DNA from: Macrostomum lignano
Lineage: Eukaryota
Assembly (NCBI GenBank): GCA_002269645.1
Contig: NIVC01001691.1
Span: 13,534-77,533, forward strand
DNA: 64,000 nt
Direction: 5' to 3'
Made by a program: the position numbers and the translations under genes. Below are positions 1 through 64,000 of the stretch, one piece after another. The stretch's first letter is position 1; each line of letters opens with the position of its first letter. Under the pieces are notes generated by a model that was not told the DNA's origin, did no database searches, and saw nothing but the letters and a program-made list of their open reading frames with translations.

Positions 1-39
1 AAGTACTCTGTAAGCTCTGTGACTCCGATTCACCCTGAA

Positions 40-262
40 AGGCATCAGTGACCCCAATTCACCGTGAAGAGCATTAGTGACCCAGATTCACCGTGAAGAA
101 CATCAGTGACCCAGATTCACCGTGAGCAGCATCAGTGACCCCAATTCACCGTGAAGAGCATCAGTGACCCAGATTCACCGTGAAGAACATCAGTGACCCA
201 GATTTACCGTGATGGACAGCAATTGGAGTGACCCCAATTCACCCTAAAAACCGTTAGTGATC
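40..262. repeat. 29-bp minisatellite (CATCAGTGACCCAGATTCACCGTGAAGAG)
   Basis: About 6-7 degenerate copies. Confidence 0.85.
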
Positions 263-520
263 TCAGTGCCCTAAGAAAGGGATTTGTGACCTTAATCCCC
301 TGGAATAGGAAATCGTGACCTCATATTTTCTCAGCTAAAAATCGCAGAGATAAGATCTCGATCAGTGGAATCGATCTACCGTTAGAAATCATTGGTTAAT
401 GTTAATTTGAAATCTAGATTAGCCATTGGCACAGTTCCTAAGCCATTAACTATGCCCAAATCCTAAATATAAGCATTTATATCGTTGAGCAACCAGACCC
501 ATGCAATTTCTTTTCGTCAG

Positions 521-980
521 GTGTTCCGCCGGCCGGTTGCTCAACTTAAATTCGAAATTCGATGATAGCCGTAAGCAGCAGCAGCCGCCGCCGCTAATAA
601 TCCTGCCCGGCTGTCCCTGCCTAGACTGCTCTTCCGCGTCCGTCTCCGTCCACGCCGCCGCCGCCACCGTCACGACGTCAGTCGGTCGGATCCGAGTTGG
701 TGACGTCGTCGTCCTTCGCAACGGTCGCACCGGTCGAGTCCACGGCTTCGAGCACGGCGACGCGTCATCGATTGCGCTCCGTCTGGCGCCCGAGCCGCGG
801 GTCGCTTTGTCATTGTCTACGGCAACTTCGGCGGAAGCTGCAGTCGACACGACGTCGGAGTCGTTTTTAGTCGATCTGGTCGACATTTCTAGCGTTCGTC
901 ATCAAACTGGTGAAAATCAAGCCGTATCAGCTGCTGATGCCAAGCCTTCTGTAGAGTACTTTGTAACTGACTACTTGTAG
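521..980 (+). CDS. Probable terminal coding exon of an unidentified upstream gene (small beta-barrel-like motif RIRVGDVVVLRNGRTGRVHGF)
   Basis: Polypyrimidine acceptor TTTCTTTTCGTCAG ends at 520, followed by a GC-rich open frame to TAG at 978-980; AATAAA at 2080-2085. No family recognised with confidence. Confidence 0.5.
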
Positions 981-1063
981 TAGACTGTATAGAAGTTCAA
1001 TGTGAATTTTGGCTACTATTTTCTATAATGATCAGAAGTCAGTGTGAAACTTTAGTCAAACAA

Positions 1064-1592
1064 AACCGGAAGTTTGAGTATCCATCACCATTAAGGACCG
1101 GAAGTTTGAGTATCCGCCACCACTAAGGCCGGAAGTTTGAGTATCCGCCCCTATTAAGGACCGGAAGTTTGAGTATCCGCCCCTATTAATGACCGGAAGT
1201 TTGAGTGTCCGCCCCTATTAAGGACCGGAAGTTTGAGTATCCGCCCCTATTAATGACCGGAAGTTTGAGTATCCGCCCCTATTAATGACCGAAAGTTTGA
1301 GTATCCGCCCATATTAAGAACAGAAAGTTTGAGTATCCGCCACTATTAATGACCGGAAGTTTGAGTATCCGCCACTATTAAGAACCGGAAGTTTAAGTAT
1401 CCGCCACTATTAATGACCAGAAGTTTGAGTATCCGCCCCTATTAAGAACAGAAAGTTTGAGTATCCGCCACTATTAAGAACAGAAAGTTTGAGTATCCGC
1501 CACTATTAAGAACAGAAAGTTTAAGTATCCGCCCTTATTAATGACCAGAAGTTTGAGTATCCGCCACTACGAGTATTAAGGACCGGAAGTTT
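1064..1592. repeat. 32-bp minisatellite (GACCGGAAGTTTGAGTATCCGCCCCTATTAAT)
   Basis: About 16 copies. Confidence 0.95.
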
Positions 1593-2272
1593 GTTTTTCT
1601 GTCCCCATTTATTATATTTTAATAGATTTAGTACTTAGATTTAGTATATTTAGAAGTGTTGCCAACCCACTCTGCTTTTTGCAGAAATCAAGTTTCGTCT
1701 TTTGGACGCACAGTTTTTGTGGTTGTATAATTAATCTCGATTTCTTCCATCATCTTATGCCCGTGTTTTGCTGGCTTTATTTAAATCTGGCGCTGATTTA
1801 TCTATATTGTGTACTTTTCCGTTCCGTTCTGTCTTCACATCTTGATGTGATGTACTTTTAATGCCTTGTACTTTTAAAGTACACAATGCATGCATTCAGC
1901 TTTTAATTAGTGGTAAATTGCTTTTTCTAATTATTCAAAAGTACAAAGTACAACCGACTTTGCCGGGCCAAGTTTATATTGGCAATGTACTATTATTTAG
2001 ATTGTTTTAACTGAGTTTAGAAGTGTTTGCTAATAAGCCTATAATTAGTTTTCTGTTATCTATTCCTCATTTCATTCGAAATAAAAATTGGGATTTAAAC
2101 CCCTATAAAATTGAGGCGGTCACATTTTAACTATGTGACCATTTTGTGACCGTCAATGTGAACCTCGAATGTGACCAACAAATAGGTAAAACGGCCAGTC
2201 ATGCCAAATTGCATATTCGCTTTTTTGACGTTTATATTTTTCTTAAATTAACCCAACACACGAGGCTCCGAA

Positions 2273-2506
2273 GACGGTCTTTTCATCTTCTGACAGTCAC
2301 ATTGACAGTCACACGAGTGACAGTTCTGGGACGGTCTTTTCATCTTCTGACAGTCACATTGACAGTCACACGAGTGACAGTTCTGGGACGGTCTTTTCAT
2401 CTTCTGACAGTCACATTGACGGTCACACGAGTGACAGTTCTGGGACGGTCTTTTCATCTTCTGACAGTCACATTGACGGTCACACGAGTGACAGTTCTGG
2501 GACGGT
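2273..2506. repeat. 57-bp tandem repeat x4 within a GGTCAC/GTGACC-rich segment
   Basis: Near-identical units GACGGTCTTTTCATCTTCTGACAGTCACATTGA... Confidence 0.9.
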
Positions 2507-2948
2507 CACATTTGTGGGTCACATTGGCGGTCACATTTTTTGGTCACATTGACGGTCACATTTGTAGGTCACATTGATGTTCACGTGAAGGACGTGTCAA
2601 ATTGCGCGGTCACATTATTAACTGACTGTCACATTACGGTCATAAGTATGATAAGCAGTGTCACATTTTTTACTGTCACCAAAAAATTTTTTGCGACCGT
2701 TCCATTTTTATACGGGAAAATTCGCGGCTTGGAATTCGATTTTCTATTGAATTGATTCCGATTTTTTAGCTCTATAAGACTCAGAAGTTTTTGATCAATG
2801 GGTGGCGTCGCTTGAGTGAAAATTAATAACTCAATTTGCATTTTTCTTAATTACTCTTTGCAGCAACAAGACAAGTTGAGTCTACTGCTTGAAGAAGCTG
2901 TCATACAGAGTACTAAAAACTACTAATATAGATAATATTTTATTCTTA

Positions 2949-3176
2949 ATGTCGTCAAAATTGCGCCAACAATTAGCAGCGGATAAAGATGACGTCATAC
3001 CGCCGAAAGTTGCCGCAGCGGCTGCCGCGGCTGCCAATGCAGCAGGCAGCGGCCCGAACAGTCGGGCGTTTCAAGCCACCGCCAGGCGTCAGCGAATGTG
3101 CACCTCTAGGGCTGTTGGCATTGTTGAACAGCTGGCCGGCCAGGGCAGCGTCGGCATGGTGTACTTTTCGAGAGTT
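2949..3176 (+). CDS. RPAP2: RPAP2 exon 1
   Basis: ATG at 2949; donor GTGAGT at 3177, phase 0. Confidence 0.82.
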
Positions 3177-5677
3177 GTGAGTTCGGGTGCTCAGTTTTGT
3201 TGCTGAGTTAAATGTGGTAGAATTTAAGGGTAGAATAGAGTACATTGTCAGTAGATTCGGAAGTAGAATATAAGGGTAGAGTAGAGTATACTTTTATTAG
3301 ATTTCAGGGGTAGAAATTTAGGGTAGAATAGACTAGATTTATAGTAGATTCGGGAGTAGAATATAGGGACAGAATAAAGTCTATTTTAGTAGATTCAAGG
3401 GTAGAAATGAGGGGTAGAGTATTTTTTCAATGTATTCAGAAGTAGAAATAAAGGGTAGAAAATCATATTTTTAGTAGATTCAGTAGTAGAAATTAAAGAT
3501 AGAATAAAATACGAGTATGTTTTAGTAGATATATAGGAGCATATAAATTAGGGCGGAATAGAAGACGAAATAGATTAGGGATAGAACGATGGTAGAATGG
3601 TAGGGTGGATTCAAAGCTCAGCATAGCGGTTAATCCCGTCTCTCCCCATCCGCAGCTGATCTACCTCAGCCGGCAGCACTACCTGGACGCGGTTACTGAG
3701 CGCAACTTGACCAACTCTTGCGGCTTCCCGCTGTGCCCTGAGCCGCTGAGCCCCACTAACGACAGAGCGCAACAGCAGCGCTACCGGATCATTGCGTCTA
3801 CTAGGCGGGTGTATGATGTCACTCGGCGAAAGGTGACAGATGGATCTGGCTAGGCTCGGGTGTCTTGTTGCCGGGTATCGGATGTCAGGTAGCCAAATGT
3901 CAGGTACTCAAATGTCAGGTAGTCAAATGTCAGGTACTCAAATGTCAGGTAGTCAAATGTCAGGTGTCAGGTAGTCAAATGTCAGGTGTCAGGTAGTCAA
4001 ATGTCAGGTAGCCAAATGTCAGGTAGCTAAATGTCAGGTAGCCAAATGTCAGGTGTCAGGTAGCCAGATGTCAGGTGTCAGGTAGCCAATTGTCAGGTAG
4101 CCAAATGCCAGGTAGTCAAATGTCAGGTAGCCAATTGTCAGGTACTCAAATGTCAGGTAGTCAAATGTCAGGTAGCCAAATGTCAGGTAGCCAAATGTCA
4201 GGTAGCCAAATGTCAGGTAGCCAAATGTCAGGTAGTCAAATGTCAGGTAGTCAAATGTCAGGTAGCCAATTGTCAGGTAGCCAATTGTCAGGTAGTCGAA
4301 TGGCAGGTAGCCAAATGTCAGGTAGCCAATTGTCAGGTAGCCAATTGTCAGGTAGCCAATTGTCAGGTAGCCAATTGTCAGGTAGCCAAATGTCAGGTAG
4401 CCAAATGTCAGGTAGTCAAATGTCAGGTAGCCAATTGTCAGGTAGCCAATTGTCAGGTAGTCGAATGTCAGGTAGCCAAATGTCAGGTGTCAGCTATCGC
4501 AGAGGTGAATTTCTCAATGCCATCGCTCAGTGCTACTGCTCCGATGCCTGCTTTGCCCAATCGACCTACGTACACGATCAACTCATCCCGGAGACTCCGC
4601 TGTGGCTTCGCGTCGGCGCCGATGCTTCCGCCTCCTCCGTCGATCCGCCGCCGCTCACCGCCGACGCCCTGACGGAGACGCTCGCCGCAGTGGAGCCGCG
4701 GCCTGGCGACCCGGTGGTCCTGGACGCCGTGGCCGAAGATTTGGACCGGCTGCTCAAAATCAGCGACAAGCCGCAGGCGTCGGAAGTCAAGGAGGCGCCA
4801 AAGTTATCGACGGAGACGCCGGCCCAGCGGCCGAGTCTGGCCTGGCTGGACCGGCTCGTCCAGTCGACATCGACGGCTACAGACTCGGCGCCGTTTGCGA
4901 CGTCCACAGCGAGTCAGCGGGCCGATCCGGAGACTGCAGCGTTCGCCGTCGCGTCCGATTGGTTTACCCGGGCTACCAGGGACTTTCTGACTAATCGGAG
5001 CAGACCCATGGCGTCAGCTGGCACCGCTGCTGACAGCGTCGCTAAGGCTACCGTTCGGTTGCTAAGCAACGAAGTAGCGACCCCGTTGGCAACCAAAAGA
5101 AATGTTCCTTCCGCTGTTAAAAGCTCGTCCAATTCGAACTCCGTGAAAATTTTTGAACGATTTTCCTCGTCCTCTGCTGGCAAGTAACTGTGTTCCAGCC
5201 TTTTGGCTATCAGCCTTAGTGAGTTAGTTAGGTAGATTCGTAGGTAAGTAGGTAGTTAGGTATTTAATTAGTTAGTTAGTTACTTAGTTAGTTAATTAGT
5301 TAGTTTGTTTGTTTGCTAGTCAGTCAGTTAGTTAGCTAGTTAGTTAGTTAGTTAATTAGTTAGTTAGCTAGTTTGTTTCTTAGTGAGTTAGTTAGTCAGT
5401 TAGTTAGTCAGTTAGTTAGTCAGTTAGTCAGTTAGTTAGTCAGTTAGTTAGTTAGTTAGTTAGTTAGTCAGTTAGTTAGTTAGTTAGTTAGTTAATTAGT
5501 TAGTTAGCTAGTTAGTTACTTAGTGAGTTAGTTAGTCAGTCAGTTAGTTAGTTTGTTAGTTAGTTTGTTAGTTTGTTTGTTTGCTAGTTAGTCAGTTAGT
5601 TAGCTAGTTAGTTAGTTAGTTAATTAGTTAGTTAGCTAGTTTGTTTCTTAGTGAGTTAGTTAGTCAGTTAGTTAGTC

Positions 5678-5728
<51 letters not shown>

Positions 5729-6148
5729 CAGTTAGTTAGTTAGTTAGTTAGTTAGTTAATTAGTTAGTTAGCTAGTTAGTTACTTAGTGAGTTAGTTAGT
5801 CAGTCAGTTAGTTAGTTTGTTAGTTAGTTTGTTAGTTTGTTTGTTTGCTAGTTAGTCAGTTAGTTAGCTAGTTAGTTAGTTAGTTAATTAGTTAGTTAGC
5901 TAGTTTGTTTCTTAGTGAGTTAGTTAGTTAGTTAGTTAGTCAGTTAGTTAGTCAGTTAGTTAGTCAGTTAGTCAGTTAGTTAGTTAGTTAGCTAGTTAGC
6001 TAGTTAGTTAGTTAGTTAGTTAGTTAGTCAGTCAGTTAGTTAGTTAGTTAGTTAGTTTGTTTGTTTGTTAGTTAGTTTGTTAGTTTGTTTGTTTGCTAGT
6101 TAGTCAGTTAGTTAGCTAGTTAGTTAGTTAGCTAGTTAGCTAGTTAGC

Positions 6149-6208
<60 letters not shown>

Positions 6209-6405
6209 CAGTTAGTTAGTTAGCTAGTTAGCTAGTTAGTTAGTTAGTTAATTAGTTAGTTAGTTAGTCAGTCAGTTAGTTTGTTAGTTTGTTTGTTTGC
6301 TAGTTAGTCAGTTAGTTAGCTAGTTAGTTAGTTAGCTAGTTAGCTAGTTAGTTAGTTAGTTACTTAGTTAGTTAGTTACTTAGTTAGTTAGTCAGTTAGT
6401 TAGTC

Positions 6406-6457
<52 letters not shown>

Positions 6458-6469
6458 CGTTAGTTAGTG

Positions 6470-6504
<35 letters not shown>

Positions 6505-9500
6505 CAGTTAGTTATCAATACGCTCGTAGTTTGTTCGTCAGTTAGTTACTTAGTTCGTTTTAGCATAAAATACGTTAAAATTCGCAGCTTGCCTACTAAC
6601 ATCAAACTGACAGTAGCATGATTAGCAGCTGTGTTCTATTCTATTTTAGAAAAAGAAACGGCCGCGAGGGAGCAGCGCCGCATGCCGCCGGTGGACTCAG
6701 CCAGCCAGGTGACCCTGCGTCGTCGCGTCGTCCAAGAAAAATTGGCCGCTTTTGTCGGCGCCGCCGCTGTTAAACTCGACGGCTTAAATTGCATCGCGGA
6801 CGATCTCAGGCAGCTTGTTGACACGTTCAAGTGCGTGCTTTTAATTGTGTCCTCGCTGAGTGTGTTTAACTCCAGCGCTGTTTTAATAAGTGTATAAGCT
6901 CAGTCCGATCTGTTTGAACAATTCCTTCACAGGCTGACAAGCGGCAACATTGCTTTGGCCACGCCTGTGTGGGAGATCCTTGGCTGGCTCGTACTCATGC
7001 TGTGAGTAGCTTAAATAGCTCGATATACAAGTGGGCTAGCGAGAGGGCACCTGGCCTCTCTATCCATCTGTTTTTAATAAATATCTCACTTCTCTGAACT
7101 TCTTCAAGCTCTCTTAGCCTCAAACCGAATAGCTCGGAAGGCACCTGTGCTCTCTTTGCGGCCACTTGTTGCTCGTTTAATTTCATACTTGAGCTGGCGG
7201 CACTGCTGGGATCGGAGGGATTCTTCAGCTATTGAGAATTGCATTGCGCAATCTGATCACGGCTTGCTGTTGCTGCTTTTTGGAGTCCTAAATCTTTCTC
7301 AATCTGTGTTTTGTTTTGCTTGCTGTTGCCCCAGATCCTCAGTTGCTGGACCAGCCTCCCAGATCCTCAGTTGCTGGACCAGCCTCCCAGATCCTCAGTT
7401 GCTGGACCAGCCTCCCAGATCCTCAGTTGCTGGACCAGCCTCCCAGATCCTCAGTTGCTGGACCAGCCTCCCAGATCCTCAGTTGCTGGACCAGCCTCCC
7501 AGATCCTCAGTTGCTGGACCAGCCTCCCAGATCCTCAGTTGCTGGACCAGCCTCCCAGATCCTCAGTTGCTGGACCAGCCTCCCAGATCCTCAGTTGCTG
7601 GACCAGCCTCCCAGATCCTCAGTTGCTGATCCAGCCTCGCAGATCCTCAATTGCTGGACCAGCCTCCCAGATCCTCAGTTGCTGATCCAGCCTCCCAGAT
7701 CCTCAGTTGCTGGGCCAGCCTCCCAGATCCTCAGTTGCAGGACCAGCCTCTTAAATCTTCATCCTGGTCCATACCATGCACTTAGTCTGAGCCAAACCAA
7801 GCCAACCATTCAATAATTGAATTCTCAGCTCATCTATGAAACTGTTATGCTATTCTCCGAATTAAGAATCCAGCTATAATATCGTATCCCTGCGGCTTCC
7901 TCTATATCAACCAGGTGCAAGATCTACTCGAGGCGCTGCTCAGTGTAGCAAGAGTTAACAGTTGTGCACTACCTGGCCCAGTGTCAAAAAAACTGTTAAC
8001 ATTCGGGGTAAATACAAATGCTCGTGCTCAACTAGCTGAGCACAGGGAAAGTGTGAGAAAAGCTCTGTTAAAAACCTGAAATTAGAAGAGTCTGTTTATG
8101 AAGACAAACACCCGCCCGAAGTAGGGAGGCTCAGGCTCTACCGTTTTCCTCTCTTTTTTCAATCTATTCTCAAGCTCAATACCGCAGTCACAGCCCCCCC
8201 CCTGGGTCAACATGAGTTATTCTTCTAACTTCTCATTCGTGTCGGCCTGCTATTTACCCTGGCAGGCCTTCGAGGCGGGGAGTGGGGGGTTGGTTGGGTG
8301 TGCAGTTAAAGGTGTCAATGCTGTCTTGTTAACTTATCCCAACAGTTCACTTAAACCTATAATAGTATTGTGCGTGTGTTTGTGTTGCTCAATTCATATG
8401 TGTATATTCTTTAGTCTAAGCGGCAGATCTGAAAGAATTGCTTGGATATGTGCTTTCCTGTTCCAAAATCGAGTGAGAACATTTTCCCTTAATTTCTCAT
8501 TCTTCCCAAAAGCTAGAAGGGCCCGATTGTGTCAAGTGGGAAGAAAGTGAGATCTTCTATTGGCGCAATCGCACCTGCTTTCGCTTTCAGTCTGGCAGCT
8601 TTGCCCCTCTACTGTATGTTTGATTAGAAGAGGGGCTGGGCTGTCTGGCACACGCAATAATAGTGTACCTTGAGCGCGTGTCCCTGCTATGACGCTGTGC
8701 GCGTGTTCAAGATGTGTTTGAGCTGGCACCTGGGCCTATCTATATACTCACATGCTGTAATATCTTGTTCTGTTCCGCTGAAGGAGTTTGCGTTCAGTCT
8801 CAATACTGGACATTTGATAGGCCTGATGGCGCGTGGATTCTTGCTTCTTTATCTTTTGCATTATACTTTTCGTTACTTTTCTTTTTACTGATAAGTACAA
8901 ATTGTTTTATTCGAAACATTTTATTATGTCCCTTAGTCCTCAGACCCCAGTCCTTCAGTCCTTCAGTTCTCAGTCCTTCAGACCTCAGTCCTTCAGTCAT
9001 TTAGTCCTCTGTCATTCAGACCCCAGTCCTTCAGTCCTCAGTCCTTCAGTCATTCAGTCCTCAGTCCTTCAGTCATTCAGTCCTCTGTCCTTCAGACCCC
9101 AGTCCTTCAGTCCTCAGTCATTCAGTCCTTCAGTCCTCAGTCCTTCAGACCCCAGTCTTTCAGTCCCCAGTCCTTCAATCCCCATTCCCCATTCCTTCAG
9201 CCCCCAGTCCCCATTCCTTCAGTCCCCAGTCCCCATTCTTTCAGTCTCCAGTCCCCATTCCTTCACTCCCCAGTCCCCAGTCCTTCAGTCCCCAGTCCCC
9301 AGTCCTTCAGTCCCCAGTCCCCATTCCTTCAGTCCCCAGTCCCCATTCCTTCAGTCTCCAGTCCCCATTCCTTCAGTCCCCAGTCCCCAGTCCTTCAGTC
9401 CCCAGTCCTTCAATCCCCAGTCCCCATTCCTTCAGTCCCCAGTCCCCATTCCTTCAGTCTCCAGTCCCCAGTCCTTCAATCCCCAGTCCCCATTCCTTCA

Positions 9501-12500
9501 GTCTCCAGTCCCCATTCCTTCAGTCCCCAGTCCCCAGTCCTTCAGTCCCCAGTCCCCATTCCTTCAGTCCCCAGTCCCCATTCCTTCAGTCTCCAGTCCC
9601 CATTCCTTCAGTCCCCAGTCCCCAGTCCTTCAGTCCCCAGTCCTTCAATCCCCAGTCCCCATTCCTTCAGTCTCCAGTCCCCATTCCTTCAGTCTCCAGT
9701 CCCCATTCCTTCAGTCCCCAGTCCCCAGTCCTTCAGTCCCCAGTCCCCATTCCTTCAGTCCCCAGTCCTTCAGTCCTTCAGTCCCCAGTCCTTCAGTCCC
9801 CAGTCCCCATTCCTTCAGTCCCCAGTCCCCATTCCTTCAGTCTCCAGTCCCCATTCCTTCAGTCCCCAGTCCCCAGTCCTTCAGTCCCCAGTCCCCATTC
9901 CTTCAGTCCCCAGTCCTTCAGTCCTTCAGTCCCCAGTCCCCATTCCTTCAGTCCCCAGTCCTTCAGTCCTTCAGTCCCCAGTCCCCATTCCTTCAGTCCC
10001 CAGTCCCCAGTCCTTCAGTCCTTCACTCCCCAGTCCTTCAGTCCTTCAGTCCCCAGTCCCCATTCCTTCAGTCCCCAGTCCTTCAGTCCTTCAGTCCCCA
10101 GTCCTTCAGTCCTTCAGTCCCCAGTCCTTCAGTCCTTCAGTCCCCAGTCCCCAGTCCTTCAGTCCTTCAGTCCCCAGTCCCCATTCCTTCAGTCCCCAGT
10201 CCCCAGTCCTTCAGTCCTTCACTCCCCAGTCCTTCAGTCCTTCAGTCCCCAGTCCCCATTCCTTCAGTCCCCAGTCCTTCAGTCCTTCAGTCCCCAGTCC
10301 TTCAGTCCTTCAGTCCCCAGTCCTTCAGTCCTTCAGTCCCCAGTCCCCAGTCCTTCAGTCCTTCAGTCCCCAGTCCCCATTCCTTCAGTCCCCAGTCCCC
10401 AGTCCTTCAGTCCTTCACTCCCCAGTCCTTCAGTCCTTCAGTCCCCAGTCCCCATTCCTTCAGTCCCCAGTCCCCATTCCTTCAGTCCCCAGTCCCCATT
10501 CCTTCAGTCTCCAGTCCCCATTCCTTCAGTCCCCAGTCCCCAGTCCTTCAGTCCCCAGTCCTTCAATCCCCAGTCCCCATTCCTTCAGTCCCCAGTCCCC
10601 ATTCCTTCAGTCTCCAGTCCCCATTCCTTCAGTCCCCAGTCCCCAGTCCTTCAGTCCCCAGTCCCCATTCCTTCAGTCCCCAGTCCTTCAGTCCTTCAGT
10701 CCCCAGTCCTTCAGTCCCCAGTCCCCATTCCTTCAGTCCCCAGTCCCCATTCCTTCAGTCTCCAGTCCCCATTCCTTCAGTCCCCAGTCCCCAGTCCTTC
10801 AGTCCCCAGTCCCCATTCCTTCAGTCCCCAGTCCTTCAGTCCTTCAGTCCCCAGTCCCCATTCCTTCAGTCCCCAGTCCCCAGTCCTTCAGTCCTTCACT
10901 CCCCAGTCCTTCAGTCCTTCAGTCCCCAGTCCCCATTCCTTCAGTCCCCAGTCCTTCAGTCCTTCAGTCCCCAGTCCTTCAGTCCTTCAGTCCCCAGTCC
11001 CCAGTCCTTCAGTCCTTCAGTCCCCAGTCCTTCAGTCCTTCAGTCCCCAGTCCCCATTCCTTCAGTCCCCAGTCCCCAGTCCTTCAGTCCTTCAGTCCCC
11101 AGTCCTTCAGTCCTTCAGTCCCCAGTCCCCATTCCTTCAGTCCCCAGTCCTTCAGTCCTTCAGTCCCCAGTCCTTCAGTCCTTCAGTCCCCAGTCCCCAG
11201 TCCTTCAGTCCTTCAGTCCCCAGTCCTTCAGTCCTTCAGTCCCCAGTCCCCATTCCTTCAGTCCCCAGTCCTTCAGTCCTTCAGTCCCCAGTCCTTCAGT
11301 CCTTCAGTCCCCAGTCCCCATTCCTTCAGTCCCCAGTCCCCAGTCCTTCAGTCCTTCACTCCCCAGTCCTTCAGTCCTTCAGTCCCCAGTCCTTCAGTCC
11401 TTCAGTCCCCAGTCCTTCAGTCCTTCAGTCCTTCAGTCCCCAGTCCCCAGTCCTTCAGTCCTTCAGTCCCCAGTCCTTCAGTCCCCAGTCCCCAGTCCTT
11501 CAGTCCTTCACTCCCCAGTCCTTCAGTCCTTCAGTCCCCAGTCCCCATTCCTTCAGTCCCCAGTCCTTCAGTCCCCAGTCCCCATTCCTTCAGTCCCCAG
11601 TCCTTCAGTCCTTCAGTCCCCATTCCTTCAGTCCCCATTCCTTCAGTCCCCAGTCCTTCAGTCCCCAGTCCTTCAGTCCTTCAGTCCCCAGTCCCCATTC
11701 CTTCAGTACCCAGTCCTTCAGTCCCCAGTCCCCATTCCTTCAGTCCCCAGTCCTTCAGTCCTTCAGTCCCCAGTCCTTCAGTCCCCATTCCTTCAGTCCC
11801 CAGTCCTTCAGTCCCCAGTCCTTCAGTCCCCAGTCCTTCAGTCCCCAGTCCTTCAGTCCCCAGTCCTTCAGTCCCCAGTCCTTCAGTCCCCAGTCCTTCA
11901 GTCCCCAGTCCTTCAGTCCCCAGTCCTTCAGTCCCCAGTCCCCATTCCTTCAGTCTCCAGTCCCCATTCCTTCACTCCCCAGTCCCCAGTCCTTCAGTCC
12001 CCAGTCCTTCAGTCCCCAGTCCTTCAGTCCCCAGTCCTTCAGTCCCCAGTCCTTCAGTCCCCAGTCCTTCAGTCCCCAGTCCTTCAGTCCCCAGTCCTTC
12101 AGTCCCCAGTCCTTCAGTCCTTCAGTCCCCAGTCCCCATTCCTTCAGTCCCCAGTCCTTCAGTCCTTCAGTCCCCAGTCCCCATTCCTTCAGTCCCCAGT
12201 CCTTCAGTCCTTCAGTCCCCAGTCCCCAGTCCAGTCTGACATTCTTTCAGTCTGCCTGCCAGCCTGTTAATCTCAGTTTGCAGATTAAGAACATGCAAGA
12301 CCATTTCGGACAGAGGCCTCTGTTTGCCAACTTTTTTCGTTTAGGATAAATCCCTTTTCTCTGCTCTACTTGATTTCGCTTCTTCTTGTAGCAGCAGACG
12401 ACAGGCTGAAGCAGCGCATATGTTCGCTAGTTTTTTCGCTGAATGAGCAGCCTGTTTGCATTGGGGGACAGAGACGGACGGGAGGGCCTCAAAGTCTTCT

Positions 12501-15500
12501 TTATAATAGTGTAATATTTAGCTGCATGCAATTCCCATAAATAGGGAAGGATATATCACTACTAAGACCAATCTGTAAGAGCGCTCAAGTTTGCAAAAAA
12601 GGGTCCTTCTGCTTCAGGCCCGACAGACAATCCTGAAGTGTCCCCATATGCTTGCTGTTGACACATTTTTAAAGCAGTTTTTTTTATATTCCTGCAAGCC
12701 TGAGCGATTAGCAAGGTGTTTGCTTTTGCGCTTCTGCCCTTCTGGAGGGAGGGGGGTTGCCATTATCTTGATTGTTAACCTTGATTTTTTGCAGACAATC
12801 AGCTAAGCAGTGCAGCGCGAATCGGAATCTTAAGAGGTCATTGCGGGACGGGGGAGCATCGCCCTTATGCATTGTGCGTGTCCACTTCAGGCAATGCTTC
12901 TGCAGATTTTTGCTGCGTCTGTTGCTGCTTTCGCATCTCTTCAAGCCGGATAGAGTGGGAATCGTTTCTGCTTTTGCTGTTGCTGCGTGTGTTTTGTGAA
13001 ACAAAAACAAAATCGATCGCGGAACCTCCCGACAGGATCAGGTGCTGCGTCCCCCTCCCCCGATTTCCTCTCTTGTCCTTGCTTTCTTTCTGCTTCTAGA
13101 TTCCCAGCAGTTGATTCTCTGATTTCTAATCCTTGTTGCTATTCCTTCTAGAAGCAGCAGCAGCAGCAGCATCTCCTTGACGGAAGTGAGAAGAGGGGTT
13201 AAAAACTAACCTAAGCCGCGCACACAGATTATGCATTGTTAGGAGAAATAGGGGCGGTTTGCGCGTGTCTCTGTGTATGTGTGTGTGTTTTGCTAGACCA
13301 ATTTTGAACAAATACGGACCATCAAATCCCGCCTGCAGATGCTTTTTAGCTCCCGATTCCCATCTCCATTTCCTGTCTCATTTTTGCCGCTTAGATTCCT
13401 AATACCTTTCTCAATCAAATATAAGCTACTGCCTGTATCACCCCGCTTTCCCCTAAAATTCGTTTTGGAAGGTCCAGGCTTCCTGTGTTGTCTCTATATA
13501 AATTTGTATGTGTGTATGTATGCGTGTGTAAGTCTGTCTTTCTCAATCTTTTGCAGGCAAATATGAATTCCAGTTCGGTTTAAAACTGTGGAAACGTCTG
13601 GGATACGACTGGCCCGCGACTCAAATTTTGGGAGTGTGGGAGGTTTGGGAAATTGAGTCTGATAATTCTCGGGTGATAATCCTTATTTTCTTCAGAAATG
13701 TTTCATCTGCCGGGGTTCTAATGCGGCTTTGCTGTCCTTTGGTTTGCGATTTTATAACTTGGGTGTGGGAATGGGAGGGCGATGCAGGGAGAGAAATGTA
13801 TTGATCAGGGGGAGATGAAAGGGAGATGGTGAGATGCAGGGCGACAAGGAGAAATGGAGGCATGTAGAAAGAAAGGGAGAGAGGCAGAGATGCAGGCAGA
13901 GTGGAAGAGATGCAGGGAGAGAGGCAGAGATGCAGGGAGAGAGGAAGAGATGCAGGCAGAGTGGAAGAGATGCAAGGAGAGATGCAGGCAGAATGGAAGA
14001 GATGCAAGGAGAGAGGCAGAGATGCAGGCAGAGTGGAAGAGATGCAAGGAGAGAGGCAGAGATGCAGGCAGAGTGGAAGAGATGCAAGGAGAGAGGAAGA
14101 GATGCAGGGAGAGAGGCAGAAATGCAGGGAGAGAGGCAGGGAGAGGTAGAGGCTGAGAAGCCAATCTCGCTGCCCTGTCAATCATGGGAACTGTCAATAT
14201 GATCTGGTCATAATTAGTTAAGTTATTTTTCAAGTCGCAATACGAAGCAGAATGATAATTTCATATAGTTTGTATCAATAGGAATCAATGGCAGCAGGCA
14301 GACAAACACAATGGCTGCATGCTCACTCTATTGAGTTGAATTGGCCTTATGCTCAGTTGCTACAGAAGCCAAGAGCAGTCTGTGTAATATATGCGCCACT
14401 GTATATATTAGCCGGGGTTACAAGTCCGCCTTCAAGTGGGTTAGTTTGGTGGTTGCGGATAACTGAAACGCCACTTCAATTCTGTAATTCTCCGCTCGAA
14501 AACTTATAGAAAAGAGAACAAGAGGGTCTCCTGGCTGCCGTGTTGAAGTATTTTTTATTATTGTTCTATCGCCTCCTCCTCGGGTGATCGTGTTGAAGTG
14601 TTATCGCTTGAAAGTGTCGCTAAGGCCTTCCGGGACTGACTGCCGGCGTCTCATCAACCAGATGGCATGGACCGGCGTCTTTTAGAGCTCTTCAGGGTAT
14701 CTTGCTGCAGCGTCTGCTGTCTAGCTGTGTGTGTGTGTCTGCGCTTATTTCTGATTTTTCACCTAACCTAATAAAACCCACACCTTGACATCCCAGATGG
14801 GACGCCTGTTATGTGATTCGATAGCTACTGTATCCATTAAAATAGCCTAAATGCCTGCTTGAATATTGATAGTAGAAGTCTTAGAAGTCTTCTCGTTATG
14901 TTGTCGAAGCCTACTCGTATATATACTCGTAACTATACATGCAATAGAACGACACTTTCGGCACCTGTGTTCAAGGCGCTGTGTCTGCCTGTAGAACCAT
15001 GAAAAAATTGCCGAGACGTTTGCGGCTGCAAATGAGAATGGACAGCTGAGGGGGAGAGGGAGAGGCTGAGAGGGAAAAGGAGAGGCTGAGATGGAAAAGG
15101 AGAGGCTGAGAAGGAAAAGGAGAGGCTGAGAGGGAGAGGCGCTGAGGGAAAGGGAGATTCTGAGAGGGAGAGGCTGAGAGGGAAAGGGAGAGACTAAGAG
15201 GGAGAGGCTGAGGGAAAGGGAGAGGCTAAGAGGGAAAAAAAGATTCTGAGATGGAAAGGGAGAGGCTGAGAGGGAGAGGCTAAGAGGGAGAGGCTAAGGG
15301 AAAGAAAGATTCTGAGATGAAAAGGGAGAGGCTGAGAGGGAAAGGGAGAGGCTGAGATGGAAAGGGAGAGGCTGAGAGGGAAAGGGAGAGGCTGAGATGA
15401 AAAGGGAGAGGCTGAGAGGGAAAGGGAGAGGCTGAGATGGAAAGGGAGAGGCTGAGAGGGAAAGGAAAAGAGAGAGGCTGAGAGGGAAAGGGAGAAGCTG

Positions 15501-17082
15501 AGAGAGCGAGAGGGAGAGGCTGAGAGGGAAAGGGAGAGGCTGAGAGAGAGAGAGAGGGAGAGGCTGAGAGGGAAAGGGAGAGGCGAGAGGGAAAAGGAAA
15601 GGGAGAGGCTAAGAGGGAGAGGCTGACAGGGAGGAAGGAGAGGGAAGAGACGCGGGCAGGCGGTCAGCTACAAAGCCCAAAATCGCCTACAAAAGCATGG
15701 CAGCGGTGACAAGAATAAAACGGCCCAAACCGCGCCCGCGTAGTTGGCCTGCGTGACGCAGATCTATTTTGCGCCTCCTGGAGGGTCCTCCTTCTAGAAG
15801 CAGAAGATTGGAAACGAGTGTTTCAATGGCTATTTACGAGATAAAAACAATTTAGGCCATCGGCCATCGAATTTCTTCGGCTCCGATTAGCCCCAGGGAA
15901 TTCTCTAAAAAAATTTTCCCCCAAATTTATGAGCAACCCTATATGGTTTTTATTATTATTGGCAAGCTCTAAATAGCAGTAGTCTCAACAAGTGATCTTA
16001 CAGCAAGATCTAAATCGTATACAATAATGATATTATGCATGATCTAGCTCTTCAAGTCCGCTGGCCTTGGTGACTCGCCCCAATGTCGATGTCTATTCGA
16101 GCCTTCGGGGGGGGACTGGCCAAGGGGTTGGGGTGGCCAGTTGACAGAAGGAAGCAAGGGGTCGCCAACCCTTTAGTCTTTATCTGATAATTGGCATCGG
16201 GTTTTGCTTGGGAGCTTGCCGAACTCCCATGGGTGGGGCTGTTGGCGCCGGTGCTAAATTAAAGCTGATCACCCGACCCAACCACCGCCTACCACCGCCA
16301 CCAGCGCTTCTGTCTGGCCGTGCTGAGTTTTTATGTCTTATTAAGACGCATTAATATATCAATTCGGGGCGCTTGTGTATACGAGTATAGCCATAGATTT
16401 ATAACATCAACTTGCTGCTTGGACATTGTTCACAATTCTTTGTGCGCTGAATGTTGAATGAGGGGAAATCGCTTGTTCATCACCAGCTGACAACAAAGCT
16501 TTGAGCTGTCTCTATTGGCCTGTGTCTTAGTGTCTGCCTGTCTGTTAGTGTCTGCCTGTCTGTTAGTGTCTGCCTGTCTGTTAGTGTCTGCCTGTCTGTC
16601 TGTCTGCGTGTGTCTGTTAGTGTCTGCCTGTCTGTCTGTCTGTGTGTGTCTGTTAGTGTCTGCCTATCTGTTAGTGTCTGCCTGTCTGTTAGTGTCTGTC
16701 TGTCTGTTAGTGTCTGTCTGTTAGTGTCTGCCTGTCTGTTAGTGTCTGTCTGTCTGTTAGTGTCTGTCTGTTAGTGTCTGCCTGTCTGTTAGTGTCTGCC
16801 TGTCTGTTAGTGTCTGTCTGTCTGTTAGTGTCTGTCTATCTGTTAGTGTCTGCCTGTCTGTTAGTGTCTGCCTGTCTGTTAGTGTCTGTCTGCCTGTCTG
16901 TTAGTGTCTGTCTGTCTGTTAGTATCTGCCTATCTGTTAGTGTCTGCCTGTCTGTTAGTGTCTGTCTGTCTGTTAGTATCTGCCTATCTGTTAGTGTCTG
17001 TCTGCCTGTCTGTTAGTGTCTGTCTGTCTTTTAGTGTCCGTCTGTCTGTGTGTCTGTCTGTCTGTCTATCTGTCTGTCTGTC

Positions 17083-17127
<45 letters not shown>

Positions 17128-17142
17128 CTGGTAGTGTCTGTT

Positions 17143-17179
<37 letters not shown>

Positions 17180-18476
17180 GCGTGTCTGTCTGCCTGTTTT
17201 TTTGTCTGCCTGTCTGCCTGTCGCACCTGCCAGTTATTTCCCTGTCTCCCCATCCAAGCCATTCCTTTGCGGTCATGTTTTGGTATCTTCCCCAGCTCGT
17301 ATTCTCAACAGCAGCTGCCCCTGCAGCCCACCCTCAGCTGGCCAGAGTCCAGCTGTCCCAGTGATTTCCCTTGGCTACATCCATCCTAGCCGGGGGCCGC
17401 TTTAATCTGTTTTCGCATTCCTTTTGGCACATCTCCGCTCCCTCGATCCAGTTTAATTAAATGCTGTCTCTTCCTGTATCTCTGTGTGTCTGTGTGTTTT
17501 TTCTGCTTTCCCGAGGAGAGTCTCCAGAAATTGGCGGGAAAGGCAGGAGCTGAAAATCTGGCAACAGCAGCAGAGCGGCGGATCCGAGAGAAGGTTCTGA
17601 CGAAGAGGCTGGGGCAGAGAGATTTGAGCCCCAGCAGCATCTGACACTCCCCGGACTCCCCCCCCCACCGCCGATCCTCTGGGACTTGCCGGTCGGCCAG
17701 TCCCTCTGTCAGGTTTTCACTGATTGAATTAGATGGCGGGACTCCGAGATCGCGAGGTCCCGTCGCCGGCCGCCAGCTCGCCTGGCCGAGTAGGGGAGAG
17801 AGAAATCTGACACTGGCCGGGATCTCCAGTGACTTTCCCCCCCCCCCAGACCGATTGCGCTGCTGCTGCGGCGGCTGCTGTTTAATGAGGTAATGACGAG
17901 TGCAGGAAATGATTTAATTCCGGCGGGGGGTTCATATATTTACACATGCGGGGGCAGACAGGACGGGACACAGGCGCTCGGTGGCTGCTGGGGTTCAGTT
18001 TGGGGTTGGGGAGGGGACAGAGAGGGTGGCAATTATGTGGCAAACTGCAGCTGCTGATGCTGCTGGCTCAGCTTCGATTTCTCAATCATTTTGAGCTCAT
18101 CTGCCCTCTCACCACTGTGTTGCGCTCTGGAGCGCTTAACCAATCTATAATAATCCGAAACCACCATCGCGTATTAACTTGTCACCGCACCGACCGGAAT
18201 CCCGCCGAACGAATTAATTGAGAGCAGCCCCGGGAGTTAAACTGACTGTCTAGTGCTTCTTTTTTGCACTTTCTGGTGCCTCTCTTTTTCGCTCTCTGCA
18301 GTTTTTGTTGCTTTTATTGTTGCAGACTGCTCAGGCGGAGGAAGGAACTTCGATCGGCGGTGGACGCTGAAGGCCTGGCAGCTCAGGCTCGGGCCTGCCT
18401 TGACCGGCGCGGCAGCTCATTGGCCAGACTGTTGGACGAGACTGACCGGCTGCTGCTTGATGGCGCAGATTCTTGA
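2949..18476 (+). CDS. RPAP2: RNA polymerase II CTD phosphatase RPAP2/Rtr1, join(2949-3176,3656-3832,4531-5179,6650-6830,6933-7001,18326-18476), 484 aa
   Basis: Spliced translation gives IVEQL...[19 protein letters not shown]...RVYDVTRRK|CYCSDAC...ETPLWLR (Rtr1/RPAP2 C-x4-C...C-x3-C zinc motif) and C-terminal [20 protein letters not shown]...LVDTFKLTSGNI. All phases are compatible; total 1455 nt. Confidence 0.9.
3210..3610. repeat. Degenerate GTAGAA/GTAGATT-rich repeat, RPAP2 intron 1
   Basis: Recurrent TTTAGTAGATTC..GGGTAGAA(A)T units. Confidence 0.65.
3656..3832 (+). CDS. RPAP2: RPAP2 exon 2 (first half of zinc motif, CGFPLC)
   Basis: CCGCAG acceptor; AAG|GTGACA donor; [27 protein letters not shown]. 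Confidence 0.92.
3883..4491. repeat. 15-bp minisatellite (TGTCAGGTAGCCAAA), RPAP2 intron 2
   Basis: About 40 copies. Confidence 0.95.
4531..5179 (+). CDS. RPAP2: RPAP2 exon 3 (CYCSDAC...; ends at a GC donor)
   Basis: CTCAG acceptor at 4530; CTG|GCAAGT is the only donor found that matches the phase-1 acceptor of exon 4. Confidence 0.85.
5213..6513. repeat. (TTAG)n satellite with ~265-bp higher-order structure, RPAP2 intron 3
   Basis: Variant block GTTTGTTTCTTAGTGAG recurs at 5371, 5639 and 5903. Confidence 0.95.
6650..6830 (+). CDS. RPAP2: RPAP2 exon 4
   Basis: TATTTTAG acceptor; [21 protein letters not shown] resembles the conserved RPAP2 C-terminal LP.IDS..Q..IR.RIVLEKL block. Confidence 0.88.
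6933..7001 (+). CDS. RPAP2: RPAP2 exon 5
   Basis: TTCACAG acceptor, GTGAGT donor; (F)[24 protein letters not shown]. Confidence 0.88.
7330..7748. repeat. 28-bp minisatellite (CCTCCCAGATCCTCAGTTGCTGGACCAG)
   Basis: About 15 copies, homogeneous. Confidence 0.95.
8930..12235. repeat. 3.3-kb CAGTCCC/CAGTCCTT/CATTCC satellite
   Basis: 7-8-bp units with larger internal duplications; source of the spurious 1145-aa ORF. Confidence 0.97.
13830..14150. repeat. Purine-rich GAGATGCAGG minisatellite
   Basis: Recurrent GAGATGCAGG(C/G)AGAG units. Confidence 0.85.
15048..15645. repeat. Purine-rich ~20-bp repeat (GAGAGGGAAAGGGAGAGGCT)
   Basis: Degenerate tandem copies. Confidence 0.85.
16518..17225. repeat. 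18-bp TTAGTGTCTGCCTGTCTG repeat grading into (GTCT)n
   Basis: Direct inspection. Confidence 0.92.
18326..18476 (+). CDS. RPAP2: Probable RPAP2 terminal exon 6
   Basis: Strong acceptor TTTTGTTGCTTTTATTGTTGCAG; phase 2 matches exon 5; encodes helical [49 protein letters not shown]; tandem AATAAA at 19263 and 19270. Confidence 0.62.
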
Positions 18477-18514
18477 GCGTGTTGAGTACTGACTCTGACT
18501 TTATCGATATCGAC

Positions 18515-19140
18515 TCCCCACTGTCTACTTCTCTCTCTCCACACTGTCTACTCTCTCCCCCACTGTCTACTTCTCTCTCCTCACTGTCTAATTCTCTTTC
18601 TCCTCCACTGTCTACTTCTCTCTCTCCCCCACTGTCTACTCTCTCCCCCACTGTCTACTTCTCTCTCCCCACTGTCTAATTCTCTTTCTCCTCCACTGTC
18701 TACTTCTCTCTCTCCCCCACTGTCTACTCTCTCCCCCACTGTCTACTTCTCTCCCCGCTGTCTACTCTCTCCCCGCTGTCTACTCTCTCCCCCTCTGTCT
18801 ACTCTTCCCCAGAGTCTACTCTCTCTCTCTCTCTCCACTGTCTACTTTTCTCTCCCTACTGTCTACTTCTTTCCCCCCAGTCTACTTCTCTCCCCCCAGT
18901 CTACTTCTCTCTCCCTACTGTCTACTTCTCTCTCCCCTTAGTCTACTTCTCTCTCCCTTCTGTCTACTTCTCTCCCCCCAGTCTACTTCTCTCCCCCCAG
19001 TCTACTTCTCTCTCCCTACTGTCTACTTCTCTCCCCCCAGTCTACTTCTCTCTCCCTTCTGTCTAATTTTCTTCCCACTCTGTCTACTCTCCCTCCCACT
19101 GTCTACTTCTCTTCCCCAACTATCTACTTCTCTAACTCCG
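18515..19140. repeat. ~20-bp pyrimidine-rich repeat (CTGTCTACTTCTCTCCCCCA), in the probable RPAP2 3' UTR
   Basis: Direct inspection. Confidence 0.9.
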
Positions 19141-19262
19141 CCTAACACGCATCCATTTCTTACCCAAGGGCATTTTCCTAAATGTTTGTCCGCATTGCCA
19201 AAAACAAACTTTTACTTATCTGCATTAAACATTTTTGTAAAGTGATGCTTGCCTTCGAATTC

Positions 19263-19275
19263 AATAAACAATAAA
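19263..19275 (+). terminator. Tandem polyadenylation signals (RPAP2 3' end)
   Basis: AATAAACAATAAA followed by a GT/T-rich stretch. Confidence 0.5.
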
Positions 19276-19569
19276 AAATTGTTTATTTGTCATTTGCAAA
19301 CTTGAATGCTGTTCATTATTATATCTGATATTGCAGCTTTCTAATTTGATTTTTATTACAACAATGGAATCGTAATGGAGAATGATGACGCGCTTGAAAT
19401 GTAAAATTGTCGGCGCTTAAAGTGAATGGCAACCGACAGAAGAAAAAGAGGGAGAAAACAGGTTTAGAGATAATGCAACAAGCAGGACAGACAGAATAGT
19501 AAATAAAGGAAATACAGAGTTGAGGAGTGGACATAGAAAACAGTCTCGAATAGGTAGAAAATTATTTGG

Positions 19570-20115
19570 GGTAGGCATCGAAGTAGTTAAGGTAGACATG
19601 GGAGCACCTAGGATAGACATAGAAGTTAGGGTAGATATTGAAGTAGCTAGGGTAGACATAGAAGTAGTTAGGGTAGACATGGAAGTAATTGGGGTGGATA
19701 TAGAAGTAGCTAGGGTAGACATGGAAGTAGTTAGAGTAGACATGGGAGCACCTAGGATAGACATGGAAGTAATTGGGGTAGATATAGAAGTAGCTAGGGT
19801 AGACATGGAAGTAGTTAGAGTAGACATGGGAGCACCTAGGATAGACATGGAAGTAATTGGGGTAGATATAGAAGTAGCTAGGGTAGACATGGAAGTAGTT
19901 AGAGTAGACATGGGAGCACCTAGGATAGACATGGAAGTAATTGGGGTAGATATAGAAGTAGCTAGGGTAGACATAGAAGTAGTTAGAGTAGACATGGACG
20001 CACCTAGGATAGACATAAGTTAGGGTAGATATTGAAGTAGCTAGTTAGAGTAGACATGGAAGTAGTTAGGGTAGATATAGAAGTACGAGCTAGCTAGGGT
20101 AGACATAAGAGTAGT
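19570..20115. repeat. 21-bp subunit / 84-bp higher-order minisatellite (GTAGACATGGAAGTAGTTAGA)
   Basis: Four-subunit block repeated. Confidence 0.92.
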
Positions 20116-21639
20116 CAGGGTAGAGAGGTTTGAGTTTGCTAGACAGGAAGCTTTGATAGGTGAGCAAAGAAGTAGTCAGTAATCAGACAAGGTAGACAAA
20201 AGCAAATTTTTAGAGGTAGACACAGGTAGACAGGGTGGAGAGAGAAGTAGATAAGCAAGTTAGTAGATAGCGGTTTCCTACAAAGGTTTCGTGAGGATTG
20301 CATCAGGCCTCATCAGTGTCATCTGTCTGGAGAATAAATAGTGCTCCAAAACCTTCACTAATCGCCAGGCTCAACAATATAGAGTTTTTGACAGCTTGAC
20401 AATATTTCAGAAAAAGCCAGACCTCTGAGACAGAGATCCAACCTCTCCGGAGTCAAGAGGTTATTGGGCCCGGGGTGCTCGACGAAAGGAATAAATTGGG
20501 CAAAATTTAGAAAATTTTGATTATTGCTCAACAGACATTTCTTTGGGGTGGAAGGATTTTAGCTGCATGAAGTCGGGGGAGGGGGGTTGTTGTATGAAGA
20601 GTTGTAAAAAAGTTGGCCAGACTGAGTAAGGAAGGCATTGCTCAGTAGTTACTCATTTAATGACAGCCGTGGGGTGGACAATTTAATCAATGAATGCATT
20701 GGACAGGCTCGCTACAAAAATGATATCTATTAAGCTGGTTTCTAGTCCTGATAGAGGACAGCTGCAATTCCCACTGCAGCCCACCCTCCTTGCCATTGAC
20801 GTTTCTGGAGCGAGTTTTGCTTGCAATTGCTTTTTTGCAAAGCTTTTCTGGCTCTCAAAGCCATGGGGGAGGGCAGTGTGCCCATGCCCCTACAGCTATC
20901 ATTCTTTGACTGTGATAGGTGCTGCTGATTAGGAAAAAAATAGCCAACTTTCCAATTGAATCAGCTGGGATGAGCTGCAGCAGCATCATCAGTCCAAAAT
21001 CCTACAGGTGAGGCTCTCTCAGAGCAACCCCTGCACCAGCCCACTACCCTAAAGGTAGTTTTTTCTCTCTCTCAGCTCCGGCCTTGAATGACAAGCGCGT
21101 GACAGGTAGGCCGCGGACGTCAAGTGGTCGCCTCCTTCATCAACAATAATAATCATAATCATGATAATAACAGAACTCTAATTGCGATTTGCCCCGCAGC
21201 TGCCCTTGTGAGACTCAATAATTCAAACAGGTTGGCCTTGGTAGGAAGCCCTGCCTGCTGCTGACAGCTCCACCAACCCCCCCCCCCAAAAAAATCATCC
21301 CCATTGCTAAATCCCATTTAATGACTGCCAATAATCACTACCTGGATTGGCTTCAGTTGTAGTCTGTCTATCTCTTCCCCTGCCTCCCCCCCCCCAGAGT
21401 GTTTGGTCGCTCATCAAACTCACCTGCTCAACAAGATGATTTCTCAGTTGCGTTTTTCTACCTGGCTGGGTTTGGGGGCTGCTACTGATGCTTGCAAAAA
21501 TAGCAAACAGAAGCTAAATTAAATTTCCTGCTCTGTGCGACTAGGGCCCACTTCTTGTAGCGTTAACGCAAGTTAAAGGTGTCTGTGATACCTTTTACCT
21601 ACCAGACACCTTCCAGATCGTTTGTTGCTTGACCGCCAC

Positions 21640-22090
21640 CACCCTCCCAGATCCCCAGGCTCTGCTGTCACCCTCCCAGATCCCCAGGCTCTGCTGTCAC
21701 CCTCCCAGATCCCCAGGCTCTGCTGTCACCCTCCCAGATCCCCAAGCTCTACCGTCACCCTCCCAGATCCCCAAGCTCTACCGTCACCCTCCCAGATCCC
21801 CAGGCTCTACCGTCACCCTCCCAGATCCCCAAGCTCTACCGTCACCCTCCCAGATCCCCAAGCTCTACCGTCACCCTCCCAGATCCCCAAGCTCTACCGT
21901 CACCCTCCCAGATCCCCAGGCTCTACCGTCACCCTCCCAGATCCCCAAGCTCTACCGTCACCCTCCCAGATCTCCAGGCTCTACCGTCACCCTCCCAGAT
22001 CCCCAAGCTCTACCGTCACCCTCCCAGATCCCCAAGCTCTACCGTCACCCTCCCAGATCTCCAGGCGGGGCCTCGGCCACCCTCCCAGAT
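21640..22090. repeat. 29-bp minisatellite (CCTCCCAGATCCCCAAGCTCTACCGTCAC)
   Basis: About 15 copies. Confidence 0.95.
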
Positions 22091-24837
22091 GCAACCACTA
22101 GATCACTTTCTCGATTAAAGTCTTGGCCCGTATGGATTTAGGCTATTAAAAATGTCTATCCCAAAATTGAGCGAAGTTTTCTCGCACCACAGTCTAGCTG
22201 TATAGATTAGCATGCGCACTGTACATCATGCCATCAGAACGGACGCCAAGATCTCATATGTTAGCATATAGTCACCTTAAGCCAGATAATTAAGGTGGCT
22301 GTGAAACAGTGTTCGGTCCCGTGTGAATTGAGGCAAGAAACAAACATTGGAGGCGAATATTGATAAGAAAATCGTCTCTGTCCCTAAAGCCCACCAACGT
22401 GGCGGTGTTATCTAATTGGTTAATCACAGACTCAAAAGTTGCGCGTCGCCCACTGGTGTTTTCTTTCGACTATAGCGGCTACGCTCCGGAGTAATCTATT
22501 TATCTGAGCTCGCATGTAATGCAACCCCAGGCCCCCACCCTAGAGACCATTGAGGAAGTCAATGCCGGCTAATATAGAAAACGTCGATACAACAACAACA
22601 AGAAGATATACCTGACTGACAAGATCTGCTGACACGCCCACTCGGGTCTGCTTACTAACAATACGGAATTCCACCTGTTTAATAATTAATAATTAAAGAA
22701 AGTGGAAGATTATGTTTAAATAACGCTGAAGTTGCAGGGGCCATGCAGTCTAATTCCGTTCACCGACAAAAGTCAGCTTTGCAGGGAGGGGGGGGGGGTT
22801 AAATTGATACCACCATGATATTAATGACGCTCAGTTCCGCGCATTCGGTTCGGACACAAAAATCGGACAGTTCGCAGTGAAGAATTGCCCGGATGTTGAT
22901 CGTTAATTCCCCTATCTGCCCTGCTGGCCCAGACAGATCTGAGCAGGCTTACAGTGAGAGTTGTCTTGCTTTGTGTTGGCAAGTTTATCTCTTTATCATT
23001 TCTCCCTTTCTGTGCGCGTGGTATTGCCCAGATTCTGCAAATATGCTGCTTTTTTCTGACTGCTTGTTGCTCTATAGCTTGTGTTTACAGATATGTGTGT
23101 GTTGGAAGTCTTTCTTGAGGTTGGTGTTTTAGTCTCCAAGAGGGCGGGATAGGGCCTCGATTCCTCTCGTGCATTCGCCGTCTGAAGAGGCGCCCCCACC
23201 CGTGTATAGGCGTTCAGGCGCTTGTTATGTAACTAAAACTTGTTAGGTCGAGTCGACTCTCTCTGCGATCCTTACTCTTGGCTTGCTTTGTCTTCTGCTT
23301 TTGTCAATTGTGAGCCTTCTGCTCTGCGGATGGTTGTTGGGAGATTTTTATTATACTAACCTGGGACTCGCGCTCCTTATTTTCCCCGCATTCTTGGAGC
23401 GAGACTGGGGAGTCTGGAGACCGAGATCCGGCATCATAGCAACTAAAACTTCTCCATCTTCGAGGATAAGAAGCCAGTATATTTGGAATGCGAAAAAATC
23501 TGCTGGAGAAATCTTCAGTGTTTTCCTGGAGAGTCGCTCTCCCTCCCGGAGCCGATCAAACACACCCGGGGCAGGGGATTAGGTTGGCAAGTTCCGCTGT
23601 AAGTTTCCTGCAGCAAATATTGAATCAAAAATACTGTCTGTGTACGAGAGTGATGAAGGGTCACGGCAACCGAAAGACTCCCCCGATTCCGCTTCCCCCT
23701 GTCTTCCCGTCTGCTTTGAAATCAGTCAACAAAGCGATGCAGCAAACAGATTCCTACAGAGCAACTATTATGAAAGTTGGGAAAAAAATAAGTTTCCCAA
23801 ATCCCCTGGACGGTGTGACAAGTGCGGGGCCCCTTCAGATTCCACATCCTGGCAGCATCCGCATGCGGCAGGTGCCGCTGTCTCCATCATCCAGCTCCAG
23901 CTTGCCCCCAATTCTAGCCGTGAAGAATTGAGCATTCTTATTGGAGATGACGCTAATGGGGATGTTTTTTAAATTCATCATCATCCGCTAATTGCATGTT
24001 TGACAAAGCCAAACTGCAGGCATTGGTTTTATTAGAGTTTTTCAGATATCCCCAAACAGCATGGCAAGCAGTGTTGGGAAGATTTTTCAGACTATAGGCG
24101 AACCCCCCCCCGACCCCCTGCTGAGACGCTAACTGCTCTGCTCATTAAGTTGCTGAGTCGCGCAAGTCTCCAAGAGCAGGCGCAGACGATGAAAAGCAAT
24201 GCTTTTGTGTTTAGTGATAGAGCAGCGGCGCAACAGACAGGGCCTCCTGCCGCCGCCGCCGCCGCATCAACAAAACGGCATCTTTTGTCCCGCCCACCTT
24301 CTCAGTCTCTGGCGTCTCAAACTCCTTCCTTCCTTCCTTCCTTCCTTCCGTCCGTAATTCCTCCTCCCGTTCTTTGTTCAAGAATTCCGCAATAAAAAAG
24401 GCCTTTTACTCTCCGCGTGTCTGTGGAACCGTCCTTGGCTAATTGCTTGCCAACAACTCAAGGCTTGGATAGTTTTTAAAGGCTGAGGTCTCAAGGTTAT
24501 CTCGCCCCGCCTCACAAAGGTGAGAGTTCTACGAGCCAAATGTCCACCAAGCGGTTTCGAGAGAGGGTTGAGCTCGAATCGGAGGAGGGTCCGGCGGTAA
24601 CATTCTTTTATCGACGCCTGGGGATCCCCTCGGGAGATCCACGTGGGAGACATTATTTAGGCAGATCTTGACCTCCCCGGGCAACGATTTCTCACGCGAC
24701 AGCCAGATGCTCCCGGCCAACCCCTCTGCATGGCCGACCGTTGCAGCGTGCTACCAAACTCTTATTATCGTGCTCTTGGCCTTGTTTTATTGTGCCCTGC
24801 TCAGCACACGCAATTCATGAACTGTGCTCGGATAGTA

Positions 24838-25257
24838 TCTGGCGCCTCCCTAATTCTGGCGCCTCCCTAATTCTGGCGCCTCCCTAATTCTTGTGCCTCC
24901 CTAATTCTGGCGCCTCCCTAATTCTTGTGCCTCCCTAATTCTGGCGCCTCCCTAACTCTGGCGCCTCCCTAATTCTGGCGCCTCCCTAACTCTGGCGCCT
25001 CCCTAATTCTGGCGCCTCCCTAACTCTGGCGCCTCCCTAACTCTGGCGCCTCCCTAACTCTGGCGCCTCCCTAACTCTGGCGCCTCCCTAACTCTGGCGC
25101 CTCCCTAACTCTGGCGCCTCCCTAACTCTGGCGCCTCCCTAACTCTGGCGCCTCCCTAACTCTGGCGCCTCCCTAACTCTGGCGCCTTCCTAACTCTGGC
25201 GCCTCCCTAACTCTGGCGCCTCCCTAACTCTGGCGCCTCCCTAACTCTGGCGCCTTC
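24838..25257. repeat. 17-bp minisatellite (CTCTGGCGCCTCCCTAA)
   Basis: About 25 copies. Confidence 0.95.
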
Positions 25258-26204
25258 TCATGCTTGCAGAAAAATTGTCCCATTTCTGACATAGAAACAC
25301 AACGCCCACACTGTCCAGCAGAGGAAAAACAATTGAGAACTCCCACTCACTCACTCAACCAGTTTGGGGGGTGGGGAGAAAACCTCAGCGGTAAAATGAG
25401 GGGCTCCAGCGACCCCCTCACACTGCCCCCCCCCCCGCAGACCCATGCGAGGCAGGGAGGGCAGCTGAAAGTTTCCTAGATTTTAGATTGCAGCTTGAGG
25501 CGGTGGAGGAGCCGGTTTTGTGAGTGGCTTCAAACACACAGCATGAGCTGGTGAGCTGGGAAATCACTTAGCTAGCTGCCTGCTGCCCACCGCTACCACC
25601 AGCAGCAGCAGCAGCTCCCCAGCTCCAAGAGGGCTATCACTTGCGAGCGCTGGGCCATTCCACTCATTGCTTTAACTAGCCATTACCATTATAGCTTCAA
25701 AACTAAAGACAGGCAGGCAACTCTCTTCTGCGCATTCTGAGGGAAGGGTGGGGAGAGAGTTTGCAGATCTGACAATAAGAGAATGCTATAAGCTTAGTCT
25801 GCAGTCAACCCCCATCTGAGAAAGAAAGACTGGGGGAGGGGGATCTCTGACTACAGGGACAGCTGTTTTATTTATGAGCTTGTTGGGTTTCTGTTGCACA
25901 TGTAGCAGCAGCAGCAGCAGCACAAGCAGATTGACTTGACTGGTCCCCTCCCCCATGAACTGGAGACTGCGCTGGCCTCGCTGCTGGGCTTCTAACAGAT
26001 TCTCAAATCCAACGGGTCCAATGCAGCTGTCCATTTTAGGGAATTAAGACCCGCTTGCTGCTGCTGCTCATCTCCGCCTCCTTGCCTTGTCTTCTGCATT
26101 TCCCCCACCATTGTGGCTTTCATACAGCATTCCGAGTTTTCACCCCGTCTGCTTCTCAGGTGCTTTACGAACCGGCTCGACACTGCTCTATTCGAATCTG
26201 CTTC

Positions 26205-26575
26205 TACCTGCTCTGCTTCTACTCGCTCTGCTTCTACCCACTCTGCTTCTACCCGCTCTGCTTCTACCCGCTCTGCTTCTACCCGCTCTGCTTCTACCCG
26301 CTCTGCTTCTACCCGCTCTGCTTCTACCCGCTCTGCTTCTACCCGCTCTGCTTCTACCCGCTCTGCTTCTACCCGCTCTGCTTCTACCCGCTCTGCTTCT
26401 ACCCGCTCTGCTTCTACCCGCTCTGCTTCTACCCGCTCTGCTTCTACCCGCTCTGCTTCTACCCGCTCTACTTCTACCCACTCTACTTCTTCCCGCTCTA
26501 CTTCTACCCACTCTACTTCTACCCACTCTACTTCTACCCACTCTTCTTCTACCCACTCTGCTTCCTTCATAGGCA
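26205..26575. repeat. 15-bp minisatellite (CTCTGCTTCTACCCG)
   Basis: About 24 copies. Confidence 0.95.
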
Positions 26576-27282
26576 CTCTACTATCTGCCATAAGCTACTA
26601 CATTCAATACTAGTTTTCACTCTATAAATGCTACAAGGAGCAGAAAAATGCACAAAGACTTTCTCACTAGATTCGAATCCTATGGTTGCATTCCAATAAC
26701 ACCCCAGTTGTCTCCCCAGCAACCGCATTGCAATATTCGTGCCTGCCCAATTCAAGACGGCTTATTAGGGAGTATTTTAGCTGAAAAAACTTCTGCTACT
26801 ATGAGCTATATTATTTTTGTGTTTATCCCAATGCGCTGCCGCAATGTAGCGGATTGAGAAGCGGCAAATTGAAGAAGAAGAAGAAGAAGTGAAAAGCAGT
26901 TTAACATCATCAATTCCCTTATTCGCCTGCGGGCCGGGGGTTGAGCTGCATGAATTATTAATGAGGCGGCCCCAATTTCTGCCTGCTAATTCAAAAACTG
27001 TTGCACGAGTTGAGAGTTTAGATGAGCCTACAAAACTGTCCGCCCCGCTCTAATCTTCATCAGCTTCACCGGCCCCGGGGCTTTGGGCAAGGAGCCGCGG
27101 CAGCTTCTCTGTGTTGTAGATTTTTGTAGCGTTGATGCAAAAACTTTCAATTTTTCGACTTTGGGGAGGAAGGGAGACCAGAACTTCCTTCACGAGTTCT
27201 TCGAGTCCTGATATGGGAATAATTATGTATTTGAGCAACTAAGCCTTATGAGGTCAATTCGTGATCGGCTGAGGGGCTAAGT

Positions 27283-27470
27283 TGTGTGAGGCGCCAAAAT
27301 GAGTGAGTTGTTTGAGGCGCCAAAATGAGTGAGTTGTTTGAGGCGCCAAAATGAGTGAGTTGTGTGAGGCGCCAAAATGACTTGTTTTAGGTGCCAAAAT
27401 GAGTGAGTTGTTTGAGGCGCCAAAATGAGTTGTTGCGGCGCTAAAATGAGACTTTGAGGCGCCAAAATGG
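27283..27470. repeat. ~26-bp minisatellite (GAGGCGCCAAAATGAGTGAGTTGTTT)
   Basis: About 8 copies; core shared with the MITE-internal repeat. Confidence 0.88.
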
Positions 27471-28144
27471 GGCGAAGCGTCACATTAAATAAACTCCGGC
27501 CTCAATTACACCTGCACTGCCTATTGGTCGTATCCTAAAATTAATATCGAGCTTCAGCTCAGCTTGGTATCCATGGCTTCAGCGTTTGGCTGATGTAGCT
27601 TCTTAAACCAGCCTCCTGTGCGCTTCTTTCCACTCTCACTCTCACCTTTGCCTATTAAGTGAATTGTGTTTGTGCAATAGAAAAAACCCTGGTTAACACA
27701 AGGAGCGGGGCGTGAAGTTAGCATTGCTTGACAGACGTTTGCTCTTAACAAACAAATTGAAGGCAACCAATCCACTTGCTTGAAGCAAGCAAGCGTTATA
27801 TCAACTTTACAGGCGTTTCGCTGGGTGTTTCACCTGTGTAGTAAACTGTCAAAGGTGTCACGCCAATCTCTGTCCAGTCCGCAATATCCCTGTTGTTGTT
27901 CGTTTTTTCTAATTCTACCCAGTGGAACTGACACAACAGGACTTTCTGACAAGTTTTTCTATTGCTTAACAAGTGGATTCTGACTGACAGCCATGCAGAA
28001 GCTGACTGTGTTGCGATGGACACAACTCGAGTGTTTCTGTAGCTCTTTTTTCGACTCGGGTGTGTTTAAATTGCCTTTTTTGAATAAATGGTAGCTAGCA
28101 GCAGCTGAGATGCTGGTTCTTGGCTAATGCTGAGTGCTGAAAAC

Positions 28145-28595
28145 TGGATTGCTAATCTAGCCAATATGGAAGGAATAGAATGGATTGCTAATCTAGCCAA
28201 TATGGAAGGAATACAATGGATTGCTAGTCTATCCAATATGGAAGGGATAGAATGGATTGCTAATCTAGCCAATATGGAAGGAATAGAATGGATTGCTAGT
28301 CTATCCAATATGGAAGGAATACAATGGATTGCTAGTCTATCCAATATGGAAGGGATATAATGGATTGCTAGTCTATCCAATATGGAATGAATATAATGGA
28401 TTGCTAGTCTATCCAATATGGAAGGGATAGAATGGATTGCTAATCTAGCCAATATGGAAGGAATACAATGGATTGCTAGTCTATCCAATATGGAAGGGAT
28501 ATAATGAATGGATTGCTAGTCTATCCAATATGGAAGGAATATAATGGATTGCTAATCTAGCCAATATGGAAGGAATATAATGGATTGCTAATCTA
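28145..28595. repeat. 36-bp minisatellite (TGGATTGCTAGTCTATCCAATATGGAAGGAATACAA)
   Basis: About 12 copies. Confidence 0.95.
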
Positions 28596-29374
28596 TATAA
28601 CATCATAAAGGAATAAAGTATGGATAAAGTAATAAATGGGATTGCTAATCTAACTGCATGTCGAGATCCCGACAAGATCCCAGCAGCATTACCAATTCCC
28701 ACACCCCTGCCGCCTTTCATTTCAACCCCCGCTGGGTTCTCCACCCAAAGAACTCTGAGGCCAAAAAAAGGAAAGCCGAGACTCCGGGCCAAAGAAAGAA
28801 GAAGCTGGGCGCATTGATGAAGCGCTAAAAGACAGCGGGTGTCCAAGAGGACGCCCTCACAAAGAATGCAGCATCCCCGTGTGGCTTGAGGTGTTAGAAA
28901 AACCTTGACACCCTCGCGGCTCCAGTGGCAGCGGCCAGAATTCATCCTCTGGAGGAACTTTAAGCGACTCGTACAGGTTTTTTGCCTCTTTCTCTGCATT
29001 GTCCTCTCCTCTATTCCACTTGCTTCTTTCCTTTGTTTCTTCGGCATTTTCTCTTCACTAATTTATTTCGCGCGAAGTTCAGCCTCTCCAGAAAGGCCGA
29101 CCATCGTTGAATGTCCATCTTTAGTATAGAACAAGCTGTTAAGAAGCCTATATTCAGCTATTGTTTAATTCTCTTGTGTGAGGAAATTTCTTGAGTGTGT
29201 TAAAAAAAGCAGAGCAGCTCACCTAGGAGAGTAGGGGGGGGGCGGCAGCGGTCCCGCCTCCCATGTAAATCACCGCGCCACAAACTGCTGGAGCGAGATG
29301 GTGCCGTCTGGTTTGGCATTTCGACTCTCAGAAATGCGACCTCATAGAGCGGGGAAATTATCTGCAATCAGAGG

Positions 29375-29812
29375 GCTTTAAACTGCAATCAGAGGGCTCT
29401 AAACTGCAATCAGATAGCGCTAAACTGCAATCAGATAGCGCTAAACTGCAATCAGATAGCGCTAAACTGCAATCAGATAGCGCTAAACTGCAATCAGATA
29501 GCGCTAAACTGCAATCAGATAGCGCTAAACTGCAATCAGATAGCGCTAAACTGCAATCAGAGGACTCTAAACTGCAATCAGAGGACTCTAAACTGCAATC
29601 AGAGGACTCTAAACTGCAATCAGATAGTGCTAAACTGCAATCAGATAGTGCTAAACTGCAATCAGATAGCGCTAAACTGCAATCAGAGGGCTCTAAACTG
29701 CAATCAGAGAGCTCCGAACTGCAATCAAATAGCGCTAAACTGCAATCAGAGGGCTCTGAACTGCAATCAGAGGGCTCTGAACTGCAATCAGAGGGCTCTG
29801 AATTGCAAACAG
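29375..29812. repeat. 21-bp minisatellite (CTAAACTGCAATCAGATAGCG)
   Basis: About 21 copies. Confidence 0.95.
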
Positions 29813-31584
29813 AGGGCTGCAAGCAGAAATTAGAGAGGCTAAAAATGCTTTGGAAGGCGCCCAAATAGGAGAAACTCAATGCGGGAAAGACAGCGAGTCC
29901 AAACGGAGCCAGATGAGTGTCCACCCTGAAGTGTGGACACTGTGTGCTCAGCTCTCGCATTCTGATTGACGAGCTCGTCAGTTGGAGGACCATCTGCCCG
30001 GCTTTCTAAAACCCTGCTGCTGAACCCTACCGTTAATTTTTTATCCCAACAAACTAGGGTGAAGATGAAATTCAAAGTAATTCGCCTGGTGTAGCGAAGT
30101 TTCTCCAACCCCCAACCCGAGCCGCAGAAATTTTAATCCCAGAATTGCTTAATCCTTCTTTGGGAATTTTCGTCCGCGGGATGAGAACTGGGAATAGTTC
30201 TCTTGACCCACTCGAGTCTTGAACAGCTTTTCCTCACTTCAATGAGATCCTTTCTACAATACGTTAGCTCTGACGGCTTCGTTTGCTAGTTTGCCGGGGG
30301 AATCCCTCGTTTCTATTTTTAGACTGCACTCCGCCTGCACGGATTTCCCTCTACGATGGGGCTGAATTATTGGTTGGGATTATAGGGTCGATAGGGAAAA
30401 AGGGATAAACTCGTAATCATAGCTGGGGCCGCCTTTCATCTATCCGGTTGCGATTTGAGCGAATACCCAAAAATTAACGAATATAATCAGCCCCACAAAG
30501 GCGGGCTAGCGTGCACCCTCGGGCTAACACATCCTCAATGAGAGGGGATTTCAGTTTTTTTGCACAAATCTCCCTTTTCCCCTCTTATTCTGTTGCTGAG
30601 GGCCAGTCCGGGGCTGAGAAATCGAGTTATCTGCAGACAGGCGGACGGGACTGCATGGTGAGCGGAGAGTCCACGGGCAGGGCTGGTCCGCGGCAGATTT
30701 AGCCCAGTGGCCAGTGCGGCAGAGACAACGTGAGGGAGAAGGCCCAAGGGACTGGAGTCACCTCAAGCCTTCCGCCAGCCTCGCTCCAAAACACCCCTCT
30801 CTGCCTCTGTCTCTGTCTCTCTCTCGAGGGAAATTCATTAGCTGATATAATCTCTGTGCTCTCGGAGTCTTTTGCAGAAATTGCCTCGCCATGATAAAGC
30901 GCGCGCGCGCGAGCGCTTGGTTTGCCCCTTTCTCTCTCCCTCTTCTAGGAGCAGCAGAAGCAAGCAACAGCAAACGAGAAGGCCCCCCCCCACATCTGCC
31001 CTCTTTTCCCGCTTTCCCGACTGTTCTACAAGCCTGTCCACTGATGATTGGCCACTGTGCCATTTATCACAAGAGACTGGGGAGCGAGAGATGAGGAGAC
31101 TGCGGCCCGTTGTCTCAGGTTCCCCGTGCTGTTTGACTGCGTTGCGAACTGTAGGAGATGGGGTTGTCGGTTGGGAACAAGGATGAAATAATTATGAAAT
31201 AATCCCAAATCCTTAATCTGCTATTTTTCAGAGAGAGAGAGTCTCCTGTAAAATCCCCTGGAGAGTATATATCGGCTTCTACCCCCCCCCCCGCGCGGAG
31301 TTGGGCGCGAATCACAACTATATACTGGGAAGAATTTCCCTGCCCGCCCTCAGACTCCCCTCTCCCGCATACGCAGCTCGGATTCATCTTTAATTCAGCA
31401 CCGACGCGAGGGTTCGCTCGGCGGATTTTTTAAACGGATTAAGCGGCCGCGCTGGTCCATCTGAGCTGCGGTGTCGCCTAAGCGATGATTTCCTGCCTGA
31501 CCGCCTCCCGCCATTGCCTGGCAGCTGCTGAGCTGCCTGTTCAGGGGCCGCTAAGCTGACTGAAACTGGGCGGCAGCAGTGAGC

Positions 31585-32050
31585 TGTCTCTCTGAGACTC
31601 CTGAGATTCTGAGACTTCTGAGGTTGAATGCGACTGAGACTCAGGTTTGATGAGACTGAGATTGAGTGAGACTGAGTTATTGAGTGAGACTGAGATTGAG
31701 AGCGACTGAGATTGAGAGAGATTGAAATTAAGTGAGATTGAGAGAGACTGAGATTGAGTGAAACTGAGATTGAGTGAGACTGAGATTGAGTGATACTGAG
31801 ATTGAGTGAAACTGAGACTGAGTGAGACTGAGATTGAGTGAAACTGAGACTGAGTGAGACTGAGATTGAGTGAGACTGAGACTGAGTGAGACTGAGATTG
31901 AGTGAGACTGAGATTGAGTGAGACTGAGATTGAGTGAGACTGAGATTGAGTGAAACTGAGACTGAGTGAGACTGAGACTGAGTGAGACTGAGATTGAGTG
32001 AGACTGAGATTGAGTGAGACTGAGATTGAGTGAGACTGAGACTGAGAATC
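31585..32050. repeat. 16-bp minisatellite (GAGTGAGACTGAGATT)
   Basis: Direct inspection. Confidence 0.92.
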
Positions 32051-33624
32051 AGAGGGAGATGGAGATGGAGACTAAGTCTTGGTTTCATAATGAGAGGACA
32101 CGAACTGAGAAGCAGTGTGATGTAGCCTGATTAATAGATTATAATAGATTATCTCAGCAGGTAGCTGATGGGATCGGCAAAAATTGTAATTATCCCAGCA
32201 TTTCAGAGACAAACAAACTCATACATATTGTAGTGGGACTTCACGAGTCCAAAGCCGGGAGTTAACAGCAAGTTTAACAATCATAAAGCCCCATCACCAC
32301 TCAGTGTCCGGGAGTCTGCACAAACACTATAGCCTAAAGCTATCAACGGGATACTTTATAATCCTTGCATCAGATAGTGGTTAGCAAGTTTGAACTCCCA
32401 GCCGTCACTGCTGTGTCCTGCCCGACAACACCTGTTGGAATGGCCTAAGCTATATTCCCCATCTACCTCTGAGCATTGCAGGAAGCGAAGTGCCATTAGA
32501 GGAGTGAAATAACTGCCCATGGGTATGCTCAAACAGATTCCCTGAGCTGAGACTGTGAGCAACTCTACTAAAAAACTGATGCAGACTCTCCATCCCGGAT
32601 CGCTCCAGTTTTCCATTTGGTTCATTCGCTGAGCTTATTTCATCAAATTTCATCAAAATTGTAAATTTTCCTCTTTCATGCGTGTGTATATGTATAACTT
32701 CACTCTCGCTCCGTCCCTCTCTTCAACTTTATTAATGGGAAAACCTTGACAAGGACTCCGCGTGAGACTTCCCCAGGTGCTAAACGCCCCAACTATACTC
32801 TCTTCTTGTCATTCACTCGCTCATGATCCCACAGTTTTCACCAATCTGATTATTACTAGAAATTCACTGGAAACTTTTCAAGACTTGGGGCGGAGCGGTC
32901 GAATTGAATTTTCGATATGGTTATTACGAGCTATAAGACCTCAGCTCAGGAGCTTCACTTTCGGACAGTATAATCTACCGTTGTTTTTAAGCTGGATCCG
33001 GGGGGGGAGCTTCATCAAGTCTGGCAACTTTTCTCTGCACTCGCAGTCAGGCGGGCACTGGCATAGAGAGTCTGGAAAGAGTTTTGCTTCATCCTGTTTA
33101 ATCCGCGGCGCGCAGTTCACTGGTTTCCAGCCTCTCTCTCTCTCCTCTCTGCCGCATCACCTCCCAGATCCCCCAAATCGACTTCTCAGCGGTTGGTGTC
33201 CAAGCCGCGAGCGGTATGAGGCGATCCCGTGGGGTTGCGGATGAGGCCATTAGCCTGCACCCGGATAAGTGGCCGCTAATCTGCTCGGATTACAAGGCCG
33301 CATGCATAATTCAGGGAATTTAACCGGGCCAGCAGCAATGAGCTTCGGGTGTACCGTTCTGCCGAATCTGGGGACTCGAAGTTTTCCGAGCTTTTTATCG
33401 AGTTATTGAAACTGGGGAATCTCCCAAACTGGCAGAGTGAGTTTGTGCTTTTGTGGCCCAGATGCGCTGCCTTCGATTTTGACTTCAATTTTTTATGTTC
33501 CTCGCCGCGAATGACTTTCGGGATTTGGTAGGATTTAAATTGATCCATTCGAAGGGGTTGGCTGAGTTCGAAGCAAATTTAAGTAGTTAAGTTGCAGACG
33601 TTGTAAAACTTATGCTAATGTCTA

Positions 33625-34566
33625 TCCAAGACTTGAGTTAATGAGTTAGCCAATACCTGAGCTAATGAGTTAGCCAAGACCTGAGCTAATGAGTTAGCCA
33701 AGACCTGAGCTAATGAGTTAGCCAAGACCTGAGCTAATGAGTTAGCCAAGACCTGAGCTAATGAGTTAGCCAAGACCTGAGCTAATGAGTTAGCCAAGAC
33801 CTGAGCTAATGAGTTAGCCAAGACCTGAGCTAATGAGTTAGCCAAGATTTTGAGCTAATGAGTTAGCCAAGACCTGAGCTAATGAGTTAGCCAAGATTTT
33901 GAGCTAATGAGTTAGCCAAGACCTGAGCTAATGAGTTAGCCAAGACCTGAGCTAATGAGTTAGCCAAGACCTGAGCTAATGAGTTAGCCAAGACCTGAGC
34001 TAATGAGTTAGCCAAGACCTGAGCTAATGAGTTAGCCAAGACCTGAGCTAATGAGTTAGCCAAGACCTGAGCTAATGAGTTAGCCAAGACCTGAGCTAAT
34101 GAGTTAGCCAAGACCTGAGCTAATGAGTTAGCCAAGACCTGAGCTAATGAGTTAGCCAGGACCTGAGCTAATGAGTTAGCCAAGACCTGAGCTAATAAGT
34201 TAGCCAAGACCTGAGCTAATGAGTTAGCCAGGACCTGAGCTAATAAGTTAGCCAAGACCTGAGCTAATGAGTTAGCCAAGACCTGAGCTAATAAGTTAGC
34301 CAAGACCTGAGCTAATGAGTTAGCCAAGACCTGAGCTAATGAGTTAGCCAAGACCTGAGCTAATGAGTTAGCCAAGACCTGAGCTAATGAGTTAGCCAAG
34401 ACCTGAGCTAATGAGTTAGCCAGGACCTGAGCTAATGAGTTAGCCAAGACCTGAGCTAATAAGTTAGCCAAGACCTGAGCTAATGAGTTAGCCAATACCT
34501 GAGCTAATGAGTTAGCCAAGACCTTAGCTAATGAGTTAGCCAATACCTGAGCTAATGAGTTAGCCA
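33625..34566. repeat. 24-bp minisatellite (GAGCTAATGAGTTAGCCAAGACCT)
   Basis: About 39 copies. Confidence 0.97.
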
Positions 34567-35466
34567 GTACTAGGTAAAATATACAATCAGGTTGCACATC
34601 GCAAATGAAAATTGAAAACGGCAGCCCGCAGCTCATACAAAAACTCATGCATACCCATATTGTCTGGTAAACTGTGCACTAAGAGCAGACCATCTTAGGC
34701 AAAAAGAATACCAAAGATAAAGTCAGTTGTTTTTTTAGATTTTGTAATTTTTATATTATTTTTTTAATCAACGCAGTCACATGTTTTAGTCTATTTATAT
34801 TTGTATTCAAGTGTGTGTGAGTACTTTGTGCAATTGCAGTCGAACTTTTATATATTATTCCCGGTATTAGTAGTAATAATAATATATAAATATATTATAC
34901 GATAACTTTTTGAGTGAATGAACACGACAGTTTCACAAAAACAAAACTTAGAATAGAGGATTCTGAACAGCAGAATTCATAATTATTCAACAATGTTTTG
35001 GGGGTGATGAAGAGTCTTCTTGTCCCTCGTAATATGAAAGGTGCACAGAATTAGCAAAATATGCAGCGCAAAAGAAGACACTCACAAAGAAACAAACAAA
35101 AAGTATTGAAAGCAAAAGGAAATATGTCAGTGGCGGAAATAATTCACGCAAAGGTGCAGCAGAACTCTGCAGGTGCTTCAGTGGCTCCTCCTGGATTGCA
35201 GTTACAATGGAGCCTGGGGCTGCACATGAAGTATCCGGTGAAAAAAAGCAAAACAAAAAAGCAAAACGAAAAAAGATTAATTTATGTAGAAATACATTTA
35301 GAGACAGCTATGCATAGAGCTTCAAGCGGACCTGCGCGGGCTTTCTAACATAAGTTGGTCAATAAATTGTCGCGAGGTCACCGCGAGCATCTGTTGCACT
35401 TGAGGGAGCAATTTCAATTTTTTGCCCATAAAAACTGATCAGTTCTTCCATAATTCTCTGCATGTT

Positions 35467-35472
35467 TTTATT
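35467..35472 (-). terminator. Candidate Gfi1 polyadenylation signal
   Basis: AATAAA on - strand about 260 nt downstream of the stop. Confidence 0.4.
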
Positions 35473-35731
35473 GATATCACCCACTATCAGCGCTACTCTA
35501 TAAGCTGAGTCTTTGCCCAGCTGGGTCCCATTGATTGCATAGAAGCTCTTTGTTCGCTCTCCATCCACCCGCGGGAGCTGTCAGCAGAGAGAAACTTAAT
35601 GAGACTTTATGCGGCCGCGTGAACATGAGGGGGGGGGGACTCATTGGGGCTGGCTACTCGCGCATGAATTCCAGCTTGGCTACAGTACATCTTATATACG
35701 CAGTTTCCAATGGATTGATTCAAGCCCATGC

Positions 35732-35853
35732 CTAAGCCATGGCTTCCATTGTTGTTGAACCGGCCATCGTCTCGGCGATGTTGCCAGCTGCTGCGGATTG
35801 GGCACCGCCTGAGCTGTCGCTTCTGCTTAGAATGCTGTCTACGGAGTATGACA

Positions 35854-35889
<36 letters not shown>

Positions 35890-36159
35890 TGCTGACCGTC
35901 GAGGAGGCGGGGATCAGTTGCATTGGCGACGGGCTGCGAGTGTCAAGGGAGCCGGCGGCAGCCACGGCAGTGGCAGCTGCGGCGGGACAGGCGTGCTGAG
36001 TCTCCGTGTGCCTGCGCAGGTCCACCTTGCGCTGGAAGCTGCGACCGCACTGGTTGCAGGTGAACGGCTTGTAGCCGGTGTGCTTCCGGCTGTGCGTGAT
36101 CAGATTGGACGACTGGCTGAAGGCCTTGCCGCACTGCACGCATTTGTAGGGCTTCTCAC
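35732..36159 (-). CDS. GFI1: Gfi1 exon 5 (zinc fingers 5-6 plus C-terminal extension)
   Basis: TTTTCTCAG acceptor; TAG stop at 35734-35732. Confidence 0.95.
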
Positions 36160-39100
36160 CTGAGAAAAGTAAGAGACGGAGCATCATCTTATAGATTTTG
36201 AACCGGGTAAGGTGTACTTTCACAAAATTTTCCTGTCTGCGATTTTAATATCATGGGAATGAATTTTTATACTGAAATCGGACTAAAAACTCTTCAGTGA
36301 AAAAAATCTGGGATCATGCAACCGGGGAAAGCCTGTTGATTCTCCCAACTCTCCATTTGTTTGCTGGTGTGATGATGCCTCAATGAGGGAGGAATCAGAG
36401 CCGCTGGAGCAGCAGCGGGTGGGGATCAGGGAAGAGACGGACGGGTCTCGCGCGGTCTCCCTAATTGACGGGGAGGAGGGGGGGATTTTTCGAGTGCTTT
36501 CACGCCGCTAGATTTTCATGCATCTATATATTTATATCAATCGGGATTTGTGTGCAGGATTTATAAAAATGGGAAGTGCCTTTCACTATAATTCTGAGAC
36601 ACACATGTGCTTCTGCTTGGTCAGGCTGGGGGGGGGGGGCTAGGGTGAGACTGGTAGGTCAGATGAAGTGTGTGCACAGAGTATGCGGGCCCCATAAAGC
36701 ATAGTGATGTTTGATATATATAGAAATATCTAGCTAAGCGATGCAACTAAATGCATGCATTCATGTAAGAGACAGATGCGTATAGGGTTACAATGGGGGC
36801 CAAGCATTTATAGGTGTGATGTGTTGGCGCTTGTCCGCACGCCGTGGTCGTGTGCAACTCGTAGCATTAGACAGCTATGCTTAGACAGAGGCGAGACAGA
36901 GATGGAGAAGAATCGGTGGGCGTGGAAGCTGAGGAGGAGCTAAACCGCATGGCGGTCACAGGTTAAGGAGGCAATCAGCGAGACCCGGAGGACCGTGGTC
37001 GAGTTTCAATGCGGGTCGCGGAGAGAATTTGGAGGCGTAAAGCTAATTAATTGCACGTCTACGCTTTGGTAGGCGTAGCGGAAATCAGACGGTTTTCAGA
37101 GTAGCTGAATCGGGGTTCTTCGGTCGCCCCCTGCCCCTATCAGAGCTATAAATAGCGACCTCCATACTCCTGCACGCGGTGCTCGGGAGTGACACGTGGT
37201 TTTTGATCGCTGATGCTGGGCAATTTAGGGTTTTTAGACGATGACGGTGTAAAAAAATCGTTTTAGGTGTTGGGCCGCGGGCACCTGGCTTACGGGGCAG
37301 ACTTGATTCTTCGAACCAAGGCCTATAGCTCAGCATACATGTATTTAGCGCAATTTCAACGTGCAACAATTGACGGCTCATTGGGAACTGTTCTCACCTG
37401 TGTGAATATAGGTGTGCTTCTTCATGTCCGACTTCTGGTGGAAGCGCTTGCCGCAGTACTGGCATGGGTAGGGCCGGGTGTCGCTGTGGATGAGCAGGTG
37501 GGTGCTCAGCGTGCTGGACCGCTTGAACGTCTTGCCGCACTCTTTGCACTCGAACACTTTCTCCTGCGAGTGCACGGCCCGATGCTGCGACAGCGAGATC
37601 GAATGGCCGAACGTCTTCTGGCAGACTTCGCACTCGTAGGGCCTCTTGCCGGAGTGAGACCTGGAGTGAAACAAAACCATTTTATAGGGGACTTTTAAAT
37701 CTTGACCTTAATTGTCTTCAATAATGACAGAAACTTTAGAACCAGTTTCGGCTTCTCAGCACTGACCGTCTAACGTGAACCTCCAGTCCGTGCGGCGTTG
37801 AAAACAGCTTGCTGCACTTGACGCACTGGAAGTTGCCGACACCGCCGCCGTTGGTTGACGCGCAGCTGCTCAGACTGTCCTCGTTGCTGTTCTCATGGTC
37901 CTTGTGATCGGCCGGGCTGAGCGAGTCCGTCTCCCTGGAGGCCAAGATCGAGGGCGAATGTCGGTGATGATCGCAGAATGCGGCCATGCCAGCCGCCTGC
38001 TGATGCCTGGGGAAGGCGGCGGCTGCTGCTGACGATGACGATGGCCGATGCGGCGGCGGCGGAAGAGGCGGCGGCAGCGGCCCAGCCGACGGCAACGGCA
38101 TTGAGCCAGCCGGAGTCGGGAACCAGCTGAAGCTGGGATGCTGGGCGGCAGTCATCCGCTGCTGACTCTGCTGATGGTGTTGATGATGATGATTGTTGCC
38201 GCTGTGCTGCAGCATCGACAGGTGCGTCGGCAGAGCTGGTGGCGCGGGCGGCGGAGGTGGCGGAGGCGGCGCGCCGCCAGCCGCAGCCAGGCTGGCGACT
38301 CCGAGCATGTGCCGCAGAGCCGCCTGGTACTCCAGCAGGCCGCGCATCTGCTGAGCCGCAGCGTCCTGCAGCTCGGCGGCAGCTGATGACGTCACGGGAG
38401 GTAGCGGTGGAGCTGCGGGTTAGGGGGGGGAGGTTAAATGTTGACTATAAGAATGCTGTATAGCAGTCGCAATCGGTTAATTAGGTAGGCAGCGCAGTGT
38501 TTGGCGACACACACACAAAAAATCGGTTTAGAAAATCATTCGGAGACATCTCCATGTATCTGAGTTTCTTCAATTAGCCGGGCGCGGCACCCAGCAGCGG
38601 TGCTCAGGCGCCGCCGATCTCTGTGTGTCCTCAATCTCTAAGGCGAGGGGCCCGCATATTCCATATATATATAGATATAAATATAGCCGCATGCTCCCAG
38701 TCTTTGAAATCGGAGATTCCCAATTGAACCTGCATGCTGCGCCACGGTCGGGTTGCTCTTTGGCAGATCGAAAGATCGCCGACTTAAAGACCTCTCGGAG
38801 GGGAGCCCGCATGTGGGAGGTGGGGTGGACAGGATTCGATAGAAAAAATCGGTGAACAGCATCATGGGGTATTAAGCTGGCATGCATCGAAAAACACAAA
38901 CTGTTGCCTTGATAAAATAGCCGCTATAATGTGCCGCAAGCAACCCACCCCCCGCGGTGCCGCAATGCCGCCTCGTTTGAGTTGCTTCTTCATTCGCGCC
39001 ACCCGCTGTCGGCCTTCCCCAATTTCGTTTCTTCCCAGATTTTAATCGGGGATCTTAGTCTTAAACTCATTAAACCCGAGTCGGTGCACTGACAGTTTAA

Positions 39101-41291
39101 CAAATTTATCATTGGAAGACTGAAGAAGCTTTATTTTAGCGAATTTTTTTAAGAACCAAAGCGTGGAGATTTAGCGAATTGAGCGGACGTGCATCTCTTT
39201 TTGTTATTATTGTATAGTTACGGTTGCTATGCCAACGGTACTTCCATCTATATTTCCAACTGGGAGCAGGCATGAGGGGAGAATTATTACAAAACTATGA
39301 ATTGCGGTAGAAAAATTGTTTGCAAAGCAAAAACTAACTTAACACACAGGGCGCACACGCAGTTCTTGAAGTGGCGAATTTTGCCCAGCAACAGCAGCTA
39401 GGGCTTGGGGGGGGGGGAGATTTGCGTCATTTCATTTCATTCCCTATCAAAGCTCGCAACCTCGAAAAATCCCAAGCTGGCTGCATCGATTGCTGCTTTT
39501 TTCGAAATTTTGAACCTGCAGTTCGGTTGGTTGGCTATGGCAACACCTCCCCTGCTCGCTACAATCGAATCTTCAACTCCTTCAATTTCGCTGTTGAGTG
39601 ACGATACAACCAGCTGCATATTGCTGCGGAAAACTCAATCTAAGAAAGCTCTCTACACAGCACAGAAATTGTTGTAAATGCTGTTTAAAACCATGCGGGG
39701 AAAATTGAAATGGCATCATGGTTGGGATCGGCTGGGAAGTCAAGTGTGTCTGTATGTTGGGCCTGTGCGATCCCCAGGTTCTTGTTAACCTTGGCTATAT
39801 ATTCTTGGTGGGCCACTTTTTTGTTCAGGACTTCAGGACCTCGGGGGGCAGGACAGGCAAAACAATCAAGAAATTTGCCCACATTATTGAAGGGATAATA
39901 AATTTGATTACGCCGAAAACAATCCTAATCGGTCTCCGCCCCCCGTCCAACCATGCTGCAGAGAAAAGGATCCCATATTATAGGGTGCATTTCAGGACAA
40001 AGTTTTGTGTATATACGATTCCTACACAGAGCGCCAACCTTCATTCGGGGTGTGTGTATACATAAACAATTTCTAAGATAGAAGCTTTTTTGCAATTGCG
40101 CATCTTTTGCTTCAATTTGGTAAAACGATTTACTTTGAAACAAAACTGCAGTATATTAAAGAGAATACTGACGCCCCGTCTTTCACGTTTCATGTCCCCG
40201 TATGTTTGTTTCATGTTTTCATGTCTTCTATATGAAATTCGTAGAAATGCTCACCGATTCCATTGGGCTTGCCGTGACCTGCAGCTGCAGTGCCGCCGAA
40301 CAGGGCGGCGGCGGCGGCGGCCGCGGCGGCATAGTTCGGCCAGCAGAACCAGGGAGCCGGCAGGCCCGGTAGTGTCGGCAGCGAGACAGCGGAGGAGTTG
40401 CCGCTGGACACCGGCTTGCAGTGCGGCGGAGTCGTCTGCTGCTGCTGCTGCTGAGACTGAGAAGTGTTTGTGGTCGCTGCGGCGGCCGCGGCGGCTGCTG
40501 CTGCGGCGGCTGCGGCAGCTGCGGCAGCCGGGAACGGCATTGGCGGTAGCGGCATCGACATCGGCTGGTGCCCTGAGGCGGCCGAAGACTCCTGCCCTGG
40601 AGTCGCTGTCGGTGGCTCGCCTGTCAAATGTTTTTAAAGAGACAAAAGTTTTCTTGCATATCTTGTTTCTATACAGGCACGGGGAACTGCATTTTTATGA
40701 CCACCTGGAGCCTTCCATATTTATGGCATCGAAGTTTTTATACAAAACATTAATGAGTTGAACATTTTATAAGTTGGCACGGGACGGGCACGATGGCTTT
40801 TGAGAAACTGCCATGCGTGCTGCTGAGCAACTTCATCAGTTGAAACTTGTAAATTAACTAGATTAACTACACATAGACTCTAAAAATGCTCATGCCCTCC
40901 ATAGCTATTCCGCCTATCAATAACTTCCCCCCTGCAATTTTTCCGACGTTTCAAAAAAGAAGCAAACGATTCCTAGGAGAGGCACTCCTTTAACGAGTAT
41001 TGAGTCGGCTTTAGCAGCTGTTCAATGGGGATTCTTCTCAAATCCTACAGTCAAGTCTAATATTCGCCTGTCTGACTGCCTGGCAACGTAAAAAAATCTG
41101 CACACACTTGCGGAATCTTAAGCCCCCCCCTCTCCCTGATTCGGCAACTACTGAGCTTCTATATATCGAAGACATCGAAAGTTATATGGGGCTAGATACT
41201 CACCTTTGATCCTCTTATCGTTGACTGTCAGCTGGAGGGGCTGCTGTTGCTGCTGCTGTTGCAGATTCTGCCGATTGCTTGGGCTGTTCAT
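35732..41291 (-). CDS. GFI1: Gfi1/Senseless-family C2H2 zinc-finger transcription factor, complement join(41291-41204,40620-40255,38412-37767,37660-37398,36159-35732), 596 aa
   Basis: Six fingers nearly identical to Gfi1: [113 protein letters not shown]. All introns are GT-AG with compatible phases; 1791 nt; in-frame stop two codons upstream of the ATG. Confidence 0.95.
37398..37660 (-). CDS. GFI1: Gfi1 exon 4 (zinc fingers 2-4)
   Basis: CTCCAG acceptor; AG|GTGAGA donor. Confidence 0.96.
37767..38412 (-). CDS. GFI1: Gfi1 exon 3 (Pro/Ala-rich region plus most of zinc finger 1)
   Basis: CTAAC branch point and CCGCAG acceptor; CG|GTCAGT donor. Confidence 0.92.
40255..40620 (-). CDS. GFI1: Gfi1 exon 2 (poly-Ala/Gln low-complexity region)
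   Basis: GACAG acceptor, G|GTGAGC donor, symmetric phase 1. Confidence 0.8.
41204..41291 (-). CDS. GFI1: Gfi1 coding exon 1 ([29 protein letters not shown])
   Basis: ATG at 41291 on -; AAAG|GTGAGT donor, phase 1; missed by the ORF track. Confidence 0.75.
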
Positions 41292-41519
41292 AACTCAAGT
41301 CTTCAGCTATAATATAGAATTTGAAGAGTCAAGTGTGAAGTGTGGCCTTGTCCGCACAAGGGGGAGCTGCCTTACTCAACTGGGGCTCGGGCTCGGGTTC
41401 GAGAACGGAGAAGAGAAAATACTTCGTCGCTGCTGGATCCTCAGAAGACTTCTTTTAGCAGCAGGAGAGACAGAGAGTAGCACTGCGGGAGTTGCACAAG
41501 CTCGGAGAAATAAGATTTG

Positions 41520-41845
41520 CTGTATATATATGCATGGGAGGTGACAATCAAGTTAGGCCAAACTTATAAAATTTTGGTTGCAAGGAGGACCCTCCCAACC
41601 CCGACAGCCCCCCACCCCAGCCCGCCTCTCGGATTGAGAGAGCGAGTGAGGGGCAGAGCGAGGGCCGCCGACCCCCCCCCCCCCTCACCACCCCCCAACC
41701 AGTGCGTGGCCGCAATCCGACCAATCAGATCGGGGACTCCGGCACGGATTGGACCGGGGGCTCCGGGAGATTCCCCGGGCCCTGTCTAGAGGATGTGGGA
41801 AGCATTTTCTCCTCCGAGAATCCAAACTTGCCCCCCGATTGGTTG
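41520..41845 (-). promoter_or_regulatory. Putative Gfi1 promoter (TATA-like box plus three CCAAT boxes)
   Basis: TATATATA at 41523-41530; CCAAT/ATTGG at 41721, 41748 and 41838; GC-rich, 230-550 nt upstream of the ATG. Confidence 0.35.
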
Positions 41846-43767
41846 GGAAGAAGAAGCAAGAGGGAGGGGAGCTCAGGGAAGGCCAAATGCAGTGCGTATT
41901 AATTCTTCCCAAGCTAATATTGGAGTGGGAGTCCAAGAGCCTGCAACCAAACTGGGACCGACCGAATCTCAATGCTCCCTCACAGACAGTGTTGGTGTTT
42001 GTTCAGCCAGTTTAAGCTGAGCACAAGATGAAGAGAGAGTGTCAGTCGGTTCAGGATTGAGGAAGCTGAAAATATGCGACGAAGGGGCCAGAAAGAATCG
42101 ATATTATGCTCCCCGCAGCGCCTCATGAACTTACATAATAGTCGAAGTATATGAATACAATATATAGGCTCGTACACGCATATATAAGAACACTTAACGG
42201 ATTGCAATGCTTGCATGGGGCTGTATTGCGCAATGAGACTCTTTGCCCTGGTACACAATGCTAGCGACTCTGTGTCTGTCTGTGTGCACGGATCAGGAAC
42301 TTGTGTCGGTCGAGACATCAAAGCAATATTTATTATTTATTATTAAACGGACACAAACGGTGCCAATACGCTGTGGTTCTATAGCCGTGCAAAGTTGAAA
42401 CATCAAAGAATCTGCCGCTATTGCATACTACTTTGACCTATAATGTAACGGGAGCATTGTGTGTATGCTATATGGATTCCATACTAGATTAGGTGTTAAG
42501 AGCTTTGAGGGATTAGAAGATTGAACGACTTATCCTATATTTCGAATGAGCATCAATACTTTGTCTCTTTTATCACTATTTTCACCTCATTTTCAGTAAT
42601 TTAACTGTAGAACACGCGGAGCATACTCAAATGCCACTATAATTACCGTATACACTTTATGCGTAGTGATATATAGGTTTTGGACAAAAGGTATTAAAGT
42701 CAAAAAGTCACGCCACGAAAGACTGAGAGAGAATTTTAGGGAGCAAAGCGTTGGTTGTGATGATGACTCAAAAAGGTGTCAAACTAAAAAAGGGAAGAAA
42801 ACTATGTTATGTTTTGAGAAGCTACATAATAAGTTGAGCAATGAACAACTGTGACGACCATGCAGTTGAGATAGCACATTCGGGCTGAATAATCTTAAAT
42901 GATTTAGAATCCCCATTATTAGGCAAGCAAAACAGCACCTTGGCACATAAAGCATGCAGCTAGCGCATTCGCCTTGAAATGCTCCATTCGGTCAAATATT
43001 TGCTCTGATATAGCTCAACTGCTCACTGGAACCCGAACTGACGACCAACACCCACTGAATCAGATTCAAAGCATTTGCGGGGCGTCTTCTCAGTCCTATA
43101 CGATCGAAGCTTCTCTATAAAAATCTCAGACTCTGCTGAGCATCGAAGTTTGTATTTGAGAAGAGCAGCATGTTTGCCCAACACCTACTTCTCTAACACT
43201 TCTCTAACACTTCTCTGTCGTTCTTCTGCCGTATACAGGGTCTCAGTGTCCCCATGCATTACTGACTCGCTGAATTTAGCATGACATTGCAGTACATGAG
43301 CGAGGTGAAAGTGCAATTCCGCACATCCAGTTTCAAGTGCAATATGAATAATGAATGGTAATTAACTATAATCTTGATGGAATGATAGTTGCACCCTTTT
43401 ATCACAATCTTCTATAAACTGAATTGGTATGGCACAGGTCTATCGAAAGAAAGGTGCTGTTGTCACCTGTCTCTTGAGTTTTTAGCATTTCTTGGATCTG
43501 CAGCACAATGCAGCGAGTTGGTAGCTATGCGATAAGCAGCAAACTAATTACTATACAGGTAACTTCAGCTCAATTAGCTATATTGAGGTAATTGTGATAA
43601 TATTGTAGCAAACAGTAAGTGCTGGTCAGTGCAGTCACGGACTGCTCAGGTCAGTGAGTATTGCTATTTTGCTCATCGTTGACAACAGGAATGTGCAAAA
43701 AACTGACAAAAATTCAATGCCATGGCATATTAGCAGCTAATTGACGTCTGTCAAGCATTTGGAAGTG

Positions 43768-44410
<643 letters not shown>

Positions 44411-44986
44411 GCACACAGATAATTTATGGCAGCGGGCCGCCTACTATCAGTAGGCTGTCAGTCAAAAGGCTCCCTAATTGTGCGCAGTGAAGCGTAAAAA
44501 TCGGCGGCAAAGAACAAAAGGCAGTGAAGCCTTTAAATCGAATTTGCAGACTTATAGACTGCTAAACGTCGCCCAGTATTCATCAACGGCTGCGACTCGG
44601 CGATGAAAGAGCTCAGGAAAAAAACTGGTTGCTGGCTGGAAAGCAACTGCAAGCTACTTTGCCTTTGCCGGCTTTTGTCGCGCCTTCCACCTGACAAATT
44701 ATTGTAAGCCGCTAATTTAGTGTAGCGGTATGGGGGGAGAATTTCCCACTCTAACAGGCGCGGCCTGATCGATGATGGCCCTTTTGTCTCACCGGAGAAT
44801 TTGAGACGCCGCCAAACAAAGAAGTGTCAGGTGGTTACTCTCTCTCTCTCTCTCTGAGGAAATTTACGCGGATAAAAGCCGTGTCTGATGAGGAAAGAAG
44901 AAGGAGACCAAGAGCCAGAATCTGGAGTAGCGCCAGTTCTTTCTAAATGACTTTCGTTTTAACTAATTTTTGTCACATTTTTAAGC

Positions 44987-45200
44987 AGGGGCAGATCTAG
45001 AATTTTTCCTGGGAGAGGCGGGGGGTCAGCTGACCCCCTTGACCCCATCAGGTTCGGCCACGTCATTGAGTTAAGTTCTTCTCTCTCTCTCTCCCTCCCT
45101 CCAGCTTAGTGAGATGGAAAACAGTTAAATTTCCAGAGAGGACATGACGCCCCCCTTGATCTTTTAAGGGGAGTCAGCTGACCCCCCTTGACCCCCTCTT
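44987..45200. mobile_element. Fragment(s) of a second MITE-like family (CAGGGGCAGATCTAGAATTTTT end; GGGGGTCAGCTGACCCCC palindrome)
   Basis: Similar end at about 50164-50200; similar internal motif at about 45171-45197 and 52611-52632. Confidence 0.5.
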
Positions 45201-45555
45201 GATGAGATGTGAGATCCAGATGAGACAGGAAAGAAGAGGGAGTAGAAGCGATAGGAGGTGAGAAGAGAGACAATGATTGGAGAGAGGAGAAAAGAGAGAA
45301 GAGACACAAAGCTTGAGTGGGATGAAAGATGAGATGGGATGAGAGATAAGAGACGAGATCAGAGATGGGATTAGAGTAAATATGAGAGGAGAGACACGAC
45401 CCTTGACCGGGATAAGAGATGAGGTGGGATGAGATGCATGATGAGAAGAGATGCAAGATGAGATCAGAGAGAGATAGGGTGAGAGAAGACATGAGAAGAG
45501 ATCCAAGATGAGATCAGAAATAGGATGAGAGATACGAGTAAGTAGATGAGAGAAA
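45200..45555. repeat. Degenerate GATGAGA-rich purine tract
   Basis: Low-complexity sequence. Confidence 0.6.
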
Positions 45556-46169
45556 ACGGAACATAAGTAAAATATGTACTTTAGTCAGACTGCAAGCTGT
45601 CTGAAATTGTGTGAGGAGTTGGCAAGCCAGGCTCCGGTTCTCAGACCTCCTTGAATGAACACAATATAGCAGCGTTACCTGAAGCGGAATGCAATTCATG
45701 CGCAAATATATTTATAATATATAACTGCCTATTCTGCCTTCCGTGTAGCTCGTAGGCCTAAAATAGGATGAAGCCCGCCGGCCCCCTCGCCTTGGAGACA
45801 AAAAATGATCTGCGGTCGCCTCCCCCCCCCAGGCGTTGGAAACTGGGGGCTGAAAAAACTCGTATCAAGAAATGATTGAGAAGGTTAAAGCAGGGTTGGA
45901 TAGAAGCGGAGCTCCCATATTTTCTTAGCCGAAATTTTGCAGGCAACAAGATGAGCAAATAAGTGCTTGCTTTTTGGCTTCCCGCATGACTTTTTAAAGA
46001 AGATTGTTTTCTTGTTATTGGGCTTCTCAATGACATCGTTCAAGAGCGACCCTGCATGATACCTGTTGGTTTCTAATGAGCTTTCAATCCACATGCGGTC
46101 TGGCCAGCAAGTATTGGCAGTGAATGAATCAATGTATTTTTTTGTAATGTTCAAGAATGGGTCTATCAA

Positions 46170-46352
46170 TGAGTTCACGAGAGAGTTCATGAGTGAGTTC
46201 ATGAGTGAGTTGATGAGTGAGTTCATGAGTGAGTTCATGAATGAGTTCATGAATGAGTTCATGAGTGAGTTCATGGGTGAGTTCATGAGTGAGTTCGTGA
46301 GTGAGTTCATGAGTGAGTTCATGAGTGAGTTCATGAGTGAGTTCATAGGTGA
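46170..46352. repeat. 12-bp repeat (GAGTTCATGAGT)
   Basis: About 15 copies. Confidence 0.92.
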
Positions 46353-47790
46353 TTGATTGCTGGGTGACTGAAAGACACAATATAATCAGACAGTTCGTAT
46401 CAGTCCGAATCTTTAGTACAATAGAGTGCCTTCTAGATAAAATCTTTCGTTGAGAATTCATCCAGCATCGATCAGGATCCCTAACCAAGATCCCGGACAT
46501 GGTGTCTTGCTCAGGCATCGGAGGTCGTGAAAGCGTGTCAAGACGGCAGAACACGTATAGGAATGCACAGCTTGCTTGAGAAACTGTGAAGACTCCCCAG
46601 CCGTAGCTCGCATGGCTTAAGACTGCAGTACCAGGGTAGGAGAAGCTGCATCTCTCGTTCAGGCTTCATCAGTCACCAGGCCCTGCGATTCACTGTTGGA
46701 TGGCAATTGGGAAAACTATAAGAAGCTGCTTTGACTAAGCGCTTAGCTGACAAGTTTTACACAAAAAGGAAGCTGAGGAGTTGCTGAGAGGAAATCGGGA
46801 ACGGAGAGGCATCCGGGGTACCCCAGACTCTCCGAACTATCGAAGCGCAACCGGGTTTTTATCGGTTGGAATCGGTTGGAGATTAGCAGCTAGCGCGCAC
46901 AGTGGGGGTGCAGCTTCTCTCCATACCTCACCAGTCATGCGAGCCATCTTCATCGCCTCTACCCCCCTTTTCCCTTGTATCTCCTAGCATTCTGCTCAAT
47001 AGATACCACAGATATGACTATAAGGACTCCAGCTAAATCCAAGAAACAAAATGCGTTTAAAAAAATTACGCGAGACTTCCACTCGGATCCCAATTCCTTC
47101 CCTGCTGCTTTGAAACGTTCGCAATTGAGATGATTGTAAATAAGAAGTTTTATAATCTCGTATTGGTTAAGTATTCGGATCAGCCCATCCGCTTCCATGC
47201 GTGCACACGGGCCCAGGCCACGATCTTCATCTCGATGGGGATTCCGCCCCTGATGGAGCTTAGCATCGGTTGGGATTTTTTTTTACAGGGTCAGTCAGCT
47301 GTAGAAAACAGCGGAGCTAAAACCTACGTATACTGGCCTTGGTTGCTGACAATAGTGGTATATTTCATATAATTATATCGCGCGCGTGCTATGAGTAGTA
47401 TAGAGAGATAAAAGGTACACGATGGGCGTGTAGTATAGTAAAATGATAAACATGATATTTGATTTTACGGTTGCATGCAACAGTGCGTCTTAATTAATAA
47501 CAATATTTTCAGAAGGGCTGTGGAGCAACACCTTTGAGGATCCATGGTTCTATACCATCCGCTAATCACAGGATCTAATGTACATACACATCGTCAGGAT
47601 GGTCTTGGCTAATTTTTTGTGTATACAAGCCTCAAATAAGTGTCTTGGCGATTCAACTTATCCGTGACAATAGAAATTTGCAAAATTGACAGCTTACAAT
47701 GCAGTTGTCAGCTCCGGCTAGGTACACAAAATTTACAAAAAATATTGTACGTTTTGTAATTTACTTATATAAACCATAAATCACGCAGCT

Positions 47791-48347
47791 GATAGTAGTA
47801 TTCGTCGGCTATCAAGAACGTTTTTGTAAAACTGCAATTGGTACAGACAATATGCATGTTTCACATAGCTTTTGCCAGGCCAGTACCATGTAAGTTAGAA
47901 TATCAATTTGCCATTAATCATGAAATTGCTCGCAAATGCACATGTGTATGTGCACATCTATACCCGCTCGTCTCCAAACTTTGTTAACTTTTTCATCTAA
48001 TTTTTGCTTTTTAAACATTTTTTTCACCGACTTAATCTACGTAGAGATAAGCAGACTATCAGCAGGGTATAAGCTCTTGCGCCCCGGGGACTGCTGGCAT
48101 GCAGAACGCCGTCTGAGCAATCAGATGTGCGCATTGCAAGGCGCTGGAATATATTGTAGATCTTTATCTTGTACATGCATATACTAGTAGGAACATGTGC
48201 ATTTGCGAGCAATTTCATGATAAATGGCAAATTGATTTTCTAACTTACATGATCCTGGCCTGGCACAAGCCGTGTGAAACATGCATATTGTCTGTACCAA
48301 TTGCAGTTTTTAAAAAACGTTCTTGATAGCCGACAAGTACTACTGTC
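47791..48347. mobile_element. Foldback/MITE-like element with ~155-bp inverted arms
   Basis: 47791-47945 is the reverse complement of 48193-48347 with about a dozen mismatches; 247-bp spacer; TSD not clearly resolved. Confidence 0.8.
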
Positions 48348-48919
48348 TATAAGTACTGTATATATAAGTTCATTACGGTTATATAACAAGCCTTATAGCT
48401 ATGTAGGCTGTCAATATATCCTGCTGGTAATCCGATCCTGAATAATGCGGTGTGCAGCAGGCAGCATGCACAATGAACTTTGACTTTCTGTTTGAGCGAG
48501 TTCGTCGCAATCAAGATCCCAGCATTAATACATATACATCTACATGTGTTTATGTGGATCAGGGATCATCCCTGGATCATATGGCGTCTTTCAACCACCT
48601 AATTAACTATAACCTCAACTAAAACTGTATGTGACAACTGTACGACGCCAAAGCAAACGTTCTGTTAACATCGTGAAATTTCTCAACAGTCTTTCTCTAG
48701 CTGCAGAACCAAGTTTTTTATCCGAAAGTATTCGAAAAAAAACTCTGCACTACCAAAAAACATGTAGCTCAGTATTGCAATGCCCACTAGATTGTGCGGA
48801 ACTAGTAGTGTACGAACTAAGAAGATCAATGGCGGCGGACCAAACGCCCTCTAACAACGGTTACACACAGTCCAGACAGTACCAGTGAGAAATTTTCTTA
48901 TTTTTAAGACTAAGAGTGT

Positions 48920-49287
48920 CAGTGGCGTAGCCAGGAATTTCAATTGGGGGGCCGAGTTGGCCTGGCTGGCGCCATGCCTTATGCCATTGCCACTTTTGGC
49001 GCCACGGCACTCATTTTGGCGCCTCAGATATTTTGGCACCGCAGGCACTCATTTTGGCGCCGCAGGCACTAGCTCATTTTCGCGTCGCAGGCACTCATTT
49101 TGGCGCCGCAGACACTCATTTTGGTGCCGCAGGCACTCATTTTAGCGCCGCAGGCACTCATTTTAGCGCCGCAGGCACTCAATAATTGCCTCATTGTTTT
49201 TGGTACCCGCCGCGCCCAACCCACCCCCCCCCCAGGCGATTGGGGGGGCTGCGGCCCCCGGCCCCCTGGCCCCTGGCTACGCCACTG
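48920..49287. mobile_element. Non-autonomous hAT-superfamily MITE, 368 bp
   Basis: Perfect 16-bp TIRs CAGTGGCGTAGCCAGG / CCTGGCTACGCCACTG; identical 8-bp TSD AAGAGTGT at 48912-48919 and 49288-49295; internal ~21-bp minisatellite. Confidence 0.92.
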
Positions 49288-52200
49288 AAGAGTGTACATT
49301 TAACATAGCTGCTCCAACTGAACAAGCTTTAGTCTTGAATTTGAACGGTTTTCATAAACTTTATAAGTATTTTTTACTATTTTAACAAAGCAATATGAAT
49401 TTTTATCATAAATGCTAATAAAAAGACTCGCTAGCAAACAAAAACAGTAAAAATACTAAAAGTATACATGTTCTTTACTCTGTATAAGCAATATAAAGGG
49501 CTCGTTAAATCGTGTTTTCTTGCACACACCTTAGGATTTAAACTGCGAAGTGCAACAGTTAAAATTCCTCGCGTGACTCATCATCGATTTTTTCCAGCGA
49601 ACACCAATATGATTCAGTCGTTTAATATTTACCGCCAATATTTTTCGCTGTAAGTTTACAAAATCAATATTTTAAACCAAATGGTTCGTTCTTTGTTTTT
49701 TAATACATTGAAATGTTATTAAGGCAAAAAAATCTGCATTAGCCTAACAACAACAGCAGACATTTGTGGCACAAACAAATAATTACAGTCAGTGTAGGGT
49801 ACTATTGATTTAGTAAAATAGGTAGACCTAAAAAGTGAAACTGCTTTATATGGCTTAAATTATTGTTATTTAATTTAAAACAATTATTTGTAGCTCTGTG
49901 TGTTATGAGAGAAGATATAGTTATGGATCATGTAATTTTTACAAAGTCAAGTTTGTCTTAGTCAATTTTGTCTTTTTCTGATAAACAGCATAGAATAGAC
50001 TAGAGTATTTATTTTGGTTCTAATAAGTATTTAAATTTCAATTGAAGATACAAATTTTTTATGGTATTTTTTCATAAAGTTAATGTTAATTATGTTAATA
50101 ATGTTAATAATATTAATAATGTTAAAGTTAATTATATAAAAAATAAGTTGTATACAATATTTATTAGTGGCAGATCTAGAAATTTTTTTAGGGGGAGGGG
50201 GCAAGCTAGGCAGTTGTTATTTGCACATCACCATATAAATATTTCCCATGTTATTTACATAGTAGGCCTACCTGAAAAATACCTTATAAATAGTTATCTT
50301 ATTTATATTAGGAACTACTCAATACTTACCATAGGCCTAGTCTAAAGCCAAATGTGGCCTTTATGCAGGAATTTTCTGGCATATTTTTGCTCTTGCTGCC
50401 AATCTTTGCCTACACTTGGCGTATAGAATTTTCAGGTTCAACATGAAGTGTAGGCCTACACAGTTGGCATACAAAAAATAGTCAAGTTCAAGGCTAATGT
50501 AATTGTGTAGTTAAATATTATTATCAACCAACATCAATAAGCTCTTTAAAAATAATTGGAAACTAAAATAGAAAAATATTAATGCAATCACGAGATAAAC
50601 TAAATTAAAATAAAGAATATTAGTTTTTAGCAAAAACTGCCATTTTAAAGTTGAGTAAAACTTTTAAATTCCTAAAAATATATATTCTTTAAAAAAGTGG
50701 TGTATAAACAATTTTGGGCTTGGTGTAAAATTTTTTTAATTTTACATCAGTGTAAAATTGAAAAAAACATTTTTTCATTCTAGTGTATGCCTGCCATGAT
50801 CTGGACTATAGAATATTGGTTATCATTGTTTCGTCTGCCGCCAGTTCGTCTACAAAAATACAATGCAATCTTTTTGTCTTCTTAAGACTAAGTACAATGC
50901 CAGTACATATAATGTTGAAGATAAATATCTCTATATCTTAAAAGTTCTTATAGGGAAGATAACAAACTCATTACGTTAGAAGCATCTAAAAAAATATTTT
51001 CTCAAAGGGACCCATAGTATACACCATATACACGTATACTAAATTTTTGTTTGTTATATAAATTTTGTAAGCTGAATAATTGTTCATAATGAAAATGCAT
51101 CATCATTGGATGGGGTCATAACAATGCTTATAACAGCTGGCCAATTGTATTCAACAATGAACTCTGCCTCTACCTTCAATATTCGTAATTGCAGCTTCCA
51201 TCCTATATAAAAGTTCTTTTTTAATGGATGTTTAAAATTGATAAATCTTTGAAATAATGTGATAAACAAAATTACGCTTAGAAAACTGACATTCCACTTT
51301 ATCTTTTTTGCACAACTCGCAGTATTTAAATATAAAAAATTAGCTTTACTAGCTATGAAGCTATACCTTAACTTTTTTCTTAAAAAGTCGTTTCCTCTGA
51401 CGGCAGACAAAATGACCGCACACCAGAATATTTATCCCTGGATCTTTTCTTTGTATAATGAGTTTTTTAATTAACTAAAGTCAGTAGATAGAGTTTAGAT
51501 GTGATTTATTATATAGCTTAACATTTTTTTGGCTCATATTATTTATACAGTACCATGCAAATAACAAGTGCCAACAAGCTATACCAAACACTATAATCTA
51601 ATAATATTATTGGAAAATAGACCTTGCATAATTACAAAACAAGAAAGTATAATGCAATATTTTTGTCTATAACTGCAGTAAGGTCATGGCCCCCTTTTCT
51701 TGGATTCATCCCTATTAGTATTATTATTAAAATATTTATATAAATAGACTACTTTTAGCATTAATGCAATTTTTCAATTAAAACCAATTTGCTATACCAT
51801 AGTCAGGATCATAGCAGGCATGTAATAGAATGAAAGTCTTAGTTTTTGGCTCTATGATAATATAAATTATTAGAATTATTATAAGAATAAAGTGGTTTAA
51901 TCTTAAAAGTATTCTAAATTTTGTCATTTTTTCTTTACAAAATGTAAATATAGTACTTAAAAGTATTAAAAGAATCAATTAGACTTACTTTTTTAATTAT
52001 AAACCTAGTTTTTTACTTCTAAATAATAGACAATATTTAAAAGACAAGGGTTTTATAAGGATTTCTAGCAAAGCTCTTCTTTAACAGTTTAAGAGATATT
52101 TAACAGTATTAGGCAACATTTAGTGGTAGAGATTAGGTGGTATTTGTCTTTTCTTAATATAAAAACATTGGCATGCAAAGAATAGAGATCAAACTTTGTA

Positions 52201-52347
52201 GGTCTCTAGGATGCTATGGTTATATTCTTTAAGCTTTGTTGCTGCTATAAATTGCTAGATTCCAAAATCAAAAAAGTTAAACTTTCTTTATACTTTCAAC
52301 ATTACCCACAGGTAATAATGCCCTAAGTAACCTGTTATGCTGCCGAT

Positions 52348-52449
52348 ATGACACTAAAAAAAGTGGAGAATGGCGTAGGCAGCATCCGCCATGACGCGGA
52401 GGACATTGAACTGGCCGAGATACTCAACCAGGGCCAGGACGATGAATCT
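52348..52449 (+). CDS. ATP13A3: ATP13A3-like exon 1
   Basis: MTLKKVENG...[10 protein letters not shown]; in-frame TAA at 52324 upstream; GTAAGT donor. Confidence 0.85.
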
Positions 52450-55400
52450 GTAAGTGTGGCATAAGTATTTAAGTTTTTTATAGCTAGATTCATAGATACA
52501 AAATAAGCCAAGAGTTGGTGTCAAGCTCTCTAGTGAATTATTGACTTGTAAACCCTATCACAATGTGCCAGGTGGAGTTGCAAATCCGGAATTTTTCCTT
52601 GGTTATGAGGGGGGATAGCTGACCCCTTGACCCTTTTGAAACTTCCTTTGGATCTAGCTCTGGTCACTAGTGACCGGCTCAAGGGGGGTCTGTTGACCTC
52701 CAATCTAGATCCGTCATTAGTGACTGGCTCAAGGGGGTCTGTTGACCTCCAATCTAGATCCGTCATTAGTGACTGGCTCAAGGGGGTCAGTTGACTTCCA
52801 ATCTAGATCATGTCAGTAGTGACTGGCTCAAGGGGGGTCAGTTGACCTCCAATCTAGATCATGTCAGTAGTGACTGGCTGAAGTGGGGTCAATTGACCTC
52901 CAATCTAGATCATGTCAGTAGTGACTGGCTGAAGCGGGGTCAATTGACCTCCAATCTAGATCCATCATTACACAAGTGACTGCACAAATTCTCTGTACAG
53001 TTACCAATGCCAAGAATTTCTTTGCCTATTTATTAAACATCATTTCTTAATATTTACTAATGTAGCAGAAACAGTTTTTCTCTTTTTTGGTTATTAACTG
53101 TTTTCTAATAACCGCTTTATAATGCAGAGAATTTTGGGCTACCGTCGAAACCCAGCAAAAATTGTTTTGGTCTATATTGGCTATGTTACTAGTGCGTTCC
53201 TGCTGCGCTTGTTGTTCCACTGGCTGCCCGAGCTGCACGTACGATGCACTCACGACAGGTGCAGCCTTGATCTGGCCGATAAAGTTGTTGTCAAGGCGAG
53301 TATTTATTTTTTGTTTTCTAACCGGTATTGATCTTAATAATAATATAATAATGAAAATCTAAATAAACCTTGTCTTTGGTATATCAAATCTTAATCTTCT
53401 GTTCATTTAGCTTAATATTGGTTCCTTTTTGACTGACTGGGATTCCTCTGGTTGGGATTTCACTGATTGGGATTCCTCTGGGTGGGATTTCACTGATTGG
53501 GATTCCTCTGGTTGGGATTTCACTGATTGGGATTCCTCTGGATGGGATTTCACTGATTGGGATTCCTCTGGGTGGGATTTCCCTGATTGGGATTCCTCTG
53601 GGTGGGATTTCACTGACTGGGATTCCTCTGGGTGGGATTTCCCTGATTGGGATTCCTCTGGGTGGGATTTCCCTGATTGGGATTCCTCTGGGTGGGATTT
53701 CCCTGATTGGGATTCCTCTGGGTGGGATTTCCCTGATTGGGATTCCTCTGGGTCGGATTTCCCTGATTGGGATTCCTCTGGGTGGAATTTCCCTGATTGG
53801 GATTCCTCTGGGTGGGATTTCCCTGATTGGGATTCCTCTGGATGGGATTTCACTGACTGGGATTCCTCTGACGAATTATTTAACTTTTTCCCCAACATTT
53901 TAGGACCAGTATGGCCAGCTCTTTGTTCACGATGTTCAAATGATGACAAAGAGCGGAGCAAGGTAAGGCCTTTAATTAATTTAGTGTACGATTGATCTGA
54001 TTTAAATTTTCTACAAAGGATCATACTAGATTCTAGCATTACTGTGACAATTCATACCAGTTATAACTGGCTTCTGTCACCCTGCAATCAAGTACACATT
54101 GCCACCGCTTCAGCACGAGTCTTTTTTAAATTCTCCTTGATTGTATGCATGCAAAATAGATTTAGGCTATTCTCGGGCAGTTTAAAATCTGGCTCAATTC
54201 CCATTATTGTATCCATAAAAACTCAGGAGCTGACTGACTCAATTTTTTCTAGCTGTTCAATTCTCACGCTTAGTGAAGGCTTGCGCCCCTATGTGTGTAA
54301 GCTTGTACTGTATAGATTGTGTATGTGTTTAATCACAGCTGGAGAAAGCACCAAGTACCGGTGCTACTATTTGTTATCAAATGCATTTTGTTTTTTTAGT
54401 AATAAATATAGTTATGATTGCGTAGTAAATTAGTATCAAAAATATAGATTCAATTCCACTATAACCAAAATAGCCAAAAATAGCCCCCCTTCTCTCCTCT
54501 CCCTTCTCCTTCCCCTCTCCTCTCTCCTCTTCTTTCTTCTCTCTCCTCTCCTCTCCTCTCCTCCCCTCTCCTCTCCTCCCCTCTCCTCTCCCTTCTTCCT
54601 CTCTCCTCTCCTCTCCTCTCCTCTCCTCTCCTCTCCTCTCCTCTCCTCTCCTCTCCTCTCCTCTCCTCTCCTCTCCTCTCCTCTCCTCTCCTCTCCTCTC
54701 CTCTCCTCTCCTCTCTCCTCTCCTCTCCTCTCCTCTCCTCTCCTCTCCTCTCCTCTCCTCTCCTTTCCCCCTCTCCTCTCCTCCCCTATCCTCTCTCCTC
54801 TCCTCTCCTCTCCTCTCCTCCCCTCTCCTCTTCTCTCTTCTCTACTCTTCTTTCCTCTCTCCTCTTCTCTCTCCTCTCCTCTTCCTCTTATAATCTCAGT
54901 AAATTAGTGAAGCTGAACACCAATAAAAAATCGGCCTCACCGCAGGGTCCGCCTTTTGAGGCGCAGTCGGGCCGGCCTCAACCAGTGCCTGCCCGATGAG
55001 CACGCCACCGACGAAACTACCGGCAGTGCCACCCCCCTGCTGGACCCGTTCAGTGTAAGATGTCTGGCATCTTCTGAGTTTCTTGCTTTATAGAATTCAT
55101 CGATGCAGCCAGACTTTGTAGCTCTTACAATTTCATAATAAAAATAGCAATGATAAACAAACTTAATTCTTATCTGTCTACATCTAGTAACTCTGATGAT
55201 CTGATGAATTTGCCTACTCAGGAGGACTCGCTGACGCGTTACTTCTTTCATAAGAAGCTCAAATACGTGTGGAACTCTGACCAGCAGCTGTTCGTTAAGA
55301 TTGAGTGAGTTGTACTTTCTATTGGCGCCCTCCAGATCCTCAGTTTCTGGGTTACTGGTAGCCTCCCAGATCCTTAGTTGCTGGGCCAGCGTTCCAGATC

Positions 55401-58400
55401 CTCAGTTGCTAGGCCAGCCTCCCAGATCCTCAGTTGCTAGGCCAGCGTTCCAGATCCTCAGTTGCTGTGCCACTCTTTCAGATCCTCAGTTGCTGTGCCA
55501 CTCTTTCAGATCCTCAGTTGCTGTGCCACTCTTTCAGATCCTCAGTTGCTGGGCCAACTTCCAGATCCTCAGTTGCTGGGCCAGCCTCTCAGATCCTCAG
55601 TTGCTGAGCCAGCCTCCCAGATCCCCAGTTGCTGGGCCAGCTTCCCAGATCCTCAGTTGCTGGGCCAGCCTCCCAGATCCTCAGTTGCTAAGCCAGCCTC
55701 CCAGATCCTCAGTTGCTGGACCAGCCTTCCAGATCCTCAGTTGCTGATCTAGCCTCCCAGATCCTCAGTTGCTAAGCCAGCCTCCCAGATCCCCAGTTGC
55801 TGATCCAGCCTCCCAGATCCTCAGTTGCTGCACCGCCTAACCTACAGACGCCTCGGACGCCTACCTAGCAGCTCAGGTCCACTCCTCACATTGCATGACC
55901 CCTTGACCCCCCCTCCCGCAGAGTATTCGTGGACACGCCCTGCTCGTTCTTCCACCACACGGCCGGCCTCACGGAGTCGGACGCGGCCAGGCACCGGGTC
56001 AGATTCGGCGAGAATCGAGTCAATATCCCGCTCACCCCCATACCTAAACTGTTCGCCGTCAAGGTTAGCACCAGTTGCTTGGTTTTTGCCAACTTTTCGG
56101 GGATATAAGCGATTTTTAAGCGATAATCATCCTTAAACAAATTGCAGGCCTTGCATCCGTTTTATCTGTTTCAATTGTTCAGCGTTATCCTATGGTTTAA
56201 CGATGAATACGAGATGTACGCGTCTTGCATTGTGGTCATCTCTCTGCTGTCCCTGTCTCTGTCCGTGTTTGAGACCGCTAGGGTGAGGAAATCTTTATTT
56301 GCATTCATATAATGCTTGCTAATTAGGCATTGATCTGGCTGGGGCTGTTGTCTATCATGGTATCGAATTTAATGAATTCTATTGAGCAGGATTAGGTTAC
56401 CGCGTCTTCTTTAGTTTGTGTACTTTTAGGTTTGTACTTTTAATAGACAGGGCGGTGAGTGAATGAGATGGGCTGAGAGTGAATAAGACGGAGGTGAAAG
56501 TGAATAAGACGGCTGAAAATTAATGAGACGGGTGTGAGAGTGAATGAGACAGGGCTGAGAGTGCATGAGACAGGGCTGAGACTTAATGAGACGGAGGTGA
56601 GAGTGAATGAGACGGGGCTGAGACTTAATGAGACGGAGGTGAGAGTGAATGAGACGGCTGAGAGTGAATAAGACGGAGGTGAGAGTGAATAAGACGGAGG
56701 TGAGAGTGAATAAGACGGCTGAAAATTAATGAGACGGGTGTGAGAGTGAATGAGACAGGGCTGAGAGTGCATGAGACAGGGCTGAGACTTAATGAGACGG
56801 AGGTGAGAGTGAATGAGGCGGGGCTGAGACTTAATGAGACGAAGGTGAGAGTGAATGAGACGGCTGAGAGTGAATGAGACGGGGCTGAGAGTGAATGAGA
56901 CATGGCTGAGAGTGAATGAGACGGCTGAGAGTGAATGAGACGGCTGAGAGTGAATGAGACGGGGCTGAGAGTGTAGGAGACGGGGATGAGAGTGAATGAG
57001 ACGGGGATGAGAGTGAATGAGACGGAGGTGAGAGTGAATGAGACAGGGCTGAGAGTGAATGAGACGGAGGTGAGAGTGAATGAGACGGAGGTGAGAGTAA
57101 ATGAGACAGGGCTGAGAGTGAATGAGACAGGGCTGAGAGTGAATGAGACAGGGCTGAGAGTGAATGAGACGGGGCTGAGAGTGTCTTATTCACTGGGAGA
57201 GTGAAGAGTGAATACTCGTAGCGGAGCACAATGTATGTTATTGCAAACGCAAGTGTATAATATTAGTTAAATGGAAGCCCTGCTGACGCAAGAGAACGAT
57301 ACATTGCTGTCATATAGGCTATTGGCGCAAGTTAAACATTTGCTTAGTTATATAAGTTTTAAGTTATTAGCGAGCCTCAGGCAGCCACTCGCCAGCTGAT
57401 CAGAAGTGACTATCTGATAAAGCTGTTATCAGCAAAGCTTTAGCAATCTTTCCAAGGCTCAAATGTATTACAGTGTCTCAATACAGTCTTTTACCCTTTC
57501 GGCTCTTTATTTTGCAGAACGAGCGCAATCTTCGCAAAACGTTGGTATCATCTAATGAGATCTGCGTTGCCCGCGGTTTAGACAGTAAGCAGTGGACTGT
57601 CTGTTCAATTTTTTATTAAAGAGTCTGCGGCTTGCACTTTGTCTAGTTCATTGGATGTTTAATAATGAAAGACCCAGATCCAGATGCTTTTTAAAACATT
57701 TTCAGGCAGTTAGGCTTGTGTGTGACGGAAAGAAGGATTCATTGTAATAAGTAGGGGAGCGGAGAGGCAGATTCAGTAGCAGATTGCAAGCGGAGAGGCA
57801 GATTCAGTAGCAGATTGCAAGCGGAGAGGCAGATTCAGTAGCAGATTGTGAGCGGAGAGGCAGATTCAGTAGCAGATTGTGAGTGGAGAGGCAGATTCAG
57901 TAGCAGATTGTAGGCGGAAGAGGCAGATTCAGTAGCAGATTGTAGGCGGAGAGGCAGATTCACTGATTCAGTAGCAGATTGTAGGCGGAATGGCAGATTC
58001 AGTAGCAGATTGTAGGCGGGGAGGCAGATTCAGTAGCAGATTGCAAGCGGAGAGGCAGATTCAGTAGCAGATTGTAGGCGGGGAGGCAGATTCAGTAGCA
58101 GATTGTAGGCGGGGAGGCAGATTCAGTAGCAGATTGTAGGCGGAGAGGCAGATTCAGTAGCAGATTATAGCAACGCAAGCCCTATCCCCGCAGACTACGT
58201 ATCCATCAACTCGGACCTGCTCGTACCCGGAGATGTAATCGAGATTCCCAAAGGCGGCTGCGTGATGCAGTGCGACGCTGTGCTGGTCTCCGGCAACTGC
58301 ATCGTGAACGAGAGCATGCTCACTGGCGAGAGTGTCCCGGTGCTGAAGACTCCGCTGAGCGCGGCCGAGTCCGGGCCCATCAGCACCCGCGATCACAACA

Positions 58401-61400
58401 AGAACGTGCTGTTCTGCGGCACTCACGTCATTCAGACGCGTTTCGTAGAAAGTGGCCGAGTTCGCGCTGTGGTTCTTCGGACAGGATTTGCCACAGCCAA
58501 AGGCGAAATGGTCAGATCGATTCTGTTCCCTAAGCCGATTGAGTTCAAATTCAATAAGGACATTGTGCATTATCTGATTGTGCTCAGCCTGTTCGCTTTG
58601 GCCGGGTTCATCTATACTATAGTGCTCATGCTGCACAGGGATTATCCCGTGGGAAAGATCATGCTCAGGGCGCTGGATCTGATCACTATTATAGTACCGC
58701 CAGCTCTGCCAGCCGCTATGACAGTAGGCATTGTGTTTGCCCAGACTCGACTGCGCAAGGCTAACATATTCTGCATCGCTCCGAATACTATTAATATCTC
58801 TGGCGGCCTCAATGCCGTGTGCTTCGACAAGACTGGCACCCTGACTGAGGACGGCTTGGACTTGTGGGTGTTGTCCCCGTTGAGGAGCGGAGATTCCAGG
58901 TGAGGACTGCTTGTTTTGTCCTCTATTGTCTGTCTGTCTGCCTTAGTGTCTGTGTCTGTCTGTCTGTCTGTCTGTCTGTCTGCGTGTGTCTGTATCTGTC
59001 TGTCTGTCTGTCTTAGTGTCTGCCCGCCTGTCTGTCTGTCTGTCTGTATACATTTTTGTCTGTCTTAGTATCTGTCTATTTGTCTGTCTTGTCCGTCTGT
59101 CTGTCTGCCTGTCTGTCTCTCCATTCAGTGTTTATCCTCTCTATTAGGGTCTATCCCTTCAGTCTGTTCTCTCTATCAGTGTCTGCCTCTAGTGTGTGTT
59201 CTGTCTCTTCTCTCTCTCCCCATTTTATGTCCTCTTACTTTTCCTCTCACTCCTCTCACTTCTCTACCTCCCTTATCCTTCATCTCCACGATCTCAATCA
59301 CATCTGTCGTATCTCCCTCACCCCTTGGCCGCCGCAGAGCCCCAACCCGGAGCCGCACAGTCTGCCGTCTCCATCCCCTCTGCTGGAGGCCATGGCCGTG
59401 TGCCACACCCTCACCAGAATACGCGGCGAACTATCCGGCGATCCTCTGGACTTGAAAATGTTTCAAGGCACCCGTTGGGTACTGGAGGAGCCCGAGCAGG
59501 ATGACTATCGCAAATTCGACCAGCTGGTGTCCACAGTTGTCCGGCCGCCCGGCTCCGAACCGGTGGACAACATTGACAGCATCGATCCTGACCGGCTGCC
59601 CTACCAGCTGGGCATCATCCGTCAGTTTCCGTTTAGCTCCAGCCTGCAGCGAATGTCTGTAGTGGCCAGACGACTTGGCGCCGATCATTTTACTGCCTAC
59701 GTGAAAGGCTCACCAGAGATGGTGCAAGCCTTGAGTAGGCCGGACTCGCTGCCTGACAGGTTCAGCGAGCAGCTGCTGCACTATACTAGACAGGGCTATC
59801 GGGTGCTGGCTCTGGCCTACAAACCGCTGCGGGTCAGCTATCTCAAGGTAGGCCCCGGAGCTTGGGACCGGAAGTGAATTCCAGAATCTTCATTATATTA
59901 AGGATTTAACCGGAAGTAGATTCAACTACACGCGGATTAAGCTACATTTGGTTAAGGATTTAACCGGAAGTGGATTTATCTTCATTATATTAAGGAGTTA
60001 ACCGGAAGTGAATCAGCTACGAGCGTACATTGGACCAAGAATTTAACCGGAAGTGGATTTATCTACATTGGGTTAAGGATTTAACCGGAAGTGAATCAGC
60101 TGCATTGGATTAAGGATTCAACCGGAAGTGGATTTAGCCACATTGGATTAAGGATTTAACCGGAAGTGGATTTATCTACATTGGATTAAGGATTTAACCG
60201 GAGGTGGATTTAGCCACATTAGATTAAAGGATTTAACCGGAAGTGAATCAGCTGCATTGGATTAAGGATTTAACCGGAAGTGGATTTAGCTCAGAGTCAG
60301 AAGAAACTAAATAGCAACCCCCACTCCAACCCAATCCAGGTGCAAAAGCTGGCCCGAGAGTCCGTGGAGCGCGACCTAATATTCCTTGGCCTGTTAGTGA
60401 TGGAGAACCGGCTGAAGCCGCAGACCACCCTGGTCATTCACCAGCTGTTGAACGCGTCAATCCGGCCTGTTATGGTCACTGGGATAATATCCTCACGGCG
60501 TTGAGTGTTGCCAGGACTGCGATATGATTGGCGACAGGGACGCTGTTATCCTGGTCCAGGCCACGCCTGCTCAGCCGCCATTTCAGGTTTGCTATTATTT
60601 AGTTTCTTAAATTATTATTTTTTTGGCAAGGGAGCGGCAACAGTCCCACTGACCAGTTTTGTGCCAATGTAGCGTAGTGGGTGAGATTATAGCGCCTTAG
60701 TTGAGAATCTAGCCCCAGTTTAGCTCCGTAGGTGAGTCTAGCGCCAATTTAGCGCCTTAGATGCGGGTAGCGCCGTAGGGGAGTCTAGCGCCAATTTAGC
60801 GCCTTAGATGAGGGTGGCGCCGTAGGTAAGGTTCTAGCGCCAATTTAGCGCCTAAGATGGGGGTAGCGCCGTAGGTAAGGTTCTAGCGCCAATTTAGCGC
60901 CTAAGATGGGGGTAGCGCCGTAGGTAAGGTTCTAGCGCCAATTTAGCGCCTTAGATGAGGGTGGCGCCGTAGGTAAGGTTCTAGCGCCAATTTAGCGCCT
61001 AAGATGAGGGTGGCGCCGTAGGTAAGGTTCTAGCGCCAATTTAGCGCCTAAGATGAGGGTAGCGACGCAGGTAAGGTTCTAGCGCCAATTTAGCGCCTAA
61101 GATGAGGGTAGCGACGCAGGTAAGGTTCTAGCGCCAATTTAGCGCCTAAGATGAGGGTAGCGACGCAGGTAAGAGTCTAGCGCCAATTTAGCGCCGCAAA
61201 CTAAACTTTTTAGCACCCCTCCTATTTCATGGTGTCTGTTGAATTTTTGTGTGCACTTTTAATAGCGAGGATCTGGGTTAATGCATAAATTATTCAAATG
61301 CTTTACTTAGTTTTTCTAATCTAATCTCATAAAACATGGCTGCACTTGCCTATACTGATAAAACTGAAATCACGCAGTAGAACTTTGACCTGTAGAAATA

Positions 61401-63479
61401 GTTTTATTTCGCATTTTTGCCACTGAATATGTAGCAGCTATGTTAGACTGTGACGTTATTAATAGTTTTTGCTACACCCGTGTGGTGCATGTTCAGAGAC
61501 TATTCCAATTGCAATATGTACCGTATATCTATGCTTGATAATATCTGGTTGTCTTGGAAACTTGTGACCTAAATTATAATTCGTAATTTTGTTGCTAGTG
61601 CTGGCGTGGGACCACCGATGCGGTTGGAAATTCGTATTTTTATATAATTTCAAATGCTCACTAGCTACTGTTAGTAGACTGAGTTTTTGTGCTTTTATTT
61701 TTAAAATGCAGTAAAAACATTCTGTGTAAAGAAATGTTCGTTTCGTGAGTCAGGACAGGATTGTGTACATTCCATGTGTCAGGAGTGTGTACATTCCATG
61801 TGTCAGGAGTGTGTACATTCCATGTGTCAGGAGTGTGTACATTTAATGTGTCAGGAGTGTACATTCCATGTGTCAGGAGTGCACATCCATGTGCCAGGAG
61901 GGTGTACATTCCATGCGTTATCAGGAGTGTACAATTCTGTGTCAGAAGTGTAAAATCCATGTGTCAAGAGTGTTTACATCCCATGTGCTGTCAGGAGTGT
62001 ACATCCCATGTGTGTTGTCAAGAGTGTACATTCCATGTGCAGGAGTCAGGAGTACTGAAAAAGCAGTAAAAGCAACTGAATGTATAAATAGCTGAGGTAC
62101 ATGTACATCAGCCACCCATTCACTGCACATGCTGTACTCAGTGTAATCCTAAACACCCCATGCTGCCCACTCCAGGCGCAGTTGGACTTTCACTACGCTG
62201 GCGACCTGCAGCGCAAAGTGCATGAGGTGGTGCCCGAGCACGCCTACTCCCTGCCAACACTCGCGACCCTGAGATTGACATTAAAGAAGGCAATTATCAC
62301 CTGGCTATGACTGGCCGATCGTGGGAGATTGTGCGCAATCATTTTCCGCACCTGATCCCAAGCTGGTGGTTAAGGGCACCGTGTTTGCCAGGTTCTCGCC
62401 TGATCAGAAGGCTCAGCTGGTGGAATCCCTGCAGCAGGTTAGAGATCTGCGTTATGCAGCTGCTTGTTTGCAACTACTTATATAGTACTGATAGTACTAG
62501 ATTTTAAATTGAAATAAAATATCTACCCTTAACCCGCTCTCAGATCTACCATAAATCCGCCCCCAAATCTACTAAAATCCACCCTCAAATCTACCATAAA
62601 TCCGCCCCAAATCTACTATAAATCCACCCCCAAATCTACCATAAATCCACCCCAAATCTACCATAAATCCGCCCCCAAATCTACTATAAATCCACCCAAA
62701 TCTACCATAAACCGCCCCAAATCGACCATAAATCCACCCCAAATCTACCATAAACCCGCCCCCAAATCGACCATAAATCCACCCCCAAATCTACCATAAA
62801 CCGCCCCAAATCTGGCGGCAGACTCAACTTTCCATTCGCCCTCGCCCTTCCCAGGTGGGCTACACAGTCGGCATGTGCGGCGACGGAGCGAACGATTGCG
62901 GCGCTTTAAAAGCCGCCCACGCCGGCATCTCGCTGAGCGAAGCCGAAGCCTCCGTGGCCTCGCCGTTCACCTCCAAGGAGCAGAACATCTCCTGCGTGCC
63001 AACCTGATCAGGGAGGGCCGCTGCGCCATTGTGACCTCGTTTGGCACTTCAATTCATGGCTGGCTATTCTATCACGCAGTTCGTGTCCTGCCTTATCCTG
63101 TACTACATCGGTGCCAACCTCACTGATGGACAGTTTCTCTACATCGACCTGTTCATCATCACTACTCTCAGCATCACGTTTGGCTACACCAAGGCCTATC
63201 CGCAACTGTCAAAGGAGGCGCCAAGTCTGCGTTTAATGTCAACGGTTACCATCGCGTCGATCTGTCTGCAGTCTCTGTTGAACATCGCCTTCCAGACTTT
63301 GGCCTTTCTATACGTTCAGACTCAGGATTGGTTTTTTCCATTTCACATGGACATTACGGCTGACGAGTATGCTAGCTATGAGAATACGGCAGTGTACTTG
63401 GTGTCCTCCTTTCAGTACATCACCCTGGCTGTGGCATTTTCCAAGTCTCAGCCGTACAGGCTCACCATACCGTCCAACC
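52348..63479 (+). CDS. ATP13A3: P5B-type P-type ATPase (ATP13A2/3-like polyamine transporter), 3'-partial, join(52348-52449,53128-53295,53904-53962,54946-55054,55222-55304,55922-56063,56148-56282,57518-57584,58194-58899,59338-59847,60340-60586,62176-62437,62855-63479); 8 single-base deletions
   Basis: N-terminal LNQGQDDE; [10 protein letters not shown]; TGES; P5B signature PPALP; phosphorylation motif DKTGTLT; GDPLDLKMF; MVTG(D)N; [11 protein letters not shown]. The gene continues beyond the window. Confidence 0.93.
52590..52975. mobile_element. Degenerate MITE-like element whose right end is tandemly amplified (48-51-bp units, about 6 copies)
   Basis: Units GGGGGTC(A/T)(G/A)TTGACCTCCAATCTAGATC...; shares the AGCTGACCCCTTGACCC motif with 45021-45045. 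Confidence 0.5.
53128..53295 (+). CDS. ATP13A3: ATP13A3-like exon 2 (ends at a GC donor)
   Basis: RILGYRR...[14 protein letters not shown]...VVK; AAG|GCGAGT. Confidence 0.87.
53430..53870. repeat. 30-bp minisatellite (CTGATTGGGATTCCTCTGGGTGGGATTTCC), ATPase intron 2
   Basis: About 15 copies. Confidence 0.95.
53904..53962 (+). CDS. ATP13A3: ATP13A3-like exon 3
   Basis: TTTTAG acceptor; [11 protein letters not shown]; AG|GTAAGG donor. Confidence 0.8.
54485..54890. repeat. (CCTCT)n microsatellite, ATPase intron 3
   Basis: Direct inspection. Confidence 0.95.
54946..55054 (+). CDS. ATP13A3: ATP13A3-like exon 4
   Basis: CCGCAG acceptor phase 2; GTAAGA donor phase 0; bridges exons 3 and 5. Confidence 0.68.
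55222..55304 (+). CDS. ATP13A3: ATP13A3-like exon 5
   Basis: [24 protein letters not shown]; GTGAGT donor. Confidence 0.87.
55310..55826. repeat. 28-bp minisatellite, same family as 7330-7748, ATPase intron 5
   Basis: CCTCCCAGATCCTCAGTTGCTG(G/A)GCCAG, more diverged units. Confidence 0.93.
55922..56063 (+). CDS. ATP13A3: ATP13A3-like exon 6
   Basis: [22 protein letters not shown]. Confidence 0.9.
56148..56282 (+). CDS. ATP13A3: ATP13A3-like exon 7 (TM1-2)
   Basis: [28 protein letters not shown]. Confidence 0.92.
56445..57182. repeat. 21-bp minisatellite (GAGAGTGAATGAGACGGGGCT), ATPase intron 7
   Basis: Direct inspection. Confidence 0.92.
57518..57584 (+). CDS. ATP13A3: ATP13A3-like exon 8
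   Basis: [10 protein letters not shown]...; TTTTGCAG acceptor and GTAAGC donor. Confidence 0.83.
57759..58168. repeat. 28-30-bp minisatellite (GCGGAGAGGCAGATTCAGTAGCAGATTGTA), ATPase intron 8
   Basis: About 14 copies. Confidence 0.93.
58194..58899 (+). CDS. ATP13A3: ATP13A3-like exon 9 (A domain, PPALP, DKTGT)
   Basis: [28 protein letters not shown]; one G missing at 58866-58868. Confidence 0.95.
58925..59115. repeat. (GTCT)n tract, ATPase intron 9
   Basis: Direct inspection. Confidence 0.85.
59338..59847 (+). CDS. ATP13A3: ATP13A3-like exon 10 (N domain)
   Basis: MAVCHTL...GDPLDLKMF...[12 protein letters not shown]...KGSPE...GYRVLALA. Confidence 0.95.
59868..60292. repeat. ~38-bp minisatellite (TAAGGATTTAACCGGAAGTGGATTTA...CATTGGAT), ATPase intron 10
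   Basis: About 11 copies. Confidence 0.92.
60340..60586 (+). CDS. ATP13A3: ATP13A3-like exon 11
   Basis: [15 protein letters not shown]...MVTG(D)[10 protein letters not shown](D)C; two missing Gs. Confidence 0.9.
60688..61197. repeat. 49-bp minisatellite (TAGCGCCAATTTAGCGCCTAAGATGAGGGTAGCGACGCAGGTAAGGTTC), ATPase intron 11
   Basis: About 10 copies. Confidence 0.93.
61762..62052. repeat. 24-bp minisatellite (GTGTACATTCCATGTGTCAGGAGT), ATPase intron 11
   Basis: Direct inspection. Confidence 0.88.
62176..62437 (+). CDS. ATP13A3: ATP13A3-like exon 12
   Basis: [10 protein letters not shown]...[18 protein letters not shown]; two missing Cs. Confidence 0.88.
62535..62812. repeat. ~22-bp minisatellite (AAATCTACCATAAATCCGCCCC), ATPase intron 12
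   Basis: Direct inspection. Confidence 0.9.
62855..63479 (+). CDS. ATP13A3: ATP13A3-like exon 13
   Basis: [23 protein letters not shown]...LIREGRCA...FLYIDL...AFSKSQPYR; three missing bases; C|GTGAGT donor. Confidence 0.93.
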
Positions 63480-63536
63480 GTGAGTAGCTTTGTTGAATAG
63501 TTTTTCTACTTTTACGTAATCTGTTTTATAGCACCA

Positions 63537-64000
63537 CGAATCCACTTTAAATCCGCCCCTATATCCACTTTAAATCCGCCCCTATATCCACTTTAAATCC
63601 GCCCTATATCCACTTCAAATCTGCCCTATATATCCACTTAAAATCCGCCCCTATATCCACCTTAAATCCGCCCCTATATCCACTTTAAATCCGCCCCTAT
63701 ATCACCTTTAAATCCGCCCCTATATCCACTTTAAATCCGCCCTATATTCACTTTAAATCCGCCCTATATCCACTTCTAATCCGCCCTATATCCACTTTAA
63801 ATCCGCCCTATATCCACTTCTAATCCGCCCTATATCCACTTTAAATCCGCCCTATATCACTTCAAATCCGCCCCTATATCCACTTCAAATCCGCCCCTAT
63901 ATCCACTTCAAATCGCCCCTATATCCACTTTAAATCCGCCCCTATATCCATTTTAAATCCGCCCTAAATCCACTTCAAATCCGCCCCTATATCCACTTTA
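63537..64000. repeat. ~23-bp minisatellite (TTAAATCCGCCCCTATATCCACT), ATPase intron 13, runs off the window
   Basis: About 20 copies. Confidence 0.93.

Follow-up and report, generated by a model that had tools for sequence, protein, structure and literature searches.

The stretch of DNA analysed here, a window of 64,000 nt, comes from Macrostomum lignano, a free-living flatworm (Platyhelminthes) and thus an invertebrate. It carries an RPAP2 gene on the plus strand and, on the minus strand, a six-finger Gfi/Senseless-family gene, the one Gfi-family zinc-finger gene present in the window, and the two converge tail to tail. An earlier note on this DNA had claimed such a convergence in what it took to be an invertebrate genome. 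Both gene models could be built and their strands are opposed, the host is a flatworm and not a vertebrate, and the coordinates given in that note agree with the models, with the RPAP2 ATG at 2949 and the predicted Gfi ATG at 41291.

The RPAP2 gene consists of six coding exons (2949-18476, all plus strand), and the spliced coding sequence of 1455 nt is in frame and encodes 484 aa. The N-terminal 295 aa of the model are those of P0001 (UniRef 'RPAP2 homolog', M. lignano), while its C-terminal part is that of P0002 (PAA65023.1, BOX15_Mlig027431g1). Coding exon 1 (2949-3176) gives a product start exactly as in P0001 and is followed by a GTGAGT donor. Exon 2 (3656-3832) encodes the first half of the Rtr1-type zinc-finger domain and by itself matches Pfam PF04181 RPAP2_Rtr1 (E=1.9e-13, 50.9 bits against a cut-off of 33); the second half lies, together with a variable region, in exon 3 (4531-5179), and exons 2 and 3 align with human RPAP2 residues 43-159. 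After exon 3 comes a GC-AG intron with the donor GCAAGT, across which the junction gives the '...SSSSAEKETAAR...' of P0002. Exons 4 (6650-6830) and 5 (6933-7001) likewise match P0002. The former encodes a conserved C-terminal motif (PPVD..Q..RRR..EKL ... LRQLVDTFK) that tblastn also detected in the RPAP2 gene of the annelid Dimorphilus gyrociliatus, where the 'LTSDNIVMKSTEWRKIATYVLLW' exon is the counterpart of the latter. The last intron (7002-18325) extends over 11,324 bp between the borders GTGAGT and TTGCAG, with minisatellite tandem repeats making up 47% of it (TRF), and the last coding exon (18326-18476), closed by a TGA at 18474-18476, reproduces the C-terminus of P0002 exactly. Intron 2 contains an unstranded 15-bp minisatellite (3882-4488, 40.6 copies by TRF); a coding 'pentapeptide repeat' ORF over the same positions was rejected, its Pfam Pentapeptide match being a repeat artefact across which P0001 splices. 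Human RPAP2 from solved structures (7f4g and others) matches the flatworm protein with E=1.1e-17 and yeast Rtr1 structures with E=3e-7 to 5e-3, and the cysteine pairs CGFPLC ... YCSDAC are present. Judged by its sequence, the plus-strand gene is RPAP2 (RNA polymerase II-associated protein 2, Rtr1 family), a family characterised by RNA polymerase II binding and by taking part in the dephosphorylation of CTD Ser5 or in the import of the polymerase.

For the Gfi gene, we built a model of five coding exons (41291-35732, all minus strand) with GT-AG at every border, predicting a product of 596 aa with six C2H2 fingers; this exact product was absent from the protein collection searched. The first two exons are predictions: exon 1 (41204-41291), which includes the predicted ATG at 41291 and no SNAG motif, and exon 2 (40255-40620), a poly-A/poly-Q region placed from frame and splice consensus only. 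Exon 3 (37767-38412) encodes a low-complexity region and finger 1 (Pfam zf-C2H2, splice sites), exon 4 (37398-37660) fingers 2-4 (Pfam), and exon 5 (35732-36159) fingers 5-6 and a Q/A-rich tail ending in the stop at 35734-35732 (Pfam zf-C2H2 and zf-H2C2_2, acceptor). Exon 4 aligned with fingers 3-5 of rat Gfi-1 (2kmk; 165 bits over 81 residues) and, by blastn, with Gfi in all ten further species examined (L001-L011). Identity across the finger region is 79-87% to named Gfi-1, Gfi-1b and senseless-2 proteins (nemertean, annelid, priapulid, hemichordate, amphioxus, echinoderm, mollusc, arthropod and fish) and at most 49% to other zinc-finger families. By similarity of its predicted protein, the minus-strand gene belongs to the Gfi/Senseless/Pag-3 zinc-finger family. 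The N-terminal SNAG repressor motif (MPRSFLVK...), which opens the Gfi proteins of most spiralians, priapulids and deuterostomes, was not found in six frames of the whole 64 kb window. Of 23 orthologues inspected, 11 carry it, or 14 if variants such as MPKSFL are included, and insect, mite and Dimorphilus proteins do without it. Because SNAG is not universal in the Gfi family, the missing motif does not count against membership, which it leaves intact; it does lower the gene's standing as a 'typical Gfi1'.

Between the two stop codons lie 17,255 bp (18477-35731, no strand) with ten minisatellite arrays and no recognisable gene; strong tandem arrays account for 28% of this interval (TRF). When its stop-to-stop ORFs of 35 aa or more that lie clear of tandem arrays were tested, apart from a few short segments, none matched a Pfam family, and an Rfam search of the whole window was likewise negative, so that the earlier description of the interval as free of other recognisable genes holds at the sensitivity reached. 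Compared by blastn with the Gfi flanks of ten other species, the interval showed no similarity.

The same convergent pair is found in Dimorphilus, where Gfi (plus strand, 10001-13138 of locus L001) faces an RPAP2_Rtr1 gene (minus strand, 16881-21534) across 3,742 bp. Both ranges end on stop codons, and RPAP2 queries from M. lignano, human and Clytia confirmed the RPAP2 gene by tblastn. Other invertebrates with a visible Gfi neighbour numbered five, and in four of the five a different gene lies 3' of Gfi: an ADH-like gene 6.4 kb downstream in amphioxus, two unknown genes and then a sorbitol-dehydrogenase-like gene in the mite Halotydeus, a FERM-domain gene in the beetle Hypothenemus, and a VWA gene beside one Crassostrea virginica Gfi paralogue. 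RPAP2 coding sequence was not detectable by tblastn in the Gfi flanks of these four, and six further species, with no called genes in the 10 kb around Gfi that was examined, are uninformative either way. The linkage is not general, being broken or interrupted in several lineages; the expectation that adjacency would recur among invertebrates thus came true for the annelid and failed for amphioxus, mite, beetle and the one oyster paralogue.

In the human reference genome RPAP2 and GFI1 are convergent, which fits the distances between start sites. Published gene lists confirm the vertebrate adjacency claimed by the earlier note: the cattle order is RPL5-EVI5-GFI1-RPAP2-GLMN (PMC11331311), and in human 183 kb separate the start sites of RPAP2 and GLMN from a CpG situated 1.9 kb from the GFI1 start (PMC5674007). 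As to regulation at this locus, a human variant at chr1:92,925,654 (hg19) has been assigned to GFI1 and EVI5 expression (PMC12932927), and by our own reading of the coordinates it is located between GFI1 and RPAP2. The characterised mouse Gfi1 enhancer, at -35 kb, resides inside an intron of Evi5, Gfi1's other neighbour, and not in Rpap2 (PMC3828770).

Since the same pair occurs in flatworm, annelid and vertebrates, we infer, with the vertebrate order taken from papers, that the linkage most likely originated before the protostome-deuterostome split. We consider it very probable that the tail-to-tail arrangement in M. lignano was inherited and is a bilaterian heritage, and the idea that the genes have stayed linked since the bilaterian ancestor is well supported by the convergent adjacency common to the three groups.

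The most likely reason for the pair's survival would be that part of the Gfi cis-regulatory landscape lies 3' of the gene, within the stretch it shares with RPAP2 and perhaps also inside RPAP2 introns. Under the genomic-regulatory-block model, a break between RPAP2 and Gfi would cut Gfi off from its control elements, and the pair would be kept. Marks of such blocks are conserved non-coding elements, including some in the introns of the bystander, elements that contact and drive the target, and a broadly expressed bystander gene. Against RPAP2 as a host of Gfi enhancers speak the position of the mouse enhancer, in Evi5, and the large minisatellite share of the RPAP2 last intron and of the interval. 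We regard regulatory constraint as a plausible cause of the pair's survival, at somewhat short of an even chance; inherited linkage and regulatory constraint taken together, in a single compromise judgement, form the explanation towards which we lean slightly.

It is also possible, if rather unlikely, that the pair is ancestral and nothing holds it, its adjacency having gone unbroken by chance in three lineages and the pair itself having been singled out post hoc. Such a neutral history would agree with the absence or at least interruption of the pair in four of the five other informative invertebrates and with the repeat-rich interval. It would also agree with the blastn results for RPAP2's last intron, the intergenic interval and the DNA upstream of Gfi, in which M. 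lignano and ten Gfi loci had finger exons and no conserved non-coding sequence in common, none being expected at cross-phylum distance. A rough estimate points the same way: with some 10,000 ancestral adjacencies and a few per cent retained per lineage, about one pair could persist in all three. M. lignano, however, has a repeat-rich genome and belongs to a phylum known for heavy rearrangement, and retention there is for that reason less expected if nothing holds the pair. Moreover, vertebrate Gfi1 uses elements outside its own gene (PMC3828770, PMC12932927), and the pair joins a developmental transcription factor to a housekeeping gene; Irimia et al. 2012 (PMC3514665), in their survey, link pairs with developmental regulators to cis-regulatory constraint.

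The remaining alternatives are far less probable. That overlapping UTRs, antisense transcripts or shared termination preserved the pair would accord with the conserved convergent orientation and with a Dimorphilus gap of just 3.7 kb, but the distance between the stop codons, 17 kb in M. lignano and tens of kb in human, is too great for ordinary UTR overlap, and we consider such 3'-end interplay very unlikely. Separate juxtaposition of RPAP2 and Gfi in flatworm, annelid and vertebrates, for which only the lack of the pair in several intermediate lineages speaks, is hardly credible, as all three show these same two genes converging on each other without any gene in between; we estimate the chance of a specified 3' neighbour in a specified orientation roughly at 3e-5 per genome (about 14,000-20,000 genes), which makes an independent origin in two further lineages negligible. 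Minisatellite arrays such as the ten in the interval can mislead assemblers, yet a contig chimeric within the repeat-rich 19-35 kb stretch, its genes not true neighbours, is highly improbable, as the window has no gaps and an N count of zero, the chimera would need to recreate by accident the arrangement of Dimorphilus and vertebrates, and the presence of the pair in Dimorphilus makes it an unnecessary explanation.

Inherited linkage, possibly maintained by regulatory constraint, may have involved a third gene, GTF3C5. Robert et al. 2022 (PMC8851819, supplementary dataset 3) list RPAP2 as a member of block 928, which they date to the bilaterian ancestor. The partners named there are GTF3C5 and intermediate-filament genes in squid, and Pole3, an unnamed gene, GTF3C5, an intermediate-filament gene and CXorf56 in oyster; Gfi is not named in the portion of the file examined. 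Oyster RPAP2 (EKC18756) and GTF3C5 (EKC18757) both fall within this squid block, which is labelled 'Bilateria novel', and are consecutive in supplementary file 4 of the same study. Tetrapods, for their part, have GBGT1-RALGDS-CEL-GTF3C5-GFI1B in common (PMC5571153). The occurrence of RPAP2-GTF3C5 in molluscs and of GTF3C5-GFI1B in tetrapods therefore suggests an ancestral Gfi-RPAP2-GTF3C5 trio, and the block so reconstructed probably read Gfi >< RPAP2 <> GTF3C5. After the vertebrate genome duplications, RPAP2 would have stayed with GFI1 and GTF3C5 with GFI1B. GTF3C5 does not adjoin RPAP2 in the M. lignano window, which includes only 2.9 kb of upstream sequence, nor in Dimorphilus, where an SH2/SOCS gene occupies that place. 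More speculatively, and with some doubt on our part, the trio could have formed a regulatory block in the bilaterian ancestor, with Gfi 3' enhancers in and around RPAP2, that was split between GFI1 (with RPAP2) and GFI1B (with GTF3C5 in the place RPAP2 vacated) and still constrains gene order in a flatworm genome that has otherwise been heavily reshuffled. If true, the GFI1/GFI1B split would be a clean case of whole-genome duplication partitioning regulatory blocks, and M. lignano, which can be made transgenic, would be a test system for a 550-million-year-old enhancer-host relationship.

Gfi/Senseless proteins specify sensory and blood cell types across animals, and to our knowledge little is known of how Gfi is controlled outside mouse and fly. 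A neighbourhood as old as the bilaterian ancestor points to DNA that probably contributes to this control, and the space to be searched is narrowed to 17 kb in the flatworm and to under 4 kb in Dimorphilus. Several hundred conserved pairs of this kind are known, and the general picture is unchanged by the RPAP2-Gfi result.

Among known systems, Drosophila Senseless resembles the predicted M. lignano Gfi in having six C-terminal Gfi-type fingers and no SNAG; the loss would be convergent and not due to shared ancestry, the M. lignano N-terminus being a prediction. At the vertebrate 1p22-type locus (GLMN-RPAP2-GFI1-EVI5-RPL5; human, cattle), RPAP2 and GFI1 are immediate convergent neighbours as in M. 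lignano. The window differs in that the 2.9 kb it includes before RPAP2 hold no GLMN-like gene in head-to-head position, that 17 kb of sequence upstream of Gfi show no EVI5 (TBC-domain) gene, a P5B ATPase being next there, and that the gap is 17 kb as against roughly 90 kb. Genomic regulatory blocks are defined by conserved non-coding elements or enhancers in the bystander that act on the target, and RPAP2-Gfi would be a candidate for such a block. Neither Irimia et al. 2012 (PMC3514665) nor Touceda-Suarez et al. 2020 (PMC7530604) mention it in their main text. It has the composition of the conserved metazoan microsyntenic pairs and regulatory blocks described in those papers, a developmental transcription factor beside an unrelated, broadly needed gene, kept across phyla. 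With RPAP2 already in a published bilaterian block (PMC8851819), RPAP2-Gfi is one more example of the known class of ancient conserved pairs.

Gene models bear out in every particular, both end coordinates included, the earlier reading that RPAP2 (+) and a six-finger Gfi gene (−) converge in the window as they do at human 1p22. Reading the sequence against two M. lignano proteins, the UniRef 'RPAP2 homolog' (P0001) and PAA65023.1 (BOX15_Mlig027431g1; P0002), gave six RPAP2 coding exons on the plus strand (2949–3176, 3656–3832, 4531–5179, 6650–6830, 6933–7001 and, the last, 18326–18476), with a spliced coding sequence of 1455 nt for 484 aa. Searching with the assembled RPAP2-like ORF protein gave matches to three proteins, every one from Macrostomum lignano and two of them identical to the window; the host, a free-living flatworm (Platyhelminthes, Spiralia), is thus an invertebrate, as had been supposed. 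In protein comparisons, P0001 equals residues 1–295 of the window model, and P0002 equals the model from the second half of the Rtr1 domain to the C-terminus. RPAP2 passes the sequence tests for its family: exon 2 on its own passed the Pfam RPAP2_Rtr1 threshold, and the N-terminal 150 residues matched human RPAP2 from solved polymerase II complexes at E=1.1e-17.

The start of NCBI model P0002 is wrong: it falls within a 15-bp minisatellite in intron 2 (3882–4488), so that the model misses the real exons 1 and 2 and has acquired a spurious Pfam annotation as a 'pentapeptide repeat'. The correct N-terminus is carried by P0001. A 370-aa 'pentapeptide repeat' ORF (4075–5187) was rejected as a domain, being this minisatellite read through into exon 3. 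Intron 3 (5180–6649) is a GC-AG intron (donor GCAAGT) filled nearly throughout by a (TTAG)n array of ~325 copies, and the last intron measures 11,324 bp, 47% of it minisatellite. A second RPAP2-like M. lignano protein (P0003, UniRef A0A1I8FGW3) is frame-disturbed and 53–57% identical, and suggests that this partly duplicated genome may hold an additional copy of the locus.

Gfi comprises five exons with canonical splice sites on the minus strand (41291–41204, 40620–40255, 38412–37767, 37660–37398 and 36159–35732), the first two predicted from frame and splice consensus only. The predicted 596-aa protein has six C2H2 fingers, and its exact sequence was absent from the protein collection searched. 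Its finger region is 79–87% identical to proteins named Gfi-1, Gfi-1b or senseless-2 from a nemertean, annelid, priapulid, bryozoan, hemichordate, amphioxus, echinoderm, mollusc, arthropod and fish. Many KRAB/SCAN zinc-finger proteins outscore these at only 42–49% identity, because they have more fingers and for no other reason. With fingers 3–5 of rat Gfi-1 matching at 165 bits across 81 residues, the window protein passes the finger-sequence tests for the Gfi family. Most of the bilaterian orthologues inspected open with the SNAG motif MPRSFLVK, which occurs in no frame of the window; the predicted M. lignano protein fails this test, a failure shared by orthologues from insects, mite and Dimorphilus. 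The motif either was lost from the predicted N-terminus or lies on an upstream exon outside the window. Dimorphilus Gfi has a SNAG remnant only (LLPRSFPAA), 11 residues in. The amphioxus gene (Branchiostoma, L003) holds at 15939–16472 three tandem copies, 150 bp apart and 77–90% identical to the window, of a segment matching the M. lignano finger 2–4 exon, which could reflect either local duplication or misassembly.

The two stop codons are separated by 17,255 bp (18477–35731), 28% of which consists of ten minisatellite arrays, and the statement that no other recognisable gene lies between them holds at the sensitivity of these searches. No Pfam family was matched in the gap by array-free stop-to-stop ORFs of at least 35 aa, joined as pseudo-proteins and with the largest also searched singly (a few shorter segments were lost on assembling the queries), and Rfam gave no match across the whole window. 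Overall the window is 27–58% G+C and ~29% strong tandem-repeat arrays; non-repeat stretches within the RPAP2 last intron and the gap include 12.3–13.8, 22.1–24.8, 30–31.6 and 32.1–33.6 kb. A 28-bp minisatellite unit, CCCAGATCCTCAGTTGCTGG[A/G]CCAGCCT, occurs (27/28 identical) both in the RPAP2 last intron (7330–7750) and at 55360–55830, 14 kb past the Gfi start, with a related unit at 21640–22063; it is a dispersed minisatellite family.

Beyond Gfi, an isolated AT-rich block (50000–52000; 27% G+C against 40–55% around it) precedes a multi-exon P5B-type ATPase gene (58154–64000, +) that runs past the window end, has introns packed with minisatellites and matches the human polyamine transporter ATP13A2 through its exon at 58262–58900 (E=4e-68). 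On the other side, a non-repetitive, protein-like 159-aa ORF (501–980, +) ends 2 kb upstream of RPAP2 and could belong to an upstream gene as its last exon. Pfam and PDB gave no match for the ORFs there (446–980), and hence no GLMN-like or GTF3C5-like neighbour of RPAP2 could be shown.

Gene order elsewhere was viewed through 10 kb of flanking sequence around Gfi orthologues on their contigs, RPAP2 matches in the protein collection being confined to M. lignano proteins and one Clytia protein that has no contig. Among 11 loci from other invertebrates, one adjoins RPAP2, four have another neighbour and six show no called gene in the flanks. The first is that of the annelid Dimorphilus gyrociliatus: after Gfi (+, 10001–13138) comes an oppositely oriented RPAP2_Rtr1 gene (16881–21534), which tblastn confirmed with the RPAP2 proteins of M. 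lignano, human and Clytia as queries. Each range ends on a stop codon, which puts the gap at 3,742 bp. The apparent long last intron of this RPAP2 model was too weak a parallel to the 11.3-kb intron, as it ends in an unconserved 15-codon exon. The first gene after Gfi is ADH-like in amphioxus (Gfi at CM027638.1, 20.62–20.65 Mb), a FERM-domain gene in the beetle Hypothenemus and a VWA gene at one paralogue of Crassostrea virginica (Gfi at CM130313.1, 31.38–31.41 Mb); in the mite Halotydeus two unknown genes precede a sorbitol-dehydrogenase-like gene. An ADH-like gene as second conserved neighbour was rejected as a coincidence at superfamily level, because the mite gene is sorbitol-dehydrogenase-like and bears no similarity to the amphioxus locus. 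Owenia (CAIIXF020000006.1, 13.64–13.67 Mb), Asterias (LR699110.1, 5.57–5.60 Mb), Saccoglossus (GL016027.1, 0.10–0.13 Mb), Priapulus (KQ714931.1, 0.50–0.53 Mb), Mizuhopecten and Menopon were uninformative, since no gene is called within 10 kb. By tblastn, the 10-kb flanks lacking a called RPAP2 conceal no coding sequence of that gene. The expectation of linkage in other invertebrates was borne out in Dimorphilus, which has the same convergent pair, and immediate adjacency is lacking in amphioxus, mite, beetle and the one oyster paralogue, that is, in four of the five informative invertebrates besides M. lignano.

In the human reference genome RPAP2 and GFI1 are convergent, and human start-site distances agree. 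A CpG positioned 1.9 kb from the GFI1 start site is 183 kb away from the start sites of RPAP2 and GLMN (PMC5674007), and cattle chromosome 3 reads RPL5-EVI5-GFI1-RPAP2-GLMN (PMC11331311). By our own estimate, the chance that one particular gene is the 3' neighbour, in one particular orientation, is ~3e-5 per genome of 14,000–20,000 genes, and the flatworm, annelid and vertebrate occurrences are for this reason best explained by inheritance. The pair was very probably inherited from the protostome–deuterostome ancestor and would later have been broken, or interrupted by insertions, in several lineages. It qualifies as ancient microsynteny in the operational sense; as a regulatory block, defined functionally, it does not yet qualify. 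We found no paper naming RPAP2-Gfi as conserved synteny, the relevant supplementary lists lying mostly outside the search; Schmidbaur 2022 has no entry for RPAP2 and Gfi.

The leading explanation for why a developmental regulator stays tied to a housekeeping gene unrelated to it is the genomic-regulatory-block model (PMC3514665, PMC7530604), and regulatory constraint is a possible, if tentative, cause of retention here. A mouse Gfi1 enhancer lies 35 kb upstream, within an Evi5 intron (PMC3828770), and the human variant chr1:92,925,654 (hg19), assigned to GFI1 and EVI5 expression (PMC12932927), is by published coordinates on the RPAP2 side of GFI1; both fit the model loosely. Compared by blastn with ten other Gfi loci, the last intron of RPAP2, the interval and the sequence upstream of Gfi matched only finger exons; between phyla such a comparison has low power. 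We regard neutral survival of the pair, noticed only in hindsight, as rather unlikely; the frequent lack of immediate adjacency (4/5 other informative invertebrates) speaks in its favour. Independent origin, an assembly chimera and 3'-end interplay are, even all together, improbable.

GFI1 and GFI1B arose from one gene through the vertebrate genome duplications. GBGT1-RALGDS-CEL-GTF3C5-GFI1B is the order common to tetrapods (PMC5571153), and in the examined portion of a block dataset (PMC8851819, supplementary dataset 3) RPAP2 belongs to syntenic block 928, dated 'Bilateria novel', with oyster RPAP2 (EKC18756) and GTF3C5 (EKC18757) consecutive, both genes in the squid block and Gfi unnamed. 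From these orders we infer Gfi >< RPAP2 <> GTF3C5 as the simplest ancestral reconstruction: after the genome duplications one vertebrate copy would have retained RPAP2, and the other would have lost it, bringing GTF3C5 beside GFI1B on its 3' side. GTF3C5 was not seen beside RPAP2 in the 2.9 kb of upstream sequence in the window, and in Dimorphilus an SH2/SOCS gene stands where it would adjoin RPAP2. The trio of Gfi, RPAP2 and GTF3C5, with its partition, is a testable extension of the pair. On the 5' side of Gfi the next recognisable gene differs, being the P5B ATPase in M. lignano and EVI5 in vertebrates. RPAP2-Gfi itself is a further case in the well-populated class of conserved gene pairs.
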